Both the position numbers and the translations under genes were made by a program. Below, piece after piece: positions 1 to 64,000 of a DNA stretch of 64,000 bases. Every line of letters starts with the position of its first letter. The stretch's first letter is position 1. Origin of the DNA: an uncultured Gammaproteobacteria bacterium (GTDB lineage: Bacteria > Patescibacteriota > Microgenomatia > Daviesbacterales > UBA10151); the NCBI GenBank assembly GCA_964405655.1, contig CAYOOO010000002.1, forward strand, positions 2,022 through 66,021, given 5' to 3'. The notes under the pieces are model-generated. The model was not told the DNA's origin and ran no database searches. It worked only from the letters and a program-made list of their open reading frames with translations.

Positions 1-48
1 AAGTCGCAAATAGCAACAATTAATAGTTATAGATCAGAAATTAATAGT

Positions 49-1278
49 TTGATACAGATAACATCACCTCTTAAAGAGGTAGAGCCAGTAACTTTTAATC
101 TTAAAACCAGTTCAAAAATCTTTTTAAGTGATTATAAAAGAATAGCTGAGAATGCAAATGCTTTACAGGTAGAAATAGATAGAAGGGTAAGTTGCTTAAG
201 AGAGGGTAAGGCTTGCCAAAGACCTGCTTTTAGCTTCGTTAAGATTGATAAAATCTACCCAATTCCTGAAGATAAAGCACCAGAAAGACTACTTGATAAA
301 AAGACAGTACTAAATTATCCTCAGTTAAAAAGAGAAATTAAAGTCAGAGGTCCATATCAGGCTTATAGCCCCTGTACCGGACTAAATGAACAGGATCTCA
401 GTTGGCCTAATCTACCTTATTACATCTCTGATTTATCTACAACTAATATTGAGTTTCCTGATATTCCAGCTTATAGATTTGAACTTGCTTCAAATGTGTT
501 TTTCAGAAGAGTCAATAAAACCCCCATTTTACCTGGAGACGATCAAATAAATAAATTAGGCTTAGATTATATCTATCAGTCAGCAACAGCAATTTATATG
601 TGTCCTTATCAGGCTTATTTTAATGAAATTACCCAAAATGATCTTTTCTTAAAAGAGAACAAACCATTTTTAAATAACTTCAAATCTTTAAAGAACTTAC
701 CCCCAAGCTTTAGTAAAATTGTTAGTCAAGCTAAATCTTATGAAGAAACAATTTTTAGCAAAAGGTATCAGTCATTTGCTGATTTGGAGAATTTAGCCAA
801 TTTGTACGGTTACTTGTACCGTTTAGTAGCTGAAGGAAGAAACTTTAAAGAATCTGACCAGATAAACCCTCTTAAAGAAGAGCTATTAAGAAGAAGTTTA
901 ATTATCAAAAGAAAATTAGGGGGTTATAATTTAGTTTTAAATAGTGTTCTATTTCACCTTCGGACAAGTACCTATAGAGAGATCATCCGACCCAATCCAG
1001 ATCTAAATACTGTAGTAGCATATAACTATTTTATGAATACAGCTTATAGCCTAATGTACCTCCCCTTTACTAGATCAGTTTGGAGGTTGAGTGATAATTT
1101 ACAATATCATGACAAAGTCTTAGTGAAAGGTGTGATTGGTTTTGAAGGACCATACTTTGATTATTACCAAGCTTTGGAAAGATATTCTAAAGAGGGTATA
1201 AGTAAGTGGTTTGTTCATGAGGTAGAAATTCTAGCAGATTTAGCACAAGAAGAATTAAAAACTAATTATCCCCAATAA
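49..1278 (+). CDS. hypothetical protein (409 aa), TTG start
   Basis: Long ORF in the track. In-frame TAG at 46-48 bounds it upstream. No recognisable motif. Intrinsic terminator follows. Confidence 0.5.
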   Translation: MIQITSPLKEVEPVTFNLKTSSKIFLSDYKRIAENANALQVEIDRRVSCLREGKACQRPAFSFVKIDKIYPIPEDKAPERLLDKKTVLNYPQLKREIKVRGPYQAYSPCTGLNEQDLSWPNLPYYISDLSTTNIEFPDIPAYRFELASNVFFRRVNKTPILPGDDQINKLGLDYIYQSATAIYMCPYQAYFNEITQNDLFLKENKPFLNNFKSLKNLPPSFSKIVSQAKSYEETIFSKRYQSFADLENLANLYGYLYRLVAEGRNFKESDQINPLKEELLRRSLIIKRKLGGYNLVLNSVLFHLRTSTYREIIRPNPDLNTVVAYNYFMNTAYSLMYLPFTRSVWRLSDNLQYHDKVLVKGVIGFEGPYFDYYQALERYSKEGISKWFVHEVEILADLAQEELKTNYPQ

Positions 1279-1281
1279 AAA

Positions 1282-1316
1282 ACAGGAGCGTCCGTCTGCC
1301 TCGCTCCTGTTTTTGA
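1282..1316 (+). terminator. rho-independent terminator
   Basis: Stem acaggagcg ... cgctcctgt followed by TTTTT, directly after the stop at 1278. Confidence 0.7.
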
Positions 1317-1783
1317 AGATAATATTTAACTTCCCAAATTATATCCAAAGTAGTATAAAAGTCAATATATCAAAATACATAAAAAGAGATTAAGTCTATT
1401 ACCGCATAGCCTCAAATAATTACTTACAGACCTATAACTAAATTATAAAATATATCTTAATAATATCTAAATATATCTACTATAAATCAAATAAATACAA
1501 ATCTATTTTGTGAAAACTATGTGAAAAAAATATGTGTAATTAAACAAACATATCTTATAGTTATATATGTTCAGGAAAATTTTGATTAAAGGTAAGTAGT
1601 AGTAAGCTGCTATAATAATCCAAACATTTCAAATTTATATTTAGCACTTGAAATAATTAAGTGATTGTTAATCCTGTAATTCAGAAGTTTTACAAATATA
1701 GGATGTTTTAAATTTATTCCAGAGTAAGACTTGCACTTAACAATAGTTGTATTTAAAATTAGATGTAACTAAAGTTATAACAT

Positions 1784-4198
1784 ATGAAAAAATATCTACC
1801 AAAGGAGATAGAAAGTAAATGGCAAAGAAAATGGGCAAAGGATAAACTTTATTTTACTGACTTGTCAAACTGGAAAAATAAATACTACGTTTTAGTAGAA
1901 CTTCCTTATACCTCAGGTGACTTGCATATAGGTCATTGGTTTACCTTCAGCAAAGGTGATATTTTAGCCAGATTTAAAAGAATGCAAGGATTTAATGTTG
2001 TTTTTCCCAACGGTTATGACACCTTTGGCCTTCCAGCGGAGAATGCAGCTATAAAAAACAAGATGCATCCTAAGGACTGGACGTATGCAAATATCAAAAA
2101 GATGAGAATACAATTTGAGACTATGGGAACAGTTATTGACTGGACTAAAACTGCTATAACATGCGACCCTGACTACTATAAGTGGAACCAATGGGTTTTT
2201 CTAAAGATGTTTGAAAAAGGGATTGCCTATAAAGGTAAAAATATCTCAAACTGGTGCCCTTCATGTCAAACTGTATTAGCAGATGAAAACGTTGAAAATG
2301 GAAAATGTTGGAGGTGCGGGACTGAGGTTGACAAAAAAGAAATAGAACAATGGTTCTTTAAAATAACCCAGTATGCAGACGAGTTAATCTGGAAAGATCA
2401 AGACGATTACGATTGGCCAAAGTCATTAAAAGATGCTCAAAACCAGTGGATAGGTAGAAGCGAAGGTGCAGAGATAGAGTTCAGAGTAGAAAATTCAGAA
2501 TCCAGGATTAAAGTGTTTACTGTCTTTCCGGAAACAATTTATGGAGTTACCTATATGGTTTTAGCTCCAGAACATCCCCTGGTTAATGAGCTTACAACTA
2601 AGCAGCAGAAAGATTTAGTATCAAAATATAAAGAAATAGCTCAAAAGAAGACAGAACAAGAGAGAAAAGAAGGACAGAAAGACAAAACAGGTGTCTTTAC
2701 AGGTTCTCACTGTATAAACCCTGTTAATAATAATAAAATTCCTATCTGGATAGCTGATTATGTGATTTCATCTTATGGTACTGGTGCAGTGATGGGTGTA
2801 CCGGCTTCAGACCATAGGGATTTTGCTTTTGCAAAAAAATATGGCTTGGAAATAATTCGAGTAATTGGAAAAGATAAAAGCGATGATGGTCCGGTTAGGA
2901 CTGAAGAAGAAGTTTTAGAAGAAGGAGTCTTGGTAAATTCAGGACAGTTTAGCCTTTTACAAAGTCCTGAACCAGCTAAGGAAAGAATCATTAAGTATTT
3001 AGAGAAAGAAGGCTATGGTAAAAGAACCATTCAATATCATCTCCACGATTGGTCTGTATCTCGTCAAAGGTATTGGGGCACTCCAATACCGATAATTTAC
3101 TGCGATAGCTGTGGAGTAGTATCTGTACCCTATGAGGATTTACCTGTAGTTTTACCAGATAAAGTTGATTATGCTCCAAAAGGTAAAGCTCCACTGGCTA
3201 CAGCTGAAGAATGGGTCAGAGTCAAATGTCCTAGATGTGGCAAAGAAGCTAAAAGAGAAGTTGAAACAATGGATGGATTTGTAGATAACTCCTGGTATTT
3301 TTTTAGATATCTAGATCCCAATAATAAAAAAGAGATCTTTGATAAAAAAATTATTTCAAATTGGATGCCAATTCAGATTTATATAGGAGGAGGGGAGCAT
3401 ACTTATGGTCATGCTCTTTATTCAAGGTTTTTTAATAAGTTTTTTAAAGATATTGGGCTGGTTAGCTTTGATGAATATACCATAAAAAGGATCCATCATG
3501 GTGTTATTTTGGGACCTGACAGCCATAGAATGAGTAAATCAAGAGGAAATGTTGTCAATCCAGATGACCAAGCCTCAGACTATGGTTCAGATGCTGTTAG
3601 AATCTACCTTTCTTTTCTAGGTCCTTTCGATATTGTCACACCTTGGAACCCAAGTGGTATCAATGGGATTTATCATTTTATCCAGCGGGTTTGTGCTCTT
3701 TTTGATAAGGTTTCAGATATAGAGCCTAGTAATAAAGACCTAACATTTATGCATAAAACAATCAAAAGAGTAACTAAAGATTTAGAAGAACTAGCCAACA
3801 ATACTGCTATAGCAGCCTTAATGGAGTGGTTAAACTATTTGAGCAGAAAAGACAAGATCTCAAAAGAGGAATATAAAAATTATTTGAAATTACTTGCTCC
3901 CTTTGCTCCCCATATTACTGAGGAACTATGGGAAATGTTAGGAGAAAAATATTCCATTCATCAGACTGCTTGGCCAGAGGTAGATGAAAACTATCTTAAA
4001 GAAGTAACCTTTGTTATACCTGTTCAAGTCAATGGAAAGGTTAGAGATACCTTAAATATATCAGCCGAAGAAGCTTGGGATGAAGGAAAAGTAGAGAAAG
4101 CGGCTCTGGAACTTTCTAAAGTCAAGAAATTTGTTGATGGGAAAAAGGTGATCAAAAGAGTTTATATACCAGGTAAAATTTTAAATCTAGTAGTCTAA
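1784..4198 (+). CDS. leuS: leucyl-tRNA synthetase
   Basis: 804 aa. HIGH motif (DLHIGHWF) and KMSKS motif (RMSKSRGN). N-terminus and editing-domain spacing typical of LeuRS. Confidence 0.93.
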   Translation: MKKYLPKEIESKWQRKWAKDKLYFTDLSNWKNKYYVLVELPYTSGDLHIGHWFTFSKGDILARFKRMQGFNVVFPNGYDTFGLPAENAAIKNKMHPKDWTYANIKKMRIQFETMGTVIDWTKTAITCDPDYYKWNQWVFLKMFEKGIAYKGKNISNWCPSCQTVLADENVENGKCWRCGTEVDKKEIEQWFFKITQYADELIWKDQDDYDWPKSLKDAQNQWIGRSEGAEIEFRVENSESRIKVFTVFPETIYGVTYMVLAPEHPLVNELTTKQQKDLVSKYKEIAQKKTEQERKEGQKDKTGVFTGSHCINPVNNNKIPIWIADYVISSYGTGAVMGVPASDHRDFAFAKKYGLEIIRVIGKDKSDDGPVRTEEEVLEEGVLVNSGQFSLLQSPEPAKERIIKYLEKEGYGKRTIQYHLHDWSVSRQRYWGTPIPIIYCDSCGVVSVPYEDLPVVLPDKVDYAPKGKAPLATAEEWVRVKCPRCGKEAKREVETMDGFVDNSWYFFRYLDPNNKKEIFDKKIISNWMPIQIYIGGGEHTYGHALYSRFFNKFFKDIGLVSFDEYTIKRIHHGVILGPDSHRMSKSRGNVVNPDDQASDYGSDAVRIYLSFLGPFDIVTPWNPSGINGIYHFIQRVCALFDKVSDIEPSNKDLTFMHKTIKRVTKDLEELANNTAIAALMEWLNYLSRKDKISKEEYKNYLKLLAPFAPHITEELWEMLGEKYSIHQTAWPEVDENYLKEVTFVIPVQVNGKVRDTLNISAEEAWDEGKVEKAALELSKVKKFVDGKKVIKRVYIPGKILNLVV

Positions 4199-4215
4199 AC
4201 AAAGCTAATTATTGC

Positions 4216-4686
4216 TTGACTAATTTTTGGCTTCTGCCATACAATCCTTTTAAGATGCCCTTAACTAAGAGTTTAAGCCAGAGAATTTCTAAATCAAAAA
4301 GAACAGACCAGTGGTTACTATCCCGTCTCGATTTGCTATGGTCAAATTACTTTCAGGACGTTCAACAGTTGAATCCAGTCTTTATTAGATTTGGCCGTTT
4401 TTCAAAATATCGATTAGGCTCTATCAGATTGGAAAAGGCTAATAACCGCTCTTTTATAACCATTACAGGGATGTTTAAGGATGAAAAAATTCCAGTTGAA
4501 GTTATTGATCACACTATTGCTCATGAACTCTGTCACTATACTCACGGTTTTTCTTCACCTAAGCCTAGGCTTCACAGATATCCTCACCATGGTGGGGTAA
4601 TTAAAGAGGAGTTAGAAGGTAGGGGACTTCATCACTTGGTTAAATCTTATCAAAGGTGGCTAAAAGTATATCGAAAATCCCTCTAA
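4216..4686 (+). CDS. SprT/DUF45-like zinc metallopeptidase (HExxH)
   Basis: 156 aa. HELCHYTHGF matches the HExxH...H pattern of SprT/YgjP-like proteins. Identified by motif only. Confidence 0.4.
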   Translation: MTNFWLLPYNPFKMPLTKSLSQRISKSKRTDQWLLSRLDLLWSNYFQDVQQLNPVFIRFGRFSKYRLGSIRLEKANNRSFITITGMFKDEKIPVEVIDHTIAHELCHYTHGFSSPKPRLHRYPHHGGVIKEELEGRGLHHLVKSYQRWLKVYRKSL

Positions 4687-4699
4687 AAATCGTTTCTAG

Positions 4700-5317
4700 T
4701 TGCAAACATTAACTAAACGAGTATATTCTGAGTTTGTGGAATCTCTTAATGGAGTTGTGGAAAAATACAAATACCCAATAATCTTAAGTTTTATTGGGTT
4801 AGTTTTAATCATTGGGGGTATTTTTTCTTCAGGCATTATCAAGGGTAACAAAGCTTTCCCTAAAGAGAGTCTGGTAGATATCAAACCAGCTAGTCAAGTC
4901 AAAGTGGATCTTTCTGGGGCTGTCAAAAAACCAGCTGTTTATAGTCTAAATGTTAATTCACGGGTTGAGGATGTTGTTAATCTGGCTGGTGGATTTTCAG
5001 AAAACGTTAATAAAGAATATATCTCAAAATACTTAAATCTATCCGCTAAATTGGCGGATGGACAGAAGATCTATATTCCCTTTGAAGGAGAGAATTTTGG
5101 AGCGACTGGTGGCGTAGCTGGTGTCAAAATCAACAGTAAAGTTGGTATCAATAGCTCGAGCCAGTCTCAGTTAGAAGATTTACCTGGAGTAGGTCCAGCT
5201 ACAGCTGAAAAAATAATCTCCGGACGCCCATATAGTGATATCGCTGAACTGACTAGCAAAAAGATAATTTCCAAAGCTGTTTTTGAAAAGATAAAAGAGT
5301 TAATTGATATAAATTAA
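4700..5317 (+). CDS. comEA: competence protein ComEA (SLBB plus helix-hairpin-helix)
   Basis: C-terminal LPGVGPATAEKII helix-hairpin-helix motif, a central SLBB-like segment and an N-terminal TM helix. Confidence 0.8.
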   Translation: MQTLTKRVYSEFVESLNGVVEKYKYPIILSFIGLVLIIGGIFSSGIIKGNKAFPKESLVDIKPASQVKVDLSGAVKKPAVYSLNVNSRVEDVVNLAGGFSENVNKEYISKYLNLSAKLADGQKIYIPFEGENFGATGGVAGVKINSKVGINSSSQSQLEDLPGVGPATAEKIISGRPYSDIAELTSKKIISKAVFEKIKELIDIN

Positions 5318-5319
5318 TC

Positions 5320-6360
5320 TTGTTTACCAGATATTTTCTACTAATTCTACTTTTTCTGTTGATTTTTTTCTGGCGAATAGAACAGATTGGAGGTTTAGAA
5401 AAAGGTGTTAGTGACCCTGAAATCGAGAAGATATCTGCTCTCTTTCAGCCTGCCCAGATCTATTTAGCTCAACAGCCTCAGCTTATTCTTGATCAACCTC
5501 AAGCTGGATTGCTCTCGGGAATGGTTTTAGGGGTAAAGAGTTTAATCCCATCTGATTTAACCAAAGCTCTTCGTAGAACTTCAACAATTCATATTGTGGT
5601 AGTTTCAGGTCAAAACTTGACTATGCTAGCAGGATTAATTTTGAACTTAGCTCCCTTACTGGGTAGAAGAAAGGTAATAGTTATTGGCTTACTAGCAGTT
5701 TTAGTTTATGCACTAATTAGTGGTTTACAAGTCCCGGTTATTAGAGCAGCAATTATGGTTACTTTTGCCTCACTGGCTAAGCTTCTGGGCAGGGAAGAGG
5801 ATTCCATCTTAGTCTTGCTTTTGACAGCCTCTATTATGCTAATTTATAATCCTAATTGGCTCCTGTCTGTATCTTTTCAGCTTTCGTTCTTAGCAACAAT
5901 CGGGGTAGTAATCTTAGCCCCTGAGATTATAAATAGATTTGGCTTTATCCCTAATTTAATCAAACAAGATTTGGCAGTTTCTTTGGCTGCTCAAATCATG
6001 ACTCTGCCAGTCATAGCATTCCAATTCCATCAAATCAGCTTAGTTGGTATACTAACTAATAGTTTGATATTGTTTACTATACCAATTATTATGGTAAGTG
6101 GTAGCGTGGCAATTTTTGTTTCCCTGATTAATCTAACTTTAGGTCAACTATTGACAGTTATCCCAGCGATCTTCCTAACTTATTTTATTTATATCGTTGA
6201 ACTTTTCAATACTAAATGGGCAAGTATCTATATGGGAAAAATAAGCTGGCTAGTTTGGCTAGGTTATTATATCCTAATTCTGGCTACTTTTATCTTTTTA
6301 AAACAAATAAACGGTAGAAAAAAATTGGATCCAGGACAAAATTTTATGGGTAAATTTTGA
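5320..6360 (+). CDS. comEC: ComEC/Rec2-family membrane protein (competence domain only)
   Basis: Polytopic membrane protein. Segment GMVLGVKSLIPSDLTKALRRTSTIHIVVVSGQNLTMLAG is typical of the ComEC competence domain. No beta-lactamase domain. TTG start. Confidence 0.65.
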   Translation: MFTRYFLLILLFLLIFFWRIEQIGGLEKGVSDPEIEKISALFQPAQIYLAQQPQLILDQPQAGLLSGMVLGVKSLIPSDLTKALRRTSTIHIVVVSGQNLTMLAGLILNLAPLLGRRKVIVIGLLAVLVYALISGLQVPVIRAAIMVTFASLAKLLGREEDSILVLLLTASIMLIYNPNWLLSVSFQLSFLATIGVVILAPEIINRFGFIPNLIKQDLAVSLAAQIMTLPVIAFQFHQISLVGILTNSLILFTIPIIMVSGSVAIFVSLINLTLGQLLTVIPAIFLTYFIYIVELFNTKWASIYMGKISWLVWLGYYILILATFIFLKQINGRKKLDPGQNFMGKF

Positions 6361-6395
6361 TTTTTAGCTACGATATGATATAATTATCAAACAAC

Positions 6396-6584
6396 AAAAT
6401 ACTAAAAGCGTTCGTATTGGAGTCGCGATCCAAGAGCTGGAAGCCAAAATGCTTCCCGGAGACGAAACCGTCAAAGACAGTAACGTGTGTCGCGGAGTTT
6501 ATGCTGAGCGCAGTCGAAGCAGAGCACGTCAGGAATGAGGTCCGCCAGCTGGCGGATAAAGCAAGGTGGCACCGCCAATTTAAA
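6396..6584 (+). ncRNA. GC-rich structured element of unknown class
   Basis: ~190 nt of GC-rich sequence, much richer than the surroundings. Contains the perfect palindrome TCCGCCAGCTGGCGGA (6541-6556) and several other hairpins. Ends in an intrinsic terminator. The ORF 6417..6617 predicted here is probably spurious. Confidence 0.4.
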
Positions 6585-6636
6585 AGGCCCTTGTTTGTTC
6601 ATCTAAGTTATAGGTGAGCAAGCAAGGGCTTTTTTA
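6585..6636 (+). terminator. rho-independent terminator
   Basis: Stem ggcccttgtttg ... caagcaagggc(t) followed by TTTTTT. Confidence 0.6.
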
Positions 6637-6652
6637 AAGCTTAAAAAATATT

Positions 6653-8134
6653 ATGTTAGTCGAAACATATCAAAATAAAATATACGAGAGAGAAAAAGAC
6701 AGGTTTCTGGCTGGCTTTTCCAAACCCGGAGTTGATACGGGAAAAATTATTATAGGCTTTATAGGACAAAATCAGGATCAGGTTCATATTGTCGATTTGC
6801 CAACTCAAGAAGCTTTGCTTGTAATAGCTGATATTAGAGCTGGCCAAAAAGCAGTAGCTGCCTCCAGAACACTAGCCTTTTCCTATGCGCAGAAGTTCTT
6901 GTTTGATAAAGGGGTGTCTGTGCCAGATTTAAAGGCTAGAATGGCTGGTGCTGCCTTCCAGACAATGATGTTTAATATAGGAGTTAAACATCCATTTTTT
7001 TCAGAAGAAACAAAGAATGGCCAAACTAAAGAAGCTAAAAGGTTAACTCCAGAAGGAAGAATACTAGCTGAGGCTATGTTTACGAAGGCCCATCCGAAGG
7101 GGGTTGATAGATTATTGCCTAGTATACTAACTGAGGTAGCCAAACCAGCAAATAACAGTTTCTTTGGCATATTTGGTAAATACTTAGGTTCAACTACCTC
7201 ACCCCAGTTACAATCTGAACTAGAAGCTAGGTTTGGTTGGTATCAGGCAGCTCATTTACCACTAGAACTTGTTTTAGTTTTGAGTTTAGAGAAATTCCCT
7301 TGTCCTCTAAAATCCTTTGATGGCCTGCCTGATCTGGCAGAAGTTGGTCAACTGCTTAAGTTCAAAAAGCTGCAAGAGGAACTTAGGGATTTACATCCAG
7401 CTGGGATAAAACTAATAGTGGTTAATGAATCACCAGCCTTTTTAGGTTTCTCTTCGAATCCTGAGGTAAAAACCGCTGAAATAGAGGCATATAAGAACAA
7501 ATTTTTAGAGCTTGCACAAAAACTGGGTATAGGCGGAAGCGTCCAAGTTGAGGATATGGAAGCCCTGTTTAGAGGTTCTAAAAGGGAAGAGTTTGATACT
7601 ATTATATCCCAAGCCAAATTGACTGAAGAAGAATTAGATCTTCACAGAAGAATTGAGTTTACCAACGTAGATTTAACCAAGCTTTTCAGCCCTGAAATGA
7701 TAGCTTCATTGTCCATAGCTGATTTACTGGCAATCTATAGCGGTAGATACTCGATTGCAGGTTTTGATCAACCTCAAAGAGCTCTAAACCCGGCTCAATC
7801 GAGTCTAGTTTCAGCTATAGAATCACAGGCAACTTTTCAAGCAGAAGCTTTTAAAGCTTATTGCATAGCCAGGTCAGCTGTTCAAAACAAATATTTGGCA
7901 GAATTTGGAGTCACCAGAGGCCCATATATTAAAATAAACTGCATTGAAAAATCTGACCAGGCATATTTTCCCTTAAGTGATAGCAGGGTACTACCTCAGC
8001 ACGGAGTAGGGGTATTAACCACTAAGGGAAAAATTAAAGTCATCCCTCTAATTGTTCCAGTGTTTGAAGCTGAGAAGTATTTATTAGTTGAAGATCCAGA
8101 TTTAGAAATTAAATACTTAAAGGAGGTGGCATAA
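6653..8134 (+). CDS. hypothetical protein (493 aa); C-terminal half possibly PvcA/Dit1-like
   Basis: Long ORF. Its stop overlaps the next start (ATGA). The downstream half weakly resembles the next gene. Confidence 0.5.
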   Translation: MLVETYQNKIYEREKDRFLAGFSKPGVDTGKIIIGFIGQNQDQVHIVDLPTQEALLVIADIRAGQKAVAASRTLAFSYAQKFLFDKGVSVPDLKARMAGAAFQTMMFNIGVKHPFFSEETKNGQTKEAKRLTPEGRILAEAMFTKAHPKGVDRLLPSILTEVAKPANNSFFGIFGKYLGSTTSPQLQSELEARFGWYQAAHLPLELVLVLSLEKFPCPLKSFDGLPDLAEVGQLLKFKKLQEELRDLHPAGIKLIVVNESPAFLGFSSNPEVKTAEIEAYKNKFLELAQKLGIGGSVQVEDMEALFRGSKREEFDTIISQAKLTEEELDLHRRIEFTNVDLTKLFSPEMIASLSIADLLAIYSGRYSIAGFDQPQRALNPAQSSLVSAIESQATFQAEAFKAYCIARSAVQNKYLAEFGVTRGPYIKINCIEKSDQAYFPLSDSRVLPQHGVGVLTTKGKIKVIPLIVPVFEAEKYLLVEDPDLEIKYLKEVA

Positions 8135-9246
8135 TGAAATTAATTAATAAAGAGATAGCAGCTTATATCCCTTTTAAGCTTAGTCTTAAAAGCAAAGGTA
8201 AAATTAAACCATTCTTAAAGCCCAAACTTGTTTCTCAAGAAACTATTAAAAAGATCTTGCCTCAGCTTAAAGTTAGCTTGCCTAAAGAAGGTTCTATTTC
8301 AGAACAAGTATTTTCAATTTTAGTTAACCCTGAAATTAGATACGGGAATCTAGACTATCTGAATAAAAGTAAAAGCTATCTTTTATCTTTAATCAACAAA
8401 CTGCTTAAAGAAAAAAAACCTCTGATATTCCATATTGCGGGTTTTCCTCACAAAATGCCAAATCCTTTCTATACAACTCAAGTTGAGCCTGATTTAGGGG
8501 AATTAATGTTTCTTTGGAGGCTTGAGTCTATTGCCAGAATTTTGGAGCAAATCTACCCCTACGGGGTCAAAATAGTAATTTGTTTAGAGGGAACAGTGTT
8601 TCATTATCTGTCGATGATCTCTAGGCTTGAAGCTCAAAATTATCAGGAATTAGTTAAGAATTTAGCTTTAACTTATGATTTTGAGCACCTAAAGTTTTTA
8701 GATTTAGTTGAAACTCACTCTCAAACCAAGAATTGGGATGAGCAAGTTAGGATCAAAAGCCTAAAACTCTATCAACTCTATCAAAAAGGGGATAAGGAAG
8801 TAGTAGCCCAGCTAAAAAGGACTTGGCCTGTCATATTTACAACTCTAAATATGAGATCCTTACAGAGTAAGGAAATTATTTCTATGTTTAAAGCTGCCAA
8901 TAAAGGCTTTAAAGAGACAGTTAAAAGTAAATACCATCACCTAGCTTTATTTGCTTTTGAATCTAGCTTGACCTATCTTGCCTACAACGAGATCAAAAGA
9001 GAGTCAAAAGTAATTGAGAAAGCTATTTCGGCTGGTATAAAGATGTCAGTGGTTCCAAAGCTTAATGCATTTGGAATCTGGTGGGTTCAAAAAGATGAGT
9101 ACAAACTGCCTTATTATGGTTTGCCTTTAGTAAAAGATAACTCCTTTAAAGCTATAGAATACGCTTTTGATGCAAAAAGAATTTATAATCTTCAACCAGT
9201 TTTAATAAAAGGGTCTAGGCAGCCTTTCTTTTTCGAGGTAGTGTAA
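8134..9246 (+). CDS. hypothetical protein (370 aa); possible PvcA/Dit1-family (isonitrile-synthase-like)
   Basis: HIAGFPHKMPNPF ... PDLGE ... YGVKIVICLEGTVFHYL resembles my recollection of the GFP-K ... SDG-VF signature of the PvcA/DIT1 family. Not verified. Confidence 0.45.
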   Translation: MKLINKEIAAYIPFKLSLKSKGKIKPFLKPKLVSQETIKKILPQLKVSLPKEGSISEQVFSILVNPEIRYGNLDYLNKSKSYLLSLINKLLKEKKPLIFHIAGFPHKMPNPFYTTQVEPDLGELMFLWRLESIARILEQIYPYGVKIVICLEGTVFHYLSMISRLEAQNYQELVKNLALTYDFEHLKFLDLVETHSQTKNWDEQVRIKSLKLYQLYQKGDKEVVAQLKRTWPVIFTTLNMRSLQSKEIISMFKAANKGFKETVKSKYHHLALFAFESSLTYLAYNEIKRESKVIEKAISAGIKMSVVPKLNAFGIWWVQKDEYKLPYYGLPLVKDNSFKAIEYAFDAKRIYNLQPVLIKGSRQPFFFEVV

Positions 9247-9286
9247 ATTTAATTCAACAAGCTTATTTCTGTGATATGATTTATCT

Positions 9287-10996
9287 ATGTATAAACAAGC
9301 CTTAGAGCAAGAACTCAGAAGGGCTATTAGTAATCTAGGTTTTAACCCATTAACTGATATAGTTTTATCTATTTCTGAAAGCCCTAAATTTGGAGACTAT
9401 ACTTCGAATGTAGCGCTACAACTTGCTAAACAAAAATTAAAAAAAACCTATCACTCATCTTTAGAAATTGCTAACGATATCTTAGAAAATTTTAAACACC
9501 CACCATTTTTAAAAGAGATCCAAATAGCAGGACCAGGTTTTTTAAACTTTTTCCTCAAAGAGGAAAGTTTACTGGAAATTTTAAAAGCCGAATACCCAAA
9601 AAAAGAGGCAGTTCAAAAGAGATATATTGTTGAATATGCAGATCCCAATACTCATAAAGCCTTTCATATTGGTCACTTAAGAACATTAGCGATTGGTGAG
9701 TCGGTCTCCAGGCTTCTAGAGTTTGAAGGAAATGAGGTTTTCAGGGTTAATTATGGCTCAGACGTGGGTTTGTCAGTGGCAAAGGCCTTGTGGGGCATAG
9801 AAAAACTGAAAGATCACTACCAAAAAGCTAAGAAGTTGTCCTTAAGACAAAAAGCTGAGTTTTTAGGAGAGGCTTACGCCTATGGTCATGACAAATATGA
9901 AACTGATGAATCTGCCAAAAAGGAAATAGACGAAATTACCAAACAGCTCTATCAAAGAGATAAGGCTATTTTACCTCTATGGAAAGAAACAAAAGAGTGG
10001 AGCTTAGCTTATTTTGACAGTATTTACTCCAGGACAGGCACTGAGTTTGACCGCAGAGTCAACGAATCTGAGGTTGATCAACTTGGTAAGCAGATCGTTT
10101 TAGAAAATATTGGTAAGGTCTTTAAAAAAGATCAAGGTGCTATTATCTTCGAGGGTGAAAAATATGGGCTTCATAACAGAGTTTTTATAAACTCAGTCGG
10201 TAACCCAACCTATGAGGCCAAGGATATAGGCTTAATTGAGCTTTACGAACAGATTTTTCCCTTTGATAAAGCAATAATTCTTTCTGATGTGACTCAAGCC
10301 TCTTATCATCAAGTTGTAAAAAAAGCGATTGAACTTATTCATCCTCATCTAACTGATAGGAGACACCATCTTTCCTTTGGCTTTGTCTCTTTGGTGACAG
10401 GCAAGATGTCATCGAGGACGGGAAATATTATTACTGCTGACAGTTTAATAGATCAAGTCATAGAGGAGATAAAGGATAGCTATCCTAATAGTAAAAACCT
10501 GACAGAAGCTAGTTTAAACTTGATTGCAGTGGCTGCAATCAAGTTTTCTTACCTAAAGTACTCAATCTCTTCAGATATCAGCTTAGATATTAAACAGTCG
10601 ATTTCTTTACAAGGAGATAGCGGTCCTTATCTTCTTTATGCTTACGCTAGGATTAATTCTATTTTAAATCGCGCAAAAAAAATTAAAGCTAGAAAGGAAA
10701 AAGTTGATCTTGAAACAAAGCTAATCGCGCAAACCCTGGAAGACGAAGAAAGAGAAGTCTTACGTTCACTAGAATACTTTGAAATAGTGGTTGGGAAAGC
10801 AACCCAGAGATATCAACCCAACGAAGTTGCTAACTTTCTTTTAAATTTAGCTAAATCTTTTAATCTTTTTTATGAAAAGTACCCTGTCTTAGGTTCAGAT
10901 AAAGAGAAGTTTAGGCTGGATCTTTCCAAAAGAGTAGCTGAAACCATTAAAATAGGTCTGAATCTGCTTGGTATAGAGACAGTTGAGAAGATGTGA
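9287..10996 (+). CDS. argS: arginyl-tRNA synthetase
   Basis: 569 aa. Class I HIGH motif (AFHIGHLRT), N-terminal Arg_tRNA_synt_N-like region and a C-terminal DALR anticodon-binding domain. Confidence 0.9.
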   Translation: MYKQALEQELRRAISNLGFNPLTDIVLSISESPKFGDYTSNVALQLAKQKLKKTYHSSLEIANDILENFKHPPFLKEIQIAGPGFLNFFLKEESLLEILKAEYPKKEAVQKRYIVEYADPNTHKAFHIGHLRTLAIGESVSRLLEFEGNEVFRVNYGSDVGLSVAKALWGIEKLKDHYQKAKKLSLRQKAEFLGEAYAYGHDKYETDESAKKEIDEITKQLYQRDKAILPLWKETKEWSLAYFDSIYSRTGTEFDRRVNESEVDQLGKQIVLENIGKVFKKDQGAIIFEGEKYGLHNRVFINSVGNPTYEAKDIGLIELYEQIFPFDKAIILSDVTQASYHQVVKKAIELIHPHLTDRRHHLSFGFVSLVTGKMSSRTGNIITADSLIDQVIEEIKDSYPNSKNLTEASLNLIAVAAIKFSYLKYSISSDISLDIKQSISLQGDSGPYLLYAYARINSILNRAKKIKARKEKVDLETKLIAQTLEDEEREVLRSLEYFEIVVGKATQRYQPNEVANFLLNLAKSFNLFYEKYPVLGSDKEKFRLDLSKRVAETIKIGLNLLGIETVEKM

Positions 10997-11008
10997 TAGT
11001 TAAAATTT

Positions 11009-12055
11009 ATGTTTTTTAAAAAGCATTCAGAAAAAAGTAAAGGAAGAATCTTTAAGATCTTCAGAATATTCTTAAGCCTGGTTATGATGGGGGTTTTGGC
11101 CTTGGGATTGATACAAGCTTATCGGACTTTCTCTGGTTATGATCCCTTGACATTGAGCCCAAAATCGCTTGTCAATAACCTACTTAGCTCTGACTCCGCT
11201 TATGAGTTGTTAACAGGATTATTATCCTTTAATCCTTCAACCTCTCTTAGTACAGCTAAGAAGCTGCTTTCAGACAAACCCAAAAACAATTCCCAGTCAG
11301 TATCCAAAGATTCAATAAAAGCAAACTTGAAGTTCAGATTTGCATTAGTAGCAGATTCCCATAAAGACAATCAAGGTTTGAATAAAGCTTTATCTCAAGC
11401 TAAAGCTAGCGGAGCAAAGTTTGTTATTGGGTTAGGGGATTATTCTGAGGTTGGTACAGTTGATGAGTTAAGATTAGCTAAGCAGCAGTTTGATACAGCT
11501 GGACTAGCTTATTATCTAACTGCAGGTGATCATGATCTTTGGGACTCAAGAAACAAAAACTTATCACCTGAACAAAACTTCAAAGAAATCTTTGGCTCTC
11601 CTTTTCAATCATTTTCTTATGAAAATGCCAGATTTCTACTAATTTATAACAGTGATAACTATTTAGGGATAGACTCACTTCAGCTTAAATGGATCGAAGA
11701 TGAGCTATCTAGGATTTCTTCTGAAAATGGAGTTTCAGGAAGTAAAAAAGTTACATTTTCTATTACCCATATCCCGCTTTATCACCCATCCTCTGATCAT
11801 ATAATGGGTAAAGAGAACCCAAAGTTAAGAAATCAAACTGAACACCTAAGAAGTCTTTTTAAAAGACATAATATATCGGAAGTTTTTTATGGAGATACTC
11901 ACTTTTATTCGCATTACACTGACCCAGAAAATTCTTTGAGTATGACTTCAGTTGGTGCAGTCACCTCGGAAAGAAATCCTCAATCACCTCGATTTGCTCT
12001 GGTTGACGTTTTTGATGATGGCAGTTACAATATTACGGATGTTGAGATCAGGTAA
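11009..12055 (+). CDS. calcineurin-like metallophosphoesterase, membrane-anchored
   Basis: N-terminal TM helix. Metallophosphoesterase motifs ADSH, GLGDY, GDHD, THIPLYH and GDTH. Confidence 0.7.
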   Translation: MFFKKHSEKSKGRIFKIFRIFLSLVMMGVLALGLIQAYRTFSGYDPLTLSPKSLVNNLLSSDSAYELLTGLLSFNPSTSLSTAKKLLSDKPKNNSQSVSKDSIKANLKFRFALVADSHKDNQGLNKALSQAKASGAKFVIGLGDYSEVGTVDELRLAKQQFDTAGLAYYLTAGDHDLWDSRNKNLSPEQNFKEIFGSPFQSFSYENARFLLIYNSDNYLGIDSLQLKWIEDELSRISSENGVSGSKKVTFSITHIPLYHPSSDHIMGKENPKLRNQTEHLRSLFKRHNISEVFYGDTHFYSHYTDPENSLSMTSVGAVTSERNPQSPRFALVDVFDDGSYNITDVEIR

Positions 12056-12086
12056 CTCCTGATCTTTTTATATATTTTTATATATT

Positions 12087-12596
12087 ATGATACAAAGAAC
12101 ATTAATTTTATTAAAACCAGATGCAGTTGAGAAAAATTTAGTGGGTGAGGTAATAGGCAGATATGAAAAAGCTGGGTTAAAGGTCGTTGAACTTAAGATG
12201 CTTAATGCTTCTGACGAGATTATCAGTCAGCATTACCCCATGGAAGAGGATTATTTAAGAATAATTGGAGAAAAAAGCGCCAAAGCTGGAGAGAAAATAG
12301 CTGATCCTGTGGAGCAAGGAAGAATGGTGGTTTCTTGGCTTAGAAAATTTATCAGTTCAGGTCCAATCGTAGCTATGGTTTTAGAAGGTGAGGATGCAGT
12401 TATAAGAGCTAGAAAAATTACTGGATTTACAGATCCTTCTCAGGCTGAAAAAGGAACGATCAGAGCCGATTTAGGTGAGGATTCAATTTTAAAAGCAAAT
12501 AGAGAAAAAAGACCTGTTTATAACCTGATCCATGCCTCGGGAGATGAATTAGAAGCTCAGAAAGAAATCAGTCTGTGGTTTCCAAATGAAAACTAG
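12087..12596 (+). CDS. ndk: nucleoside diphosphate kinase
   Basis: N-terminus ERTLILLKPDAV and NLIHASGD (catalytic His) match NDK. Confidence 0.8.
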   Translation: MIQRTLILLKPDAVEKNLVGEVIGRYEKAGLKVVELKMLNASDEIISQHYPMEEDYLRIIGEKSAKAGEKIADPVEQGRMVVSWLRKFISSGPIVAMVLEGEDAVIRARKITGFTDPSQAEKGTIRADLGEDSILKANREKRPVYNLIHASGDELEAQKEISLWFPNEN

Positions 12597-12752
12597 CCTG
12601 TTGCTATGCAATTGAGCACTGGTTTGGCAAAGAGTAAATCTTCTTTAGTCGGAGACGGAGGATCACACGCCCGCTATTGGCGGGCTGAACCAATTAAGCT
12701 CGGAAAGGAGGGAATCGAACCTTATCCTCTCGGTCCAATCCGCCAAGATCTG

Positions 12753-12824
<72 letters not shown>

Positions 12825-13110
12825 ATTAAGGCGGACCTGCCGATGAACTACACCCCCCGGGTATTCAATTTTGTAATTATATAGCCTTCATTTCAAAACT
12901 ACCAGAAACTTTTCTTGACATCAATCTAGTGGAGGATAACAATGTAGGTATGATGCCACCATAATCTAGTATTGTGACATAGGTTTTTGGTAGAGCAGCA
13001 AAATTACCTGTTTATTCTTAGTTAGAGCAATCTATTAGAGTGTGATAATTTGGAAATTTAAATTTTCCTACTCTTGAAACTGTTTTAGTGCTAAAATATA
13101 GCAAAGATTT

Positions 13111-13183
13111 GGCCTCGTAGCTCAATGGACAGAGCAAGCCCGTCCTAAGGGCGAGATTGGAGGTTCGACTCCTCTCGGGGCCG
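13111..13183 (+). tRNA. tRNA-Arg (anticodon CCT), no encoded CCA
   Basis: Acceptor GGCCTCG/CGGGGCC, D arm GCTC..GAGC, anticodon loop GTCCTAA, T arm GGAGG-TTCGACT-CCTCT. Confidence 0.85.
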
Positions 13184-13200
13184 CTATCAATGTTAGAATA

Positions 13201-13902
13201 TTGATAATGCCTTCTTTTAACTTTAGCAAAACTTTGGTAATCAGATTTATCTCCTATGCGGCTATAATCGTAGGATTATTCTCCTTATTGTTTCAGTTTG
13301 GTCCGCTGATGATGGCTGAGTTTAATTATAGAAAGGATAAGTTATTCGATGTTAAACATGTTCTACCTCCAGTTGTAATTACCTCTGCAGGTACTCAAGA
13401 TAGTTCTAATGCTCCCACAACTTCTTTTTCAGATATAAAATCTTCTGATAAGCTGATTACGCCTGTCTCAACAGATTATGGTCTTGTAATTGAAAAAATT
13501 AATGCAAATGCCAGAGTAGTTGCAGATGTTGATCCAGCTAACGAAAAAGAGTATGTTAAAGCTCTTTCCAAAGGGGTAGCTGAAGCCAAAGGCTCGACTA
13601 AGCCTGGTCAAAATGGTAATTTATATATCTTTTCCCATTCTGCAGATGCTCCCTGGAACATTGTTAGGTTTAATGCCATCTTTTATCTGTTAAGAGAGCT
13701 TGAAAAAGGTGATCGGATAATTGTTTTTTACCAAGGTCGGAGATATGACTATATTGTTTTCGACAAGACAATTACTAAGCCCAGTGATGTTAGTTTCTTA
13801 AGTAACCGCTATGATAAGCCTGTTTTAACTCTTCAGACATGTGATCCTCCTGGAACACTCAATAATAGACTTGTCATTCGTGCTCAGTTAGAGGGTAGCT
13901 AG
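13201..13902 (+). CDS. sortase (class A/E-like transpeptidase)
   Basis: N-terminal TM helix. Catalytic TLQTC motif, with conserved His upstream in IFSHSADAPW. Confidence 0.75.
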   Translation: MIMPSFNFSKTLVIRFISYAAIIVGLFSLLFQFGPLMMAEFNYRKDKLFDVKHVLPPVVITSAGTQDSSNAPTTSFSDIKSSDKLITPVSTDYGLVIEKINANARVVADVDPANEKEYVKALSKGVAEAKGSTKPGQNGNLYIFSHSADAPWNIVRFNAIFYLLRELEKGDRIIVFYQGRRYDYIVFDKTITKPSDVSFLSNRYDKPVLTLQTCDPPGTLNNRLVIRAQLEGS

Positions 13903-13971
13903 TGTTTGTAATTTATAATTTATAATCGCTCTGCGATTAGATCTTCGCATCTTGTATCTTGTTAAGATATA

Positions 13972-15153
13972 ATGTGTTCGAGGATTACCTTGAAGATGCG
14001 CCGCAGATTTTTTTTGACCATATTAACCTTAGTAGTTATTGGCTTGGCAGCTAGCTTGGCTATTTTTTTAGCTAAAGGTTACAGACTATCTCCTAATCAA
14101 GGAGGAATCTTTGGTACAGGCATACTTTCGATTACCTCTGTACCAGATCAAGCATCAGTTTATATGGATGGTAATTTGACTACAGCTACTAATGCTAACA
14201 TCAACTCATTGCCCCCTAAAACTTATCAAGTCAAAATTATTAAAGAAGGTTTTATCCCTTGGGAGAAAAGAGTTGAGGTAAAAGAGGGCCTGGTGACCCA
14301 GATTAAGGCAACTCTTTTTAGAGCAATACCTTCTATTTATCCAATAACCTATACAGGTATGTCGAATCCTTCTCTTTCTCCTAATGGTCAGAAGCTGGTT
14401 TACGTAGTCCCACCGCCAACTGATGGGAATCAATTAATAGTCAAAAAAAGCGGTATCTGGATCTGGCAGCTATCAGACCGGGGAGTAACCTTTGCCAGGG
14501 GAGGTGAGCCCCAACAAATTGCTCTCTGGGATTCAACTGTGGACTATACCAAGGCTAAATTTAGATTCTCACCTGATAATACTCAGATTATGGTCAGTCT
14601 TGAGGATAGAATATTACTCTTAGACACTAATAAATTAAATGATCCTCCTAAAAATATTACAGTAACTGCTCAACCAACTATTAGAGTTTGGGATGAAGAA
14701 CAAAAAACTCGTGACAATACTAGATTACAGCTGATTAAAGACCTTAGCCTTAGGAATACAGCCTCAAAATCAGCTATTTTAAAATGGTCAGCTGATGAAT
14801 CTAAAATTCTTTACTGTGAGAAAGACTGTCAGGATGGGTTAAAAGTCTCAGATTTGGATGAGCAAAAGAGTTTTGATATTCCCAAAGCTAATTTTTATAG
14901 CTGGTTACCAGACTCTCTCCATATAATTTTGATTGATACAGAGGATAAAAAAGATAAGGCTGAAAATGGCATCCGACTGGCAAAAATTTCAATAGTGGAA
15001 TCTGATGGCACAAATAAATCCGAGATCTATGTTGGTAATCTAGACCCTGAGTCAGTTTTTGCCTGGCTAGATAGTTCAAGACTAATTGTAGTGTCATCTT
15101 TGCCTACGCCAACTGCATCCCAGCCCAATTTATATGGCATAAACCTTAAATAA
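13972..15153 (+). CDS. PEGA-domain membrane-anchored protein with a possible beta-propeller region
   Basis: N-terminal TM helix, then a PEGA-like segment (SVPDQASVYMDGNL ... KEGFIPWEKRVEV). The rest is unknown. Confidence 0.55.
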   Translation: MCSRITLKMRRRFFLTILTLVVIGLAASLAIFLAKGYRLSPNQGGIFGTGILSITSVPDQASVYMDGNLTTATNANINSLPPKTYQVKIIKEGFIPWEKRVEVKEGLVTQIKATLFRAIPSIYPITYTGMSNPSLSPNGQKLVYVVPPPTDGNQLIVKKSGIWIWQLSDRGVTFARGGEPQQIALWDSTVDYTKAKFRFSPDNTQIMVSLEDRILLLDTNKLNDPPKNITVTAQPTIRVWDEEQKTRDNTRLQLIKDLSLRNTASKSAILKWSADESKILYCEKDCQDGLKVSDLDEQKSFDIPKANFYSWLPDSLHIILIDTEDKKDKAENGIRLAKISIVESDGTNKSEIYVGNLDPESVFAWLDSSRLIVVSSLPTPTASQPNLYGINLK

Positions 15154-15308
15154 ATATCCTTTGATCTAGTTTGTATATCTTGTGACCGGTTTATAAGACT
15201 GGTAGAATCCTGTTATCGAAATTTTCCTTGTCTCCGCCAATGGCGGAGCAAGCGATCTCGCAAACTATTATGGTGCTTCGCACCTACAAGAAAGGAGGTT
15301 TGCTGCGA

Positions 15309-16325
15309 TTGTTTAATTTCTCCAAAAGAATCGGGATAGATTTAGGGACAGCAAATTCGCTAGTTTATGTTGTAGGTGAAGGGATTGTTATGAATGAGCC
15401 AAGCGTGGTGGCTGTCTCAACAATTGATAACCGGGTGTTAGCAGTTGGTAATGAAGCTAAAGAAATGCTTGGTAGGACTCCTGGAAATATTGTTGCCACC
15501 CGACCGTTAAGGGATGGTGTTATTGCCGATTATGTGACAACTGAAGCCATGCTTCGCTACTTTATAGACAGCATCTGCGGCTCCAGTAGAATCTTTAAGC
15601 CAGAAGTTATGGTTTGTGTTCCTGCAGGAGTGACTTCAGTTGAAAGAAGGGCAGTGATGGATGCAACTTTATCAGCTGGAGCAAAGATGTCTTATCTGAT
15701 TGATGAACCTTTGGCTGCTGCAATTGGTGCAAATATACCTATTGCTAACCCATCAGGCAATATGATTGTTGATATTGGTGGTGGTACTACTGAGGCAGCA
15801 GTGATCTGTTTAGGTGGAGTGGTGGTTCATAGTAGTGTCAGAGTAGGAGGAAATAAGATTGATGAATCTATTGTTCAGTATTTAAGGAAAAAGTATGGAC
15901 TAATTATTGGAGAGCACCAATCTGAACAAGTTAAAATTCAGATTGGTAATAGTCTTAAACCTGATTCAACAGAAGTTAAACAGATGGAAGTTAGGGGAAG
16001 AGATGGTGCAACAGGGCTACCAAGAACTGTAGTTTTAAATTCAGCTGAGATATGTGAGGCTATTCAAGATCCGCTGAATAAAATCGTTGGTGCAGTTAAA
16101 GGTGTTTTAGAACAAACACCACCTGAATTGGCCTCCGATATCATTGATAAAGGAATAGTTATGTCAGGTGGAACTTCAATGCTGACAAATTTAGATAAAC
16201 TGATGACTCAATCTACAGGCGTACCTTGTCATATCTCTGAAAACCCGCTACTATCAGTAGTTTTGGGTACAGGTTTAGCTTTAGAAAATTTAGATCTTTA
16301 CAAGAGAAGTGTTAGTAGAAAATAA
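15309..16325 (+). CDS. mreB: rod shape-determining protein MreB (paralog 1)
   Basis: IGIDLGTANS, DIGGGTTE and other actin-fold motifs. Start moved to TTG at 15309, 10 nt after the AAAGGAGG ribosome-binding site. The track ORF begins at 15228, inside a 5' UTR that contains a GC-rich palindrome. Confidence 0.85.
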   Translation: MFNFSKRIGIDLGTANSLVYVVGEGIVMNEPSVVAVSTIDNRVLAVGNEAKEMLGRTPGNIVATRPLRDGVIADYVTTEAMLRYFIDSICGSSRIFKPEVMVCVPAGVTSVERRAVMDATLSAGAKMSYLIDEPLAAAIGANIPIANPSGNMIVDIGGGTTEAAVICLGGVVVHSSVRVGGNKIDESIVQYLRKKYGLIIGEHQSEQVKIQIGNSLKPDSTEVKQMEVRGRDGATGLPRTVVLNSAEICEAIQDPLNKIVGAVKGVLEQTPPELASDIIDKGIVMSGGTSMLTNLDKLMTQSTGVPCHISENPLLSVVLGTGLALENLDLYKRSVSRK

Positions 16326-16328
16326 TCT

Positions 16329-16916
16329 TTAGCCTTGGTAGGGAAAAAGTGGGGTAGTGTTGTCTTGAGCCTCTCGTGTTCCCTGAATCATTCTTTTATA
16401 GAAGGCCTCTGATATAATCCTACCGCTTAATGTTGCCTGGGTGACTAGCTCATTACCTCTTAAGGCCCATGCCAACCAGCTAAACGATTTTCCCTTAGCT
16501 TCTGTTGCCATAGTGACTAAGTTTAGGGCAAAAGGAGGTTGATCAGGAGAGTTTGGTTGGACAGCAGGACTAGCAAATCTAGCACCATTAATTTCTATGA
16601 ATAATGGTCTTGATCCAGCTTCGATCTGCTCACCTGCAAAAACTCGATGTAAAAGATAAGCTTGAGCCAATGCTTCGACTCCATCAACCCCTCTTAATAC
16701 TCCAAAGTGATCTCTGCATCTTTTTTGAGTCACAAGTAGAATAGTTACACCCAAAGATCTATCAGGGCTTAAATAGTGGGCGTCTGCTAGCATTTTTGTA
16801 GGCCCATAGCCTATTGTTGCTAAAGCTTGAGTAGTTTGAGCATTATCAAAGTAAGTAAAATCTGCTCTTTGCGCCCCACTTAGATCTATTACCGGACAAC
16901 CTTCTGCCAATGCCAT
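16329..16916 (-). CDS. hypothetical protein (195 aa), Ala/Gly-rich, GC-elevated
   Basis: Long ORF. Composition differs from the surroundings. No secure family assignment. Confidence 0.5.
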   Translation of the reverse strand: MALAEGCPVIDLSGAQRADFTYFDNAQTTQALATIGYGPTKMLADAHYLSPDRSLGVTILLVTQKRCRDHFGVLRGVDGVEALAQAYLLHRVFAGEQIEAGSRPLFIEINGARFASPAVQPNSPDQPPFALNLVTMATEAKGKSFSWLAWALRGNELVTQATLSGRIISEAFYKRMIQGTREAQDNTTPLFPYQG

Positions 16917-17004
16917 AGAAATTTATTTATGTGCTGATTTTTAGCAGATTAAATAGCTGCTTGTCAAATAGCACTCTTTTTAGCTGATATGCTAAAGTTA
17001 TATT

Positions 17005-18132
17005 ATGTTAATAGGTTTTGATGGCTCCAGGGCATTCGCCAAAGGAAAAACTGGAACAGAGAATTATTCTTATTATCTATTGAAAGCTTTAGCTAAAATT
17101 GATACAGAAAATCAGTATAAAGTATATATTAGACCTGGTTGTAAGATTAATAAAAAGGATTGGCCGGATAACTTTGAGTTCTTTTTAATAAACTACTCTC
17201 GTTTTTGGACACAGATAGGGTTAGCTCTTCAAACCTTTGAAGACAAGCTTGATTTACTTTTTGTTCCTGCTCATACTTTACCATTGTTCAGAAAACCTGG
17301 ACTAAAAACTATTATGACAGTTCATGACCTCGGAGCAGAATATTTACCTTCGATGCATCAACTCAAGCAAAACTTATACCTTGGCTTTATTACTAATTTT
17401 CAGCTCAAGACTGCAACGAGATTAATTGCTGTTTCAGAGTCAACTAAGGCAGATTTAGTAGAAAAGGGGGGTGTAAAGGACAGAAAGATACAAGTCATTT
17501 ATGAAGGAGTAGACAGAGATTTTTTTAAGCTAGTTAAAAGTGATAGGTTAAGAAATAGTTTGAAGTCTTTTAGTATTGAAAATAAAAAGTACTTTTTATT
17601 TGTAGGGACGATTCAACCTAGAAAAAACCTTGAGAGGATAATAAAGGCTTTTTCAGCTTTCACTCAAATTTCTGATGATTACAAGCTAGTTCTAGTCGGT
17701 GCAAAGGGATGGAAAGCAGATCAGATTTATAAGTTGCCAAAAGAATTGGGGATAGAGGATAGGGTTAAATTTTTAGGAAGAGTTAGCAATAAATACTTGC
17801 CCTCTCTTTACAGCGGAGCATTAGCACTAGTCTATCTTTCGTTATATGAAGGGTTTGGTTTGCCTATTCTTGAGGCTATGAGCTCCAATTGTCCAGTTAT
17901 CACCTCAAATATCTCTTCTATGCCTGAGGTTGCCGGAGAAGCAGCAATTTTGGTAAACCCAGCGGATATTGAAGAAATAACAACCGCCATGTCTAAGATT
18001 GCTTCTGATGATAGATTAAGAGATAATTTGATACATAAAGGTCAAGTGCAAGCAAAAAAATTCTCTTGGGATATTTGCGCCAAAAAGACTTTACAATTGT
18101 TTAAATCAATTTACCATGATAGAAACTATTAA
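17005..18132 (+). CDS. glycosyltransferase family 4 (GT-B fold)
   Basis: C-terminal EGFGLPILEAM ... E motif of GT4 (E-x7-E). Confidence 0.8.
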   Translation: MLIGFDGSRAFAKGKTGTENYSYYLLKALAKIDTENQYKVYIRPGCKINKKDWPDNFEFFLINYSRFWTQIGLALQTFEDKLDLLFVPAHTLPLFRKPGLKTIMTVHDLGAEYLPSMHQLKQNLYLGFITNFQLKTATRLIAVSESTKADLVEKGGVKDRKIQVIYEGVDRDFFKLVKSDRLRNSLKSFSIENKKYFLFVGTIQPRKNLERIIKAFSAFTQISDDYKLVLVGAKGWKADQIYKLPKELGIEDRVKFLGRVSNKYLPSLYSGALALVYLSLYEGFGLPILEAMSSNCPVITSNISSMPEVAGEAAILVNPADIEEITTAMSKIASDDRLRDNLIHKGQVQAKKFSWDICAKKTLQLFKSIYHDRNY

Positions 18133-18907
18133 TATTTTAGGGGTTAAAGTAAATAATGCTTCTTTAACGGAAGCTTTAAATTTAATTAAAACTTGGCTTA
18201 ATCACCAATCAAAACCAAGATATGTTGTAACTCCCAATGTTGAATTTTTAATGCTTGCCCAAAAAGATAAAGAGTTTAAAGAAATACTTAATAAAGCGGA
18301 TTTATCAATTCCTGATAGTGCAAGATTTGGTTGGGCAGTTGATATAAAGAATGAAAAAAACCTACTTTTAAAGATATTAAAGTGGCCACTTTTTTTGGTG
18401 CCAAAAATTTTTCTAGTGAGACAGTTTGATGCAGTCACTGGAACAGACCTGACAGAACAACTAATAAAAAAATCTATAGATTGGGCCGCCACAATAGGCT
18501 TCATTGGAGGTAAAAAAAACTTAGCAATTAAACTAAAAGAGCGCTTAGAAAAAAAATATCCATCAGTAAAAATTAACTTTACAGCAGACGGTGGAGTAAT
18601 AAAAACCAATGGGGAGATGGAGAGCTCTGAGAGTCTTAAAGACTTTCCCAAAACTGATATTTTGTTTATTGGTTTTGGTCAGGTTAAACAGGAGAAGTGG
18701 ATTGCTAAATTTAAAGAACAATTGCCAGTTAAAGTTTTTGTTGGTGTTGGAGGTGCACTAGATTATCTATCTGGGGAGGTTTTAAGAGCACCTCAGCTTA
18801 TTAGATCTTTAGGATTTGAGTGGCTTTTTAGATTAATTTTGCAGCCTTGGAGGATAAAGAGGTTTTTAAATCTTATTAGATTTGTCTTTTTGGTGCCTTT
18901 TTCCTAA
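18116..18907 (+). CDS. WecB/TagA/CpsF-family glycosyltransferase (GT26)
   Basis: N-terminus INILGVKVNN ... and C-terminus GVGGALDYLSG ... WLFRL are typical of TagA/WecG. Confidence 0.75.
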   Translation: MIETINILGVKVNNASLTEALNLIKTWLNHQSKPRYVVTPNVEFLMLAQKDKEFKEILNKADLSIPDSARFGWAVDIKNEKNLLLKILKWPLFLVPKIFLVRQFDAVTGTDLTEQLIKKSIDWAATIGFIGGKKNLAIKLKERLEKKYPSVKINFTADGGVIKTNGEMESSESLKDFPKTDILFIGFGQVKQEKWIAKFKEQLPVKVFVGVGGALDYLSGEVLRAPQLIRSLGFEWLFRLILQPWRIKRFLNLIRFVFLVPFS

Positions 18908-18963
18908 CAAGCTGCAATTATGCCTCTTGACTAGTAAATCCAGTTATGTGCTAAGCTGAATTT

Positions 18964-19473
18964 ATGGTCACAACAATTACTTCTAGACAACTCAAAGATG
19001 TCTTAATGGATTCCAAGCAGCCTGGCATTAAAGAATCATACTTTTATATTGAATCTCCCAATAATGAAAGTAATTTAACGGTTTTATCTCCAGGTAAAAA
19101 TGGTAATGAATTTAATAAAACACTAGGCTTTTTCCACAGGTTTCCTGGTGTATTGATCTACCGCTGTCTTTATGGTCAAGGAATTATTGTTATACAAAAA
19201 AATGATTCAGATGGAGAAGCTAAGGAGTTTAGGGTGGTTGGACTAAGAAGTGGGGTTGAAGTAGAGGTGCCATCAGGATATGGTCACACCATTATTAATA
19301 TTGGAAAGAACTTTTTAGTAACAATAGATAATGCTCCTAAAGATAGCAAATACCGGGATTACGAAACAGTTAAAAATAAAAAGGGTTTGGTCTACTATAT
19401 TATTGATAAAAAGGGAGATGTAGGATTTGATTCAAACCCTAATTATTCATTTCATCCCCAGATAACAACCTAA
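18964..19473 (+). CDS. hypothetical protein, possibly cupin-fold
   Basis: 169 aa with a beta-rich segment (VEVEVPSGYGHTIIN). Weak call. Confidence 0.35.
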   Translation: MVTTITSRQLKDVLMDSKQPGIKESYFYIESPNNESNLTVLSPGKNGNEFNKTLGFFHRFPGVLIYRCLYGQGIIVIQKNDSDGEAKEFRVVGLRSGVEVEVPSGYGHTIINIGKNFLVTIDNAPKDSKYRDYETVKNKKGLVYYIIDKKGDVGFDSNPNYSFHPQITT

Positions 19474-19531
19474 TCTAGATAAGTTAGCAGAAGTATTGAC
19501 TTAATTGCTAAAAGTTCGCAAGAAAAATACC

Positions 19532-19738
19532 TTAAACAGTCTTTTGGGTTATACCCAAAAGCCATAAAACAGCTTCCTTCTTATAACGCCTATCTCCTCT
19601 AGAATTAATCCTAATTGCCGGGAGCTTGCCTCTTTTTCCCCATCTTTTGATTGTGAGGGGAGAAACTCTAAGTACTTCTGCAACTTCTTTAACTGTTAAT
19701 AGATCAGGGAGATTCTCTAAGGAGATTTTGTCAGCCAT
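19532..19738 (-). CDS. excisionase-family helix-turn-helix DNA-binding protein
   Basis: 68 aa. LTVKEVAEVLRVSPLTIKRW matches the Xis/MerR-like HTH_17 pattern. Confidence 0.6.
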   Translation of the reverse strand: MADKISLENLPDLLTVKEVAEVLRVSPLTIKRWGKRGKLPAIRINSRGDRRYKKEAVLWLLGITQKTV

Positions 19739-19785
19739 ACTTACTCTTTGTATATCATAAAGATTCAGAGAGTGTCAAGATATCA

Positions 19786-20011
19786 ATTAGGCTTTAATTA
19801 GTCTATAGATTAAGGCGTTAAGTGCCCAATTAGAGGCTGAATCAAGATCATCTTTCCAGATGTAATCAGATATTTCATCTTTACTGATGGCTTTACCTAG
19901 ATTCTTTTTAACGAGTCTAAGTAACTTAGCCTCTTTAGCTGGTATGTTTAACTTAATATATGATTTGATATATTCTTCGCTATCCTTAGGACAACAAATC
20001 GCTCCAGCGAC
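19786..20011 (-). pseudogene. remnant of an OmpR/PhoB-type winged-helix (trans_reg_C) domain; no start codon
   Basis: Minus-strand frame reads ... IPAKEAKLLRLVKKNLGKAISKDEISDYIWKDD ... ALNALIYRLIKA*. This is the classic LT-KE-LL ... G-vS ... I ... VWG motif. The frame is bounded upstream by TGA and has no ATG/GTG/TTG, so the ORF track did not report it. Confidence 0.45.
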
Positions 20012-20052
20012 TCATTGTACTAATATTAGAAAGGTATTATATTAAATCTAGG

Positions 20053-20607
20053 ATGGTTAAGGGTAAAGTTAAGACTAAAGATGTACTGAAAATTATTGGT
20101 GTTGGTGGATTAGTAGTGGCTTCAATTATTATGCCTAATTTACCTATGGCTTTGATGAAAGTTCAGAAAGCTTGGAAAAATATTAAAAAAGAGGATTTAG
20201 GCAGAATTCTAAAAAGATTAGAAAGACAACAAGTGATCTCTATCAGGGAAAAAGGAGATATGATAGCAGTAGAGATTACTGAAAAAGGCAAACGCAGGTT
20301 ACTGGAGTATGATTTCGAAGGTATCGAGATTAAAAACAAAAAAAGAGACGGAAGGTTTAGACTAGTTGTATTTGATATTCCTGAGAATAAGAAAAATGCC
20401 AGGGATATGTTTAGAAGGAAGCTTATTCAGCTTGGATTTATCAAATTACAAGAAAGTGTGTTTGCATCTGCATACCCTTGTAAAAAAGAGATAGATTTTC
20501 TCTGCCACTACCTGGAGATTTCAGATTATGTAACTATCGCTTCAGTAGATAAAATAGAACGAGGGGAGCAGCTAGTATTTAAAGAATATTTTTATCATGA
20601 CAATTAA
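20053..20607 (+). CDS. membrane-anchored winged-helix protein fused to a Cas2/VapD-like domain (orphan)
   Basis: N-terminal hydrophobic segment (IIGVGGLVVASIIMPNLPMALM), then a wHTH-like segment (ILKRLERQQVISIREKGDMIAVEITEKGKRRL). The C-terminal ~85 aa (RFRLVVFDIPENKKNARDMFRRKLIQLGFIKLQESVFAS ... DYVTIASVD) match the Cas2 core pattern (VLVxYDI ... RR ... G-R-Q-SVFEC). Confidence 0.5.
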   Translation: MVKGKVKTKDVLKIIGVGGLVVASIIMPNLPMALMKVQKAWKNIKKEDLGRILKRLERQQVISIREKGDMIAVEITEKGKRRLLEYDFEGIEIKNKKRDGRFRLVVFDIPENKKNARDMFRRKLIQLGFIKLQESVFASAYPCKKEIDFLCHYLEISDYVTIASVDKIERGEQLVFKEYFYHDN

Positions 20608-20752
20608 TCGCGGCCGCGACTGAATGTACTGAAAATTATTAGTGGAATTCATTTTATATAAGATTGCAGCTTTGGAGGATCCAACTCTTTTTTCTGTATC
20701 ACACCTGCAATTTGGGGCGGAGATAACTTTGACAGGACTCAAAAAGAAAAAA

Positions 20753-20787
20753 AGAGCTACTGAATAATACCCAATAGCTCTTTTTTA
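20753..20787. terminator. bidirectional intrinsic terminator between the convergent Cas2-like gene and rplL
   Basis: Hairpin agagcta ... tagctct flanked by an A-run (20741-20752) and a T-run (20781-20786). Confidence 0.6.
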
Positions 20788-20805
20788 ATTCAAAGGAATT
20801 GAAAT

Positions 20806-21429
20806 TTACTGTAACTCAACGGTAGCTCCAGCTGCAGTCAGCTTGGTTTTTGCTTCTTCTGCGGTTTGCTTGTTAACACCCTCCATAACTGGTTTAGGTG
20901 CTGATTCTACTAGGTCTTTTGCTTCTTTTAAGCCTAAAGTCGGAACTAATTCTCTAACTGCTTTAATAGCTCCAATCTTGTTTGCTCCTGCTGAAGCTAA
21001 AATTACATTAAAGGTAGTTTGTTCACTAGCAGCTTCTTCAGCTCCTCCAGCTTGCCCTGCACCGACTGGTGCGGCGGCGACTGGTGCTTGAGCTGTAACA
21101 CCAAACCTATCTTCAAGCGCATGGACTAAATCTGCTAGCTCTAAAACTGACAGTTTTTCAATCTGCTCTATGATTTTTTCTAATTCCTTTGAGATAGGTT
21201 TTACAGCTTTTTTCTGGGGAGCCGGCTCGTCGGTGGTCGAAGCACCGCTCGGCTGACTAGACTTTGGTTCTGGAGTAGTTTCCTTAGCCTCGCTACGGGT
21301 TTGTTGAGAGTCGGAGTCAGTTAAATTTCCTTCTTCTGGAACACTCTCAACTGCACCAGTTGCTTCTGACTCACTCGACTTCGCCGTCTCTTTTTGTTTT
21401 TGATCTTGATCGTCTGCCAATCTAAACAC
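20806..21429 (-). CDS. rplL: 50S ribosomal protein L7/L12 with an ~80-aa acidic N-terminal extension
   Basis: Canonical L7/L12 from [24 protein letters not shown] ... onward. The GTG start overlaps the rplJ stop (GTGTTTAG). The extension is S/T/E/P-rich. Confidence 0.85.
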
Positions 21430-21943
21430 CCCCTCTCATTACTCGAATTTGATCTAGCGCGTATACTAAATTTCTTAAATTAGCCTGTAATACTCCAACT
21501 ATGCCGTAAAGTGGTGCACCTAAGGATCCAACAATGTTAGCTCTTAACTCCTCTTTTGATGGTAGGGAAGCAAGTTTTTGGACTATCACATTATCGATTA
21601 ACTCACCATTAAAGATTCCTAACTTGACTGATCCAATTTGAGCATCTTTGATAGCTTTAGTTAATATTTTGATAGGGGTTATTTCATCTTCATAAGAAAA
21701 TAGGGTTGCAATGGGACCCTGGTAGTTTGTAGGGGGTAGTTTGTAGGGGGTAGAGGCTAGTTTAAGCAGACTGTTTTTGGTAATAGTAAACTCTGCTCCA
21801 ACTTCTCTCAGCTTGCTTCTGAGGTCTGATAATTGAGACATGGTTAAACCTTTATAGTCTACAAAAACCACTGACTTGGCCCTGTCAAGCTTATCAGTTA
21901 AACCTTTGACTATTTGTTCTTTTTGCGCTCTGGTTTTAGGCAT
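21422..21943 (-). CDS. rplJ: 50S ribosomal protein L10
   Basis: [19 protein letters not shown] ... matches L10. Start set at the ATG that follows the GAAGGAG ribosome-binding site. The track ORF extends 14 codons further upstream. Confidence 0.85.
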
Positions 21944-21975
21944 AAAAAAACTCCTTCTTCGAGGAGTTTGAGTAG
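21944..21975 (-). promoter_or_regulatory. rplJ leader hairpin that sequesters the ribosome-binding site, followed by a U-run (L10-leader-like)
   Basis: Minus-strand RNA reads AAACTCCTCGAAGAAGGAGTTTTTTTATG. The stem CTCCT/AGGAG contains the SD, and 7 U precede the start codon. Confidence 0.4.
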
Positions 21976-22128
21976 TATGTATCAAGTATTATGTATTAAG
22001 GGATTTTTGTTTTCCCATAATACTTACTACTTATCCCTTGATACTAATTTTCAACGCCTCGGTGGGATTTACCAATTCCTTGAACCCACTTTCTTAAGCT
22101 TTTAAAATTCTAATCTAGTTGATACAAT

Positions 22129-22467
22129 TTGTCAATGGCAACACTCATCATTACTAAAAAAGCAACTAAAGATCAGATTAAAAAGATGTCATATGAGTAT
22201 GGAAGTTATATTAAAGTAGTAGTAGATATTGAAAAGAGTATATTAGCAGGCGGAGCAGCCATGCATTATGATGAGGAGAGACTATTATTAGAATATGGTT
22301 CAAAACAGCAGAACCTTTGGGGTGGAGGAATAGATTTAGATACAGGTTCAATAGATTATAATTCCATGATTAATTTACGTCCTAATCAAAACAACCCTAG
22401 TAGAGAAATCGTCTCTTTAGAAATTAGAGAGAAGTTTGATAAAATTGTCAAGAGATTGCTAATATGA
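22129..22467 (+). CDS. hypothetical protein (112 aa)
   Basis: ORF whose stop overlaps the next start (ATGA). Conserved-looking core YIKVVVDIEKSILAGG ... NLWGGGIDL. Confidence 0.5.
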   Translation: MSMATLIITKKATKDQIKKMSYEYGSYIKVVVDIEKSILAGGAAMHYDEERLLLEYGSKQQNLWGGGIDLDTGSIDYNSMINLRPNQNNPSREIVSLEIREKFDKIVKRLLI

Positions 22468-22811
22468 AAAATATCCAGGTTACAACTAGTCGCTCCAGCG
22501 ACTCATTGTCCCCAGCTCAGCTTCAAATTTTAAATATCTCGGTTAATCTGGCGAGAATAGGTAACTGGGTGGCTGATTCTTATGAACAGAAAAAAGAATT
22601 GATAAATAAGTTTATTGAACAAACTGCTCAGATGATCTCTGATTTAGATAGTCAAAATAGCTCAAAAGAGTTCAAAACTATCTTAAGTAAGTTTAAGACT
22701 GAGTTTTATAAGCTCAAGGAAGAGCCTATCGATAAAACAAACAAACCTATTTGGGCAGAAAAAGCTTTAACGTGGGCTAATATCTTGCAACATAGAGCTA
22801 AACTAGCCTAA
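22464..22811 (+). CDS. hypothetical protein (115 aa)
   Basis: ORF coupled to the previous one. Its 5' end carries a copy of the locus-specific inverted-repeat motif, so the true start could be internal. Confidence 0.45.
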   Translation: MKNIQVTTSRSSDSLSPAQLQILNISVNLARIGNWVADSYEQKKELINKFIEQTAQMISDLDSQNSSKEFKTILSKFKTEFYKLKEEPIDKTNKPIWAEKALTWANILQHRAKLA

Positions 22812-23665
22812 AACTTAGGTACCCAGATCCAATAACCACTGCCGCCTGAGGCAGGTGGATCGCCTTCAGATCCGGTATTGGCAGGAACCTTGAGCTCAGC
22901 AGATTTGCTGGCAGGTGGAGTGGGTGAATACCAAGTACCAGAAGTTCCTGTTTTGCCCAGATTTTTGATTATAAAGCCAATATCAAAGCTGTTGATGGAG
23001 TTATCTAAGTTAAAATCAATTAATGGGTTCCATTTTTTTGAGGTTGGATTTGCTCCTAAAGCGCTTAGAGTAATATTGTAATCTAGGGTATTAATAGTAT
23101 TGTCCTCATTTAAGTCACCAGTTAGCAAATTAAGAGTATTTAAATCATTCACAGAGGGCTTAACAGTAAAGGCTGAGGCTGTGGCTATCTGCACACTACC
23201 TTTAAGGTAAGCTGTATAGGTTTGACTTTGAGTTAAACCTGCTAGAGACAGATTGGAGTACTCTCCTGAATCAGGTACATTAACAGTAAAAGAGAGAAGG
23301 TATTGAGGATTAGTAATGGGTTGTCCTTGGGCAATTCCTACGAATAACTTAGTAGCCTGTTTGTTTTTGGGTCTTCCTTCGAGGTTAATCTTAAACTTTA
23401 AGGTAGGTCCAAAGCTAATTTCAGCTGAGGAGCTAGCCAGAGAGGAAGATCCATCGCTACCGCCAGACTCTTTAAGTAAACTTTTTTTTAACTCATCAAT
23501 TGGGTTGGTTTTAGGAACTTCTTTAGGGGAGGTTTGAGGGAAGATACTTGTTGTTTTAGCTGCATTTTTTTGATTGATTCTTTTAGAGAGGATAAATGAG
23601 CCTGATGGGATCAGGATGATTAAAACTGCGATGACTATTAAGATTATCTTCTCTTTACCGCGCAT
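22808..23665 (-). CDS. secreted protein with dockerin-like calcium-binding repeats
   Basis: N-terminal signal/TM segment. C-terminus GDLNEDNTINTLDYN ... DFNLDNSINSFDIG fits the dockerin type I repeat pattern. Confidence 0.6.
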   Translation of the reverse strand: MRGKEKIILIVIAVLIILIPSGSFILSKRINQKNAAKTTSIFPQTSPKEVPKTNPIDELKKSLLKESGGSDGSSSLASSSAEISFGPTLKFKINLEGRPKNKQATKLFVGIAQGQPITNPQYLLSFTVNVPDSGEYSNLSLAGLTQSQTYTAYLKGSVQIATASAFTVKPSVNDLNTLNLLTGDLNEDNTINTLDYNITLSALGANPTSKKWNPLIDFNLDNSINSFDIGFIIKNLGKTGTSGTWYSPTPPASKSAELKVPANTGSEGDPPASGGSGYWIWVPKF

Positions 23666-23732
23666 TTTCCCTAACTTTACTATACTATGGAAAAGTTAAA
23701 AGTAAAAAGTGTAAAGTAAATTAAGTAGCAAA

Positions 23733-24788
23733 ATGAACTCTCTCCCCGCTCTAAAGAACGTGGTTTTGAGTTCTTGTCTAACAATGAGAGTACTTTCTTT
23801 AAAGAATCTAGTTAGGATTTTAATAAACAGCCTGATTGGTTTAATTTTAATCCTGATATGGTTGAAGCTGGTTAACCTTCAAGAAGTTTTAGACAAGATT
23901 TCACAAGTAAATCTCCTCTTTACCATACCTTTTATTATTCTATTTGCACTATCTTTTAATCTAAGGGCAATCAGGCTTAAGATACTGCTTTCTTCAGAAC
24001 AAAGTATCCCTTTATCTAACATAGTCTATCTGACTTCTCTTTCCCAGCTTTTAAGCTTTTTGATACCCTTAAGACTAGGGGAGTTAGCTAAAGCAGTTTA
24101 TCTGGGGGCTGAATATAAAATTAAGTTTTCCAAAGCCTTAATTTGGATTCTTTTAGACAGGTTTATAGATTTTTGGACAGTCTTAATAATATCTTTAGTT
24201 TTACTTATCTTTCTGCCTACCAACCTGCCCGAAAACTTAAAGCTTAGTTTATCTTTCCTTATTGTTCTGTCCAGCTTAGGGGGGATCTTTTTAATATTCT
24301 TCCCTAAATATTCCAAAAAACTTGCTGAAATCTTTGCGTTACTCTTAGTATTTAAGCCTGTTAAAAGTCTATTTTTAAAAGTTAGCTTCCATATTATTGA
24401 TACAGCCAGTTTTTTAAATAGGGGGTTAGTAGGCAGTATAAAATTAATTCTGATTACAATCTTAGTACTTATTTCAGATGCGCTGGCTTGGTGGGTACTA
24501 TTTGTAATTGTGTTTAAGACCCAAGCTGGCCTTTTGCCAGTGCTTTTAGGTTCACTTCTAAATACTTTAACTTACCTAATTCCTGCTGCTCCTGGGTATA
24601 TAGGAAGCGCTGAGGCAGCAGGACTAGCTGTTTTCCATTTTGGTTTGGGTTTTGATAAAACTTTGGTTTCAGCCATAACTGTTTTAAACCATGCCTTAAC
24701 TGTTTTTTGTGTTCTTTTTTATGGGCTAATCTCCCTTTACCTTCTTAAATTTGATTTGAGCTTAGTTTGGAAGAAACTAAAAAGATAA
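23733..24788 (+). CDS. UPF0104/flippase-like (MprF-type) polytopic membrane protein
   Basis: Multiple TM helices. N-terminal region typical of lysylphosphatidylglycerol-synthase TM-domain family proteins. Confidence 0.55.
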   Translation: MNSLPALKNVVLSSCLTMRVLSLKNLVRILINSLIGLILILIWLKLVNLQEVLDKISQVNLLFTIPFIILFALSFNLRAIRLKILLSSEQSIPLSNIVYLTSLSQLLSFLIPLRLGELAKAVYLGAEYKIKFSKALIWILLDRFIDFWTVLIISLVLLIFLPTNLPENLKLSLSFLIVLSSLGGIFLIFFPKYSKKLAEIFALLLVFKPVKSLFLKVSFHIIDTASFLNRGLVGSIKLILITILVLISDALAWWVLFVIVFKTQAGLLPVLLGSLLNTLTYLIPAAPGYIGSAEAAGLAVFHFGLGFDKTLVSAITVLNHALTVFCVLFYGLISLYLLKFDLSLVWKKLKR

Positions 24789-25984
24789 AAAGTATTATGA
24801 ATCAGGAATCAGAGAATAACTCCAAAGCCAGTCATACAGCAAAAAAAGCTGATGAGTTTGATGAACCCAGATTACCAGGCGAGGAAGCAGCTGCTTTTTT
24901 AAGGCAGGAAGGTTTCAAGAAGTATCAGCAGGAGCTTCAAGCCCGAGGAGCCCGCCATAAAAAACATGGCGAGGTTGCTAGAGGAATTACCGAGGCGCTA
25001 CAGACTCAAGAAATTGAAGATTACGAACCTTGTCATTTATCTGATGAAGCTAGAGAGAGAATATTGGAAAGAATCAATCAGGCAGCCAGAAAAGAACCTA
25101 CTCTAGAAGCCCAGCAACTTTGGGCAGAGCTCTACCTTTTTCTAAGGGACCACTCTGCTTTTTTTACAGAGTTATCTCATGGGACAACTGCTGAACTTTT
25201 TGATCAGATACTGGTTGAAGGTATCAAACCATATGCAGTTTTAAAGGATCAGGGTAAACTAAGATTTGGTGAGGGAGCCAGAGCAAGCCGTAGAACAAAG
25301 GAAAGAGGGTTAAACCAGATTCCTGCAGGGGTCGGATTGGGCGGTTTAGGCACAGCTATTGCCTATGCGGAATTCACTGCAGATGCAAGACAAAACGAGA
25401 GGTTACAAAATATCCTATCTTTACACAACAGGGCGCTTAGAGATTCCAAGGATCCTGATCTTACTGAAGAATCCAGAAGATTTTACCAGGAACAGTTAGA
25501 GTTTTATAAAGAGGAGCTAAGAACCCCTCCTTCAAAAGGAAAATGGGAATTTCCGGTTGTGCTTGGTTTTGATCATTCTCAAGAAGTTAGCTCGTTTGAT
25601 AATCCTAAGATTGGTTGGGTTGTTGCCTGGCCAGAAGTATATAAAGGTGGGGAATTTAAAGTCCTTTCTTCTTTAAAAAAGGAGCGGGATTTTAAGTCTG
25701 AGGCTAGGCTTGATAGTGAGGTTTATTTACCTCCTGGGGATGAAGTACCATCTGAGGCAATAACTTTAATTGCTTGCCCAAAAGATAAAATGGAAATGGT
25801 AAGAAGAGTAGCAAGGGAGTTTAGAGGAGAAGATATATCTTTTATCTCACTTGAGGCTTTAGAACTTTTACCTAAAATAGGTGTTGATCGGGTTGACTCA
25901 GGCTACAAAACTGCCCGATCCACTACATCAGGAGTAGTAATCAGTGAAAGCCTCAGAAGAACTCGAGAAGACTTACTATATTGA
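24767..25984 (+). CDS. hypothetical protein (405 aa), Arg/Glu-rich
   Basis: Long ORF. Its end overlaps the rplA 3' end (convergent). Composition resembles other R-rich hypothetical proteins in the window. Confidence 0.5.
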   Translation: MEETKKIKSIMNQESENNSKASHTAKKADEFDEPRLPGEEAAAFLRQEGFKKYQQELQARGARHKKHGEVARGITEALQTQEIEDYEPCHLSDEARERILERINQAARKEPTLEAQQLWAELYLFLRDHSAFFTELSHGTTAELFDQILVEGIKPYAVLKDQGKLRFGEGARASRRTKERGLNQIPAGVGLGGLGTAIAYAEFTADARQNERLQNILSLHNRALRDSKDPDLTEESRRFYQEQLEFYKEELRTPPSKGKWEFPVVLGFDHSQEVSSFDNPKIGWVVAWPEVYKGGEFKVLSSLKKERDFKSEARLDSEVYLPPGDEVPSEAITLIACPKDKMEMVRRVAREFRGEDISFISLEALELLPKIGVDRVDSGYKTARSTTSGVVISESLRRTREDLLY

Positions 25985-26902
25985 GGATAGGTCGACTTTA
26001 ACTCCTGGACCCAAGGTAGGTGAGAGGGTGACTTTTTTTATTCTGGATTTTCCCAAGGTTATTAGTAAGGTTTTAACATTGGCAGTAAGTTCCTCAGAAG
26101 GCTGGTTAAGTTTTCCCAAAGCTAGATGAATAATTGGAGCTTTTGGCTCACTTTTATATTCTGTTTTACCACCTTGGAAATTTTCAACAGCTTTTTTCAA
26201 TCCGTCAGCTGACGGACTGGTAATAGTTCCATTCTTGGGATTTGGCATCAAACCTTTAGGTCCTAAGACTTTGGCAACTTTAGCCAGTTTACTCATCCAC
26301 AAAGGTGTAGTAATAACCATATCAAAGTCTATTTTACCCTTACTTATCTCCTCTAATGTTTCATCTGTACCAACAATATCTGCTCCAGACTCTTGGGCAT
26401 CTTTGCCAAAAGCCAGAATCCTTAACTTCTTTCCTTCTGAGTAAGGTAGAGAAACTAAACCTCTAAGACCAGTTGTTTGAGTATTGATATGAATTTCTAA
26501 AGAACCTGTGAACTTTGAGTAGGAAAGTTTTTTTGAGAGTTCAACAGCTTCAGGAATAGAGTAGTGCTTACCTCTTTCAAATTCCTCTACAGTTTTTTGG
26601 TATTTTTTAGAACGCTTTCTAGGCTGTCCTTGCTTTTTTTGTTTGGGCTTCTCGGAAGCAGTTTTAGTTGCTGATGGAGCTTGAGTAACCGAGCCGCCCA
26701 CTTTCTGCTGGGTATCTTCTATTTGAACTTCTTGATCCTTAGTAAGCTCAACTGCGCCAACTGCTTTATCTGATTCAGACTTTGCTTTCTTTAAAGCTTG
26801 ATCTCGCTCAATATTTGTTGCCAGAACTTTTTTAGGAGCTTTCTTTTTTGGTTCCTCAGCTGCTACTGAGTCATCAATTGTTTTAATCTTAGTTTTTCCC
26901 AT
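25976..26902 (-). CDS. rplA: 50S ribosomal protein L1 with an ~95-aa Lys/Glu-rich N-terminal extension
   Basis: Core from KKYQKTVEEFERGKHYSIPEAVELSKK ... to the end matches L1. The upstream in-frame extension is lysine-rich. Confidence 0.85.
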   Translation of the reverse strand: MGKTKIKTIDDSVAAEEPKKKAPKKVLATNIERDQALKKAKSESDKAVGAVELTKDQEVQIEDTQQKVGGSVTQAPSATKTASEKPKQKKQGQPRKRSKKYQKTVEEFERGKHYSIPEAVELSKKLSYSKFTGSLEIHINTQTTGLRGLVSLPYSEGKKLRILAFGKDAQESGADIVGTDETLEEISKGKIDFDMVITTPLWMSKLAKVAKVLGPKGLMPNPKNGTITSPSADGLKKAVENFQGGKTEYKSEPKAPIIHLALGKLNQPSEELTANVKTLLITLGKSRIKKVTLSPTLGPGVKVDLSSI

Positions 26903-26907
26903 GGTTT

Positions 26908-27336
26908 TTAACTTGAAACTTTAACCCCCATTGATCTGGCAGTGCCTTCTACTATTTTCATGGCAGCCTCCAAATCACTAGCGTTTAGATCCGGCATTTT
27001 AGCTTTGGCAATATCTTCTACCTGACTTTTGGATAAAGTTCCGGCACTTTCATGGCCGCTTTTTCCGGCTCCTTTTTCTACTCCTAAAGCCTTTTTAATC
27101 ATTTCAGCCACAGGTGGTTCTTTGGTAATAAAGCTAAATGTTCTATCTTCAAAAACTGTGATTACAACTGGTAGGATATTGCCTTGTTTTTCTTTAGTCT
27201 TCTCATTAAAGGCCTTAACAAAGTCCATTATAGGCAAGCCATGTTGACCCAAAGCTGGGCCAACAGGAGGAGCGGCAGTTGCTGTACCTGCAGGAATATT
27301 TAGTTTTATAAATGTTTTTACCTTTTTGTTTGCCAT
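26908..27336 (-). CDS. rplK: 50S ribosomal protein L11
   Basis: [33 protein letters not shown] is the L11 N-terminal signature. Confidence 0.92.
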
Positions 27337-27438
27337 ATAAATAATTTAAAACATTTACTCAGGCCTTTAGGCCGCTGTATGTTTTAATCTTTTTTGCTGC
27401 CATAAGTTTTGCAATTATATGTAAATTTGAATTCTATC

Positions 27439-27762
27439 TCAAGCATCTTGTTGTTCCAAGAAAACCTGGTGCGCTTGAAAGCGTACTTCCATAAACCTAA
27501 CACCACTTCTTCTTATAGAAGCCATGAACTCTTGATTTGTTTGGCCATTAAGTCTTGCATTGCAATTCAGACAAATACTTGGCAGGTCAGATCTATAAGC
27601 CTTTAAACCTATTGCAGCCTTGTCTATCTCTTTTGCTGAAACTACTCTTATTAGGTCGTCTGCTTCTGTAGAAAATAAAGTATAGACATGGCCTGCTAAA
27701 TTTCTAGCTTTCTCGTTCCCTGGACAGGGATATGCTACAAATTCGTATTCCGACAAACTCAT
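27439..27762 (-). CDS. hypothetical protein (107 aa) inserted between nusG and rplK
   Basis: Its start lies 3 nt after the nusG stop. CPG ... CLNC cysteines. No family recognised. Confidence 0.5.
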   Translation of the reverse strand: MSLSEYEFVAYPCPGNEKARNLAGHVYTLFSTEADDLIRVVSAKEIDKAAIGLKAYRSDLPSICLNCNARLNGQTNQEFMASIRRSGVRFMEVRFQAHQVFLEQQDA

Positions 27763-27764
27763 TT

Positions 27765-28580
27765 TTAAAGTTTAGTTATCTGCAAAAAGTCTAGCTCCAC
27801 AGGTGTTTCTCTACCAAAGATGGAAACTAAGACTCTGACCTTGCCTTTTTCCTTATCAACTGTATCAACTTTGCCTATAAATTCTGAAAAAGGACCATCA
27901 ATAATTTTGACTGTGTCATTTGGTAAGAAAACATCTTTAAAAGTAGCAGGAGCACCCTGGCTCATGAAGGTCACAATAGACTTAACCTCTGATTCAGGGA
28001 TAGAGGTAGGTTTGTTACCAATTCCTACAAAGGAGGTAACACCTGGGGTGGTTCTTACAGCCAGCCAGGAGGTATCATCTAAGATCATCTTAACCAAGAT
28101 ATAGCCTGGGAAGATTTTTTCTTTAATCTGCTCCTTTTTACCTGCTCTAATCTCAATTTTGTCTTGAGTTGGGACTAAGATATCTAAAATTTTATGCTCC
28201 AAGTGTTCAGATTCAATTTTCTGTTTTAGATTAGCTAAAACTTTGTTCTCATGACCAGAGTAAGTATGAACCACATACCACTTAGCTTTATCAGACTCGC
28301 TTGATGGAGAAGAAGGTGCTGATCGGGTTGGGGTGGTAGGCTCATCTGTTTCTTGCTCATCGTTGTCCATGGAAGCTCCTGCTTCAGCGGGTTCTTGGTC
28401 TGTGGCCGATTCGTCGATTTGTTCCTCTTTACTATCAATCTGCTCTTCAGCTTTTGTTCCTTGTTCAGGAACTTCTGGCTGCTCAGCTTCGCTAATTGTT
28501 TTGCCTGATTCAGACTCAGCATCTTTTAGAGCTTCATCTGTTTGTGTATTTTGTTTTTGATCGTTGCTATTATCTGCCAT
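27765..28580 (-). CDS. nusG: transcription antiterminator NusG with an ~95-aa acidic N-terminal extension
   Basis: NGN and KOW core (KWYVVHTYSGHENKV ... GKVRVLVSIFGRETPVELDF). The extension is D/E/Q/S-rich. Confidence 0.88.
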   Translation of the reverse strand: MADNSNDQKQNTQTDEALKDAESESGKTISEAEQPEVPEQGTKAEEQIDSKEEQIDESATDQEPAEAGASMDNDEQETDEPTTPTRSAPSSPSSESDKAKWYVVHTYSGHENKVLANLKQKIESEHLEHKILDILVPTQDKIEIRAGKKEQIKEKIFPGYILVKMILDDTSWLAVRTTPGVTSFVGIGNKPTSIPESEVKSIVTFMSQGAPATFKDVFLPNDTVKIIDGPFSEFIGKVDTVDKEKGKVRVLVSIFGRETPVELDFLQITKL

Positions 28581-28667
28581 ATTTACCTTTTTTCTCCAAT
28601 CAGTCTCCGCCAGCTGGCGGATCCTGTTGGCGGAATCGATTTTTCTTCAAATACGATTAAGTTTTAA

Positions 28668-28853
28668 TTACCTGTTGATTATCAAGTCAGTAAGTTGAGT
28701 CAACAAGTAGTCGATTCCACCAATAAAAAAGCCTACAGTAATGGTAACAATAACAACCATTATTGTAAGCTTAATTGTCTGTTGCCTAGAAGGCCAGACA
28801 ACTTTTGATAATTCTACCCTAACTTCTTTTAAAAAATCAAGTGCTTTCTTCAT
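28668..28853 (-). CDS. secE: preprotein translocase subunit SecE
   Basis: 61 aa with a single TM helix. N-terminus ... VRVELSKVVWPSRQQ ... is typical of SecE. Confidence 0.8.
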   Translation of the reverse strand: MKKALDFLKEVRVELSKVVWPSRQQTIKLTIMVVIVTITVGFFIGGIDYLLTQLTDLIINR

Positions 28854-28926
28854 AGTTTAATGATTGTAAATCATATCATATTGAACCTCAAGTTCCTAAG
28901 ATGTATATTGCAGGTGTTTAAAGTTT

Positions 28927-29334
28927 ATGCACAAACATTTAGCGATATTCTCAAAAGATGCTATAAAGCAGATATTTTCCGGTAAAAAAAGCTGGGAAAG
29001 CAGGTTTTCGCAAAAGAAGATTGCCCCGTTTGCTACTGTCTCAGTGGGAGACATAGTCTTTATCAAGCCTCCAGGAGAGGATATTCTAGGTCAATTTAGG
29101 GTTAAGAAGGTGATTTACTTTGAAGGACTTGATGATAAAGATTGGGAGGTGATTAAAGCCTATTTTACTAATAGTCTTTCCTTTGGTACTAAAAGAAAAG
29201 ATAAAGATTACTTCACTAGTAAAAAAAGTGCTAAATTTGGAACACTGCTTGCCATAGATAGAGTAGAGCAGTTTATTACATCTCCAGTTAAAATTCCCAA
29301 AAAGGATCTTAGAGGCTGGGTAGTGTTAGATTAG
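28927..29334 (+). CDS. ASCH-domain (PUA-like) protein
   Basis: FSGKKSWESRF ... ATVSVGDIVFIK matches the ASCH domain pattern. Confidence 0.55.
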   Translation: MHKHLAIFSKDAIKQIFSGKKSWESRFSQKKIAPFATVSVGDIVFIKPPGEDILGQFRVKKVIYFEGLDDKDWEVIKAYFTNSLSFGTKRKDKDYFTSKKSAKFGTLLAIDRVEQFITSPVKIPKKDLRGWVVLD

Positions 29335-29813
29335 AATGGATTAAAATTAGTCAGCTTGTGAAGGATTCTGTAGCGGACAATTCTGGCTTTAAAGCTATCT
29401 AAACTTGTTTTCCCATCTTGATCTGTTGTTTCAATATTTATGGTATATCTACCTTCTTGTAGTGAGCTAGGTACTAAATAGCTCCAGTTGCCAGCTGAGT
29501 CAGCTGAGGTTTGAGCTTTGATATTACCTGGATTAAAAGTTAAGCTAACTTGGGAGTTTGAAGCTGTGCTACCAGCAATTGTGTCTCCTAACCTGATAAT
29601 TCTAACCTTCTTCTTATTAATAACCGAAACTTGATGAGTAGCAGGATGAAAGTCATAATAGATTGCATCTTTGTAGATAAAAATCAGTATTAATAACTCT
29701 AAAAGGATTGCTACTAAAAGACTGGTGATGATTTGTTTTCTACTGAATTTGATAGATTTATACCTGTCTCCTAGTCTTAAAGCTTGAGGTAAAGTAATTT
29801 CCATTAAATTCAC
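29331..29813 (-). CDS. hypothetical membrane-anchored protein
   Basis: 160 aa with an N-terminal TM helix and a beta-rich remainder. Confidence 0.45.
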   Translation of the reverse strand: MNLMEITLPQALRLGDRYKSIKFSRKQIITSLLVAILLELLILIFIYKDAIYYDFHPATHQVSVINKKKVRIIRLGDTIAGSTASNSQVSLTFNPGNIKAQTSADSAGNWSYLVPSSLQEGRYTINIETTDQDGKTSLDSFKARIVRYRILHKLTNFNPF

Positions 29814-29852
29814 TATACCCAGAGACTAAAAATATTGTCAACTTTATTACTC

Positions 29853-32183
29853 TTAAGGATTTGGAGGTATTACTGGTGGTGGTTGGTCAGTAGTAAAGGT
29901 TGAAAATGGATCAGTAAATGTGATTGATTCCTTGGAGTCTGATTCTTTATCTTTTTTCCTGGCAAAACCGACTATGCTTTTGCTTGGGTTGCCTGAGATA
30001 ACTAAATCTTTTTTACCATCAACCATTGCCTCTGTTACATCATCAGGTTTTTGAAAAGCTAAGTTATCTCTTCCTTGTAGAAGGTTGGTCATGATTCTGT
30101 TCCAGATAGGCGAAGCACCGGTGATACCCGAGGAAAGTTGGGGGTTCATAGGTGAATTATCATTATTACCAACCCAAACTCCCACCACAATCTCAGGTGT
30201 AAAGCCAAAATTCGAGTGTTTTTTTTTTTCATTACTTTTGCCTGTTTTGACCGCTACAGTATGTCCAGAGATATTTAACAGGGAATTGGGACCAAAGGCT
30301 GGGGTCCGGGCTTTATTGTCTGTTAGGATATTTGTGATCATATAAGCTATACCTTGGGGTAATACTCTCTTGCCAGCAATATTAGAGTTATCCTCCAAAA
30401 TTACACCCTTAGAATCAGTAATCTTTAAAATAGGCTGAGCATCGAATCTGACACCCAATTGTGAGAAAGTCCCATACATGGTCATCATATCTATCAGTTT
30501 TACTTCACCAGCACCAAGGGTTAGAGAGAGCCCATAACGGTCAGTATGGGTGAAGGTAGTAATCCCTAGATCCTGGGCAGTTTTGATCATATTTGGAATT
30601 CCAATTATAGCCAGCATCTTGACTGCTGGAACATTGTAGGAGGAGCCTAAGGCTGTTCTAATAGAAACAGGTCCATGGAACTTACCATCATAGTTGACTG
30701 GAGTATAAACTTCCCAATCATTTTTAAAGACAACTGGTGTATCAAGTAAGGTATTTCCAGGACTATAACCTTGTTTAAAGGCTGTTGCATATGTCGCGGG
30801 TTTAATTGACGAGCCTGGTTGACGCAGGGCTAAAGCGACATTAAAGTTACCATCTTTTGGATCAAAGTAGTCCTTGCTACCAACCATGGCCAGTATCTGG
30901 CCTGTTTTGGCATCTGTCACCATAGCAGCTCCATTTGTGACGTTTAAGTTAGCCAATCTTTCAACCTCTTCTTTGACTACCTGCTCAGCCATTTCTTGAG
31001 TTTTTAGATCCAAAGTAGTGATAACTTTTAGCCCCCCTTGTGAGACCATTTTTGCTCCATACCTTTGAGTCAAGAAGTCTCTTATGTACATCACAAAGTG
31101 AGGGGCTAAAATTGGTTGGTTGGGGGAGTTAATAACCAACTCCTGCTTATAAGCTTCATCAGCCTCTTTCTTGCTGATATAGCCATCCTCAACCATCCGC
31201 TCAAGGACCTGCCACTGTCTTTTCTTACCAGCTTGAGGATTTGTTCCATAAGGAGAAAGATTAGTTGGCGAGGCTGGCAGCCCTGCCAGATAAGCACTCT
31301 CTGCTAAGTTTAGATCCCCAGCATTTTTGCCAAAGTAGGTCTGGGCTGCAGCAGCAATCCCGACTGATGTACCTCCATAAGGAATTTCGTTAAAGTACAT
31401 CTGCAAAATTTGATCTTTAGTAAAAATCCTTTCAGCCCAAAAAGAAAGAATAATCTCTTTAAGTTTTCTTTTGACTGTCCGATCAGGAGTAAGTAAAGTA
31501 TTTTTGATTAGCTGCTGGGTAATTGTTGACCCTCCCTGGATCTCTTTATCTTTGATATAGGCCATAATTGCTCTGGAGATACCAAAAAAATCTACTCCAG
31601 AATGAGCATAAAAGTTCTTATCTTCAATTGAGATGGTAGCTTGGACCAGATGAGAAGGCAGATCTTCTAGTTTAACTAAGCTACGGTTTTTCCCCTCATA
31701 GAATCGATAAAGTAAGATATTATTCCGATCATAAACCTCAGTTGTAACTGGTTGATTTAGATCTTTGATTTTGGCAGGTGATGGCAACTCACTGGCAATT
31801 TCAATTAGGAAAAAAGAATAGAAGAAAAATCCTAGCAGGATAACTGTCAAAACTATAGCAATCCGAATAGGTGAAGGGATAAACTTTTTAAAGACCTTGC
31901 TACTTTTTTTGAACAAGACTCCTAATGGACTCCTTTTTTTAACTTTCTTCTTTTTCTGCTTAAACTTAAAAAACTTAAATGCAGGAAGATTAATTTTTAT
32001 GCCGGTCTTTAAACTATTGAAAACTAATTTATGTAAAAAAAGGAAAATGGATATTAGTATTTTTAGAAAAGTTTTAAATAGTAGGGAAGTTTTCTTACCT
32101 AAATTATTGAGTATCCAAAGTGATAGGAGTATAGGGAGCAGTACATGTTTATTCGCAGAAAAGCTCTGCTTATTCTTGGTCAT
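29853..32183 (-). CDS. mrcA: penicillin-binding protein 1A (bifunctional transglycosylase/transpeptidase)
   Basis: GT51 motifs (EDKNFYAHSGVD, GGSTITQQL). Transpeptidase motifs SSIKP, SYN and KTGKS. Confidence 0.88.
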   Translation of the reverse strand: MTKNKQSFSANKHVLLPILLSLWILNNLGKKTSLLFKTFLKILISIFLFLHKLVFNSLKTGIKINLPAFKFFKFKQKKKKVKKRSPLGVLFKKSSKVFKKFIPSPIRIAIVLTVILLGFFFYSFFLIEIASELPSPAKIKDLNQPVTTEVYDRNNILLYRFYEGKNRSLVKLEDLPSHLVQATISIEDKNFYAHSGVDFFGISRAIMAYIKDKEIQGGSTITQQLIKNTLLTPDRTVKRKLKEIILSFWAERIFTKDQILQMYFNEIPYGGTSVGIAAAAQTYFGKNAGDLNLAESAYLAGLPASPTNLSPYGTNPQAGKKRQWQVLERMVEDGYISKKEADEAYKQELVINSPNQPILAPHFVMYIRDFLTQRYGAKMVSQGGLKVITTLDLKTQEMAEQVVKEEVERLANLNVTNGAAMVTDAKTGQILAMVGSKDYFDPKDGNFNVALALRQPGSSIKPATYATAFKQGYSPGNTLLDTPVVFKNDWEVYTPVNYDGKFHGPVSIRTALGSSYNVPAVKMLAIIGIPNMIKTAQDLGITTFTHTDRYGLSLTLGAGEVKLIDMMTMYGTFSQLGVRFDAQPILKITDSKGVILEDNSNIAGKRVLPQGIAYMITNILTDNKARTPAFGPNSLLNISGHTVAVKTGKSNEKKKHSNFGFTPEIVVGVWVGNNDNSPMNPQLSSGITGASPIWNRIMTNLLQGRDNLAFQKPDDVTEAMVDGKKDLVISGNPSKSIVGFARKKDKESDSKESITFTDPFSTFTTDQPPPVIPPNP

Positions 32184-32469
32184 GTCCTATAATCGCAGAT
32201 TACATCTGCTCTTGTATCTTATAGCAAGATATAATCTCAAGTGGAACATTTTTCAACCTCTCTTCTTTTTAAAGCTAAAAAAGGACACTTTGTTTAAACC
32301 TGGCAACATTTTAGTCCACAATTTAGCTAAAGAAAAGTATTATTAAATATATCAAAATCTATCAATTTAATTTTTTTCATAAAAATTTGTAAAATAGACA
32401 ATCAATTAATTGTAGCTTATTAACACTATATTTTTTATCTATAGGATTTTAATAGCCAAAAGGAGAGTT

Positions 32470-33834
32470 TTAAGTGATTTCGATTTCTTCTTTGATTAAA
32501 GGTTTCCGGCCATCGTGAGAAACTTCTGGATAAAGCACTTCATCAGCCTTAACTGTATGACCTAAAAATCTGAGTAAGTAGTGATAGATACCATTATTTT
32601 TAATAATCTCTTTATAGACATAAGCAGATGGTCTGACAGTTCTTTTTTGAGTTTTAAAATCTACCTCTACTAAACCAAACCTAGCCTCAAATCCTTCCAC
32701 CCACTCATAGTTATCTATAAGACTCCAATGAAAGTACCCTCTGACATCTGCACCAGATTGGATAGCATGGTAAACCTCCTTAAGGTAAGCAATTAGGAAG
32801 CGGCAACGTCTGTCATCATTAGTTGAAGCTAATCCATTTTCAGTTATATAAATAGGTAAATGGTAATCAGAAAAATCCATTAAAATATCAAATATCCCTT
32901 CAGGATAAATCTCCCACCCCATGTCTGAAAGATCTTTCTGGGTTTCCGAAACGTTTATAAGCGAGGGTAATTTGGCGTGTTCGCCGTTAAAACTAATGTA
33001 ATTATTGAAATAGTAATTTATACCCAAAAAATCATGGGTCTTCTTACCCGTTAAAAAGTAAAAGGAGTGATTGTATAAAATATCCAAAATCCACTCAGCA
33101 ATACTTTCCCTGATTGAGTGGTGGTGAAAAGCATCAAAAGAATTGATATTTTGAGCTATGCCAACTTTAGCGCTAGGAATAATTTCATGGATTAATTGAT
33201 AAGATTTCTTATGTGCTTGAGCTAGGTTCCAGTAAGCCTTAAGAAGTTTTGACTTGCTTTTTACATTAGGAGGAAACTTACCTTTATAGAAAGCATCAAC
33301 CGCATAACCTCCTGGTTCATTTAGTGTTATCCATAAATCCACATAGTCTTTTATCTCCGGAACTACTTTTTTTAAAAACCTCTCAAAATAAGAAACAGTC
33401 TTGCCGTTTGCCCAACCTCCAGTTTTGGCAACCCAAAGAGGCAAAGTAAAGTGCCAAAGAGTCAACATAACTATCAGATCCCGCTCCTTTAAAGCCTTTA
33501 GAACTTTTTTATAGTGGTCAATTGCTTCTTGATTAAACTGTCCCTCAGTTGGCTCAATTCTTGACCACTCAAGACTAAGCCTATGGGAGTTGTGGCCTAA
33601 TTTTTTGATCAGCTCAAAATCACTAGCAAACCTGTTATACTGATCACAAGCTTCAAGGGAACGTTTATCCTCTGGTTGGGTTCTTTGCTCCCATTCCCAC
33701 CAGTCATTATTTATATTATTCCCCTCTACTTGATGGGCAGAAGCAGCTGCTCCCCAGAGAAAATTTTTGGGGAAAAACAGGGTAGCATGATCATGTTTTT
33801 CTTTAGGTGGATCGTCAGTCATGGCGAAATACAA
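32470..33834 (-). CDS. glycoside hydrolase family 1 beta-glucosidase
   Basis: LNEP acid/base motif and the ITENG nucleophile motif. Confidence 0.85.
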   Translation of the reverse strand: MYFAMTDDPPKEKHDHATLFFPKNFLWGAAASAHQVEGNNINNDWWEWEQRTQPEDKRSLEACDQYNRFASDFELIKKLGHNSHRLSLEWSRIEPTEGQFNQEAIDHYKKVLKALKERDLIVMLTLWHFTLPLWVAKTGGWANGKTVSYFERFLKKVVPEIKDYVDLWITLNEPGGYAVDAFYKGKFPPNVKSKSKLLKAYWNLAQAHKKSYQLIHEIIPSAKVGIAQNINSFDAFHHHSIRESIAEWILDILYNHSFYFLTGKKTHDFLGINYYFNNYISFNGEHAKLPSLINVSETQKDLSDMGWEIYPEGIFDILMDFSDYHLPIYITENGLASTNDDRRCRFLIAYLKEVYHAIQSGADVRGYFHWSLIDNYEWVEGFEARFGLVEVDFKTQKRTVRPSAYVYKEIIKNNGIYHYLLRFLGHTVKADEVLYPEVSHDGRKPLIKEEIEIT

Positions 33835-34346
33835 TAATTATAGCCATAATTTGGTATACCTGTTAGCTGGGTGGCATCACAAGCAGAGGTGTTTTGCCCG
33901 CTATTTTCAATTTTAGCGTATAGGGTATATTTTGATTCGTCAGTTCCTTTTCTATAGTAGTAACAAACATTAGTTGAAGAGGCCGGAGCACCTGAGTTAA
34001 AAAGAGGATCTTCTGGAACTGAATTGATATAGTTTGGAGGTAGTCCGCTTAAAATAGTAGAAACACAATTTGCTGATCCTGTACTATAACTACTAGCATC
34101 TGGTGGATGGGTTTTTTTAATCTGATAATAAATTTCCAAAGCATTAGCCAAAGAGGCTAGATCCTGTTTTCTACGGCTGTCTCGGCCAGTTGATTGTGCT
34201 TGGGAATAAGAGACAAATCCAATTGAGGCAATGATAGCAATAATGGTAATTGAGATTAAAAGCTCAATTAAAGTGAAACCGTAGTTTCCTTTAAGAGCCT
34301 TGCTCATTAAAGTGAAACCATTCTTTCTTTGGACAGTTTTGGACAT
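33819..34346 (-). CDS. type IV pilin/pseudopilin (prepilin N-terminal methylation domain)
   Basis: GFTLIELLISITIIAIIA is the class III signal and cleavage site. Confidence 0.75.
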   Translation of the reverse strand: MSKTVQRKNGFTLMSKALKGNYGFTLIELLISITIIAIIASIGFVSYSQAQSTGRDSRRKQDLASLANALEIYYQIKKTHPPDASSYSTGSANCVSTILSGLPPNYINSVPEDPLFNSGAPASSTNVCYYYRKGTDESKYTLYAKIENSGQNTSACDATQLTGIPNYGYNYCISP

Positions 34347-34407
34347 AACTAAATCTATTCTAAAACTTATCTAGCCGAATCGTCCAGTAGAAGCTTCTTT
34401 CTTTCAA

Positions 34408-36336
34408 CTAAGTTTGAATATTTTGTAGAAGTGGTGAAAAGAGGCTTTTGACAACTTTAGATAATCTTTCAGTTGGTATAGAAGCTTTTTTCTCAGAGCC
34501 GTAAACTTCTGCTTGTTTAAGATTCAAGGCTGAATTAATTAGCCCAAGATGAGTAAAGGCTTGGGGAAAGTTACCTAAATGAATTTTTTTAACAGGATCA
34601 AACTCCTCAGCATATAAGCCTAGTGGTGAGGCGTCATGAATAATTTTGTCCATCCAGACATTAGCCTCATCAACTCTCCCTAGTAGACTTAAAACATCAA
34701 TTAACCAAAAAGTTGAGAGGAAAAATGGACTTTCACCTTGTTTAGTCCAATCTTTTTGGTCAGCAGTTCTTAAAACAAACCAGTCAACTACCAAGTTTCT
34801 CATAATATTATCAATAGTTGAGATGATTCTTTGATCACTGGCTTCTAACATACCTGTTAAAGCGATATTTAAAGTGCTGGTGTCAATTACATCTGAGCGG
34901 TAATAAGCCACAAAAGATTTAACTCTTCTGTTATAACCCTTTTTTAGTATGTCCTGTTTAATTTGGTTTCTAGAATACTGCCAAAAACTTAAGTCAACGT
35001 CTTTAATGTTTAAAGTTTTTGCCAAATTAATACCCCGGTCAACTCCTGCCCAGCACATTAATTTTGAGTAAGTATGATGTTTCTGACCCGATCTTCCTTC
35101 CCAAACACCATCATCTTTTTCCCGCCAGTGAATGCAGCAGTAATCAACCAATTTTTTGATAAAGATTTTGATCTGGTCACTTACATGGCCTCCGGACTCT
35201 ACATAGAGGTTGATTGCGGTCAATACTTCTCCAAAAATATCAAACTGTTTTTGGTTTTCAGCTCCATTACCAACTCTGACAGGTTTTGAACTCATATATC
35301 CGTCCAAGTGACTTAGTTCGATCTCTGTTAACTCTTCCTCGCCTCTGATACCATACATAATCTTTAAGACTGAACCTTCTCTTAAGCAGACAGATTCAAG
35401 CCATTGAATAAATTGCTGGGCTTCTTTAAGATAACCTAATCCCAAGAAGGCATAAACAGTAAATGAGGCATCCCTTAGCCAAGTGTAACGGTAATCCCAG
35501 TTAAACTGCCCACCTACCTTTTCCGGTAAAGAGGTAGTCGGAGAGGCAACAATTGCTCCAGTTGGATTAAAAGTTAAAAGTTTTAAAGCTAAGGCAGATC
35601 TTAAAACCTCTTGCTGGTACTTACCTTGGTATTTACAAATTGATGCCCAGTTTCTCCAAAAGTTAGTAGTCTGAAAGTAGAGCTTAGCCAAAAGGGCATT
35701 AATTCTCTCTTTACTAATTCTTTTGTAAGTATAGTCACTGGGATAAAAATCCAGGGAGAAAAACTCTTGCTCACCTTCTCTGAGTTTAAATTTAACAGTC
35801 ACCAAATCATCTTCAATCTTGACTAAATGATGTTTTTTATGGAGGACAAACTTGAAATTGGAATCTTCTATTACTACCGATCCATTAATCTTAGTAATTT
35901 TTACTTTTCTTCTTGCAAAATCTGGAGTAATTTTAAGTTTTAGCTCAAAGCCGTGATCACCTTTTAAAGCTTTAACCAGTCTAACTATTTTCGGTCCAAA
36001 TTCAGGGATTTGCTGAAGACTTTCGTGTTCTTGGGTCAAAGGCATAAAATCTGTTAAAGAAACGCTACCTTTGGGGTTAAAAAAGAATGTTTTTAAAATA
36101 TTGGTGTTTTGTTTATATTTTTGGTTGGATTGGTAAAATCCAACTGGGGCGATTTTGAAAAAGCCACCTTTCTTACTGTCTAAGAGTTTTAAAAAGTAGG
36201 CTGGGCAATCAAAATCAGGTAAACAACACCAATCAATTGAGCCTTCTGTTGAGATTAAAGCGCAACTTCTACAATCACCAATAATTCCATAATCAGTCAG
36301 TGGGAGGTAAGCTGGGTTGGTAGCAGGCTTATTCAT
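34408..36336 (-). CDS. glycoside hydrolase family 15 (glucoamylase/trehalase-like)
   Basis: N-terminus DYGIIGDCRSCALISTEGSIDWCCLPDFDCPAYF is the GH15-related signature. Confidence 0.75.
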   Translation of the reverse strand: MNKPATNPAYLPLTDYGIIGDCRSCALISTEGSIDWCCLPDFDCPAYFLKLLDSKKGGFFKIAPVGFYQSNQKYKQNTNILKTFFFNPKGSVSLTDFMPLTQEHESLQQIPEFGPKIVRLVKALKGDHGFELKLKITPDFARRKVKITKINGSVVIEDSNFKFVLHKKHHLVKIEDDLVTVKFKLREGEQEFFSLDFYPSDYTYKRISKERINALLAKLYFQTTNFWRNWASICKYQGKYQQEVLRSALALKLLTFNPTGAIVASPTTSLPEKVGGQFNWDYRYTWLRDASFTVYAFLGLGYLKEAQQFIQWLESVCLREGSVLKIMYGIRGEEELTEIELSHLDGYMSSKPVRVGNGAENQKQFDIFGEVLTAINLYVESGGHVSDQIKIFIKKLVDYCCIHWREKDDGVWEGRSGQKHHTYSKLMCWAGVDRGINLAKTLNIKDVDLSFWQYSRNQIKQDILKKGYNRRVKSFVAYYRSDVIDTSTLNIALTGMLEASDQRIISTIDNIMRNLVVDWFVLRTADQKDWTKQGESPFFLSTFWLIDVLSLLGRVDEANVWMDKIIHDASPLGLYAEEFDPVKKIHLGNFPQAFTHLGLINSALNLKQAEVYGSEKKASIPTERLSKVVKSLFSPLLQNIQT

Positions 36337-36462
36337 AGGGGTTATACTACTTTTAGGTTAGCCCAAGCTTGAAGAGTTTGTAAAGACCTAAAGTTGATTA
36401 CCTCAGTGATGTGGCAATCCTACTCCTGAGATTATAGTAGATTGTAAATTCTGAGCCTATAG

Positions 36463-36491
36463 TTGAAAAATTGATCATAAGAGGTTAAAAT
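36463..36491 (+). promoter_or_regulatory. sigma70-like promoter (TTGAAA, 17 nt spacer, TAAAAT) giving a near-leaderless mRNA
   Basis: The -10 element ends 8 nt before the ATG at 36500. No SD is present. Confidence 0.4.
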
Positions 36492-36499
36492 CTAAACTC

Positions 36500-37414
36500 A
36501 TGTCGCAAACAGAAAATCAAGAAGTAGTTCCAAAGGTTGGTTATCATGCATTTTATAATACACCAGGCGCTCTCTACAGAGTTGAGTTGAATCCCCGTAA
36601 ATGTGGGATTGTGTTGAGGCTAGCAGGTTTGACTGAGCAGCAAATAAGACAAAGTAGTATCTTAATCTCTCCTGAAACAAATCCAAGAGAGCAAGGTTTT
36701 CAATTTAGCGGTTATGACGATGAAGAAAAAGAATTTTATTTATACCCAACTACTCTCTGGCAGGCGCTAGATTATTATCGCTCAATTGCTGAATTACTGA
36801 TTACAGGCCAAACAATCTTCTCAAAGATTGATGCTACCGGAACATTTTCTGTGATAAGCAGAATTCAAGTAAGAGCAGATGAACAAAATAGAGCAGAATT
36901 TGACAAAATATTACCAAAAGCTACTGGAGTTCTTATTAGAAAAGATGCCCAAGCTGACTTCTTGACAGCTGTTAGGTCAGAAAAAGATTTAGATAGAGTT
37001 GAATTGATGCTAAAAGCTGGGGTTGAAAGAGTGCTCCTAAGAGAACTGGCAAGGGAAGCCAAGTTGTCTTTGGAGAGCCCACCAACTTTACTTGAAAGAA
37101 GAGCCAGAGAGGCAGTAGCCCGCTTAACCCCTTTTGCAGCAGCGTTCTTGGGAGTATCCATTTTTACAGTGAGTCATCCTTCTCAAGATGCACCAATATG
37201 GGCCCATTTAGCTGATAAAGCAGTTATTACCTACATGTGTTTGTATTTTTATTTGATGAGTAAGAGAATTTCTCCAAAGCTTGCCCAAATCTATAATCCA
37301 AGAGCTAGAAGGGCTGGTAAGTTTGCACAAGAAGTTGAGGTTGATCATCCTGATCTTTATGATCTGGCAAAAATACACCTCCAACCCAAATTAGAGCTTG
37401 ACGACCAGCAGTAG
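36500..37414 (+). CDS. hypothetical protein (304 aa), Arg-rich
   Basis: ORF with ATG start. No family recognised. Confidence 0.5.
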   Translation: MSQTENQEVVPKVGYHAFYNTPGALYRVELNPRKCGIVLRLAGLTEQQIRQSSILISPETNPREQGFQFSGYDDEEKEFYLYPTTLWQALDYYRSIAELLITGQTIFSKIDATGTFSVISRIQVRADEQNRAEFDKILPKATGVLIRKDAQADFLTAVRSEKDLDRVELMLKAGVERVLLRELAREAKLSLESPPTLLERRAREAVARLTPFAAAFLGVSIFTVSHPSQDAPIWAHLADKAVITYMCLYFYLMSKRISPKLAQIYNPRARRAGKFAQEVEVDHPDLYDLAKIHLQPKLELDDQQ

Positions 37415-37425
37415 CTTTCTATTGA

Positions 37426-37929
37426 TTACTCTGTTATTCCAAGTAGAGTTGCACATTCTTTATGAAAATGTAATTCTGCAAGAGTTTTACCGTCATCCAT
37501 TTTCCACCAAACATGATATCCTTTGCGTAGTCCATCGTTATTATCTATATCTAATTCTTTATCACATTGATCACAGGTAAATGCTTTTAATTCTGGTTTT
37601 TTATTCGTAGGCCAAGTGTTTATAATCTCTCTAAACCGTTTAGTTGCTTCGGGTGAGTATATGTATGAGCGTCCAAACATTTCGCGGTTAACAACTTGTC
37701 TTTTCCTTTCGTCAATTTGTATAGAATTATTTTGAAATGCTGGTTCACAAGTATCATTGCACATATGAATTGGAAGTTTATAACCACCAGTATTAACCCA
37801 GTGATACCAGGCTTCATTTTTATATTGTTGGCAATTGGCACAGCGGAAACCCCGGTATTCAGGTTTTTCACTTAAACGCCAGGTTTCAACAATTTTAAGG
37901 AGAACTTTTTGTTCTTCTTCTAAAGTCAT
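37426..37929 (-). CDS. tandem-repeat Cys/His-rich (zinc-ribbon-like) protein
   Basis: Two ~75-aa repeats, each with TW ... KPE ... F-C-x2-C ... H-W ... H-C-x3-C/H. Confidence 0.5.
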   Translation of the reverse strand: MTLEEEQKVLLKIVETWRLSEKPEYRGFRCANCQQYKNEAWYHWVNTGGYKLPIHMCNDTCEPAFQNNSIQIDERKRQVVNREMFGRSYIYSPEATKRFREIINTWPTNKKPELKAFTCDQCDKELDIDNNDGLRKGYHVWWKMDDGKTLAELHFHKECATLLGITE

Positions 37930-38022
37930 ATCAGAAGCAGTATATCAAATAATGCTTTGAGCAAGAATTGGATGAGAGTTCAGGTAGAATTGGCTGACCC
38001 TAGTAAACTATGTTAGAAATTA

Positions 38023-38847
38023 TTATTTTCCCAAACAAGCATGACAGATTGAGAACATCCCTTCTGTATTATTCAGTCTTCGTCTTTCTCTAAATTCCCA
38101 AAATTCTCTTTGATTCCAAATATCCATAATATTTTCTTGCCCAATGTTGCCCCATACTTCTTCAGCACTATGATCTTGGATGCAAGTTACCACATCACCT
38201 TTAGGGTTGATTACTAGAGTACTTTGACTCCATGAATAATTAGGACACCTCTGTGGAAACCAAATCCTTTCTAAAGGTATATTAGACGCTCTATTATATA
38301 GTTTATTTACTCTCATATCTTTAATTTCTAAACAAGCAATTCTTCTTTGAGCCTCACCTGACTCAATAAATTCTAAAACTTTGGGATTGACTGGATCATG
38401 TATACCCAAAACCACAGCCAATTGAAGATCAGTAACTCTATCAAGATGTTGTAGCAATAAATCTCCATTGGTATAAAGCATCAATCTGCAATCAGGAAGA
38501 GCCTTTCTAGCTTGTTCTAATCTAGGAAAAAGGACAGTCTCTGCTCTTAAAAGAGGTTCATTAAAATGAACTGGTTTTAAAGACCCAGAGAACTTAATAG
38601 CTTGTAGTCCTTCCAGCAAGCGTTCCCAAGATGCTTGAGGTAAAATATCTCCATTGGGACCATGTCTATCAGGATTTGAGAATACTGGACAATATGTGCA
38701 TCTACGATTACACCAGTCGTCAAACCCCACATCAATAGTTGTGAACATATCAGGAGATCTAACTCCCAGAGTAAGATTGCAAATTTTAGTGGCTTGGTAT
38801 CTAATCAAGGCAGGGATGCATTGATAAACCTCTTTAAAAGTGGACAT
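38023..38847 (-). CDS. radical SAM enzyme with a C-terminal SPASM/twitch-like cysteine cluster
   Basis: CNRRCTYC is the CxxxCxxC motif. C-terminal C-x20-C (G-x4-C) ... C-x2-C pattern. Confidence 0.7.
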   Translation of the reverse strand: MSTFKEVYQCIPALIRYQATKICNLTLGVRSPDMFTTIDVGFDDWCNRRCTYCPVFSNPDRHGPNGDILPQASWERLLEGLQAIKFSGSLKPVHFNEPLLRAETVLFPRLEQARKALPDCRLMLYTNGDLLLQHLDRVTDLQLAVVLGIHDPVNPKVLEFIESGEAQRRIACLEIKDMRVNKLYNRASNIPLERIWFPQRCPNYSWSQSTLVINPKGDVVTCIQDHSAEEVWGNIGQENIMDIWNQREFWEFRERRRLNNTEGMFSICHACLGK

Positions 38848-38997
38848 ACAATTTATTCTGCCATATCTTTCTGCTAGATAATAGCAAAGTTAAGATCAGG
38901 AATCAATTCTATAGGATAACTTGCAGGCCTACCAGGATCTTTGCTTCGCAAAGCATAGTCGCTGACGCTTACCTATGAACGAACTGGAAAAGCAGTG

Positions 38998-39068
38998 CAG
39001 GCCCGGAAGGAGTCGAACCCTCATTATCAGTTTTGGAGACTGAAGTCCTGCCGTTGAACGACGGGCCT
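38998..39068 (-). tRNA. tRNA-Trp (anticodon CCA), no encoded CCA
   Basis: Reverse complement has acceptor AGGCCCG/CGGGCCT, anticodon stem TCAGT/ACTGA with loop CTCCAAA, T arm GAGGG-TTCGACT-CCTTC. Confidence 0.8.
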
Positions 39069-39126
39069 AAGCTATATATGCGTAAGTATAATCTAAAAAT
39101 AACTAAGATTCTAGGGAAAAAGTGAA

Positions 39127-39705
39127 TTAAGCAGCCTCTATATCTCTAAGCCAATCTAATTTAGTGAGATCTGTTGTTTCATCAAATTCTGCAAAGACAG
39201 CTTCTTGTCTGGATCTTTGTTCAGCTGAAAGCTTAGATAGATCTATTGGGTTATAGGAGCCTACCAGAGTCACAGTTAACTTTATTTGGGCTTCACCTTT
39301 AAGTCCAGTGTGGAGTTTACCACCTCTTGCATCTGCAAAATCAGCTGCATCTTTGGTTGGAGCAGGAATATAAGCATCATAAGTTGTGGCAGCGCCACTC
39401 CTTCTTTTCGGTACAACTGAGATTAAGCTTATATCTGGTCCTAAACCTAAACTTTTTTTGACGTCATATTCTAAAAGAAGTCTTTCCCTTCCCTCGCGTC
39501 CCAACCTGAATTGGTCTTTAAAAGAGACTACTGCGCTGTTAGGTAAAAGAAATGTAGGAGTAGTTGGTTCAGGATAGCCTGTTGATTGAAAATAGCTATC
39601 AAAAGCTAATTGAGGAGGACGATAACCATCAGTTCTTTGTAACTCAGCAACTGCCATAGACAGCCTGTAATTTGCCTCTAATATAATTATGCTACTTGCT
39701 GTCAA
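39127..39705 (-). CDS. hypothetical protein (192 aa)
   Basis: ORF only. Confidence 0.45.
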   Translation of the reverse strand: MTASSIIILEANYRLSMAVAELQRTDGYRPPQLAFDSYFQSTGYPEPTTPTFLLPNSAVVSFKDQFRLGREGRERLLLEYDVKKSLGLGPDISLISVVPKRRSGAATTYDAYIPAPTKDAADFADARGGKLHTGLKGEAQIKLTVTLVGSYNPIDLSKLSAEQRSRQEAVFAEFDETTDLTKLDWLRDIEAA

Positions 39706-39794
39706 TAGCTACAACTTTAGAAGAAAGAATTACTTGAGTTTGAATTCAGTATGCTCGCGGACCTGCCTGCACTTTTTACAGTACTTTTTTAAGG

Positions 39795-40760
39795 TTATTT
39801 TTTCTTTTGTCTCAGTAGTATTTTTTTGGGTAATGTAATTACGACTTTTGCAGACCGAACATTCCAACCCAATAGCCATTCTGGCATTCTTTTTAGCCAT
39901 GGATGAGATTTTATCTTATAATAGAGTAAGTTTGCAAGGGTATAGAAGAAGAGAGCATAAATAGCTCCAATAATAACATCTATGACGTAATGTTCCCCTA
40001 GGTAAATAAGTGAGAGCCATACCCCTAGCACGTAAGGAGTAAAAATTAGCCCCTTTAGCTTGAAAAAACGCAAACAATAAAGAAGGACTAGTAAGGGGTA
40101 GGCTGCATGCATAGAAGGGATAGCAGCCACAGGATTGGGGTTAAACTTATGATAGATAGTAGGTAACTCAAACTTTGCTGGAAAAACCTTTAATGTTTCA
40201 TCTAGTATTTTATGAACGCCTGGTAAATAACCCTGCTCCTTAGCCAGCCAAGGTGGAGCAGCAGGATAAACTAAGTAACTTATCCAACCCGCATAAGATA
40301 AAAGCAGGATTGATAGAACAAAAACTCTGAAATAATTTTTGCTTATGATCCAAAGTAAAAAACCAAATCCTAAGGGTAGGGCAAAGTGCAGAAAATAAAA
40401 AATTGTGGCTAAGTAGTCATACCATCTAAGATTTCCTGCCTGGTAAAAGAAGTCTTGTAAGGCTACAGTTGGGACAAAAGTAAACAAAAACTTGTCTGCA
40501 TTAATCAGTTCTATGTAATGGACCCTTGAGGACAAATTGTCTGCAAAACCACGCAAAAAGTCATAAGAGATAAGTATAAACAAGAAGGGTATCCAATCTA
40601 AAACAAAACTCCGAGTTCTTCTTACCAGTAAACTTCCCAAAAGCAAAATAAAAGCATATCTGTCAGGAGCTATACCAATGCCTTGCCAGATCATTAAAGC
40701 AGTCATAACAATGATATAGACAAGAAAAAGCAGGATTAGCAGAAGATGATGTTTACTCAC
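39795..40760 (-). CDS. PAP2-superfamily integral membrane protein
   Basis: PSMH and GEHYVIDV motifs in a polytopic membrane protein. Confidence 0.55.
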   Translation of the reverse strand: MSKHHLLLILLFLVYIIVMTALMIWQGIGIAPDRYAFILLLGSLLVRRTRSFVLDWIPFLFILISYDFLRGFADNLSSRVHYIELINADKFLFTFVPTVALQDFFYQAGNLRWYDYLATIFYFLHFALPLGFGFLLWIISKNYFRVFVLSILLLSYAGWISYLVYPAAPPWLAKEQGYLPGVHKILDETLKVFPAKFELPTIYHKFNPNPVAAIPSMHAAYPLLVLLYCLRFFKLKGLIFTPYVLGVWLSLIYLGEHYVIDVIIGAIYALFFYTLANLLYYKIKSHPWLKRMPEWLLGWNVRSAKVVITLPKKILLRQKKK

Positions 40761-40767
40761 TAAAAAT

Positions 40768-41106
40768 TTAAACTAGAACTTCTATAGGTATAGGAGAGAC
40801 CTCTTTAGTGTTAGGTGATGGATGCTGTTTAAACTTGGCTCTAATTGCTTGTTGCATACTCTCTGACACATCAACGTAACAAATACCATTTGGCACTTGA
40901 TCGGGATAAAATGTTCCAAGAAATCTTGCTAATCTTCCTACCCCTTTTATTCTTGCACCGTGATCTACCCACGGTCTTCCTGCATAAAAAATATTCTCTT
41001 GTTGGCCAGGTACCCTGCCTACAAATACATCTTTTTCAGATATCTTATGTTCAGCCATCCTGATGATTAATTTATATGCTAATGGAATTTGAAAGTCAAT
41101 AGTCAC
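40768..41106 (-). CDS. hypothetical protein (112 aa)
   Basis: ORF only. Confidence 0.4.
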   Translation of the reverse strand: MTIDFQIPLAYKLIIRMAEHKISEKDVFVGRVPGQQENIFYAGRPWVDHGARIKGVGRLARFLGTFYPDQVPNGICYVDVSESMQQAIRAKFKQHPSPNTKEVSPIPIEVLV

Positions 41107-41177
41107 CTATCTCACAAATAAGCCAATCTAAATAAGATATACCAGGTAAATCCTATATTTGGTACAATTCCAAGAAA

Positions 41178-41252
41178 GCCGATGTGGCTCAGTGGTAGAG
41201 CACGTTCTTGGTAAGAACGGGGTCACGGGTTCAATTCCCGTCATCGGCTCCA
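41178..41252 (+). tRNA. tRNA-Thr (anticodon GGT), CCA encoded
   Basis: Acceptor GCCGATG/CATCGGC, anticodon loop TTGGTAA, T arm ACGGG-TTCAATT-CCCGT, 3' CCA. A TGgTACAAT extended -10 lies ~10 nt upstream. Confidence 0.85.
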
Positions 41253-41301
41253 ACTAAAACTTCTTATCTGAAAGACATTAAGAAAAATAAGATTAAATTT
41301 A

Positions 41302-42555
41302 ATGCCCGCTAAATTAAATATAGGATATCTCTCGTTTAGAATTGCTGGTACTGATGGGGTTTCTTTAGAAGCGCAGAGGTGGCGAACAATCCTGCAAAGA
41401 ATGGGCCACAAAGTGACCTTTATTGCAGGAGAGTTAGATCAATCAGGGTTGCTTATCCCGGAGCTTCACTTTACTCACCCTAAAGTCTACAAAATCCATG
41501 AGATGGTAATCTCAAATAATGTTAGTTACTTAAAGGTAGAAAAAGAGATCTTTTCACTGGCTGGTCAAATTGAGGGGCTTTTAAGGGAGTCCTTTAGGCG
41601 CTTTAAGTTTGACAGTTTAGTAGTCTCCAATATCTTTTCGTTACCTATCCATTTTCCTTTGGCAGTGGCTTTAGACAGAGTTATTGATGAGTTTAAAATT
41701 CCAACCATCTCCAGAAATCATGACTTTTGGTGGGAAAGGGAAAGATATTTGAAGTCTCATTGCTTTGAGTTTTTTATCAGATTTTTTCCTCCCAGAAGCC
41801 CATATATAAAACATGTCGCAATTAACTCTATTGCCCAGAGAGAACTTAAAAAAAGAACAGGAATAGGATCAACAGTTATACCAGATTGTTTTGATTTTAA
41901 AAGTAAATTAAACAAACTAGATTCTTTCTCAAAGCATTTTAAAAAGGACTTCAATATTAAAAGCAGTGATTTGATCTTCCTTCAGGCAACCAGAATAGTA
42001 GAGAGGAAAAATATCGAAGCCTCAATCGAGCTTATCAAAAGATTAAAAAATACTGGAATTGTTTTGGTTTTGGCAGGTTATGACGGGGATGAGTCAGGTG
42101 ATTATTTAAAAATGATTAAGAACCTTGCCAAGAAAGCTCAAATAGCAACGAAATTTATTGGATCAAGGATTAAATCAGAAAGGGGAATGAGTGAGGATGG
42201 AGCCCGCTTTTATACACTTTGGGATGCATTTATAAATTGTGATTTTGTCACCTACCCTTCAATCTTTGAAGGGTTTGGCAACCAGTTCATAGAAGCAGTT
42301 TATTTTAAAAAACCAATTCTGATAAATCGCTATAGTGTCTTTAAACAAGACTTGGAACCGTTGGGGTTTGATGTGGTTAAAATCAATAATGGACAAATAA
42401 CTGATCAGTCTGTAGAGGAGGTGAGAAAGTTATTACACAATCCCCAAAGGATAGAGGAGATGGTTAATAAGAATTTTAAAATTGGCAGCAAGTATTTCTC
42501 CTATAAAAGTATTACTAAAAAAATCGAGGATTTACAGAATAAGCTTTCAATATAA
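41302..42555 (+). CDS. GT4-like glycosyltransferase (GT-B fold)
   Basis: C-terminal FEGFGNQFIEAV motif of the GT4 E-x7-E type. Confidence 0.6.
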   Translation: MPAKLNIGYLSFRIAGTDGVSLEAQRWRTILQRMGHKVTFIAGELDQSGLLIPELHFTHPKVYKIHEMVISNNVSYLKVEKEIFSLAGQIEGLLRESFRRFKFDSLVVSNIFSLPIHFPLAVALDRVIDEFKIPTISRNHDFWWERERYLKSHCFEFFIRFFPPRSPYIKHVAINSIAQRELKKRTGIGSTVIPDCFDFKSKLNKLDSFSKHFKKDFNIKSSDLIFLQATRIVERKNIEASIELIKRLKNTGIVLVLAGYDGDESGDYLKMIKNLAKKAQIATKFIGSRIKSERGMSEDGARFYTLWDAFINCDFVTYPSIFEGFGNQFIEAVYFKKPILINRYSVFKQDLEPLGFDVVKINNGQITDQSVEEVRKLLHNPQRIEEMVNKNFKIGSKYFSYKSITKKIEDLQNKLSI

Positions 42556-42561
42556 TAAATA

Positions 42562-43173
42562 TTGACGCAATTTTTTAAAAGGTTTACAAATATTCCTGCA
42601 CCTATGCAAAATTTTCAGGTTGAAAAAGGTTTGGAACTAGCGATTAAACTTGGTTACCCCAGAGATATTTTAGACAAGATTCCAGTTGAGGCAATAGCCT
42701 CATTTTCTGGCGTTGGTTTTTACTTTGATCTACTAGACTTAAAGAAAGGGGAAAAAGTTCTCAGTTTAGGCGCTAATCCAGCTTTGGATTTGGCTGTTGC
42801 AAAACTCACGGTAGGAGAAAAGGGTAAGGTAGCAGAAACTGATTTAAGCAGTGGTAGTTTCTCCTTTGGGGCTGATAACTTCGATGCTGTAATTTCTAAT
42901 GGAGTGATTCACCTAAGCACAAACAAAAGAGTCCTCTTTAAGGAAGTATTTAGGGTTTTGAAGCCTGGTGGCAGGTTAGCTATTTCAGACCTAGTTACAG
43001 AATCTGATTTGTCTATTGTTATTCCAGACTTTGGTCAAATCACCAAAGAAGATGATCTTACAATCGCCATCGAGGAAGCAGGTTCTAAAATAGTTACAGT
43101 TCGAGAGAACCTTCAGTATTCAGCCCCATCCCCAGGAGTCAAAAGTGTCTCTTTACTTGCAAGTAAAACCTAA
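42562..43173 (+). CDS. class I SAM-dependent methyltransferase
   Basis: VLSLGANPALD (motif I) and LKPGGRLAISD (post I/II). Confidence 0.65.
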   Translation: MTQFFKRFTNIPAPMQNFQVEKGLELAIKLGYPRDILDKIPVEAIASFSGVGFYFDLLDLKKGEKVLSLGANPALDLAVAKLTVGEKGKVAETDLSSGSFSFGADNFDAVISNGVIHLSTNKRVLFKEVFRVLKPGGRLAISDLVTESDLSIVIPDFGQITKEDDLTIAIEEAGSKIVTVRENLQYSAPSPGVKSVSLLASKT

Positions 43174-43200
43174 TTAAAATTAGCCACAATATTTTTCTCT

Positions 43201-45366
43201 ATGGCTATACCTGAGAATAATCAAGATTTGGCAGTCCGAAGAGCAATTGAAGAGATTGATTTAGATACTGGTTTTTTAAGACCAGGTCAAGTTGGAAGGA
43301 ATAATGATCTTTTGGGCTCTTTTAGAGATTTGCCAACTGTAGCAGAGCTTGCAAGGGATGTAAGAAGTGCCAGGTTAGCTGCAGCAAGATTAGTTAGGGT
43401 TCAACCAAAGAGCAGTGGTCAAAATCCTGACTCAGAATTTTCTCCGGCTGCTCCTGCAGCTTTTAAACCAATTGAAGATGCCACTAATGATGCATTAGAT
43501 GTTATCTCAGCAATCTATTTAAGGTTAAGTGATAGTAAGAGGAACAGATTTCAAGCCTTATGTTATCGTGAAAGAGATTTAAAGAACTTATCTAAGGCAG
43601 TTGCGGTCAGGATAAATAAAGACAGAGATATCCAGGATTCAGATAGCAGAAAAGAAGTTGACAGGCAGCGACTATTAATGGCTGGCACAATGTTTTTATT
43701 GATTGATACTATTGATCAACTGGCTGCCTTCAGTAAGGATCCTGCTGATTTAGAGGCTGTCAGGCAGGCAGCGACTACTGTCAAGATGGCTAATGCTAAC
43801 TGGCTATATGTTGCTCATCAAGGTTTAAGTCTAAGAGATTTTATTAATGAAAGCGTTGATTTTAGAGGAAGCCCTGCTAGGCAGCTGGGCTTTTTAGTTG
43901 ATCTTTTGACATTTTATGAAACGGGTTTAGAGACCCAGCTAATAGCGGAAAATCAGCATTATCCATTTACACTTTATCCTCCCTCAATAGAACTTAATGT
44001 AAATTTTGCCCATAATCTTGTTGGGGCAATGTTAAGATTTGCCTCTGATGAGCGGGGTTTCCCAACAGCTGGACTAAAAGGTTTAGAGCGAGAAGCAGGT
44101 GAGCGTGCCCGCAAATTAGTAGATAAGGTGATTAGATTCAGAAAAAGATTTGAAGCAGTGATATTTAATACCCGCCATCCTGATTATCCGAGCCTAAGGG
44201 CTAAGATGTTAGGCTACCTAAGTATGTCTGGAATGACTGCTTTTGCAGCACTTTTTACAGCTGGAGTATCTGAGGCTGGAACAGTTCTAGCTTTTTACAG
44301 AAGATCGAATACTCAGATTGAGGCGGGTTATGATCCAGAGTTTTACAGTAAGTTTGCAGAGAAGTTAGAGAGTTATGGTAGGGAGGTGGTTCCTGACTCA
44401 GAGGTCTTGACAGATGATAAGCTGGTTTTAATTTATCAAGATGACCCCTCTAGAGTGGAACCACCAAATGATATCTTATTACCTCAAATTGTCTTAGGAC
44501 TTAGGCGGGCCACCAGGGATAGGGAATTTATCATTACTGGGGAGGAGATAGACAGAATTACTCACCCAAACCTGGCAAGACCTACCAGGATTAGGTTTAA
44601 CCTAGATCCAACTAAATCAGAAGTCTTTGCTGTAGAGTTTATCTATCAAAGGGAAGGGAGTGGTGAAATTATCAAGCTTTACTGCAAATACGATATGAAT
44701 CAAGGAGTAATGAGATGGAATGTTCTAGGAGGAGTAGTAAGAGAACTTGGGGACTATAGAAGAAGATTTGCTTACTTTGCCACTGATGCTGTCATCTCTA
44801 TTGTTAATTACTTACAAGATAAATATGTTCCAGGCAAGCCTGAGACAGAGGTTGTTAGACAAGTAGAAACAGCTGCTCTATCTTTGGGAAAGAGACAAGT
44901 AGCTGCATTTAGATTGTCTGAAGACGCCAGGTCAAAAGAAAAAAAGCCAGGAGCAGCCAGATCTCAAGTCTTGACTCCTGTTCAACAGGTTTTAAATAAG
45001 GGTAGAAAAGCTGAATCTGAACAACCTGAAGGTCCAAGAAGGTTTCTGATAGATAGAAAAGGTTTCAAAAGAGATTTACAGGGTTATCCCCAACCAATTC
45101 AGGTGAGGATTAAGGAAACACTGAGAAGATATTTGGAAGAAGGGGTGGGAGAGGTTAGCTCTCTCAATACCAGAGACAACGGAAGAACGATTTTAAGTCT
45201 ACATATTAATGTCATAAATAGAAGGGGTTTGAGAGTAGCTTTGGAAGTTTTAACCAGACCGGGAGAGGTAGGTTTTAGATATATTTTGATGGCTCCTAGA
45301 GATGAGGTTTATAGAAGATTAGCAGCCTTGGGCCTGGCTATAAACTCATCCAAAATGTCCAGATAA
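43201..45366 (+). CDS. large hypothetical protein (721 aa) with a RelE/ParE-like C-terminus
   Basis: C-terminus ... RVALEVLTRPGEVGFRYILMAPRDEVYRRL resembles the RelE/ParE core (... R-I-Y ... V ... I-R-I-G-H-R-K-D-V-Y). Arg-rich. Confidence 0.5.
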   Translation: MAIPENNQDLAVRRAIEEIDLDTGFLRPGQVGRNNDLLGSFRDLPTVAELARDVRSARLAAARLVRVQPKSSGQNPDSEFSPAAPAAFKPIEDATNDALDVISAIYLRLSDSKRNRFQALCYRERDLKNLSKAVAVRINKDRDIQDSDSRKEVDRQRLLMAGTMFLLIDTIDQLAAFSKDPADLEAVRQAATTVKMANANWLYVAHQGLSLRDFINESVDFRGSPARQLGFLVDLLTFYETGLETQLIAENQHYPFTLYPPSIELNVNFAHNLVGAMLRFASDERGFPTAGLKGLEREAGERARKLVDKVIRFRKRFEAVIFNTRHPDYPSLRAKMLGYLSMSGMTAFAALFTAGVSEAGTVLAFYRRSNTQIEAGYDPEFYSKFAEKLESYGREVVPDSEVLTDDKLVLIYQDDPSRVEPPNDILLPQIVLGLRRATRDREFIITGEEIDRITHPNLARPTRIRFNLDPTKSEVFAVEFIYQREGSGEIIKLYCKYDMNQGVMRWNVLGGVVRELGDYRRRFAYFATDAVISIVNYLQDKYVPGKPETEVVRQVETAALSLGKRQVAAFRLSEDARSKEKKPGAARSQVLTPVQQVLNKGRKAESEQPEGPRRFLIDRKGFKRDLQGYPQPIQVRIKETLRRYLEEGVGEVSSLNTRDNGRTILSLHINVINRRGLRVALEVLTRPGEVGFRYILMAPRDEVYRRLAALGLAINSSKMSR

Positions 45367-45395
45367 TTTGTTTTGAGCCTCCTAACAGAAAATAC

Positions 45396-45420
45396 GCCCC
45401 TCCGGCTTTGCCGGAGGCCG
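45396..45420. terminator. GC-rich hairpin, probable terminator for the minus-strand tRNA-Thr and possibly the plus-strand gene
   Basis: cctccggc ttt gccggagg. The minus-strand RNA continues with a U-rich tract. Confidence 0.45.
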
Positions 45421-45430
45421 AACTGTTGTG

Positions 45431-45502
45431 AGCCGGGACGGGGATTTGAACCCCGGACCCACGCTTTACAAAAGCGTTGCTCTACCACTGAGCTATCCCG
45501 GC
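45431..45502 (-). tRNA. tRNA-Thr (anticodon TGT), no encoded CCA
   Basis: Reverse complement GCCGGGATAGCTCAGTGGTAGAGCAACGCTTTTGTAAAGCGTGGGTCCGGGGTTCAAATCCCCGTCCCGGCT folds as a cloverleaf. Anticodon loop TTTGTAA. Confidence 0.85.
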
Positions 45503-45857
45503 ACTTATCCCAGTAATTTTAAGTTAAAAAGCATAAAAAATCCACCTTTGGCAAGGTGGATAATTGGACAGATAATTTCTGCCTACTTGGTCGTTTTTTG
45601 AGGTATTTCCCCCTAAATTATAGGTGGGGATTCAGTTTAGCAAACCTCAGTTTAACCAAAACTTAAATAATCCCCATATTAGGTGAAATCTCAGTGGAGG
45701 AAAATTCCCCCTCAAATTGTCAAACGTACCCAGTAGGCAAAGGTCGCCTTTTGGCGACTGGCTTTTGGCCATCTACTTTGTCCTTTTACAGGACTAATAA
45801 ATTATAGCATCTTATAAGGCTTGCCTGTCAAGTTAGAAATAGGTAAGAACACAGTTT

Positions 45858-46505
45858 TTAGAATCCCAACAGGGACTTTAATATAGAAGTTCCATTTAAT
45901 AGAATAAATCCCAACAAAGAAGAATTACCAATTGGAATAAACCAAAGCAAAAGAAGCAAAATAAAACCATATTGCTCAAGTTTCTGATATTCCCTGGCTA
46001 AGTTATAGGGAAGTTGAGATAGTAAAATCTTTGATCCATCAAGGGGTGGGATTGGTATTAGGTTAAAGACTGCTAAAAGTAAGTTGATATTGATCATAAA
46101 ATCTAAAAGTTCTAAAACAATAAATGGTAAGGAAAGACCTCTGAGAAGATGAAAAAGGAGTGCTGCAATGATAGCCAGTCCCAAATTTGATAAGATTCCA
46201 GCAGCAGAAACCAGCAGCTCACCTTTTCTTAAACTGGAAAAGTTAAGAGGATTAACAGGAACAGGTTTTGCCCAACCAAACAAGATTGGCGAGCCAGATA
46301 TAAAAAGCAGTGCTGGTAAAAGAATGGTACCGACAGGATCTATGTGGGGAATAGGATTTAGTGTTAGTCTGCCAGCTCTTTGAGCAGTATGGTCGCCAAA
46401 TTTTAGGGCTGCCAGGCCATGCATAACTTCGTGAACAATCACTGAAAAGAGTAGGACAACAATCGATAAAGCTATTAGCGAGGGACCAAAGATCTCTAGG
46501 TTCAT
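45858..46505 (-). CDS. M50 (site-2 protease) family zinc metalloprotease
   Basis: HEVMH (HExxH) in a TM helix and the downstream PPLDGS (LDG) motif. Confidence 0.75.
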   Translation of the reverse strand: MNLEIFGPSLIALSIVVLLFSVIVHEVMHGLAALKFGDHTAQRAGRLTLNPIPHIDPVGTILLPALLFISGSPILFGWAKPVPVNPLNFSSLRKGELLVSAAGILSNLGLAIIAALLFHLLRGLSLPFIVLELLDFMININLLLAVFNLIPIPPLDGSKILLSQLPYNLAREYQKLEQYGFILLLLLWFIPIGNSSLLGFILLNGTSILKSLLGF

Positions 46506-46614
46506 TCTTCAGATTATATTTCAAAGTGGCAGTAGTTGACAATTGTCACATTAAATCATTGCTAATTATTTTGAGCTTGAATTAAGTTTTATTCCCTGTT
46601 AAAATCTACCAGTT

Positions 46615-46851
46615 ATGTTGATATGTTCTCGTTGTGGTAAAAAACCTAATAAGATTGCCTTTTCTAGACACCAGAAAGGAAGTTCAGGCGCTTCTGAATG
46701 GCCTTTGCGGGCTCAAATTACCAAACACATCCAAAGACCAAACCTACACATTTTTAAAGGTCAAAAATATTGCACCAAGTGTTTAAGGATTGTTAAAAAA
46801 GACTTTAATATTGCCATGAGCAAAGCTCCTGCTTCTTTACCTGTAACTTAA
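46615..46851 (+). CDS. rpmB: 50S ribosomal protein L28
   Basis: CSRCGKKP ... RPNLH ... CTKCLR pattern of bL28. 78 aa. Confidence 0.6.
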   Translation: MLICSRCGKKPNKIAFSRHQKGSSGASEWPLRAQITKHIQRPNLHIFKGQKYCTKCLRIVKKDFNIAMSKAPASLPVT

Positions 46852-46872
46852 ATACTCTAAGGTTTCAAATTA

Positions 46873-48810
46873 TTGCTGCTTGGTAGTCTAATTGCAAAGC
46901 AATTACATCGCATTGCCTCTTGTAACGCGTTGCATTATAATCATGGGCTTAAGATGAGCTCATTAGCAGAACGAGCCAGAAGTTTAGGTCGCTATATACA
47001 AAGTAGTCTGCCTTTTACTCGCTCCGAAGCTCGAACAATTAAAGTTATAGAGCCTCCAACTATTGTCATTGAGACTGAAGATGGTAGCAGAACTGGTAGA
47101 AGAAAGGCTTTAAAAGCTCTAAAGCAGCAACCAGTTGGAGTCCTCCACAGATCAATTATTGAAATCCATAACCAACTAGGAAGAAGTAAAAAAAGGGTTA
47201 ATAAACTAATAGGAGACAACTTAAGCTGGGGAGAGATAATCTATTCAGCAGACCCTGCTCTACTGGGATATTTGTCAGTTAGACGCAGGTTAGCAGAAAC
47301 AATGGATTACTTGCAGATGGCAAATTTAAGCATCCCTTTAGCCTCCCCAGAATATCTGAATGTTTTAGAGCGTGAGAATTTATTCGATTACAAAGTTGGA
47401 GGAGTGAGCTTTTTAGAGATTGAAAAGATGCCGATGCAGCCAGAGTTAAGTCTGGAGGATATCTCCAGAATTGACCGCCTGACTATGGATGGAAAGAAAC
47501 TCTTTTTCGGCAGGGAAGTTGGTTACCTGAGATTTGCCCTGCTTTATCTAGCGGCTTTTAACTATGCCCGGCCAGACTCAAAAGTAAGTCTGCCGGAAAA
47601 CTTACGTGAGCTGCGAAGACGGGCTGTTGGCTATTTTGATTATTATACTGACTTAATGACCCAGTTTAACTTATCAGATGAGGTGGATTTACATCTAATC
47701 TGGGATCTTATGGGAGGCAGATCTTTTCTTCCACATGCTTTAGCAACCTACATCCCAGCCCGAAGAGGCATTACTCCATCTTCTGCAGTTAAACTGTTTG
47801 AAACAAAGTTTCAATCGATGGAACCTATCTTTGGGTTTTCCAGTAGAATCTGGGCAAGGAGGATGACGAGAGCAATGATAGCTTCAACTAAACAGGCTTA
47901 TTCTCAAAACTGCTTACCTGAAGACTTAGAGAAGTTCCAGCACTATGATCCTGAAGCAGATAGTAGAGCTTCAGAGAGAGTTTTACAACACTTTGATCAA
48001 TATTCAGCTGATCCTGAGGTTTACGAGAATGCTTCGGCAGTTTTAAAAAGGTTTCAGCAGCAGTATCGTAAAAAATTAAGAAGAGAGATTTTAGGTTCAA
48101 AAAATGGCAGGGTAAGAATAGATATGGGACAAGCTGGAATAGCCAGTTCCTTAACAGCTGCCCGCCATTATCAAGATACTTTAATGTTTGTTTTGCATTT
48201 TGATCCGCAAACTCATCTGACCATTGAGCTTGATAGAGCAGGCAAGATCTATGGAATCCCTGCCAATCTTTTTAGAAATGATCCTAATATAGCTTTAGCT
48301 ATGACAGACAGGTTGTTAGATCCGGTTATGAAGTGGTTAGATTTACGCTATCCAACTACAACTCAAGCTGCTATTTCTGCTCCCTGGCGAATACCCCAAT
48401 TAGTTGAGCTGGTTACCAAAGATGAAGAAATAGCTACTACACCAAAAAGAAAAACTTTAAGGTTACCAAGACCAAGTGAAATTATGCATACTACTCCAAA
48501 AACCAGTGTGGCTGGTGAGTCTGAAAGAAGAAAATGTGTTGTCATACACTCTAGAAAGAAGGTTAAAGAAATGTTGCCAAAAAATACTCCTGAGGAAGCA
48601 GTAGATAGGATCATGGCAGCAATTAAGGACTATGAATTTGGCAGGGATGCATCTGCCAAGACTTTGCAGTTATCTGGTGGATTAGTCCAAATTAGAACAG
48701 GAGATTTTAGGGTAGAATTAGAGCATCAAAGAGGCAGGATTTTTAGATTAGTTGATGCTGGAGATAAGAAGGATATCAGGAGAAGAGTTCAGCCTAAGGT
48801 ATTAACTTAA
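46873..48810 (+). CDS. large hypothetical protein (645 aa) with a RelE/ParE-like C-terminus
   Basis: C-terminus LSGGLVQIRTGDFRVELEHQRGRIFRLVDAGDKKDI resembles the RelE/ParE core. Arg-rich. Confidence 0.5.
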   Translation: MLLGSLIAKQLHRIASCNALHYNHGLKMSSLAERARSLGRYIQSSLPFTRSEARTIKVIEPPTIVIETEDGSRTGRRKALKALKQQPVGVLHRSIIEIHNQLGRSKKRVNKLIGDNLSWGEIIYSADPALLGYLSVRRRLAETMDYLQMANLSIPLASPEYLNVLERENLFDYKVGGVSFLEIEKMPMQPELSLEDISRIDRLTMDGKKLFFGREVGYLRFALLYLAAFNYARPDSKVSLPENLRELRRRAVGYFDYYTDLMTQFNLSDEVDLHLIWDLMGGRSFLPHALATYIPARRGITPSSAVKLFETKFQSMEPIFGFSSRIWARRMTRAMIASTKQAYSQNCLPEDLEKFQHYDPEADSRASERVLQHFDQYSADPEVYENASAVLKRFQQQYRKKLRREILGSKNGRVRIDMGQAGIASSLTAARHYQDTLMFVLHFDPQTHLTIELDRAGKIYGIPANLFRNDPNIALAMTDRLLDPVMKWLDLRYPTTTQAAISAPWRIPQLVELVTKDEEIATTPKRKTLRLPRPSEIMHTTPKTSVAGESERRKCVVIHSRKKVKEMLPKNTPEEAVDRIMAAIKDYEFGRDASAKTLQLSGGLVQIRTGDFRVELEHQRGRIFRLVDAGDKKDIRRRVQPKVLT

Positions 48811-48820
48811 GTTTTTAATC

Positions 48821-49813
48821 ATGGCAGCAGAAATTGATTTACCAAATCCAGTTCTTTCGTCACATTTAGTACGCTCAAGGCAGTTAGGTTATCAGAGCTT
48901 GGCAGCCATGCCTGCAAGATTATCTCTACCTTTGTCTTTAGAAATCTTTGAGGATTTGAGCGACAGACGGAAAAAGGTGGGTCAACTCGAACGGGAAGTC
49001 ATAGTTCCAAATGAAGAGGTTTCAGAAAGAGTTGCCTTTTTAGGTCAATATGGACAATTACAACCTACCTTAAGGCAGGTACTTGATTTTTTAGTCAGAG
49101 AAACTATCCTTCTTCAACCTTTAACTCAACTTGGATTTGATAGCGTTGTTAAATACTTTTTTAATATTGATCAAGTAGCAGGCATACCAATTGCTTGGAA
49201 CCGTATGGATTTAAGATCAGATGGAGCATATAACCACGATGAGGGTATATTGATGAAATTCGGACCTCCCTTACCTGAGAGTTTACTGATTAGTCTGGCA
49301 AGGACAGGTTTAGTTGATAATAGCTCATTGATTCTGACTCATGAATTAGTTCATTCCAAGCAGGCAGCCAGAAAGAAGAAAAGAGGAGAGTGGTATAAAA
49401 AACATCGGGAGTTTATGGAAGTCCATGCTTATATCAGCGAAGGTAGAGCTCAATATTCTGATCGCGGCAGATTAAAAAAACACATTTTAACTGCAGTTGG
49501 GTATGACAAAAAGCTAGTCTATCCTGGGGCAGATCCTTTTAAGATAATGTTTGCTATTTGGGCAGTTGATAGATTGCTAGCTTTGGGTTTTACCCATAAT
49601 CAAATTTGCGATAGAGAAGCAAATCTTGGTAACTGGAATCAAAGAAGATCTGTTTATGGAAGATTCTCTAAAACAATAGCATCAAGCTCTAGGAGGTTTC
49701 AGTTATCCTCTACGAACTTAGATGGTTTAGTTGAAGGGAATGATTTGATTCTGCGTGAACATAGAAGCATAGTCAGGTTGATAGCTCAAGAAGAACTTAA
49801 AAAAGCTGCTTAA
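48821..49813 (+). CDS. hypothetical protein (330 aa) with an HExxH motif
   Basis: LILTHELVHS zincin-like motif. Otherwise unknown. Confidence 0.45.
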   Translation: MAAEIDLPNPVLSSHLVRSRQLGYQSLAAMPARLSLPLSLEIFEDLSDRRKKVGQLEREVIVPNEEVSERVAFLGQYGQLQPTLRQVLDFLVRETILLQPLTQLGFDSVVKYFFNIDQVAGIPIAWNRMDLRSDGAYNHDEGILMKFGPPLPESLLISLARTGLVDNSSLILTHELVHSKQAARKKKRGEWYKKHREFMEVHAYISEGRAQYSDRGRLKKHILTAVGYDKKLVYPGADPFKIMFAIWAVDRLLALGFTHNQICDREANLGNWNQRRSVYGRFSKTIASSSRRFQLSSTNLDGLVEGNDLILREHRSIVRLIAQEELKKAA

Positions 49814-50654
49814 TAGGGAAATTCTGGTAGCCGTTTAGGAACTCTTTTAAACTAACAGGAGCTTTTCCTTCTATTTGAACTTTTCCTTCTGGTAAAAGTT
49901 TAACTATTTTCCCATTCCATTTAGTCCAGGCAGTTGGCCAAGGGTAATAGGCTCTAATCATCCTATCTAACTTCTCAAGAAATTCCTGGAGGGCCTGCTT
50001 GCCGGTAGGCAAGTTATTAATCTCAAAATACCCATCCTCTTTAGTCACCTTATCACAAAAAGTTGCTATCGCATGATTTTGTGCAGTTGATTTGAGTTTT
50101 CCCAAGATATAATCTTTAATAATTTGAGTTATATCCTGACTTGCTTGTTGAAAAATTTTGTTACCCAAAGTTTGGTAATTATCACCGCTATCTATATCTA
50201 AACTCTTTTGATAAAGAATTGGTCCATGATCCATATTCTCATCTAGAAGCATATAACTCATCCCAGTTTCTTTTTCTCCTTCTAAAATTGCAGTTTGCAA
50301 AGGAGAAGGACCCCGAAACTTTGGAAGAAGTGATGGGTGAAGATTAATAGTTCCAAGTTTGGGAAGATCTAAAACTACTTGTGGAATGATCTTGCCATAA
50401 GCTGCTACTACAAACAGATCTGGCTCAAGTGATTTAATGCTGTCAGCAAAATCTTGATCTAATCTTTCAGGGCTGAAAATGGGTATATTTTGGTCTAAAA
50501 ACGCTTGTTTGACTGGTGTAGGAGCAAGCTTTAGATGACGTCCAGAAGGCTTATCAGGGACTGTAACTATTGCTTGCAAATTAAAGTTTTTTTGGAGTGC
50601 TTGAGCAACCGGAACAACAAAAGATCTTGAGCCAAAGAAAATAATTCTTGTCAT
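49797..50654 (-). CDS. fmt: methionyl-tRNA formyltransferase
   Basis: N-terminal formyltransferase domain (IIFFGS ... ; LHPSLLPKFRGPSP) and a C-terminal domain. Forms a def-fmt operon. Confidence 0.85.
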   Translation of the reverse strand: MTRIIFFGSRSFVVPVAQALQKNFNLQAIVTVPDKPSGRHLKLAPTPVKQAFLDQNIPIFSPERLDQDFADSIKSLEPDLFVVAAYGKIIPQVVLDLPKLGTINLHPSLLPKFRGPSPLQTAILEGEKETGMSYMLLDENMDHGPILYQKSLDIDSGDNYQTLGNKIFQQASQDITQIIKDYILGKLKSTAQNHAIATFCDKVTKEDGYFEINNLPTGKQALQEFLEKLDRMIRAYYPWPTAWTKWNGKIVKLLPEGKVQIEGKAPVSLKEFLNGYQNFPIKQLF

Positions 50655-51169
50655 ATTGTGACTTCTTCAAAAACATCTGCTCCAGTTCTGTCTTTGCCAA
50701 CTACTTTAAAAACCCTAGATTTTTGTTCTAAAGCTAAATCCATAAATAATTTACCCTGTAAATGGTCATACTCATGTTGAAAAATCCAAGCCGGAATACC
50801 TGTTAACCTCTCTTTAACTTCATTACCTTTTTCATCCAAATATGAGACTGTAACGGTTAAAAACCTAGTAATCTCAGCATAGTAATTAGGGATAGAAAGA
50901 CAACCCTCAAGATACAGCTTAGTCTTTTTTGAAAACTTAAATATCTTAGGATTAAAAACTGCTTTGAAAGTATTATCTGTAGTTTTCATGATAAAAAATT
51001 GTTCATTATTTCCAATTTGGGTTGATGCTAAGCCCACTCCCTCTGGATCAACAAAACTTTTGGTGGTTTTGATCATCTCTTTGATGGTATTTAACAAACC
51101 TTGATTAATTTTCTTGACTGGTTTAGTTTTAAATCTTAAACGTGGATCAGGCGCTTGAACTACGTACAT
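50651..51169 (-). CDS. def: peptide deformylase
   Basis: EGCLSIP and QHEYDHLQG motifs. Confidence 0.88.
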   Translation of the reverse strand: MYVVQAPDPRLRFKTKPVKKINQGLLNTIKEMIKTTKSFVDPEGVGLASTQIGNNEQFFIMKTTDNTFKAVFNPKIFKFSKKTKLYLEGCLSIPNYYAEITRFLTVTVSYLDEKGNEVKERLTGIPAWIFQHEYDHLQGKLFMDLALEQKSRVFKVVGKDRTGADVFEEVTI

Positions 51170-51269
51170 ACCTAAAAGTTTACCATTTTAACACTAAATT
51201 TTAAATAAAGTCTCATAGTTTTAAAATTTTCTATCCTATATAATAGAACCTTAGTGTTATAATAAGACA

Positions 51270-51617
51270 ATGTCAGTTGTTGAAAACTTAAGTAATTTAG
51301 GAAAAGAGCTAGTTGATTGGTGTAGGGATGCAAGAGTTTACCACGAAGTCCTCAGAGATGGCCGGCAAGATTATGCACTGAACGTCTGGGCGATAAAGAC
51401 CTTAGACCCAACCTTAATACCTGTGGCAGATTTATTGGCAAGGGAACAAGTATTACTGGATAACCCGGATCTGACCGCTAAAATGGACAGCATCAGACGA
51501 CCAGTAGTACTATTGCCCAAAGCTATCAGATTAGTCTTGGCTTTGGCGGACTATACAGTTATTGATTGGACAAGATTTATTTTTTCTGACGATCAATACA
51601 GTCGGATAGAGTTCTAA
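51270..51617 (+). CDS. hypothetical protein (115 aa)
   Basis: ORF only. Confidence 0.4.
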   Translation: MSVVENLSNLGKELVDWCRDARVYHEVLRDGRQDYALNVWAIKTLDPTLIPVADLLAREQVLLDNPDLTAKMDSIRRPVVLLPKAIRLVLALADYTVIDWTRFIFSDDQYSRIEF

Positions 51618-51892
51618 CTCTTCTTCTCAGAAAAGGTATTTTTTAGCTGTTTTAATCTCCACATAAATACCCGAGCTTTGTTTTTGGCTGTTAAATACCC
51701 CTTGGTGAAACTCAAAGCTTCCTCAAGCAGGTTTCTTGGTAGTTGTTTGGCAAGCTTAATATAAAGAGAGTAATGTTTTGGATCTCCTAAAGTATCTGCC
51801 AGGTATACTCCATATTCTTGGAACTCTTTACTTAAGTTTTTGGGTCTTTTTAAGCCTTTTGTTTCTTCTAAAACCTTAGCAATACTTTTCAT
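51614..51892 (-). CDS. hypothetical protein (92 aa)
   Basis: ORF only. Lys-rich. Confidence 0.4.
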   Translation of the reverse strand: MKSIAKVLEETKGLKRPKNLSKEFQEYGVYLADTLGDPKHYSLYIKLAKQLPRNLLEEALSFTKGYLTAKNKARVFMWRLKQLKNTFSEKKS

Positions 51893-51895
51893 TTT

Positions 51896-53275
51896 CTACT
51901 GTGAACAAGTAAAGGGAGCTAGTGGGTCAGTTTTAACTAGTCCTCCCCATTCTACCATTGTAAAGCTGAAGCCCTCTCTTTTTGGAGTGATTAAGATTGG
52001 CTGAGTCACCTGGGTTGGTTTATCTAAAGCCTGGAAATATAAGTGGACTCTAATAGTCTGATCAGGTTTAGGTGTTAGATAAAGAGGCTCAATTTGATCA
52101 ATTTGCTTTTGATCAACTATTCCAACAAAATAATAAGAAGAATTAGGCAGTGCATTTAGCCAGTAATCTTTAAACTGCTGAGTTTCTTTAGAATTTAGTC
52201 CTAGTTTAGGCAAGATATCATCAAACAAAACAGGTAACTTATCAAAAGTTACAACAAATCCCTGATCAGGCTTGTTTAAATCTTTGTCTTCTATTTTAGC
52301 CTCATAATAGAGATAAGGATACTCTTTATTATCAACTATTAACTTTCCATCAGGATAAGCAGTTGCATTCCAGCCAGAAAGTGGATAAAGGGGATCAGTG
52401 TAGGTCAGATCAACTTTAGGATCAATCTTGACATTAATTACAGTTGCTTGTTTAGGGTAAAGATAAACTGCTGGTTTGCAGTGAACATACCAGGCACCTG
52501 CTATAGCAAGCTTGTCTTGTTGGAGCAGAAAGTATTGAAGCTGTAACTCTTCTTTGTCTTGGCTGACATCTTGGTTTGGGAAAATAAGCTTTGGCGCCTC
52601 AGCGCCTGGAGAGGGAAGGCTAACCCCTTTTTTATTTAAACCCTGGCATTCCTTGATTGCTTCCGGCGGGACTGGAGAGCCAAGTTTATCTACAGCCTGA
52701 TAGACATCAGTTACCATGAAAGTTCGCTTATAGCCAATTGATCCGCCGTCAAAGGTTTTAGGACTGTTGTCCGAATTGAGGTGAGCTAGGAATATTAAAC
52801 CAATAGTACTGGGTTGAAATTTAAAAGCTCCTCCGTTGCTTAGGTGTACCTCCCCATGTTTTTTAGGGTACATAATAAGAAACTTTCCTCTGCCTGGGAT
52901 ATCAATAAAGTTTTGGGGGCCAAAATCAACTGCAATTCCCTGATTATCGACTCCTGGTTCTTTTAAATTCTCATTCAAATAATTGGTTGCGACATAGACA
53001 TTTGATAGGACGAGCTGGTACTTAATTTTAGTAGAAGTATCCAGATCAACTGATCCTTGGAAGATTTTAGTGTACTGGTTATTTCCACCTCGTGAATAAC
53101 GGTAAGCATCTACTTGAGTTGACCCTGATTCAACCTTGCAACCCTCAGTAATAATTGGAGAACTACTCACTGGGGCTGTTGGTATCTCAACTGGCCAGAT
53201 AATTAAAATTGCTAAAAACAAAAGCATTAGCAAAATAAGCTGGATATAGCCTTTCTGTTTTGGTAAATTTGCCAT
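51896..53275 (-). CDS. hypothetical secreted/membrane-anchored protein (459 aa)
   Basis: N-terminal TM/signal segment. Beta-rich. Confidence 0.5.
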   Translation of the reverse strand: MANLPKQKGYIQLILLMLLFLAILIIWPVEIPTAPVSSSPIITEGCKVESGSTQVDAYRYSRGGNNQYTKIFQGSVDLDTSTKIKYQLVLSNVYVATNYLNENLKEPGVDNQGIAVDFGPQNFIDIPGRGKFLIMYPKKHGEVHLSNGGAFKFQPSTIGLIFLAHLNSDNSPKTFDGGSIGYKRTFMVTDVYQAVDKLGSPVPPEAIKECQGLNKKGVSLPSPGAEAPKLIFPNQDVSQDKEELQLQYFLLQQDKLAIAGAWYVHCKPAVYLYPKQATVINVKIDPKVDLTYTDPLYPLSGWNATAYPDGKLIVDNKEYPYLYYEAKIEDKDLNKPDQGFVVTFDKLPVLFDDILPKLGLNSKETQQFKDYWLNALPNSSYYFVGIVDQKQIDQIEPLYLTPKPDQTIRVHLYFQALDKPTQVTQPILITPKREGFSFTMVEWGGLVKTDPLAPFTCSQ

Positions 53276-53308
53276 TATAAAAATATTTTAACAGCTTTTA
53301 GGAATCAA

Positions 53309-55453
53309 TTAAGGAGTATTTGCAGATAAAGTGGCTATTTCTTCTTGTTTTTTTAAAGCGTCTGGATCATTGGGGGTAATCTTTAAAACTTCTTTAATCT
53401 CTTGTTCTGCATTCTCTTTTTGCTGCAAATTTGTATAGAGCTCAGCCAGTAAGAAGTGGGCTTCCTTATAATTAGGTTTTAGCTCAACTGCTTTTTGAGC
53501 TGGTTCAGCTGCCTCTTCTAGCTTGTTAAATTGTTGAAGTACCACTCCTTTTTGGTAATAAAGCTTAGCATCAGTTGGGGCTAGCTTAATCGCTTGATCT
53601 AAAGTTTTTAGAGTTGTTTGTTCAAGATCTTTATCAATTAAAGCTAGTTGGAAGTAAGTTCTAAAAGCGCTTCGATAAAGTGAAACATTTTTTGGACTCA
53701 AGTCTAAAGATTGTTCTGTTTGATCTAAGGCAATTTTTTTATACCTTGCTGACCTGGTCGCATCTTCCTCTGAGAGGGCAATAGCAATCGACGAGGCAGC
53801 ATAACCCAAATCGCTTTTAAAAATTGGTTCACCTCTATTTAAAGCAGCAGCCATGACTAAATTTTCATAAGCCTTTCCTGGCTTACCAGCTTCATTATAA
53901 TTTGAACCTTTGCGGTAGTAGAAATCAGCTAACCACCAGGTCCCAACTGTAAAAACTAAAAAAGCGGCAGAAAGAATGACTAAAATTTGGACTAAATTTG
54001 TAGTGAGCGGTTTTCTATAGATAAATGAAACGATACTTAAAAGCAGTGGATTAATCTTTTTAGGCGATAATGGTTTTAGGCTATTGGTATCAAAAAAGAC
54101 TACTACTGGGAAGAGAAAGAAGAATAATGCCACAATTACAACTGAAAAAAGAAAAAAGTTTTGGATTAAATAGAATAGATAGGAAGCAAATATTGCAGCT
54201 ATTAAAAGTTTACAAGAATAATTTTCATCACTTTTAACTTTAGAAAGGATTTTTTTAAGACAGAAAAAGATAAATGAAAAAATTATTGACATGTAGCTTA
54301 TAAATCCAAAAGCACCAGTGGTAGCAAGATAATTTAAGTATTCATTATGAGCTTTGTTATATAAAAAGTCCCATTCAGAGACGTAGTTGTGCGAGATGGG
54401 CCTGAAGTTATAGTAAGAGTAGGCAAAGGTCTCTACTCCTGATCCAAACAGAGGGTAAGCTTTAAATATATCAATTGTTCCTTTCCAGACAATCAATCTA
54501 ATTCTTCCTGATTCAGTCCCCCCATTTTCAAGTTGTGTTCCAGTAGTTTGGGAGACAGAAATTCCAGGCCTTGGTGGAGGAGCCCCTTTTTTAATTAACC
54601 TAAAATCACCAGTTAAAGCTGAGCCATATAATAGGTTGATAAATACAAACAAGGCCAAAACTAGTCCAAGCGGCAAGAGACCAGATAATTTGTTTTTAAT
54701 CTTGCTTGAGATATTGGTATAGAGGCAGTAGCCAGAGAATATAAAAAGTCCTGCCAAAAGTCCCAAGCTTGCTCCTCTGGAATAAGTAAAGGTAAAAGCT
54801 AAATAGAAAGCTGTGGTAGAAAACAAATAAAAATTCCTGCTCAGGCTAGATTTTGCTGCTAAGAAAAAATAAAGAGAAGGAAAAATTAACATCCCAAGAT
54901 ATGCTGCCAGCCAGTTAGGTTGACCCAGTGTGGCAAAAACTCTGGCTTGAACATCTTGAACCCAACAATCTGCACTAAATGTTCGATTCAGAAGGTAACA
55001 AGAAGGGGACAGACCAAAATGTTCAGGAATTGCATAAAGTGCGACAACTAACCCACCAAAGATAGCCCCCTTTAGAAACTTTTGTATCGAGTCAAAACTA
55101 AAGTTAGAGACTAACGCATAAAAAAGTAAGATATAAGAAAGTGTAGAAAAAAGCCCACCATTCAATCTTGAGTAGTAACCAAAAACTGAAGTGTGTCTGT
55201 CTATTGAAAAAATGGTCGATAAGATTTGGCTTATCAAAAAAAGAGCTAGGGGAATATCTAAAGGAGTTAGAGTCAAGATAATCTTTTTTTGATTGATCAT
55301 CTTCAGAATCCAGGTTGTGGAAATAACAATAGTCAAAAGATAAACAAGTAACATCTTATTAAACTCAAATAACTCTGAGTTAACAGAGCTGAAGACAAGA
55401 GGGGTTAGAAAAAAGAGCAAGTAGAAGCTATAAAACAAAATTTTTTGAAGCAT
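53309..55453 (-). CDS. O-antigen ligase/polymerase-like (Wzy_C) membrane protein with C-terminal TPR repeats
   Basis: ~12 TM helices, a Wzy_C-like loop (FTFTYSRGASLG) and C-terminal TPR units (LKPNYKEAHFLLAELY ...). Confidence 0.6.
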   Translation of the reverse strand: MLQKILFYSFYLLFFLTPLVFSSVNSELFEFNKMLLVYLLTIVISTTWILKMINQKKIILTLTPLDIPLALFLISQILSTIFSIDRHTSVFGYYSRLNGGLFSTLSYILLFYALVSNFSFDSIQKFLKGAIFGGLVVALYAIPEHFGLSPSCYLLNRTFSADCWVQDVQARVFATLGQPNWLAAYLGMLIFPSLYFFLAAKSSLSRNFYLFSTTAFYLAFTFTYSRGASLGLLAGLFIFSGYCLYTNISSKIKNKLSGLLPLGLVLALFVFINLLYGSALTGDFRLIKKGAPPPRPGISVSQTTGTQLENGGTESGRIRLIVWKGTIDIFKAYPLFGSGVETFAYSYYNFRPISHNYVSEWDFLYNKAHNEYLNYLATTGAFGFISYMSIIFSFIFFCLKKILSKVKSDENYSCKLLIAAIFASYLFYLIQNFFLFSVVIVALFFFLFPVVVFFDTNSLKPLSPKKINPLLLSIVSFIYRKPLTTNLVQILVILSAAFLVFTVGTWWLADFYYRKGSNYNEAGKPGKAYENLVMAAALNRGEPIFKSDLGYAASSIAIALSEEDATRSARYKKIALDQTEQSLDLSPKNVSLYRSAFRTYFQLALIDKDLEQTTLKTLDQAIKLAPTDAKLYYQKGVVLQQFNKLEEAAEPAQKAVELKPNYKEAHFLLAELYTNLQQKENAEQEIKEVLKITPNDPDALKKQEEIATLSANTP

Positions 55454-55555
55454 CTTAGATTAAGAGCATCATAAATAAGTTTTTAATAATACGCAACATT
55501 TTGGATCGATATTGTTGTCTGATTTAAACTTAGTGTGTTAAACTGCTGATCAGTC

Positions 55556-56614
55556 ATGTTTGGCAGATTCTGGCAACTCTTTTCCCATGATATTGGTATA
55601 GATTTAGGGACTGTGAATACCCTGGTGGCAGTCAGGGGTAAGGGAATAGTTATTCGTGAGCCATCAGTAGTAGCAATTCACAAAAAATCACGTCAGGTTT
55701 TGGCAATTGGTGTTGAAGCCAAAAGAATGCTAGGTAGAACTCCAGCAGTCATTGAAGCTGTCAGACCCTTAAGAGATGGAGTTATCTCAGACTTTGATAC
55801 AACTGAGGCTATGCTACGTCACTTTATTCAGAAAGTTCACCAAGCCCCGGCATCCGCCGGCTGGCGGATTCCTAAAATCCCCAGGCCTAGGGTAGTAATA
55901 GGTATCCCCTCAGGTGTAACAGAGGTGGAAAGAAGAGCTGTCCAGGACGCAGCTATGTCAGCCGGCGCTAGGGAAGCTTATTTAATAGAGGAACCAATGG
56001 CAGATGCTATTGGGGCAGATCTCAAGATAGAGGAGCCCGAGGGAAATTTAGTGGTGGATATTGGTGGAGGCACAACTGAGATAGCAGTAATCTCCCTGGG
56101 GGGAATAGTTTTGAACAGATCCTTGAGGATTGCTGGGGATGAGATGGATCAAGATATTCTCTCCTATATGAGGATGCGCTATGGAATGCTAATTGGTGAG
56201 CGGACAGCAGAGGATGTCAAGATTGAGCTAGGTAGTGCCACCCAGTTAAATAAAGAAAAGGAGTTTGTTATTAGGGGCAGGGAACTGGCAACTGGCTTAC
56301 CAAAATCTATCAAGGTCACCTCAACTGAGATCAGGGAGGCAATCTCCTCTACAATTACTCAAATCATTAATACTATTCATGAAGTTTTAGAAGAAACTCC
56401 ACCTGAGCTTTTGTCAGATATACTAGAGCGGGGAATTTTCATTACCGGTGGTGGGGCACTGATTAAGGGCCTTGATAAAAGGATCTCAGACGAAACAAAA
56501 ATGCCTGTTTGGATAGCAGAAGATCCTTTAACTACAGTTGTCAGAGGTTGCACTAAAGTTTTAGATGATTTGGATCTACTATCAAAGGTTAAAGTCACCG
56601 GTGGGTTAAGGTAA
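55556..56614 (+). CDS. mreB: rod shape-determining protein MreB (paralog 2) with an in-frame GC-rich palindromic insert
   Basis: IGIDLGTVNTLVAV, DIGGGTTE and other actin-fold motifs. The extra segment APASAGW relative to paralog 1 coincides with TCCGCCGGCTGGCGGA. Confidence 0.88.
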   Translation: MFGRFWQLFSHDIGIDLGTVNTLVAVRGKGIVIREPSVVAIHKKSRQVLAIGVEAKRMLGRTPAVIEAVRPLRDGVISDFDTTEAMLRHFIQKVHQAPASAGWRIPKIPRPRVVIGIPSGVTEVERRAVQDAAMSAGAREAYLIEEPMADAIGADLKIEEPEGNLVVDIGGGTTEIAVISLGGIVLNRSLRIAGDEMDQDILSYMRMRYGMLIGERTAEDVKIELGSATQLNKEKEFVIRGRELATGLPKSIKVTSTEIREAISSTITQIINTIHEVLEETPPELLSDILERGIFITGGGALIKGLDKRISDETKMPVWIAEDPLTTVVRGCTKVLDDLDLLSKVKVTGGLR

Positions 56615-56616
56615 CT

Positions 56617-57816
56617 TTAGGCTGCTCTGGATACTACTTCCCGTGCTTCTACCCCTACTGCTTGGCTGATGTGGGTTAGGCCGTCTTGTTCCATCAGTTT
56701 TATTAAACCTCTTAGAATTCTTCCAGCAATTGTTGGTCCAACAGCTCTATTGCCTGAGATAACTTCTAAAATAGAAGCACCAGCTTTAATCCGCTGATAA
56801 GCTGTCTCTGCGTCATTGACTGCTCCTGCTCCCCAGACCATCAGTTTGTTACCGAAGTTGAGATAAATATAAGCAGTCTTTTCCAACAGCATTTGTCTAA
56901 AGTCAGGATCATCGCCAGCAATTCCACCTGTAGTTAAAAATCTTTCACCGTATTTTCTTTGGACTTTTTGGTCGTAGTATTTTCTTTTAATCTCCGAATC
57001 AGTAGTGGTGTTGCCCATAATTACTCCAGTGGTACCAACATCAATTGCAACTACTAGAGCCTCATCTATCTCCTGATAGCTCATATCAGGCGAGAGTTTG
57101 ATTAAAAATGGTAAGAACACTCCTTTCTCGCTCATGACAGATATAATAGCCTGGGCGCTGTCCATCAAATATTCTTTTCCCAGGAGCCTTCTTAAAGGAG
57201 TATCCTGATCCAGTAAAACAGTATTAGGCGAGGAGTGGTTTAAGACTAAGAATTTAACTCGGGTATAATCAGAACTTGGTATCAAAATTCTGGTTAACTT
57301 AGCTAAGGCCTCAGGTGCATCTTTGGCTTTAACGTCTTTGTTAATTCCGACATTTCCGCCAACAACTAAATCGCTATATTGATTAAGTCTTTGGCCAATT
57401 GTTTCAGCTGTTTCTTTTTGATTAAACCCTAGCCAATTCCAAGTTACTACCCGGCCATTTATAATAATTACTTCCTGTCTGGGTAAAGGTTGGTTACCTA
57501 TTTGGGGATTTAAGACGACTGTTCCTACCTCAACACCACTATAGCCTAAAGCAATTAATCCTCTGACACCTTCACCATTTTTTGTCCAACCTGGCCCAAC
57601 AAATAGTGGACTTTCTGCCCTGATTCCATCAATATCTACCCTTAGTCTCTCATCAGAAAATCTTTGTCTGCCAAAATTGAGTTGTTGAATTAAATTTAAT
57701 CCGTAAGGGGTATGCTCTAATAAATCCAAAAGATTTTTGGTCCGGTTGTGCCAAGTCTCAGAATCAAGTCTTGCTAGGGCTGGGTTAACCAAGCCTTTAT
57801 AAAACTCAACGCCCAT
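56617..57816 (-). CDS. pyrD: dihydroorotate dehydrogenase (class 2-like)
   Basis: GPGWTKNGE ... LGYSGVEVGTVVLNPQIGNQPLPR matches the DHODH core. Operon with pyrE and pyrB. Confidence 0.7.
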   Translation of the reverse strand: MGVEFYKGLVNPALARLDSETWHNRTKNLLDLLEHTPYGLNLIQQLNFGRQRFSDERLRVDIDGIRAESPLFVGPGWTKNGEGVRGLIALGYSGVEVGTVVLNPQIGNQPLPRQEVIIINGRVVTWNWLGFNQKETAETIGQRLNQYSDLVVGGNVGINKDVKAKDAPEALAKLTRILIPSSDYTRVKFLVLNHSSPNTVLLDQDTPLRRLLGKEYLMDSAQAIISVMSEKGVFLPFLIKLSPDMSYQEIDEALVVAIDVGTTGVIMGNTTTDSEIKRKYYDQKVQRKYGERFLTTGGIAGDDPDFRQMLLEKTAYIYLNFGNKLMVWGAGAVNDAETAYQRIKAGASILEVISGNRAVGPTIAGRILRGLIKLMEQDGLTHISQAVGVEAREVVSRAA

Positions 57817-58432
57817 TTGCTCTTTTTTCTAAATCTTCCAAATGCTTCTCAAGAAAGGATAAATTTTTAGGATCAAAGTTAGGATCTGCCAGACAGCATT
57901 CAAGAACTCGTCTGGTAGTGGTGACAAAATCGCACCTGATTCCAAACTGTGAAGATAAGTCACTAATACCGTTATTCTCACGGTCTAGTAGCACTAAAGC
58001 ATCAGTAACCACTAAGCCATTGTCCCTCAAGACTGTTACCCCTTCACTGATACTTTTACCGGTCGTCAGCGCATCATCAATTACTAAAGCAGTTTGACCA
58101 GGAGAGTAGACTCCATCAATTTTATGATTTTCTCCATGATCTTTTTGATGTAACCTGGGAGTAATTTGGGGAACTTTTAAATAATCTGATAGGGAAGAAA
58201 CTAAAGGTGTTGAACCTGTGGGGACATCTGCCAAAATATCAAATTTTAAACCATGAGCTTTTGCTGCTAAAACTTGTACACAAACAGCTTTTAAGTCTGG
58301 GAAAGATCTTAAATTTCTAAGATCATAATAAACTGTAGTAATCCCCCCAGCTTTTAATCTAAACTCCCCAAACCTGACGCACTGTGAATATAGTATTGCC
58401 TGTTCAACAGTATAACCTTCAACCAAAGCCAT
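57806..58432 (-). CDS. pyrE: orotate phosphoribosyltransferase
   Basis: PRPP-binding motif ALVIDDALTTGKSI. Operon context. Confidence 0.7.
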   Translation of the reverse strand: MALVEGYTVEQAILYSQCVRFGEFRLKAGGITTVYYDLRNLRSFPDLKAVCVQVLAAKAHGLKFDILADVPTGSTPLVSSLSDYLKVPQITPRLHQKDHGENHKIDGVYSPGQTALVIDDALTTGKSISEGVTVLRDNGLVVTDALVLLDRENNGISDLSSQFGIRCDFVTTTRRVLECCLADPNFDPKNLSFLEKHLEDLEKRANGR

Positions 58433-58435
58433 AAT

Positions 58436-59551
58436 TTATGCTACTTGTGGCAGCGATACTTCTTCATGCATGGGTGTTAAATGTCTGATTTTTGGTATAT
58501 AACCATCAAGAAATAGGGTAAATGGTCGTGATTTGGTTCCAGCGCCCAGGATCATATCCAAAAGTGCCATTCTGACATAGAGTCCATTTTGGGCCTGCCT
58601 AAATGCAGCCATTCTAGGATCACTATCACAGTCTGTTGGTAATTCTTCATTTCTTGGTAGGGGGTGCATAACAATTGCATGAGACTGCATTAGTCCCATT
58701 GCCTCCAAATCTATACCGCACTCTCTATAAGCTGATTCGTCAATATATATAGCTTCTCCATTTCGGCCAGCTTTTGGTCTTTCTTTTTGAGGTCTAGTTA
58801 AGTAAACAACGTCGACTTTATGAAGTATTGGCCTTAAACTAGTATGTTCCCTATATGGAACACCTTTTTCGTCGAGGTATTCTTTAATGTCATCTCCCAT
58901 TCGCAGTTGCCAGGGAGAAACAAAGTCCAGGCTGACACCTGGGAATTTTGCCAGTAAATAGGCTAGTGATCTGTCAGTCCTGCCTCTTTCCAAATCTCCA
59001 GACATTGCTACTCTTAAACCGCTGATATGACCTAACTCCTTTCTGATTGTATAAACGTCCAAAAGTGATTGAGTTGGGTGTTGGCCTTTGCCATCACCCG
59101 CATTAATGATTGGTATACCTGACACTCTGGCAGCTCTGGCAGCACCACCAGTTTCATGATATCTAAGGACAATATAGTCATACCCGTAGCCATTAATAAT
59201 TCTGATTGTATCTTCTAAAGTTTCGCCTTTAATAGCTGATGAAAATTCTTTAGCATTTTCGGTACTAGAAAAAATTCCGCCCAGATTTAAAATAGCAGCT
59301 TCAAAAGAAGTTCTGGTTCTGGTTGAGGGTTCGTAGAATAAGTTATAACCCATTTTCCCTTTTAATATTTTGCTTCTTTTTTTACCTTCCGAGTGAACTT
59401 GTTCCATCCACGCAGCCAGCGGGAATAGATCCTGCTCTAGCCACTCCCTAGAAAACTGTTGGGCTTCAAGAATATGATAGGGAATATGACCAGGATAAAT
59501 TATTGGAGCCAAGTCTTCATGTCTTCCGCCCGATACTTCAGCAAATGCCAT
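58436..59551 (-). CDS. pyrB: aspartate carbamoyltransferase catalytic subunit
   Basis: STRTR, HPTQ and HPLP motifs. Adjacent to pyrE and pyrD. Confidence 0.8.
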   Translation of the reverse strand: MAFAEVSGGRHEDLAPIIYPGHIPYHILEAQQFSREWLEQDLFPLAAWMEQVHSEGKKRSKILKGKMGYNLFYEPSTRTRTSFEAAILNLGGIFSSTENAKEFSSAIKGETLEDTIRIINGYGYDYIVLRYHETGGAARAARVSGIPIINAGDGKGQHPTQSLLDVYTIRKELGHISGLRVAMSGDLERGRTDRSLAYLLAKFPGVSLDFVSPWQLRMGDDIKEYLDEKGVPYREHTSLRPILHKVDVVYLTRPQKERPKAGRNGEAIYIDESAYRECGIDLEAMGLMQSHAIVMHPLPRNEELPTDCDSDPRMAAFRQAQNGLYVRMALLDMILGAGTKSRPFTLFLDGYIPKIRHLTPMHEEVSLPQVA

Positions 59552-59582
59552 ATTTTCTTCAAAAAAAGATGTTTTTTCTGCA

Positions 59583-59605
59583 AAAAAATGGAGCCTTGCG
59601 GCTCC
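59583..59605 (-). promoter_or_regulatory. intrinsic terminator-like hairpin plus U-tracts in the pyrB leader (candidate UTP-sensing attenuator)
   Basis: Minus-strand RNA reads GGAGCCGCAAGGCUCC, then UUUUUUU, then GCAGAAAAAACAUCUUUUUUUGAAGAAA, then AUG. Confidence 0.45.
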
Positions 59606-59852
59606 TTCTACTCGACCTTTCTTAAACCAGACAGGTAGTTTTTAAATTTATGCATTTCAATATTTGTAATATAAACGTCAAACTTAATTCAATATCTGTC
59701 TTTACAATTTGTGTTATGATAGTTTGGGTTTGTAGTTTCTTTTGGACTTTTCTACCAAAACTCGATCTTTTTTAACGGTACTTACTACCGAAAAGTATAT
59801 TACATGGCTTCCTATTACTAAACATGTCAAGAAAAGCTGACATAAAAAACTT

Positions 59853-60194
59853 ATGACAGCAGAGCTAAAAACTCTTGAACTATCTTCAAAACCTGTTCAA
59901 AGAATAGTTTTATCTATTAAGGCTCCAACTATCGAAGAAGTGATTGATACCTTGGGCAATCGGCGTTTTTTTGGGCTAATGCAAAATTTTAACAGCAGAG
60001 GGAAAGAGTGGAGAGCTGTTACTAGTAGACATCTAGGTTTTCGCTCATATCAAGGAGGTAGTCAATTAGAAGCTGTCCAAAGACTTTATCTGGCAGTTCC
60101 AAATCTTGAGGTAAGATACAATTGTGCTCAATATCATGATGTGTTAGTACCCAGTTCAGAGTGGGTAGAGTTATTTACTCGGGTCTCTCTCTAA
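59853..60194 (+). CDS. hypothetical protein (113 aa)
   Basis: ORF only. Confidence 0.4.
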   Translation: MTAELKTLELSSKPVQRIVLSIKAPTIEEVIDTLGNRRFFGLMQNFNSRGKEWRAVTSRHLGFRSYQGGSQLEAVQRLYLAVPNLEVRYNCAQYHDVLVPSSEWVELFTRVSL

Positions 60195-61042
60195 AATTTC
60201 AGAGTCCCAATAAGTTTTCTGATCCAGTTTTAATATGGTATATTTGCCCTATGCTTTCAAACCTTCTTTATGATGCTAGAATCTTACTCTCGCTAGTATT
60301 TGTTTCAATTTTAATAATTATTGTAGATAGCTTAGGGTTTTTTAATTACCCTAAGTCTCTTCTTCAGCAAGTGACTATTCCAATTCAATATGGTTTGTAT
60401 AAGACTTATCTTTCTGTTTCAAGACAGTTTGAATTTATTATTTTAGCCCGTCGTGCCTCCCAGGAGAACAAAGCCTTAACAGAACAGCTAGCCCAAGTTC
60501 TCTCAGAAAATGCTCAACTGCGCAAAAAGCTGGCTGAAACAGAAAGTTTTTTACAACAGCAGAAAACCTTAGATCCTCAAACCTTTAATCTAATAGCAAC
60601 CAGACCAATTGGTATAAACAGATACATGCTTTTAGACAAAGGTTCAGAGGATGGAATTAAACTCAACCAGACAGTGATTTATAAAGATAACTATTTGGGA
60701 GAAATAAAAGAAGTTAGCCCTAAAAAATCTAAGGTTCAACTGCCTTCTGACCCAGATTCAAAAGTTGCTGTTTTTGTGGCTGATGCCAATGGAAAGGCAA
60801 AAGGGATACTGGTAGGTTTATTTGGTTCTGATATGTTGATAGATAAGGTGTTGCACCAGGAACCTTTAAGTAAAAATGACTTGGTTTATACAGAGGGGAC
60901 TGAAGGGAAAATGCCCAGAGGTTTAATTGTTGGACAAATTTCTGAAGTATTGCAAAAGGAGAACGAAGTTTTTAAGCAAGCCAAAGTAAGACCTGTTTTT
61001 GATATCACTAATCTGGATATTGTCTTTGTGATCACCAACTAG
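60161..61042 (+). CDS. mreC: rod shape-determining protein MreC
   Basis: N-terminal TM helix, a coiled coil (ENKALTEQLAQVLSENAQLRKKL) and two beta-barrel regions (LIATRPIG ... , LVYTEGTEGKMPRGLIVGQI). Confidence 0.8.
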   Translation: MGRVIYSGLSLKFQSPNKFSDPVLIWYICPMLSNLLYDARILLSLVFVSILIIIVDSLGFFNYPKSLLQQVTIPIQYGLYKTYLSVSRQFEFIILARRASQENKALTEQLAQVLSENAQLRKKLAETESFLQQQKTLDPQTFNLIATRPIGINRYMLLDKGSEDGIKLNQTVIYKDNYLGEIKEVSPKKSKVQLPSDPDSKVAVFVADANGKAKGILVGLFGSDMLIDKVLHQEPLSKNDLVYTEGTEGKMPRGLIVGQISEVLQKENEVFKQAKVRPVFDITNLDIVFVITN

Positions 61043-61049
61043 ACTAGAT

Positions 61050-61499
61050 ATGAAACTTTATGTATTTTTACTGATCCTGGCAGCATTTCTGCAAACTTCA
61101 ATTATCCCCATCAATCTGGTACTAATTTTGCTGATTATTAGAAGTTTTTTAATAGAAGATAAAGCCAACTATTTAGCCTCATTCTTTTTGGGGATATTGT
61201 TGGGGATCCTTTCATCTTCTAATGTTGGCTACTGGAGTTTGATCTTTTTATTGGTTGTTAAAATTGTTTATTTGACTAAAAAACTGCCTTTCTTTGAAAA
61301 TGCCAGCACATTTTTACTGTTATCTTTTATATTAGTTTTGTTTGTCAATGTTAGCTCAGGGTTGATTTTAAAACAGACTATTGATTACCGTTTAGTTTTA
61401 ATTGAAGCATTGGTTTCGCTACCAATTTTTTGGTTGATTCGTCTTTGGGAAGAAAGATTTGTTGTCAAATCAGATATCAGGTTAAAAATAAAAAAATAA
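61050..61499 (+). CDS. mreD: MreD-like small polytopic membrane protein
   Basis: 149 aa with 4-5 TM helices. Lies between mreC and PBP2. Confidence 0.55.
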   Translation: MKLYVFLLILAAFLQTSIIPINLVLILLIIRSFLIEDKANYLASFFLGILLGILSSSNVGYWSLIFLLVVKIVYLTKKLPFFENASTFLLLSFILVLFVNVSSGLILKQTIDYRLVLIEALVSLPIFWLIRLWEERFVVKSDIRLKIKK

Positions 61500-61511
61500 G
61501 GAGTCCAAACC

Positions 61512-63368
61512 TTGGCTAAGAATCGTTTTGGAAAAGCTTTCCCGGATGAGTTAAATAAGGTAACTGGTAAGTTTAGAGGTCACCTTAACAAAAATACTAA
61601 AGACAGCAGTGATTGGCAGGATTATCTCTTCTTAGGTGGAGAAGGAGAGCAACTATCAACCCATTTGACTGATTCCTGGAGAAAATTGTTTTTTGTTATC
61701 TCTGTATTAATTTTATTTTCAGTAATTTTGATTAGATTAGTCCATCTCCAAGTTGTTGAAGGAGAAAGAAGCAGAGATTTAGCTGATTCTAACCGTGTTC
61801 AAGTTAAGATAATCCATGCCCCAAGGGGAGTAATTTATGACCGGAATGGTAAAATTTTAGCCCAAAACGAGCCTGGATTTAGGCTGGTGGAAGGGGATAA
61901 AAATCCTCCCAATGTAACCGTAATTAGCCGGGATGAAGCTTTACAGATGGAAGTAAACAGTAACCCCCGTTTTAAGTATCTGGAGATTGATACTATCCGT
62001 TCTTATCCACAGGGTGAGATAACCTCTCATATTATTGGTTACGTTTCAGAGATCACAGCTGATGAATTGAGGGATAGTCAGTATTTAGGTTATAAATTAG
62101 GGGACAGAATTGGCCGTGGAGGGGTTGAGGAGGTTTATGAAAAAATCCTAAAAGGAATTGATGGCGGAGAAGTTATTGAAGTTGATAGTAAAGGTAAGAA
62201 AATTAGGACATTAAATAAGAAAGAGGCAGTTCCAGGACAAAACCTTTATCTAACAATTGATAGCGATCTACAAAAAGTAGTTTTTGAAAAATTATCTGAG
62301 GGTATTAAAAAAGTTGGTAGTTGTTGCGGTGCAGCCGTGGCAATAGATCCCCATTCAGGGCAGATTTACGCACTTGTCTCTATCCCCGCATTCGATCCAA
62401 GCAGCCTAACTCAAAGCTTAGAAGCACCGGATTCACCATTTTTAAACAGGGTAATTGCTGGTAGCTACCCTCCTGGCTCAACCTTTAAAATTGCCTCAGC
62501 TTTGGCTGGTTTAAATTCTGGAAAGATTACGTCCAGTACCCAGTTTGAGGATACCGGTGTCATGACTTTGGGTACGTCTACCTTCTCTAACTGGTACTTT
62601 TCCCAGTATGGTAGGAAAGAAGGTATGGTAGATATTGTCAAGGCCCTTAAGCGCTCAAATGATATCTATTTTTACAATCTTGGTAGATTGGTGGGCGAAA
62701 AAACTCTAGCAGATGTGGCTAAAAATTTAGGACTTGGCAAAAGACTGGGAATAGATATTCCCGGAGAAGCAGAGGGAGTGATACCTGATAATGATTGGAA
62801 AGTTAAAAATTTGGGCGAAATCTGGTTTCCAGGTGATACGCTACATATGTCTATTGGCCAGGGGTTTGTTTTAACCACACCTTTGCAAATCTCTTATTTA
62901 ACATCAACAGTGGCTGCAGAGGGAAAGCAATTTCCTCCTCATCTTGCTTTAAAAATTACTGATCCTTTTAGTAAAAATTTAAAGGATTTTAAATATGACT
63001 CTTTAACCAGCAAAGAGTTTAAAAAGGATAATTTAGCTATTATTAAGCAAGGATTATCCCAGGTCACCAAAGAAGGGGGAACTGCCTGGCCGTTTTTCAC
63101 CTTTCCTATAAAAACAGCAGGAAAAACTGGTACAGCTGAGTTTGGTGATCCTAAAGGAAGGACTCATGCTTGGTATACTTCTTTCGCACCTGAAGATAAT
63201 CCCAGAATAACCTTAACTGTTTTAGTTGAAGCCGGAGGAGAGGGATCAACAATAGCAGGTTCAATCTCTAAAGAGATTTACAGATGGTATTTTTCAGACA
63301 ATAAAGCTAACTTGATTAAAGATATCTATATAGTAGCAACAGAATCTGCTAGAACTTTGGGTGAATAA
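61512..63368 (+). CDS. mrdA: penicillin-binding protein 2 (elongasome transpeptidase)
   Basis: STFK, SNW/SND and KTGTAE motifs. N-terminal TM helix. mreBCD context. Confidence 0.85.
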   Translation: MAKNRFGKAFPDELNKVTGKFRGHLNKNTKDSSDWQDYLFLGGEGEQLSTHLTDSWRKLFFVISVLILFSVILIRLVHLQVVEGERSRDLADSNRVQVKIIHAPRGVIYDRNGKILAQNEPGFRLVEGDKNPPNVTVISRDEALQMEVNSNPRFKYLEIDTIRSYPQGEITSHIIGYVSEITADELRDSQYLGYKLGDRIGRGGVEEVYEKILKGIDGGEVIEVDSKGKKIRTLNKKEAVPGQNLYLTIDSDLQKVVFEKLSEGIKKVGSCCGAAVAIDPHSGQIYALVSIPAFDPSSLTQSLEAPDSPFLNRVIAGSYPPGSTFKIASALAGLNSGKITSSTQFEDTGVMTLGTSTFSNWYFSQYGRKEGMVDIVKALKRSNDIYFYNLGRLVGEKTLADVAKNLGLGKRLGIDIPGEAEGVIPDNDWKVKNLGEIWFPGDTLHMSIGQGFVLTTPLQISYLTSTVAAEGKQFPPHLALKITDPFSKNLKDFKYDSLTSKEFKKDNLAIIKQGLSQVTKEGGTAWPFFTFPIKTAGKTGTAEFGDPKGRTHAWYTSFAPEDNPRITLTVLVEAGGEGSTIAGSISKEIYRWYFSDNKANLIKDIYIVATESARTLGE

Positions 63369-63975
63369 CCCCTAACCTATAACCCACAGCAACTAACCCT
63401 CTCCTAAAATCTGGCATTTGGGCCAGTTTCATAGCTTCTGCCAACAAGATTTGGAATCTGGATAAGTCTTGAGAAATATCTACACCTCGGATTTCTGACC
63501 AAGTTTTGATCTTTTCTATACGTGCTTTTAAGTCTTGAATATTCTGTACTCCTTCTGGATAGCGCGGATCCAAATAATCAGGGTGTGCCAAACAAGAACT
63601 GATATCTTTTCTTAGCTCGTGTAAAAAGCTAGGTGCGACCCTATCAATATATGGAAAGGCAAATTCCAGATCCTCTCCCAAGAATCTGGCAGCAGTAATT
63701 GCTTGATTTACCTCGTTCATTACCTGGAGTATTGGCTGTCCTGCCTCCAAAAAAGTTTGGGCCCTATCTAAAGCCGTTTTTTTGAGATAACGGTTATAAA
63801 TCCGATCAATTTGGACAAGTCCTGCTCTTCCTTCTTCTGAATCAGTTGAGATTAGCCTAGTGAGATTACCAGCCTTAAGCGCAAACTTCCTGGCTTTGTC
63901 AAAATCTTCAACATCAGCTGCCTGGAAGGCATCTTTCATTAAGGTAGCAATAACTTGACGATGGTTTTCTACCAA
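63349..63975 (-). CDS. hypothetical protein; may extend beyond the window edge
   Basis: The ORF remains open upstream to position 64000 (8 more codons without a stop), so the N-terminus may be missing. Confidence 0.4.
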   Translation of the reverse strand: MVENHRQVIATLMKDAFQAADVEDFDKARKFALKAGNLTRLISTDSEEGRAGLVQIDRIYNRYLKKTALDRAQTFLEAGQPILQVMNEVNQAITAARFLGEDLEFAFPYIDRVAPSFLHELRKDISSCLAHPDYLDPRYPEGVQNIQDLKARIEKIKTWSEIRGVDISQDLSRFQILLAEAMKLAQMPDFRRGLVAVGYRLGVIHPKF

Positions 63976-64000
63976 TTGCCCTGGTAGTTGAGTCAGATCT

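Follow-up and report, generated by a model that had tools for sequence, protein, structure and literature searches.

Rickettsia palindromic elements (RPEs) were reportedly described by Ogata et al. in 2000. They occur only in Rickettsia, measure ~100-150 bp, have no coding capacity of their own and are found both in non-coding DNA and in frame within genes, in surface or variable regions. These elements have been reviewed (PMC10969869). In the very AT-rich mitochondrial DNA of yeast, GC clusters are mobile sequences that are short, palindromic and GC-rich; they are intergenic, occasionally lie in frame in genes and co-exist with homing-endonuclease genes (PMC4478555). Generally, REP/BIME sequences are dispersed, hairpin-forming repeats that are mostly extragenic, often at gene ends, essentially never coding, and that give stable RNA stem-loops. 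They are species-specific, imperfect palindromes of 20-40 nt with a conserved 5' tetranucleotide (GTAG-like), and they are linked to a RAYT gene (Y1 transposase). HIP1 (GCGATCGC) of cyanobacteria and the uptake sequences DUS/USS are over-represented oligomers of 8-12 nt whose maintenance acts at the nucleotide level; roughly one is found per kb, also in genes at tolerant positions with a frame bias, and no hairpin is required.

The window, as we call the whole 64-kb stretch of AT-rich Daviesbacteria (CPR) DNA analyzed here (37% GC), contains two copies of TCCGCCAGCTGGCGGA, an exact 16-base GC-rich palindrome, at 6541-6556 (plus strand) and 28606-28621 (minus strand). TCCGCCGGCTGGCGGA, with one loop change, lies at 55853-55868 in the mreB2 coding sequence, and CTCCGCCAATGGCGGAG, which includes TCCGCC-AAT-GGCGGA from 15233, lies at 15232-15248, 5' of mreB1. 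The sequence-only reading had reported copies at these four sites; re-reading the sequences confirmed all of them with their coordinates. We found an additional, fifth member, TCCGTCAGCTGACGGA, at 26201-26216 (minus strand) in the rplA coding sequence, a perfect palindrome that departs from the 16-mer at paired positions 5 and 12 and is thus a compensated variant. The arms are intact around centers of 1, 3 or 4 nt, and the 16-mer hairpin alone folds at -10.2 kcal/mol (copy 1). Five of the 13 GC-rich hairpins in the window with a stem of at least 6 bp belong to this family, whose density is ~1 per 13-20 kb (4-5 members in 64 kb). The earlier judgment that such recurrence is very unlikely by chance was borne out: 0.07 copies of the 16-mer with up to three mismatches are expected per shuffle of the window, and CCGCC-N0-12-GGCGG was observed four times versus 0.01 expected. 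Because the shuffles expect so few copies, a chance origin is excluded. The observation of a recurring palindrome was otherwise confirmed in part: three of the five members do lie in 5' leaders, but two are in coding sequence, and the extra CCGCC or GGCGG said to accompany each copy is present at sites 1 and 2 only. No window copy is followed by the T-run that an intrinsic terminator requires. The palindrome is probably a tiny dispersed hairpin repeat and not a dedicated leader switch; it is shared with other CPR bacteria and Bacteroidota and occurs both at hairpin tips in RNA and, in frame, within loops of essential proteins.

Copy 1 sits in a structured leader at 6402-6636 (plus strand) that, judged by its sequence features, is a divergent Arg-type T-box leader of the argS operon with an intrinsic terminator. 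A promoter-like TTGATT-16-TGnTATAAT precedes it at 6357-6384, and the operon that follows is PvcA/DIT1-like - argS (argS at 9287-10996). The match to RF00230 (6402-6595, full model) scores 30.3 bits, under the gathering score of 93, and its E value of 2.2e-5 holds only when the 206 nt are searched alone, the match being missed in other searches. The leader further differs from the T-box riboswitch by an ultrashort hairpin aligned as Stem I and by a 52-nt insertion. Shared with that class are the T-box sequence (CAAGGUGGCACCGCC agrees with the consensus AGGGUGGNACCGCG at 12 of 14 positions), a 7-nt UGGN bulge, a choice between antiterminator and terminator, and an aminoacyl-tRNA synthetase gene downstream. 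The antiterminator, AAGCAAGG-UGGCACC-GCC..GGC-CCUUGUUU, forms the helices AAGCAAGG/CCUUGUUU and GCC/GGC around the bulge UGGCACC; it overlaps the terminator at 6586-6630, which with its T-run overlaps GGCCCUUGUUU, and the two structures are mutually exclusive. A tRNA-Arg with G73 matches the UGGC, and the Stem I loop of the model alignment, GUCGCGA, contains CGC (Arg); no homologous leaders were found in which covariation could be seen. In the Rfam T-box alignment, copy 1 (UCCGCC-AGCU-GGCGGA) fills the Stem III columns, immediately 5' of the T-box sequence. The T-box hosts this copy only, and the 16-mer is its Stem III, not the switch itself.

Copy 2 lies upstream of the nusG ATG (28580), at a distance of 25 nt, where it forms the apex of a conserved hairpin in the secE-nusG spacer (28596-28630, minus strand; lower stem CCAA-CAG/CUG-A-UUGG). 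Four Daviesbacteria share this fold in their spacers, and in relative L210 a compensatory change turns CAG/CUG into GAG/CUC. The apexes, however, vary (GCUGCGAAGCAGA, ACGACGAAGUCGG, GCGCGAUAGCGA): the 16-mer caps the hairpin in the window only, and the orthologous spacers of L210, L211 and L213 lack it. The extra motif beside copy 2 is likewise not kept in relatives (CCGAC in L213).

The two mreB genes each carry a family member, an observation that could hint at regulation and counts against a repeat module. Copy 3 is a variant with arms TCCGCCA/TGGCGGA around a central A; extended by CUUG/CAAG, it folds at 15227-15252 (plus strand) as the 5'-proximal hairpin of the mreB1 leader. A promoter-like TTGTGA-17-TGnTAGAAT is located at 15180-15208, and mreB1 likely starts at the TTG at 15309, after GGAGG at 15294-15298. 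Copy 4 (plus strand, one mismatch) encodes S-A-G-W-R-I in mreB2, and its 6-bp stem is intact because the lone mismatch falls in the loop. It lies within a +3/4-residue protein loop found in a subclade of MreB2 orthologs, a net in-frame gain of 12 nt versus short-loop orthologs. In ortholog L206 these codons contain the exact 16-mer, and a single base separates L207 and L208 from it; the L207 change yields a G-U pair, so that pairing is kept only in the sense-strand RNA. Across four orthologs the degenerate third positions within the palindrome are all invariant (5/5), versus 19% gene-wide. From these patterns we infer RNA-level retention of the hairpin. Such retention is not universal, since the left arm is gone in three mreB2 lineages.

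Copy 5 reads S-P-S-A-D-G in rplA, is part of a +12-nt insertion and folds at -8.1 kcal/mol; three relatives lack its four residues (GTVT-DNL/SDL/EDL versus GTIT-SPSADGL in the window). The check proposed earlier, conservation at orthologous positions, covered three sites: a conserved regulatory element failed it at sites 2 and 5 and held only in part at mreB2. Relatives carry copies in other genes. An exact 16-mer occupies a variable-length loop of fmt in L126; a GT4 glycosyltransferase of L210 has TTCGCCAGCTGGCGAA in place of TTCGCCAAAGGAAAAA (six changes in 9 nt, no indel); and rplA of L212 contains a second palindrome, the 20-mer CCTGCCTGCCGGCAGGCAGG, in frame. Neither the fmt nor the glycosyltransferase copy is present in the window. 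A palindromic repeat has thus been inserted in frame in four coding genes, mreB2, rplA, fmt of L126 and rplA of L212. The compensated variants at 26201 and at L210:19997 are still perfect palindromes, and a TTCGCC variant specific to one genome, GCA_016176465, is present in both of its copies. Loci of relatives, 10-20 kb each, held zero or one exact or near-exact copy (up to two mismatches). No filled and empty allele pairs were seen among very close strains, the other assemblies being 99.99% identical.

Beyond the window, at least 120 stretches of GTDB genomes matched the 16-mer, and 90 of the 136 exact copies among the matches listed were in genomes under 47% GC, mostly CPR and Bacteroidota. 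Among these matches, the flanks of the low-GC copies are non-homologous, and 57 of the 90 (63%) fall in no ORF of 150 aa or more, versus a background of 21% (p = 1e-17). The palindrome is stop-free in all frames; the low-GC copies inside ORFs, again among the matches listed, read PPAGG in 27 of 33 cases (p = 1.4e-8). Viral contigs gave 10 low-GC and 15 mid-GC matches to the 16-mer, and 1-2 and 2-5, respectively, to each of three composition-matched control palindromes. In ~12 further TCCGCC-loop-GGCGGA copies the arms are kept while the loop varies in sequence and length, and some copies in other genomes cap terminator-like hairpins. Flank bias is weak (Y at -3, A/C at -1) and is the sole target rule derivable.

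A switch acting through alternative pairings, as the sequence-only reading had suggested, was not supported. The sole real switch is the site 1 antiterminator/terminator, where the extra CCGCC (at 6572) belongs to the T-box sequence GGUGGCACCGCC; the extra motif at site 2 is not conserved, and the site 2 copy itself is missing at the orthologous position in three relatives. Two members are in-frame insertions in coding sequence, and many CPR and Bacteroidota genomes have the same 16-mer in unrelated contexts. The earlier interpretation is still partly supported: among its three candidate roles, we favor a combination of the third, a miniature selfish palindromic element, with the second, a REP-like hairpin.

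We put a probability of roughly 60% on the 16-mer being an ultra-short hairpin module of the REP/RPE/GC-cluster kind, spread by short-patch insertion and kept as a hairpin. Like RPEs, it encodes nothing of its own and occurs in frame in genes and in non-coding DNA, but it is a 16-nt unit (net +12 nt in genes) from a non-Rickettsia host; its GC richness contrasts with an AT-rich genome, and its sequence is the same in CPR and Bacteroidota. With GC clusters it shares GC richness, palindromy, an AT-rich host and both intergenic and in-frame genic copies; those clusters are longer (~30-60 bp), organellar and have defined target preferences, versus the weak Y-N-A/C before the arm here. Like REPs, it is dispersed, hairpin-forming and mostly extragenic. 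It differs from them as a perfect 16-nt palindrome with weakly biased flanks in place of a 5' tetranucleotide; no linked RAYT gene was found in the loci around copies, and the 16-mer is not confined to extragenic DNA, since two of five window members and 33 of the 90 low-GC GTDB copies (among the matches listed) lie in long ORFs. REP-like repeats are normally lineage-specific, so the cross-phylum identity of the 16-mer is unusual for them and counts against this reading. Like HIP1 and DUS/USS, it is a short specific oligomer that also lies within genes with a frame bias, but it is rarer by a factor of at least ten and has co-varying arms.

Several other explanations were weighed. A trans-acting RNA-binding protein or nuclease might bind the hairpin and control mRNA stability or translation in a small regulon of the argS operon, nusG, mreB1, mreB2 and rplA. 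Several genes with an identical sequence, a copy in each mreB paralog, nucleotide-level retention within mreB2 over four deep lineages, and changes that preserve RNA pairing, with arms kept despite loop variation, would fit this. However, the site 2 and rplA copies are missing at orthologous positions, relatives have copies in different genes (fmt, GT4), unrelated contexts of the 16-mer number in the hundreds across phyla, terminator tips and repeats among them, and the strong PPAGG bias is better read as a tolerance filter than as function, which makes a regulon unlikely. The same sequence could be read in duplex form by a dimeric protein, as an operator or a parS/Noc-type chromosome-organizing site, given that the 16 bp are perfectly palindromic through the center and that copies are both promoter-proximal and intragenic, as parS and Noc sites are. 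We consider this very improbable: the differing centers shift the half-site spacing, which is not fixed, the L207 U-G change keeps pairing in the sense-strand RNA alone, orthologous sites show high turnover, and copies cap longer hairpins whose stems are unrelated.

Competence-biased uptake and recombination could instead lead a DNA uptake-like sequence to accumulate slowly at tolerant positions, and comEA and comEC are indeed in the window (4700-6360). Known uptake sequences occur in terminator-like hairpins and variable protein loops with a frame bias, as the copies do, and the patch-type replacement in GT4 of L210 and the genome-specific TTCGCC variant are in keeping with the idea. Known ones, however, occur ~once per kb, a density seen neither in the window nor in the relatives' loci, and form lineage-specific dialects, whereas one sequence is common to several phyla here; variable loop length with the arms kept suggests a hairpin, not a duplex motif. 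We regard this explanation as doubtful at best. Strongly disfavored is the proposal that the copies are independent, convergent strong hairpins or chance matches of no common origin. Structured leaders and terminators of AT-rich genomes do favor GC-rich stems, and T-box Stem III and hairpin apexes are free to vary, but convergence would have to produce two copies identical at 16 of 16 positions plus an ancestral exact copy in mreB2 against 0.01-0.07 expected, the 16-mer outnumbers the composition-matched control palindromes 5-10 fold in low- and mid-GC viral contigs, and the in-frame protein insertions are left unexplained.

Under the dispersed-repeat explanation, a family with arms TCCGCC/GGCGGA and a sister palindrome, CCTGCCTGCCGGCAGGCAGG, would be scattered through low-GC CPR and Bacteroidota genomes, its copies gained secondarily as a ~12-nt patch is inserted or replaced. 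Copies would persist where harm is small or stability is gained, either at the apex of hairpins pre-existing in transcripts or in flexible protein loops, where the palindrome is mostly read as PPAGG. Each RNA copy would give a stem of 6-8 bp (~-10 kcal/mol) that may have been co-opted, in the window, as Stem III of the Arg T-box, the secE-nusG cap, the mreB1 5'-proximal hairpin and the four-residue loops of MreB2 and L1. As to the means of spread, we would guess that DNA breaks, perhaps introduced by small free-standing GIY-YIG nucleases, are followed by short-patch copying with the help of microhomology. No enzyme linked to the copies was found in the 64-kb window, and no protein family recurred in loci around copies elsewhere apart from a few GIY-YIG ORFs, a link that comprises three complete and two partial cases. 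Three GIY-YIG ORFs were detected in the loci examined, each of them no more than 125 nt from a 16-mer.

The GC-rich 16-nt palindrome TCCGCCAGCTGGCGGA (here the 16-mer, with arms TCCGCC and GGCGGA) occurs twice in exact form in the window, at 6541-6556 in the leader of the argS operon (site 1) and at 28606-28621 in the secE-nusG spacer (site 2), and variants lie at 15232-15248 in the mreB1 leader (CTCCGCCAATGGCGGAG; site 3) and at 55853-55868 within the mreB2 coding sequence (TCCGCCGGCTGGCGGA; site 4). These coordinates and sequences, first noted in a sequence-only reading of the window, were confirmed. Inventorying the window's GC-rich hairpins (stems of 6 bp or more that include 5 or more G/C, loops no longer than 8) added a fifth member that the earlier reading had not reported, TCCGTCAGCTGACGGA at 26201-26216 in the rplA coding sequence (site 5), a perfect palindrome departing from the 16-mer at paired positions 5 and 12. 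Only 13 sites in the 64 kb, which has a GC content of 37%, entered this inventory, and 5 of the 13 belong to the 16-mer family. Dinucleotide-preserving shuffles of the window predicted 0.07 matches to the 16-mer with three or fewer mismatches, and 0.01 occurrences of CCGCC-N0-12-GGCGG compared with four observed, so the copies truly recur and do so beyond chance. The window also has isolated GC-rich hairpins or palindromes outside the family, at 45399-45417, 12669-12685, and 20608-20619: CCTCCGGCTTTGCCGGAGG, which adjoins tRNA-Thr, GCCCGCTATTGGCGGGC, and TCGCGGCCGCGA. Homologs of MreB2 and NusG assign the source to Candidatus Daviesbacteria (Microgenomates group, CPR). GCA_016176395.1 and several Logan assemblies contain the same strain as the source (99.99% identity), and these other assemblies of the organism offer no strain polymorphism to compare.

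The sequence-only reading had described an element recurring in 5' leaders, with an extra CCGCC or GGCGG beside every copy whose alternative pairings might act as a switch. Such extra motifs are present at sites 1 and 2 but not at the remaining copies. Nor are the copies a conserved leader regulator, as the 16-mer is missing from the orthologous site-2 spacers and sites 4 and 5 are in-frame insertions in coding sequences. A switch does exist at site 1, but it appears to be an ordinary T-box switch in which, according to the covariance alignment, the 16-mer is a bystander helix (Stem III).

Site 2 lies between secE (28668-28853, minus strand) and nusG (27765-28580, minus strand), where the minus strand of the spacer reads UUCCGCCAACAG-GA-16-mer-GA-CUGAUUGGAG. 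The 16-mer is absent from the orthologous spacers of all three other Daviesbacteria compared (loci L210, L211, and L213, fetched from other genomes). The same fold is predicted in all four (window 28596-28630, minus strand; L210 about 9810-9845; L211 about 6020-6055; L213 about 9260-9295), and the four have in common a lower stem, CCAA-CAG / CUG-A-UUGG with a bulged A, which carries one compensatory change in L210 (CCAA-GAG / CUC-A-UUGG). The apexes in L210, L211, and L213 are unrelated (GCUGCGAAGCAGA, ACGACGAAGUCGG, and GCGCGAUAGCGA). Because the lower stem is shared and the apexes are unrelated, the 16-mer at site 2 is probably a lineage-specific swap of the tip on a pre-existing hairpin. 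The CCGCC upstream of it is not conserved, reading CCGAC in L213, and no terminator was found after site 2. The 3' strand of the hairpin runs on into a GGAG(G) motif, and the NusG encoded downstream carries at its N terminus about 95 extra aa of acidic, low-complexity sequence, the length of which differs between relatives.

The spacer of 290 nt ahead of 6653 is predicted to fold much more stably than shuffled sequences (z = -6.1). Between a promoter-like site (TTGATT-16-TGnTATAAT, 6357-6384) and a 20-bp terminator with a T-run (6586-6630) lies a predicted antiterminator, AAGCAAGG-UGGCACC-GCC-AAUUUAAAA-GGC-CCUUGUUU, of canonical T-box form: two helices surround a 7-nt UGGN bulge, 12 of the 14 T-box-sequence positions are matched, and the 3' strand is common to the terminator. 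When 6395-6600 was searched alone, Rfam model RF00230 aligned over its full length at 30.3 bits (E = 2.2e-5; gathering score 93). This match appeared only once the terminator was left out of the searched segment; the T-box was missed both by Rfam at the gathering score and by an E-value scan over 401 nt. In the alignment the Stem III columns are occupied by the 16-mer, and ACCGC of the T-box sequence accounts for the "extra CCGCC" at 6572. We annotate 6392-6636 (plus strand) as a divergent T-box leader with an ultrashort Stem I, scoring below the gathering threshold. It may be an arginine T-box: argS (9287-10996) lies inside the downstream operon, the discriminator of the window's tRNA-Arg is G73, which pairs with UGGC, and, by inference only, the Arg codon CGC is present in the model-aligned Stem I loop GUCGCGA. 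That operon comprises two PvcA/DIT1-like genes (6653-9246), argS, a metallophosphoesterase gene, and ndk, and is preceded in the window by leuS (1784-4198), comEA (4700-5317), and comEC (5320-6360). The product of its first gene (6653-8134, plus strand) has 493 aa and a weak PvcA/DIT1 match, and a word-indexed search of 5.8 billion proteins matched it only to itself. An SRP-RNA-like reading of the 6400-6640 element was dropped, as the helix-closing 3' strand is missing and Rfam lent no support. A by-product of this analysis is therefore a divergent predicted T-box, below Rfam's threshold, over an argS operon in a CPR bacterium; we found no literature on T-box riboswitches in Patescibacteria/CPR.

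At site 3, mreB1 (about 15309-16325) is preceded by a promoter-like sequence (TTGTGA-17-TGnTAGAAT, 15180-15208) and by an extended hairpin, CUUG-U-CUCCGCC-AAU-GGCGGAG-C-AAG (15227-15252), a dozen or so nucleotides from where the mRNA is predicted to begin. None of the fetched loci contained an MreB1 ortholog.

Site 4 lies in mreB2 (55556-56614). The relevant MreB2 loop is short (xPG-RFPKIP) in about half of 120 orthologs, and a subclade of the orthologs has 3-4 extra residues (xPGS-ASWRIPKIP). In the L206 gene the codons for S-A-S-W-R-I, TCC GCC AGC TGG CGG ATT, hold an exact 16-mer, and the same codons read TTCGCC... in L207, TCCACC... in L208, and ...GGCT... in the window; short-loop genes lack 9 nt (L126) or 12 nt (L129) at the palindrome position. 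The window's change falls in the hairpin loop and leaves the stem intact (-10.2 kcal/mol), and that in L207 produces a G-U pair. These four orthologs are 75-79% identical, and degenerate third positions are invariant across them at 19% gene-wide versus 5/5 inside the palindrome, the only such run of five among 334 mreB2 windows (0.19^5 = 2.4e-4). Three further orthologs (L417-L419) kept the extra residues and lost the left arm, which weakened an account by universal purifying selection on this copy; the seven lineages are roughly equidistant from each other. The palindrome has thus persisted in some deep lineages and decayed in others. Scanning metagenomes with MreB2 yielded chiefly distant MreBs, and only L126, L129, and L135 were useful.

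In rplA (25976-26902, minus strand, beside rplK at 26908-27336, minus strand), the window encodes GTIT-SPSADGL-KK versus GTVT-DNL/SDL/EDL in three relatives, and its +12-nt insertion carries the compensated palindrome TCCGTCAGCTGACGGA. The encoded ribosomal protein L1 also carries about 120 extra Lys-rich aa at its N terminus, a stretch whose length differs between relatives. In L126, fmt has an exact 16-mer in a variable-length loop (N-P-P-A-G-G-P); this copy is absent from the window and L207. Codons 10-15 of an L210 glycosyltransferase gene read TTCGCCAGCTGGCGAA where the window has TTCGCCAAAGGAAAAA; six of nine bases differ and there is no indel, a patch replacement adjoining a pre-existing TTCGCCA. 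A second, sister palindrome, the 20-mer CCTGCCTGCCGGCAGGCAGG, lies in frame in rplA of the Daviesbacteria relative L212 (7461-7480), encoding LPAGRQG.

Exact matching of the 16-mer to GTDB species genomes returned at least 120 stretches. Among the matches listed, about 41 are, by their titles, from CPR (all major groups) and about 33 from Bacteroidota, and the rest are mostly from high-GC genomes, in which chance matches are expected. Since CPR account for no more than a few percent of GTDB species, with genomes near 1 Mb, their excess is large. Also among the matches listed, 90 of 136 copies lie in loci below 47% GC, with unrelated flanks; 57 of these 90 fall outside ORFs of at least 150 aa versus a background of 21% (p = 1e-17), and 27 of the 33 in-ORF copies are in the PPAGG frame (p = 1.4e-8), a bias that would be expected from a tolerance filter on random insertions. 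Many copies in this set cap longer hairpins with unrelated lower stems, some terminator-like, and its low-GC loci hold about a dozen TCCGCC-loop-GGCGGA sequences with other 3-4 nt loops. The arms stay constant and the centre differs in both sequence and length, which favours a hairpin and disfavours a fixed-spacing duplex site. The 20-mer is the sole other recurrent GC palindrome in the 701 kb of low-GC loci among the matches listed, and accompanies the 16-mer in unrelated low-GC genomes (L021, L023, L024, L038, L043, L100, and L103). Viral contigs, used as an independent check, gave 10 low-GC and 15 mid-GC matches to the 16-mer versus 1-2 and 2-5 for three composition-matched control palindromes, with similar counts for both at high GC. 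GC hairpins, CCGCC-GCA-GGCGG and TCCGCC-AAGA-GGCGGA among them, abound in a non-coding stretch of about 900 nt in L126 (2500-3400), and an Rfam scan of L126 2300-3500 gave no match at the gathering score. In the literature searched, the 16-mer is not mentioned, the 12-nt core of the 20-mer appears in just two papers, both on zebrafish nf1 genes and unrelated, and nothing relevant turned up on palindromic repeats in CPR.

The evidence best supports an ultra-short repeat, GC-rich and hairpin-forming, that is acquired secondarily and is common to CPR and Bacteroidota. Such a repeat would be gained via short-patch insertion or replacement and would persist at the tips of hairpins and within flexible loops of proteins, its hairpin form being retained in many lineages. 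Its nearest analogues are the Rickettsia palindromic elements (RPEs), yeast mitochondrial GC clusters (PMC4478555), REPs, and HIP1, but it misses their defining features of size, host range, extragenic restriction, and associated transposase.

All-against-all clustering of ORFs near copies yielded no transposase-like family. All three GIY-YIG ORFs detectable in fetched loci (L034, 461-790; L067, 2195-2545; L060, 3815-4275) lie 22-121 nt from a 16-mer and encode no domain other than the catalytic one (PF01541, E = 1e-12 to 1e-21), and L049 (1-140) and L062 (3985-4200) hold truncated forms of the arrangement. In L067, direct repeats flank the ORF, each made up of the 5'-most 25 nt of the adjacent tRNA-Asn with the 16-mer in place of the D-loop; L062 has a tRNA-Lys 5' fragment in which the 16-mer replaces 8 nt, and L023 a tRNA-like fragment with the 20-mer at the same place. 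The small GIY-YIG genes adjoin tRNA genes and are flanked by 16-mer-carrying tRNA 5' fragments or GTCATTGCGAG-type repeats. The 64-kb window contains no GIY-YIG ORF, and the link to the palindrome is suggestive, not established.

A bolder and improbable reading, to which we give a probability of roughly 0.15, is that CPR and Bacteroidota/FCB carry an undescribed, cross-phylum, minimal "written" DNA. The 16-mer and sister palindromes such as the 20-mer would be copied into the tips of hairpins, tRNA-like sequences, and loops of proteins during repair of breaks made by small free-standing GIY-YIG nucleases, and a hairpin-dependent process would maintain them there. If true, no smaller homing-type mobile unit would be known, and this one would remodel the essential MreB, L1, and Fmt in reduced genomes; small, repeat-poor CPR genomes would not be free of selfish DNA, and their repeats would be too short for standard repeat and mobile-element finders. 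The 16-nt palindromes change essential proteins through 4-residue loop insertions and supplant the tips of functional RNA hairpins (T-box Stem III and the conserved secE-nusG hairpin), and so could confound motif discovery, as here. To our knowledge, the spread of yeast mitochondrial GC clusters, RPEs, and HIP1 is still an open question, and a sequence common to CPR and Bacteroidota with a GIY-YIG link near tRNA genes may offer a handle on how mini-palindromes spread.

Within 12690-12880 (minus strand) of the window, tRNA-Pro(CGG) is enclosed by TCCGCC (12739) and GGCGGA (12830), which pair in the predicted fold, and a T-arm-like GGUUCGAUUCCCUCC comes next. Nesting of this tRNA gene inside a second one (12640-12890) was considered and dropped, as ARAGORN called the outer tRNA only at a relaxed threshold and with poor stems; the surrounding sequence may be a decayed tRNA-like remnant.

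Follow-up and report, generated by a model that had tools for sequence, protein, structure and literature searches.

Related Systems

PaaX, known from E. coli and Pseudomonas, recognises an inverted repeat with wide spacing and represses its own promoter, Px, by obstructing RNA polymerase (PMC9493321). Mini-PaaX, the protein encoded in the 64-kb stretch of DNA analysed here (hereafter, the window), is built alike, the winged HTH at the N-terminus leading into the Cas2-like PaaX_M domain; in both systems the dyad is long with half-sites far apart, and the operator lies over the regulator's own promoter, which for mini-PaaX is a prediction. The differences are as follows: mini-PaaX has 184 aa and lacks the effector-binding PaaX_C domain, whereas a PaaX-family protein has roughly 300 aa; its site, ACA-N7-GCTATAGC-N7-TGT, is unrelated to the PaaX operator, TGATTC-N27-GAATCA, and is conserved in its centre as well as in its arms; a second putative operator is a constant presence at the stop codon of the gene itself; and the family is centred on Patescibacteria. 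None of the 12 annotated loci contains paa genes, the neighbours being translation and housekeeping genes.

Looping repressors such as LacI (O1-O2), GalR (OE-OI) and DeoR combine a primary operator at the promoter with a similar one hundreds of bp away, in or after a coding region. The mini-PaaX loci likewise have two similar sites, 591-687 bp apart among the related loci, but these enclose the regulator's own gene, and the distal one is fixed to the 3' end of that gene instead of a regulated promoter.

In REP/RAYT systems (REPIN), a Y1 transposase gene is flanked by imperfect palindromes of ~35 bp, which also occur elsewhere as solo copies and are homogeneous within a genome. Palindromes on both flanks, extra solo copies and within-genome homogeneity are found for mini-PaaX too; however, the Y1/HUH domain and the GTAG head sequence are missing, the copies are a handful against tens to hundreds, their single-strand hairpins are weak, and the upstream copy doubles as a predicted promoter element.

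Finally, mini-PaaX shares with Cas2 the β1-α1-β2 core, a conserved aspartate (FDIPE), a TIGR01573 score above the cut-off and matches to Cas2 folds; unlike Cas2, it is fused to a winged HTH, and the match spans 40 of the 96 profile positions. The annotation of the 12 loci includes neither a cas1 gene nor a CRISPR array.

Repeats in the Window

19987..20022, + strand: upstream palindrome (copy 1), TAGGACAACAAATCGC-TCCA-GCGACTCATTGTACTA; predicted autoregulatory operator; PWM score 32.7 bits.
20015..20043, + strand: predicted sigma-70-type promoter of the mini-PaaX gene, from sequence geometry.
20053..20607, + strand: mini-PaaX gene, 184 aa, N-terminal winged HTH and Cas2-like PaaX_M without PaaX_C; presumed binder of the palindromes.
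20596..20631, + strand: downstream palindrome (copy 2), CATGACAATTAATCGC-GGCC-GCGACTGAATGTACTG; PWM score 21.4 bits; the last codons and the TAA stop (20605-20607) are within its left arm.
22478..22513, + strand: solo palindrome (copy 3), GGTTACAACTAGTCGC-TCCA-GCGACTCATTGTCCCC; PWM score 35.2 bits; codons 5-17 of ORF 22464-22811.
50051..50086: fourth palindrome, divergent but family-type, TATCACAAAAAGTTGC-TATC-GCATGATTTTGTGCAG; PWM score 13.7 bits; within fmt.

Three copies of the repeat are present, all on the + strand, with their 28-mers at 19991-20018, 20600-20627 and 22482-22509. This number agrees with an earlier, sequence-only reading of the window: the core that it proposed, TCGC-N4-GCGACT-N-A-N-TGT, matches exactly three times in the 64 kb and 0 times in 100 dinucleotide-preserving shuffles, and the bare TCGC-N4-GCGA occurs at the same three places only, against an expectation of 0.03. 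The unit is longer than the ~30 nt described in that reading, being a 36-bp near-palindrome with consensus nnkkACAAnnannnCGC-TATA-GCGnnnnwTGTAAyn and outer arms ACAA/TTGT(AA); its skeleton is ACA-N7-GC-TATA-GC-N7-TGT, and the filler between these positions is lineage-specific. Copy 2 had been placed from 20600 and directly after the stop codon; the string quoted for it begins at 20601, and the palindrome overlaps the stop. Copy 3 had been located in the first codons of ORF 22464.

The relaxed pattern ACA-N7-GC-N4-GC-N7-TGT has 4 matches in the window against 0.03 expected, and family-type copies likewise number four, with ~0 expected by chance. The fourth is inside the methionyl-tRNA formyltransferase gene fmt (49797-50654, minus strand), and its 13.7 bits compare with 5.9 for the best null score among 20 simulated windows; other genomes alone supplied the scoring matrix. 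The left end of copy 1 overlaps the 5' end of a minus-strand ORF of 70 aa (19787-19999) with Trans_reg_C as its only domain. As single strands the window copies fold weakly (-6.8 to -12.6 kcal/mol; z-scores from -1.5 to -4.0).

The Mini-PaaX Protein

Regarding the protein, profile searches assigned residues 96-170 to PaaX_M (Pfam PF20803, E = 4.4e-19); the Pfam search gave no match to PaaX_C, and the chain stops at residue 184. TIGR01573 (cas2) scored 34.3 bits with a cut-off of 24.5, on the partial alignment mentioned above, and TIGR02277 (PaaX) scored 30.5 bits with a cut-off of 264.55, over profile positions 41-158 of 279. No Y1/HUH domain, or other transposase or recombinase domain, was found in mini-PaaX by the profile searches. 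The AlphaFold model (meb7c59833ebc) has a pLDDT of 74, with low confidence in the C-terminal tail; its best PDB match is E. coli PaaX (8a39, 177 columns), Cas2 structures come next, and the PaaX-like structures 3kfw and 3l09 are matched as well. The FDIP(E) motif aligns with FDLP of Cas2 6jhz, and the aspartate in question, D108, is invariant in 39 sequences. The recognition helix, DLGRIIKRLEKQEMI, is nearly invariant, which fits the invariant ACA/TGT and GC..GC positions of the site.

The family comprises 4,426 clusters (50% identity, E ≤ 0.001), or 2,186 at E ≤ 1e-10, and extends across Microgenomates and Parcubacteria; the gene appears to be single-copy.

The Predicted Promoter

The right arm of copy 1 provides a predicted -35 box, TTGTAC (20015-20020), which is followed by a 17-nt spacer and by a -10 box, TATATT (20038-20043); the latter ends 9 nt before the ATG of mini-PaaX, so that the leader of the mRNA is predicted to be very short or absent. 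The same geometry (TTGTAA, a spacer of 16-18 nt and TAnnnT) occurs at 23 of the 28 upstream copies, against 3/24 for the downstream copies and 3/28 for the opposite strand, both taken as controls; the spacer is exactly 17 nt in 23 loci, and the -10 box is 4-12 nt from the ATG in 16. The putative operator overlaps the core promoter predicted for mini-PaaX's own gene, as expected of an autoregulated repressor.

Conservation and Genomic Context

Scanning 185,579 species genomes for an 18-base version of the motif recovered 13 loci; they come without exception from low-GC Daviesbacteria-like genomes, and each of the 13 displays the extended dyad GGTTACAA...TTGTAACC. Conservation of the dyad in relatives, the lack of which had been named beforehand as a refutation, was found: the upstream palindrome is present in 28/28 related Daviesbacteria loci, and an intact downstream palindrome occurs at the stop codon in 24 of them; in the remaining four it is interrupted by a central insert (two loci), cut by a contig end (one) or missing (one). 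The downstream palindrome starts 27-30 nt past the conserved ERGE motif in 15/23 loci, and the stop codon varies in position inside it (9/10, 13 or 19). The tail of the protein is modelled with low confidence and the ORF ends at the first stop met, which means that the constraint on the downstream site acts on DNA and not on coding sequence. How far the site lies from the next promoter varies across the loci compared.

The gene and its pair of palindromes are found in different neighbourhoods: rseP-gene-proS, proS-gene-tig, SHMT-gene-folD, within the atp operon and, in the window, beside rplL. In two cases the unit splits a conserved operon; the commonest setting is the housekeeping cluster rpsB-tsf-frr-rseP-...-proS-tig. 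That the gene looks single-copy and mostly occupies one housekeeping neighbourhood is consistent with vertical inheritance. A comparison of relatives had also been proposed in order to see if the copies flank a variable segment; the pair does bracket the mini-PaaX gene, but no polymorphism by inversion or excision was seen. Y1_Tnp genes were noted in locus L019, with a remnant in L060; these ORFs are separate from mini-PaaX.

Outside this group, homologues at 31-36% identity have their own, different palindromes on both flanks, as have members from Parcubacteria, Shapirobacteria and Levybacteria on both sides of the gene. The sequence of the site shifts along with the lineage of the regulator, which is what a cognate operator would do. 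Within a locus, the upstream and downstream copies agree at 10.3 of 18 variable positions, compared with 6.8 between loci (permutation p < 1e-4); since the filler differs among clades while the recognition helix is constant, this likeness may derive from copying or gene conversion rather than from co-evolution of protein specificity.

The downstream copies of L019, L025 and L051 hold an insert of 27-34 nt exactly at the dyad centre, and these inserts contain small hairpins with compensatory changes; in L019 the copy and its insert fold as a single long hairpin (-28.5 kcal/mol, z = -3.4).

Solo Copies

Copy 3 is identical to copy 1 at 26/28 positions and has the same rare, non-palindromic TCCA centre, so it looks like a recent DNA-level copy of it; this common centre looks more like copy-paste than an independently evolved binding site. 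Its right end reads TCCCC in place of the canonical TAACC, by which an in-frame TAA is removed. Fifteen homologues of ORF22464 lack the copy-3 segment and have N-termini of variable length; taking the 36 nt out preserves the frame and shortens the N-terminus to the length seen in P0154. The sequence-only reading had compared the peptides TTNRSSDSL and TTSRSSDSL and concluded that a coding duplication had occurred. The peptide is instead the motif in translation, and the similarity of copies 1 and 3 is confined to the 36 nt.

Solo sites are located in ORF22464 and fmt in the window, and, in relatives, in ileS, ychF and a glycosyltransferase gene, and also in the rpsJ|rplC, purA|guaA and purC-end intergenic regions. 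The ychF site is identical at 36/36 positions in two species although the flanking codons differ, and neither ileS nor ychF shows a change in length relative to homologues. The -35/-10 geometry is absent at all the solo sites examined, several of which are inside ORFs or between convergent genes. Solo and gene-flanking copies of a genome have centres in common: TCCA in the window, and in genome CAYSNN TGGA (two solos) and TGCA (one solo). In the loci found by way of the protein, all copies are gene-flanking (within the 382 kb scanned in all).

A Probable Autoregulated PaaX-Type Operator

On the whole of this comparison, the repeats are probably the cognate operators of the autoregulated mini-PaaX encoded between them, plus a few extra sites. 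The sequence-only reading had assigned the dyad to an adjacent dimeric HTH protein, with two candidates; comparison strongly supports the idea for mini-PaaX, since the pair of palindromes travels with the gene in each of the contexts examined, changes with its lineage and carries, in the upstream copy, the predicted -35 box, but lends it no support for the excisionase-family/HTH_17 gene (19532-19738), which is missing from every other annotated locus with a palindrome pair.

In the proposed mechanism, mini-PaaX would sit as a dimer on the dyad, with the Cas2-like domain for dimerisation; its two winged HTH domains would recognise the two arms, ACA and TGT, at a distance of ~25 bp, in the manner of PaaX on its own repeat. 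Binding would occlude the -35 box, and the mini-PaaX gene would be self-repressed like the Px promoter. The site at the 3' end may act as an auxiliary operator, either through cooperative looping over ~600 bp or by forming a roadblock or insulator that separates the regulator gene from the adjacent housekeeping genes; the few solo sites could make up a small regulon, or else serve as roadblocks.

Some observations speak against operators. A rigid dimer operator should not tolerate the centre inserts of L019, L025 and L051, and the solo sites are away from promoters. Moreover, the conservation of an operator at the gene's 3' end goes beyond what simple autorepression explains.

In Patescibacteria (CPR), with their tiny genomes, very few regulators can be recognised and hardly any regulon has been defined by experiment. 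The mini-PaaX family now gains a predicted operator, a predicted short-leader or leaderless promoter and a conserved layout, with the gene between two operators, which together make a previously anonymous gene a regulator that can be tested directly. Should the solo sites in ileS, ychF and fmt, and those close to ribosomal protein genes, have a function, mini-PaaX could be a regulator of translation-related genes.

Alternative Explanations

The alternative that survives best, unlikely as it is, takes the palindromes to be termini or recognition hairpins that belong to a small selfish or domesticated unit; the Cas2-like, nuclease-fold protein would copy or move these palindromes, leaving solo copies, by analogy with REP/RAYT or with the subterminal hairpins of IS200-type elements. 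The gene lies between its palindromes as RAYT genes do between REPs, and the changing location of the unit, with conserved operons split twice, agrees with this, as do the rare genome-specific centres common to solo and flanking copies, the resemblance of copy 3 to an in-frame 36-nt insertion, the invariant D108 and the long hairpin of L019. However, the copies are very few, with 4 sites in 64 kb and only gene-flanking ones in the protein-retrieved loci; mini-PaaX has no recognised transposase or recombinase domain; its single-copy look and its usual neighbourhood fit vertical inheritance; the ileS and ychF solos, with no change in length, are not simple insertions; the window copies fold weakly; and an ordinary regulatory role for the upstream copy follows from its -35/-10 geometry. 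In a specific version, rated as quite unlikely, the palindrome, extruded or duplex, would be recognised by the Cas2-fold protein, whose retained Cas2-type active-site aspartate would help the 36-bp unit to be copied or patch-converted into new places, including in frame in essential genes; this would be REP/RAYT-like behaviour on a Cas2 fold, with no Y1 transposase.

Very unlikely is that the palindromes work as hairpins of the transcript (3'-end stabiliser, terminator or RNase target of the Cas2-like domain) and not as duplex DNA sites. The downstream copy would be transcribed as the 3' end of the mini-PaaX mRNA, G-T pairs, tolerated in RNA, are frequent in downstream copies (10/24 at positions 10/27), some Cas2 proteins are named endoribonucleases in PDB entries, and the hairpin inserts with their compensatory changes can be read in the same manner; yet the upstream copy, being upstream of and within the predicted promoter, would be outside this mRNA, and its arm positions 9-12/25-28 pair at chance level among the upstream copies. 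The predicted hairpins are weak and none of the copies is followed by a U-tract; no terminator-like site was found at the window copies and no Rfam family match overlaps them. The symmetry on both strands, including the TTGTAA arms, is expected for recognition of duplex DNA.

An equally improbable assignment is to another factor, for site-specific recombination or inversion, possibly with the excisionase-like HTH protein, or for chromosome organisation of the parS/matS/Noc type. Long conserved palindromes with a short centre resemble recombinase core sites, some of the sites are located within ORFs, which is frequent for parS and Noc-binding sites too, and in the window the HTH_17/excisionase-family gene is ~250 bp upstream; that gene, however, occurs in the window's genome only among the 12 annotated loci, from which integrase, invertase and ParB genes are all absent. 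The orientation of the gene relative to rseP and proS is constant, so inversion is not seen, and the change of the palindrome across phyla with the mini-PaaX lineage indicates mini-PaaX as the partner. The short recombination sites offered by the sequence-only reading as its alternative are disfavoured by the same evidence, there being neither a recombinase nor an inversion or excision polymorphism in the loci compared.

The three repeats as a CRISPR array were rejected because of their spacing, 609 and 1882 bp.

As for nomenclature, the NCBI pipeline labels the 184-aa mini-PaaX as "CRISPR-associated endonuclease Cas2". This routine mislabelling of the family, which is corrected here, could inflate the counts of CRISPR components in CPR genomes.

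The palindrome and its family

The three motif copies claimed by the sequence-only reading were all confirmed on the plus strand; its core pattern matches exactly three times in the 64 kb and not once in 100 dinucleotide-preserving shuffles, and the bare TCGC-N4-GCGA occurs nowhere else in the window (0.03 expected). That reading had described a unit of about 30 nt with an internal inverted repeat; the dyad stands, while the true unit is a 36-bp near-palindrome. Likewise, copy 2 is present, but instead of lying just past the wHTH-Cas2-like gene (here mini-PaaX) it overlaps that gene's stop, the TAA at 20605-20607. A fourth palindrome, missing from the earlier list, lies inside fmt; it is a weaker and divergent copy of the family type, CACAAAAAGTTGC-TATC-GCATGATTTTGTG.

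Palindromes of the window and genes near them
19987-20022, copy 1; 28-mer at 19991-20018, plus strand
20596-20631, copy 2; 28-mer at 20600-20627, plus strand
22478-22513, copy 3; 28-mer at 22482-22509, plus strand
50051-50086, fourth copy, 13.7 bits, inside fmt (49797-50654, minus strand)
19532-19738, minus strand, HTH_17 (excisionase-family) gene
20053-20607, plus strand, mini-PaaX gene, between copies 1 and 2
rplL and rplJ, neighbours of the mini-PaaX gene
22464-22811, unannotated ORF22464, which holds copy 3; a DUF5674 gene is also near the motif

With a position weight matrix trained solely on copies from other genomes, the four sites scored 35.2 (copy 3), 32.7 (copy 1), 21.4 (copy 2) and 13.7 bits (fmt), against a top score of 5.9 bits over 20 simulated windows.

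As for other genomes, the motif was cut down to 18 bases and scanned against one genome per species from 185,579 species, which returned 13 loci, all in low-GC Daviesbacteria-like assemblies. All 13 extend to the dyad GGTTACAA-N4-TCGC-N4-GCGA-N4-TTGTAACC, and three of them have two copies, 618-648 bp apart, with the gene of a mini-PaaX homologue in between. A protein-based search gave 273 homologues at E < 1e-5; the best 120 of these 273, with the query's own cluster excluded, share 59-70% identity with the window protein, and locus DNA of homologues was then retrieved. The upstream copy is found in 28 of 28 distinct loci, ending 24-114 nt ahead of the ATG. Of these loci, 24 have an intact downstream copy, two have one interrupted by a central insert (L019 and L025), one has it truncated by the contig end (L030) and one lacks it (L046, where a tRNA gene comes next). 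Paired copies stand 591-687 bp apart. Over 48 copies, the consensus is invariant at A5 C6 A7, G15 C16, G21 C22 and G31 T32, with T30 in 47; the centre of the dyad, written GCTATAGC, is mostly TATA, each of these four bases being shared by 42-47 of the 48 copies, and the filler differs from copy to copy. Judged from these alignments, the motif is a conserved family rather than a local oddity.

Viral contigs scanned with the family consensus gave four matches, which had neither family-type arms nor a homologous gene nearby and were treated as unrelated. A second palindrome type, GGTACCAnnnnnTCGCTATnGCGTAAAnnTGGTACC, occurs in relatives (L007 3992-4027, L012 1874-1909, L016 5737-5772), inside ychF, where 184 nt separate it from the first palindrome, and inside a purP-like ORF; its pattern, GGTACCA...TCGCTATnGCG...TGGTACC, keeps the centre of the main family and has different outer arms.

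The mini-PaaX protein

The 184-aa protein encoded between copies 1 and 2 consists of a winged HTH and a PaaX_M (Cas2-like) domain (PF20803, E = 4.4e-19) with no C-terminal effector domain, hence the name mini-PaaX. The NCBI pipeline labels it 'CRISPR-associated endonuclease Cas2' because TIGR01573 scores above its cut-off, with only 40 of the 96 profile positions covered; since both cas1 and a CRISPR array are absent from its 12 annotated loci, it is no CRISPR Cas2 in any operational sense. It shares the wHTH and PaaX_M domains with the PaaX family; however, its score is far under the cut-off of the PaaX equivalog model, and it has neither the effector domain nor the paa context. In the AlphaFold model (pLDDT 74, low-confidence stretches 18-39 and 176-184), the top structural match is E. 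coli PaaX (8a39, 177 columns), followed by Cas2 structures.

The family counts 4,426 clusters (50% identity) at E <= 1e-3 and 2,186 at E <= 1e-10, and ranges over Microgenomates and Parcubacteria; the Cas2-type aspartate (D108) is invariant in the 39 sequences compared. A literature search of incomplete coverage found no paper on this family or on the flanking palindromes of PaaX-like/Cas2-like proteins of Patescibacteria. Mini-PaaX would represent an uncharacterised, very widespread family of Patescibacteria regulators with a conserved layout, a gene between two cognate operators.

The palindromes accompany the gene

The mini-PaaX gene occurs in different neighbourhoods, and both palindromes accompany it in every one.

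Neighbourhoods of the mini-PaaX gene
rseP(-DUF5667)-gene-(tRNA_bind)-proS
proS-gene-tig
SHMT-gene-folD
mreB-gene
within the atp operon, between atpC and atpD
window: a Trans_reg_C ORF on one side, convergent rplL on the other

The HTH_17 gene does not follow the pair, and its proposal as the motif binder found no support. The 'empty site' of the rseP-proS-tig arrangement was sought in the window, where those genes are absent. In L023 (8310-11706), the locus with the atp arrangement, the mini-PaaX gene splits the ATP synthase operon and is accompanied by genes for peptide deformylase, for a carbonic-anhydrase-like protein and for AbiTii/DpnII-MboI.

Over the 18 variable positions, the two copies that flank one gene share 10.3 matches, compared with 6.8 for copies taken from different loci (permutation p < 1e-4). 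More distant homologues have flanking palindromes of other sequence: TTTTGCAAAA...TGCGATAGCA...TTTTGCAAAA on both flanks in L053 (36% identity), palindromes centred around ATTTCGTACGAAAT in L055 and L056 (31% identity), with ...CAAGTCATGACTTG... in L058, GACAC...GCCTACGCCT...GTGTC in L059, and dyads around TGCTATAGCA in L061, L062 and L063. For a cognate protein-DNA pair one would expect just this, a palindrome that varies with the protein lineage at either flank of the gene. Comparing operator subtype with the residues of the recognition helix was uninformative, the helix being nearly invariant and the subtypes tracking the protein tree.

In L060, a Parcubacteria locus, an IS200-like transposase remnant and its hairpin lie directly upstream of the mini-PaaX gene (4750-5000), and no palindrome was seen in the 250 nt upstream of the gene; downstream of it (5620-5760) there are two different perfect palindromes, both with the TGCTATAGCA centre.

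The upstream copy and the promoter

The right arm of the upstream copy, TTGTAA (positions 29-34), has a TAnnnT hexamer 16-18 nt beyond it in 23 of 28 loci, and 23 loci have exactly 17 nt as their best -35/-10 spacer; this geometry appears in 3 of 24 downstream copies and in 3 of 28 upstream copies read on the opposite strand. The -10 box ends 4-12 nt from the ATG in 16 loci, so close that a leaderless or very short-leader mRNA is predicted. The promoter predicted in the window is composed of TTGTAC (20015-20020), a 17-nt spacer and TATATT (20038-20043), 9 nt from the ATG; transcription is predicted to start at about 20050. The upstream copy thus appears to contain the -35 box of the mini-PaaX promoter, and mini-PaaX sitting on this dyad would cover the -63 to -28 stretch of the promoter it is expressed from.

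In E. coli, PaaX recognises TGATTC-N27-GAATCA and, by keeping RNA polymerase off Px, represses the promoter of its own gene (PMC9493321). The mini-PaaX case is close to it in logic, not in sequence: bound at the upstream dyad, mini-PaaX would repress its own gene by PaaX-type autoregulation.

On the other side of copy 1, a 70-aa ORF (19787-19999, minus strand) encodes an OmpR-type Trans_reg_C winged helix alone, with no receiver domain; it has no ATG, GTG or TTG start (ATT in the public annotation), its 5' end falls inside copy 1, and it may be a gene remnant.

The downstream copy

In 15 of 23 loci the downstream copy starts 27-30 nt past the conserved ERGE motif. The ORF enters the palindrome and ends at the first stop, at position 9/10 (nTAG, nTAA, TGA), 13 or 19 (the central CTA-TAG); in other loci the stop codon precedes the palindrome. 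The protein tail encoded in the palindrome has low model confidence. From these reading frames, the downstream copy is constrained as DNA.

Among the loci examined, the next promoter-like site is 0-35 nt away, with a TTGACA box 8 nt past the copy in some, and a placement relative to the promoter of the next gene was rejected as a general rule. Since this distance varies and since, both here in the window and in L023, a convergent gene follows, the downstream copy is tied to the regulator gene and not to a downstream promoter. It could act as an auxiliary operator, by looping over about 600 bp, or alternatively as a roadblock or insulator.

In L019 (10556-10626), L025 (about 2905-2950) and L051 (about 380-445), the downstream palindrome is split exactly at its centre by a related insert of 27-34 nt, ATTAGA - small hairpin - TCGCAAGCTnTGCT, ending in ...CAAGCTnTGCT|TATAGC, whose hairpin stems differ by compensatory changes. 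Such inserts would be awkward for a rigid dimer operator.

Solo copies and alternative explanations

Solo copies, palindromes placed elsewhere than around the mini-PaaX gene, are rare: two in the window (ORF22464 and fmt), ten in the genome scan, and none in the loci reached through the protein, where the scan totalled 382 kb.

Solo sites of the genome scan
L006, inside ileS
L007 and L012, inside ychF, at the orthologous position
L008, inside a reverse-transcriptase-like ORF
L014, inside a glycosyltransferase gene
L009, intergenic, RidA / GNAT
L011, between convergent purA and guaA
L013, intergenic, rpsJ / rplC
L016 2124-2159, at the purC stop codon
L018, at the end of a leuA-like gene

The L016 site is identical to copy 2 of the window at 27 of 28 positions, including the rare GGCC centre, a NotI site (GCGGCCGC). 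A promoter role for the solo copies was discarded, as no -10 box stands at the proper distance on either strand; remnants of the mini-PaaX gene were searched for beside them and none were found.

Regarding their origin, the ychF gene is exactly as long as its L008 orthologue and has the motif on top of a conserved G-[FY]-x-N segment, and the ileS product aligns without gaps to the IleRS structures 1ile and 8c8w, so these sites are not clean in-frame insertions. In frames where the canonical centre would be a stop (CTA-TAG), the centre is changed to TGTC, TATC or TACA. The ychF site is identical at 36 of 36 nt in two species amid differing flanking codons, which suggests selection at the DNA level. 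Among the solos tested, copy 3 alone is consistent with an insertion: it is identical to copy 1 at 26 of 28 positions, the rare TCCA centre included, it falls within the length-variable N-terminus of ORF22464, in a segment missing in 15 homologues, and its excision in silico makes the ORF resemble the shortest homologue in both frame and length. Copying therefore seems to be the source of at least some solo sites; the coding-sequence duplication proposed between copy 1 and ORF22464 was not supported.

The comparative evidence favours the earlier proposal that the dyad is an operator for the adjacent wHTH-Cas2-like protein: the palindromes are probably the cognate operators of mini-PaaX, with an autoregulatory upstream copy, a system that in function looks like an autoregulated repressor of the PaaX type equipped with an auxiliary operator. 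Palindromes and gene could instead form a mobile unit of the REP/RAYT kind, given the bracketing of the gene by two palindromes, the genome-specific centres common to solo and flanking copies, the invariant aspartate and the behaviour of copy 3; however, the copy number is very low, the housekeeping neighbourhood is mostly conserved, the ychF and ileS solos are non-insertional, single-strand folding is weak (-6.8 to -12.6 kcal/mol), and mini-PaaX is not a RAYT, no transposase or recombinase domain being present, which leaves this explanation improbable. A role at the RNA level is unlikely for the upstream copy, because this lies in or upstream of the promoter, and has no support from pairing statistics, terminator features or Rfam, a permissive scan of 19000-23500 giving no match that overlaps the copies. 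Finally, sites for recombination or chromosome organisation, with no partner enzyme and no rearrangement polymorphism, are improbable. Mini-PaaX operators stay the preferred explanation.

Other features near the motif

In the window (20806-27336) five unrelated genes interrupt the usual rplKA-rplJL cluster of ribosomal genes between rplA and rplJ: those for DUF5674, ORF22464, a dockerin-domain protein and an LPG_synthase_TM membrane protein, plus a 405-aa ORF without any Pfam hit. As for rplL (20806-21429, minus strand), its frame is open for 207 aa from a GTG overlapping the end of rplJ, which would lengthen the N-terminus by 78 aa, acidic and rich in Ser/Thr; annotations differ, with 129 aa in one and 207 aa in another. 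Upstream of rplJ, the permissive Rfam scan gave its only hit near the copies, a sub-threshold match to the L10 leader (21936-22116, minus strand) with 29.8 bits where the gathering score is 44, and a near-consensus promoter, TTGACA-17-TAGAAT, lies by it at 22135-22107. Inside rplJ, at 21717-21750, there is a short tandem duplication, two copies of GGTAGTTTGTAGGGG.

Follow-up and report, generated by a model that had tools for sequence, protein, structure and literature searches.

Rickettsia palindromic elements (RPEs; Ogata et al. 2000, 2002) are described in PMC10969869 as selfish palindromic elements that reside inside Rickettsia genes. The repeat family reported here resembles them in being a multicopy, dispersed, hairpin-forming element of ~150 bp in a small genome, in lying in-frame within unrelated genes whose open reading frames (ORFs) remain open, in adding a peptide at positions compatible with the host fold, and in being present in some orthologues and absent from others. 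The likeness is one of described features, and with a host lineage, Daviesbacteria (CPR), that is unrelated to Rickettsia, the repeat would be an analogue rather than a member of the RPEs. It further differs from them in forming a three-way junction with tandem G·A loops instead of a simple palindrome, in being mostly intergenic with strict orientation, and in that its sense-orientation hosts are the termini of essential ribosome and transcription proteins (L1, L12, S16, and NusG).

The uL1 proteins of Microgenomates and other CPR bacteria carry an N-terminal region of 40 to 130 aa without a Pfam match, and bL12 is one of the proteins listed as having a larger size in CPR bacteria (Tsurumaki et al. 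2022, PMC9297842). The L1 tail studied here is an instance of this insertion; 120 homologues, with 40 to 132 residues at this position, share both of its conserved flanking motifs. In the passages of PMC9297842 consulted, the insertion is not dissected, nor is it connected with a DNA repeat, L12, or NusG. Three parts can be told apart in it here: a motif conserved at the N terminus, a middle that varies and often is the repeat, and a basic motif that is also conserved. We found no description of this RPE-like element family for CPR bacteria; the L1 extension itself has already been published.

The NusG protein of M. smegmatis has a disordered N-terminal extension (residues 1 to 89) whose function is not established (bioRxiv 10.1101/2022.10.21.513233). 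The NusG tails described below are likewise lineage-specific appendages N-terminal to the NGN domain and are predicted to be disordered, but they are of independent origin, range from 13 to 210 aa, and are partly repeat derived, whereas no repeat element is reported for the actinobacterial protein.

Intergenic repeats of the REP/REPIN and MITE types (e.g., ERIC, Correia, SPRITE) are short, noncoding, hairpin forming, and multicopy. Copies of the Daviesbacteria repeat are similarly located downstream of genes and are absent from divergent promoter regions, but the repeat exceeds REPs in length and in the complexity of its structure, and a RAYT/transposase partner and a GTAG-type motif are not shown for it. 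The archaeal and eukaryotic stalk proteins P1/P2 bear conserved, C-terminal acidic tails that bind translation factors. The L12 tail shares with them an acidic disordered segment on the GTPase-associated stalk; in contrast, it is N-terminal, adjoins the L10-binding domain, and evolves nearly neutrally.

Genes and N-terminal extensions

The window, meaning the whole 64-kb stretch of DNA that was analyzed (64,000 nucleotides), belongs to a Candidatus Daviesbacteria genome (Microgenomates, CPR). The relevant genes and extensions are as follows.

20806..21420, minus strand: rplL (bL12) coding sequence, 204 codons from a probable TTG start; the mechanical ORF extends to GTG 21429
21187..21420, minus strand: N-terminal extension of L12, ~78 to 81 aa, consisting of a 12-residue peptide, a repeat-encoded segment, and an 11-residue peptide
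21422..21943, minus strand: rplJ (uL10), ATG start (MPKTRAQ), Pfam Ribosomal_L10
25976..26902, minus strand: rplA (uL1) coding sequence, 308 aa
26615..26902, minus strand: N-terminal extension of L1, ~96 aa, consisting of a MGKTKIKTIDDS motif, a Lys-rich linker, a repeat remnant, and a basic motif before RSKKYQ
27765..28580, minus strand: nusG coding sequence, 271 aa from ATG 28580
28287..28580, minus strand: acidic N-terminal extension of NusG, 98 aa, net charge -22

The rplL product has both domains expected of bL12, namely, the dimerization/L10-binding domain (PF16320, L12_N; aa 84 to 130, E = 5.8e-18) and the C-terminal, factor-binding domain (PF00542; aa 140 to 207, E = 1.3e-26). NusG has an NGN domain (PF02357; aa 100 to 202, E = 4.1e-29) followed by a KOW domain (PF00467; aa 220 to 252, E = 1.9e-6), in the gene order secE-nusG-(small ORF)-rplK-rplA. 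In uL1, PF00687 (Ribosomal_L1) covers aa 125 to 299, and an identical 308-aa protein has been annotated by NCBI (P0241). Because the Pfam domains begin only at aa 84, 100, and 125, the extensions amount to ~81 aa in L12, 98 aa in NusG, and 96 aa in L1.

Hydrophobic residues are scarce in all three tails, and their charges differ, with 16 acidic and 11 basic residues in L12 (net -5), 29 and 7 in NusG (net -22), and 14 and 23 in L1 (net +9). Disorder is predicted for each of them. In the AlphaFold2 model of L12, both domains are formed with a flexible hinge between them, and residues 1 to 73 lack secondary structure (pLDDT 43 to 48). Long disordered segments in the window are confined to L12, L1, NusG, and one dockerin-like protein.

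A DNA repeat shared by the three tails

The earlier note on this DNA had described acidic extensions of L12 and NusG that share DNA early in their genes and a Lys-rich extension of L1, and these observations hold. It had also taken the L12 and NusG tails to be paralogous and the L1 tail to be separate, and neither view survives. Compared directly, the L12 and NusG tails give a local score of 68 against 57.6 ± 7.5 in composition-matched shuffles (P = 0.095), and their link within the window is limited to a 37-nt remnant and a brief N-terminal peptide, DQKQ, present in both. The L1 tail shows the clearest relationship to the L12 tail; its aa 33 to 94 match the module at the protein level (jackhmmer, E = 2e-11). 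These three tails are alike because each holds an in-frame copy or remnant of one dispersed DNA repeat, as follows.

21219..21390, minus strand: complete, in-frame copy of a structured palindromic repeat in rplL (nhmmer E = 1.7e-29, 100 bits, model positions 2 to 169)
21392..21405, minus strand: 14-mer GATCAAAAACAAAA in rplL, codons D-Q-K-Q-K, directly 5' of the repeat copy
26737..26789, minus strand: in-frame 5' repeat remnant in rplA, KKAKSESDKAVGAVELTK (nhmmer E = 3.4e-5 to 7e-10 with different profiles)
28480..28516, minus strand: short, decayed 5'-arm repeat remnant in nusG, 37 nt, read (A)ESESGKTISEAEQ
28549..28562, minus strand: second copy of the 14-mer GATCAAAAACAAAA, in nusG, codons D-Q-K-Q-N

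The rplL copy supplies ~57 of the 78 extra L12 residues. On the DNA profile, the rplA remnant scores 20.9 bits, whereas the best of 1,000 dinucleotide shuffles reached 7.3, and the nusG remnant scores 11.2 bits, whereas the best of 1,000 shuffles reached 4.5; the nusG remnant is also found with the window's L1 module as the query (nhmmer, E = 1.6e-4). Both have lost the 3' arm. The nusG remnant is short in the window (37 to 45 nt), and full copies occupy the corresponding NusG site in L017 and L010. The 14-mer occurs exactly twice in the 64 kb (three times with at most one mismatch, versus 0.21 expected), and the rplL gene of L001 likewise reads GATCAAAAACAA.

Searches among 360 homologues and their reversed decoys point the same way. 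With phmmer, the window's L12 tail matched other L12 tails, NusG (P0223, E = 3.9e-10; P0187, E = 4e-9), and L1 (P0266, E = 2.1e-9) but no decoys; iterated with jackhmmer, it recovered 28 L1 tails, including the window's own, 14 L12 tails, and 3 NusG tails, again without decoys. The matches are collinear over several motifs, and AKSE..KA.G.VE is recognizable across hosts. Paralogy at the protein level was considered and rejected, as the shared sequence is a dispersed DNA repeat whose copies are mostly intergenic, those carrying stops in all six frames, and which also lies reversed in unrelated genes.

Distribution, structure, and conservation of the repeat

The repeat is ~145 to 170 nt long and multicopy in Daviesbacteria genomes. 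Two scans of the collection found it at 35 and 64 loci (44 and 68 copies, respectively), nearly all from Daviesbacteria and several per genome. Strict-pattern matches number up to six per Daviesbacteria assembly, one 1.02-Mb contig has four, and L004, L024, L037, and L039 each have three copies within 3 to 8 kb. The L004 copies score 54 to 56 bits among themselves, compared with 27.7 bits for L004 rplL versus the window's rplL. No ORF of at least 140 aa runs across 32 of the 40 full copies. All six frames of the intergenic copies contain stops, while copies inside genes keep the AKSE frame open. Between codirectional genes, 50 intergenic copies are antisense and none are sense; 10 lie between convergent genes and none between divergent genes. 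Position and orientation (downstream of genes, 50:0) would fit a SPRITE-type terminator, but alignment A6 shows only ~3 to 4 U after the hairpin stem and no clear U-tract.

We identified no transposase or autonomous partner element for the repeat, and the sequences flanking the copies in alignments A4 and A6 show no obvious direct repeat indicative of a target-site duplication. A weak Y1_Tnp gene occurs in L006 and an rve_3 gene in L009; neither adjoins a repeat copy. The repeat may have been mobile.

The fold of the repeat combines a long terminal stem with a three-way junction whose tandem G·A internal loops are conserved. Its termini pair in single-sequence folds, and both conservation and covariation are seen in the complementary arms at the two ends (NNGC-GAA-GUC... 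and ...GAC-GA-GCNN). Paired cells make up 95.7% of the alignment versus 76.1% in shuffles (none of 500 reached the observed value) and 30 to 47% when the partner is slid; compensatory changes occur in 18 of 22 stem pairs, and G-U accounts for ~1% of cells. The intergenic subtype (alignment A6) has 40 predicted pairs, 20 of them compensatory. The terminal stems of the window's rplL copy pair in the fold, and this copy is one row of alignment A4, in which covariation is strong.

Between the window and L007, L001, and L003, the rplL extension has a dS of 0.21 to 0.44 and a dN/dS of 0.50 to 0.84, whereas the rplL core has a dS of >2 and a dN/dS of 0.05 to 0.09. With dS far below that of the core and dN/dS near neutral, the extension is therefore conserved at the nucleotide level and not at the protein level, although its low dS could stem from recent gene conversion instead of structural constraint.

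Strong covariation, conserved G·A internal loops, conserved synonymous sites, and the extreme orientation bias of intergenic copies could together reflect a function in cis at the RNA level, whereby the structured element, situated early in the coding sequences of rplL, rplA, and nusG, would influence the mRNA (candidate roles are stability, translation rate, or a binding site for a protein recognizing tandem G·A loops) and intergenic copies would be 3'-end or processing elements. Relative to transcription, however, the copies in ribosomal protein genes are oriented opposite to the intergenic ones, and a single RNA function therefore cannot cover both. The near absence of G-U pairs fits a constraint on both strands, i.e., on DNA, better than one on a single RNA strand; Rfam 15 gave no match at E ≤ 1 for copies in L004, L023, L024, L031, and L037 and nothing at gathering score for the window; and the window's rplA and nusG copies, without the 3' arm, cannot form the fold. 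We consider a role of this kind unlikely, if not negligibly so.

Host proteins of the repeat

Sense, in-frame copies were found in L1, L12, and NusG (at the N terminus) and in S16 (in the C-terminal tail), all in one common frame. Reversed copies, read in a different frame, lie inside the WecG and GT4 glycosyltransferases of L004; among orthologues of these two proteins, the insert is present in L001, L004, and L007 and absent in the window, L003, and L006. L12 proteins likewise occur both with and without the repeat. L007 WecG and L001 GT4 also contain, in-frame, another palindromic repeat that is unrelated to the first and that lies between genes in L006, so in-frame colonization looks like a general habit of these genomes.

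Random insertion with simple tolerance would not lead one to expect that all four known sense, in-frame hosts are ribosome or transcription proteins, and this may point to selection or to some mechanism linked with the genes themselves. One such possibility is that the repeat peptide was co-opted as a selected, shared disordered tag on the peripheral L1 and L12 stalks, S16, and NusG, where it might act as an entropic or antiaggregation brush or offer a short linear motif to one shared partner; intergenic copies would then be selfish background and the source of recruitment. The common frame, the motif recognizable across hosts, and the near confinement of long disordered segments in the window to these proteins are in keeping with this idea. 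Against it, the rplL extension evolves near neutrally, the conserved sites being the synonymous ones; in many relatives, L12 or NusG is without the element or has a tail that cannot be aligned; decay is under way in the copies of the window's L1 and NusG; and the glycosyltransferases read the same DNA in another frame. Co-option has a slim chance of being correct.

Translation of the tails

Three features bear on the start codons.

21193..21195, minus strand: ATC (Ile79), the NCBI-annotated rplL start (P0008, 129 aa, MSKELEKII)
21429..21435, minus strand: Shine-Dalgarno-like GAGGGGG, read from the sequence, within the 3' end of rplJ and 8 nt upstream of TTG 21420
28368..28370, minus strand: internal ATG (Met71), the NCBI-annotated nusG start (P0121, 201 aa), with GGAG 6 nt upstream

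The earlier note had rplL start at a GTG that overlaps the rplJ stop. The GTG at 21429 does overlap this stop, but the rplJ-rplL junction of relatives, GGGAGGTGTTTAAATT-ATG-GCA-GAC-GAT, aligns with TTG 21420, and GGGAGG or GGGGGG takes the homologous Shine-Dalgarno position in L001, L003, L004, L006, and L009; most likely, then, rplL starts at TTG 21420. The tails are nevertheless very likely translated, and they are predicted to be disordered, as the note had held.

NCBI annotation starts both L12 (129 aa) and NusG (201 aa) of this contig downstream of the tails. If these starts were right, the upstream frames would be an untranslated leader, and the GGAG ahead of nusG Met71 is compatible with this. 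Yet the rplL ATC has no Shine-Dalgarno sequence upstream (the sequence reads AGAAAAAAGCTGTAAAACCT), and no in-frame ATG, GTG, or TTG occurs between rplL codon 4 and the L10-binding domain. Met71 is not conserved among relatives, and the pattern that the note had named as refuting it, conserved internal starts without conservation of the upstream frame, was not seen. The chance of a stop-free frame is 0.004 for the 78 codons of rplL and 0.001 for the 98 codons of nusG, and more than 100 relatives retain long ORFs, ATG starts, and conserved N-terminal motifs (MADD.. in L12, MxDD.. in NusG, and MGKTKIKTIDDS in L1), with the ATG and the MADD/MxDD motifs coming directly after rplJ or secE. In relatives, the L12 extension has 15 to 102 residues, beginning with MADD, and the NusG extension has 13 to 210, with M-x-D-D/N kept in ~120 proteins; the middle of the NusG tail is unalignable even with the closest relative, L007. 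Indels among relatives preserve the reading frame, and in-gene copies are stop free where intergenic ones are full of stops. The long disordered N-terminal tails of L7/L12, L1, and NusG thus seem genuine, with translation beginning at the upstream start, and an untranslated leader is very improbable.

Chance resemblance of low-complexity acidic sequences is the least credible reading and has next to no probability, being largely refuted for L12 and L1 by the decoy-free, collinear protein matches and by tail scores far above the dinucleotide shuffles, although the L12-NusG comparison within the window does not exceed its shuffles clearly and chance may still account for the overrepresented 14-mer alone, which encodes DQKQ with the commonest A-rich codons.

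Probable origin of the tails

We think it probable that disordered tails were colonized by a Daviesbacteria-specific repeat, that their resemblance comes from copies of this one DNA repeat, and that the encoded peptide is mostly a passenger. L12, L1, and NusG each have a lineage-typical, solvent-exposed tail that is predicted to be disordered and is probably translated from the upstream start. The repeat (~145 to 170 bp), able to fold as single-stranded DNA or RNA, would have colonized these tails; most of its copies are intergenic, and a stop-free subtype is found in-frame inside genes. One orientation and frame encodes an acidic, polar peptide with the consensus (E)E.AKSE..KA.GEVERT.E...S.E.GAKQT.SE..G.ASGA.RPDEP. 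In the window, rplL has the copy in full, rplA retains only its 5' portion after decay, and nusG keeps no more than a small remnant. On termini pointing into solvent, the peptide would mostly be a neutral, tolerated passenger and not a selected shared peptide.

We see little likelihood that the sense-orientation repeat is more than tolerated and was recruited to serve the machinery of translation and transcription in Daviesbacteria as a module shared by the L1 stalk, the L12 stalk, the S16 tail, and NusG. If it was, a shared acidic disordered tag could tether or organize these factors at the protein level, and at the nucleic acid level a tandem-G·A (k-turn-like) mRNA structure could bind one regulator. 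A selfish element would then have given rise to a lineage-specific feature of the ribosome.

N-terminal tails of L12, NusG, and L1

The genes for NusG, L1, and L12 in the window each encode residues ahead of the canonical Pfam domain, and five unrelated genes separate rplKA from rplJL.

Features of the region (window positions)
28668-28853, minus strand, secE
27765-28580, minus strand, nusG (Pfam NGN domain from aa 100)
27439-27762, minus strand, small ORF between nusG and rplK
26908-27336, minus strand, rplK
25976-26902, minus strand, rplA (Pfam L1 domain from aa 125)
22129-25984, five genes: DUF5674, a 115-aa ORF, a dockerin-like protein, an LPG_synthase_TM membrane protein, and a 405-aa ORF
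21422-21943, minus strand, rplJ
20806-21429, minus strand, rplL as ORF (Pfam L12 domain from aa 84)

Because the domains begin at these residues, the tails number about 81 (L12), 98 (NusG), and 96 (L1) residues. Their net charges are -5, -22, and +9, respectively, and hydrophobic residues are scarce in all three. With 29 aligned L12 sequences as input, AlphaFold2 gives residues 1 to 73 pLDDT values of 43 to 48 and no secondary structure and models both the N- and C-terminal domains confidently. Such tails are not a genome-wide habit: of ~60 window ORFs, the only ones with disordered segments of this kind are L1, NusG, L12, and a dockerin-like protein.

We compared the region with loci from other genomes, mostly Daviesbacteria (L001 to L109). 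The first four of the five intervening genes are kept at the same site in L006 and L007, and the 405-aa ORF (24767-25984), which has an acidic N-terminus and no Pfam match, was seen in the window genome only, among the loci fetched. Small ORFs of 98 to 107 aa without a Pfam match lie between nusG and rplK in the window, L003 (7101-7397), and L010 (10830-11141); they do not form one family, as their sequences are unrelated (BLASTP E value of 0.68, no alignment). The Rfam L10 leader had no match at the gathering score within the window, and L004 has a sub-threshold match upstream of rplJ (9267-9399; 39.8 bits versus a gathering score of 44).

Start sites and translation

The public annotation matching the window (JACOXF010000004.1, assembly GCA_016176395.1, Candidatus Daviesbacteria bacterium, a member of the Microgenomates within the Candidate Phyla Radiation [CPR]) retains the full 308-aa L1 and shortens the other two proteins. 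Its rplL begins at ATC (Ile79; 21193-21195), without a Shine-Dalgarno sequence, giving a 129-aa protein. Its NusG (201 aa) begins at Met71 (28368-28370) with GGAG upstream, which omits the tail peptide TISEAEQPEVPEQGTK encoded farther upstream. The NusG of L006 is likewise called short (243 aa, versus a 280-aa ORF with the conserved MSDDNQ start).

Ahead of the L10-binding domain, the only in-frame ATG, GTG, or TTG codons of rplL are GTG 21429 (codon 1) and TTG 21420 (codon 4), the latter one base past the rplJ stop and 8 nt past GAGGGGG. The rplJ-rplL junction is conserved in relatives as GGGAGGTGTTTAA-ATT-ATG-GCA-GAC-GAT, and the window junction, GAGGGGGTGTTTAG-A-TTG-GCA-GAC-GAT, aligns with it so that the relatives' ATG falls on TTG 21420, which is therefore the most likely start. 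The earlier note had argued for translation from the overlap of GTG with the rplJ stop; translation of the tail still appears probable, whereas the overlapping start does not.

The upstream frames and N-terminal motifs are conserved in relatives of all three proteins. Nearly all of the best 120 L12 homologues are 140 to 225 aa long and begin with MADD or MADE; where gene callers report a variant such as MFKLADD, the cause is again a TTG start like that of the window. NusG homologues (184 to 381 aa) begin M-[ANSD]-D-[DN].. and have 13 to 210 residues ahead of WYVVHT. L1 homologues have 40 to 132 residues ahead of RSKKYQ, with a conserved start, MG[KR][TP][KR][IV]K.IDDS, and a conserved motif, KK.QKPGKAKP. 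At the given composition, stop-free runs of 78 and 98 codons have chance probabilities of 0.004 and 0.001. Conserved internal starts were not found: NusG Met71 is not conserved among relatives, and past codon 4, rplL has no in-frame ATG, GTG, or TTG ahead of the L10-binding domain. We infer that the three tails are translated.

Likeness among the tails

The earlier note held that the NusG and L12 tails are protein paralogues and that the L1 tail is separate, and neither view survives. Compared directly in the window against composition-matched shuffles, the tails gave P values of 0.095 (L12-NusG), 0.026 (L12-L1), and 0.003 (NusG-L1). In a search of 360 collected homologues and their reversed decoys, the window L12 tail picked up L1 tails, with E values from 2.1e-9 upward, as well as NusG tails of other genomes (3.9e-10, 4e-9). 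Its matches were collinear, and no decoy matched. On iteration, the search collected 28 L1, 14 L12, and 3 NusG tails, including that of the window L1 (aa 33 to 94, 2e-11). A search of a 1.84-billion-representative library with the L12 tail returned nothing at E ≤ 0.001; with so high a score threshold, and with representatives that may be tail-less, this outcome carries no information. L1 tail variants (EGRLPPNAASSR.. and SRLSEEGE..) are not frame-shifted readings, as +1 and +2 translations matched nothing; by eye, they align in-frame with indels.

The 14-mer GATCAAAAACAAAA, over-represented in the window, uses the commonest codons for DQKQ, and both the L12 and the NusG family repeatedly show DDQKQ-like N-termini. 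We regard it as a habit that the two N-termini share. It does not belong to the repeat described below, given that its spacing differs (1 nt in rplL versus ~30 nt in nusG) and that the flanks of intergenic copies are unconserved beyond an A-rich stretch.

A dispersed DNA repeat within genes

A six-frame search located the module common to the tails on the opposite strand of two glycosyltransferase genes in L004, which read it in another frame, as ...SSSGRKAPLASPKRSLLVRFASNKSSDIVSNVRSTSPIAL... These copies are insertions, as the aligned orthologues in the window, L003, and L006 lack them, and at the DNA level the three L004 copies resemble each other more than the L004 rplL copy resembles that of the window. 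The module is a DNA repeat (~145 to 170 nt), not a protein domain. A DNA profile built from its copies, with 1000 dinucleotide shuffles of the same regions as controls, recovered it in all three window genes.

Repeat in the window genes (minus strand)
21219-21390, complete copy in rplL, 100 bits (shuffle maximum, 4.4)
26737-26789, 5' remnant in rplA, 20.9 bits (shuffle maximum, 7.3)
28480-28516, short remnant in nusG, 11.2 bits (shuffle maximum, 4.5)

Full copies occupy the equivalent position in NusG of L017 and L010 and in L1 of L009, L016, and L033. Hosts comprise the N-terminal tails of L1, L12, and NusG and the C-terminal tail of S16 (Pfam-confirmed), with WecG and a GT4 glycosyltransferase as reversed hosts. 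In some Daviesbacteria, S16 has a ~100-aa C-terminal tail with the repeat in the AKSE frame, the in-frame reading. S16-associated copies lie at L048 1740-1891, L097 276-423, and L029 78-223, the last directly upstream of a khpA-like KH-domain gene. The AKSE frame is free of stops in the in-gene copies, whereas none of the six frames is open in the intergenic ones. An intron or excised intervening sequence is dismissed on this ground and on length, which is not consistently a multiple of three (164 to 172 nt in the window, 143 to 150 nt in L004).

In L003 (7862-8554), L1 is just 230 aa, with the tail kept and ~70 L1-domain residues missing (..LRILAFGSTASKPDSSEEISDVEFKTETKAPVIHL..), which points either to a true loss within the domain, of the kind reported for CPR uL1, or to an artefact of assembly.

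Structure and constraint of the repeat

The repeat folds into a 4-bp outer stem, variable in sequence yet complementary, followed by a conserved GAA/GA internal loop, a ~16-bp stem, and two inner arms; a symmetric tandem G·A motif (GY-GA-GN / N'C-GA-RC) closes one of these arms. Across 49 copies, 95.7% of cells are paired, versus 76.1% when columns are shuffled (a level of 95.7% was attained in 0 of 500 shuffles) and 30 to 47% for slid partners. Of the 22 pairs, 18 have compensatory changes. The intergenic subtype alone has 40 predicted pairs, 20 of them compensatory. G-U pairs make up ~1% of cells, and this near absence suggests constraint on both strands, i.e., DNA hairpins. No Rfam 15 family matches the repeat, and a hammerhead or other known ribozyme or riboswitch is rejected, as the GACGAG and GCGAAGUC ends of the repeat are base-paired arms and do not make up a catalytic core. 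One intergenic copy (L035 6947-7111, and also in L036) has 26 inserted nt, TAAGCAAAGCTTGCGACCTTCGGTCT, at the junction of the long stem and first inner arm, and the insert forms a small hairpin of its own.

Between the window and L007, L001, and L003, the rplL extension has a dS of 0.21 to 0.44 and a dN/dS of 0.50 to 0.84, and the core has a saturated dS (>2) and a dN/dS of 0.05 to 0.09 where computable. Judged by these rates, the tail is conserved at the DNA level, through structure or because copies were recently homogenised, and the peptide appears to drift almost neutrally. Nothing else speaks as strongly against a selected shared peptide.

Distribution and orientation

Scanning a species-representative genome collection with a degenerate DNA pattern for the 3' half of the repeat gave 35 loci, with at most 6 strict matches per assembly; all were in Daviesbacteria but three chance matches (~8 expected by our estimate). 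Those three, in Acidobacteriota, Mediterraneibacter, and Sutterella, have no profile match in two cases and a weak partial one (E value of 0.008) in the other. Metagenomes added 64 loci, including four on one 1.02-Mb contig, and the profile counts 44 and 68 copies in the two sets. The majority lie between genes: of 40 full copies, 32 are not crossed by any ORF of 140 aa or more. Mean G+C content of the copies is 0.46, versus 0.37 for the window. Six contigs titled "uncultured Gammaproteobacteria" (L012, L021, L023, L025, L036, and L037; binchicken co-assemblies) carry the repeat and share 80 to 100% protein identity with Daviesbacteria loci; by sequence, these titles look wrong.

Between co-directional genes, 50 copies are antisense and none sense; 10 lie between convergent genes and none between divergent genes. 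Within genes, 12 are sense (ribosomal and NusG hosts) and 4 antisense. Intergenic copies within one locus (L011 to L109) are all on one absolute strand. Candidate causes of this rule include replication-coupled ssDNA transposition and terminator-like selection, among others.

A second, unrelated GC-rich palindromic repeat of ~100 to 115 nt (CTCGGGGTCCTGCC..GCAGCCCCAT..; folding energy, -44 to -49 kcal/mol) is in-frame in WecG (L007 13295-13409) and GT4 (L001 12845-12940), encoding ..ARGPASSQPH..GAPRS.SPL.., and intergenic in L006 (16964-17067). Because it behaves likewise, in-frame repeat colonisation looks general in these genomes.

Origin and significance of the tails

We propose that the tails are permissive, solvent-exposed termini, that of L12 lying ahead of the L10-binding helices, in which a selfish hairpin-forming repeat may have settled and then been translated. 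Rickettsia palindromic elements offer a parallel, being likewise settled and translated within Rickettsia genes (PMC10969869). Co-option of the repeat or an RNA-level role seems to us improbable, though two patterns keep it in play: all sense in-frame hosts are ribosome or transcription proteins, and intergenic copies follow an absolute orientation rule.

According to Tsurumaki et al. 2022 (PMC9297842), uL1 of Microgenomates has a 40- to 130-aa N-terminal insertion and bL12 is among the enlarged CPR proteins. A disordered N-terminal NusG appendage is known in Actinobacteria (bioRxiv 10.1101/2022.10.21.513233). Our literature search, of limited coverage, found no report of the repeat or of in-frame repeats in CPR, an absence that does not prove novelty.

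The results define a structured repeat family, absent from Rfam and the literature searched, that covaries strongly and obeys an absolute rule of orientation. They also draw attention to public annotation that systematically starts these genes too far downstream, and they caution that disordered tails may resemble each other through homology of a nucleotide repeat and not through paralogy of the proteins. The published uL1 insertion and enlarged bL12 are partly explained: a copy of a dispersed repeat, probably translated, makes up at least part of the tails. The phenomenon of selfish DNA within coding sequences, until now a hallmark of Rickettsia, is extended to CPR, where it occupies core genes with high expression: L1, L7/L12, S16, and NusG.
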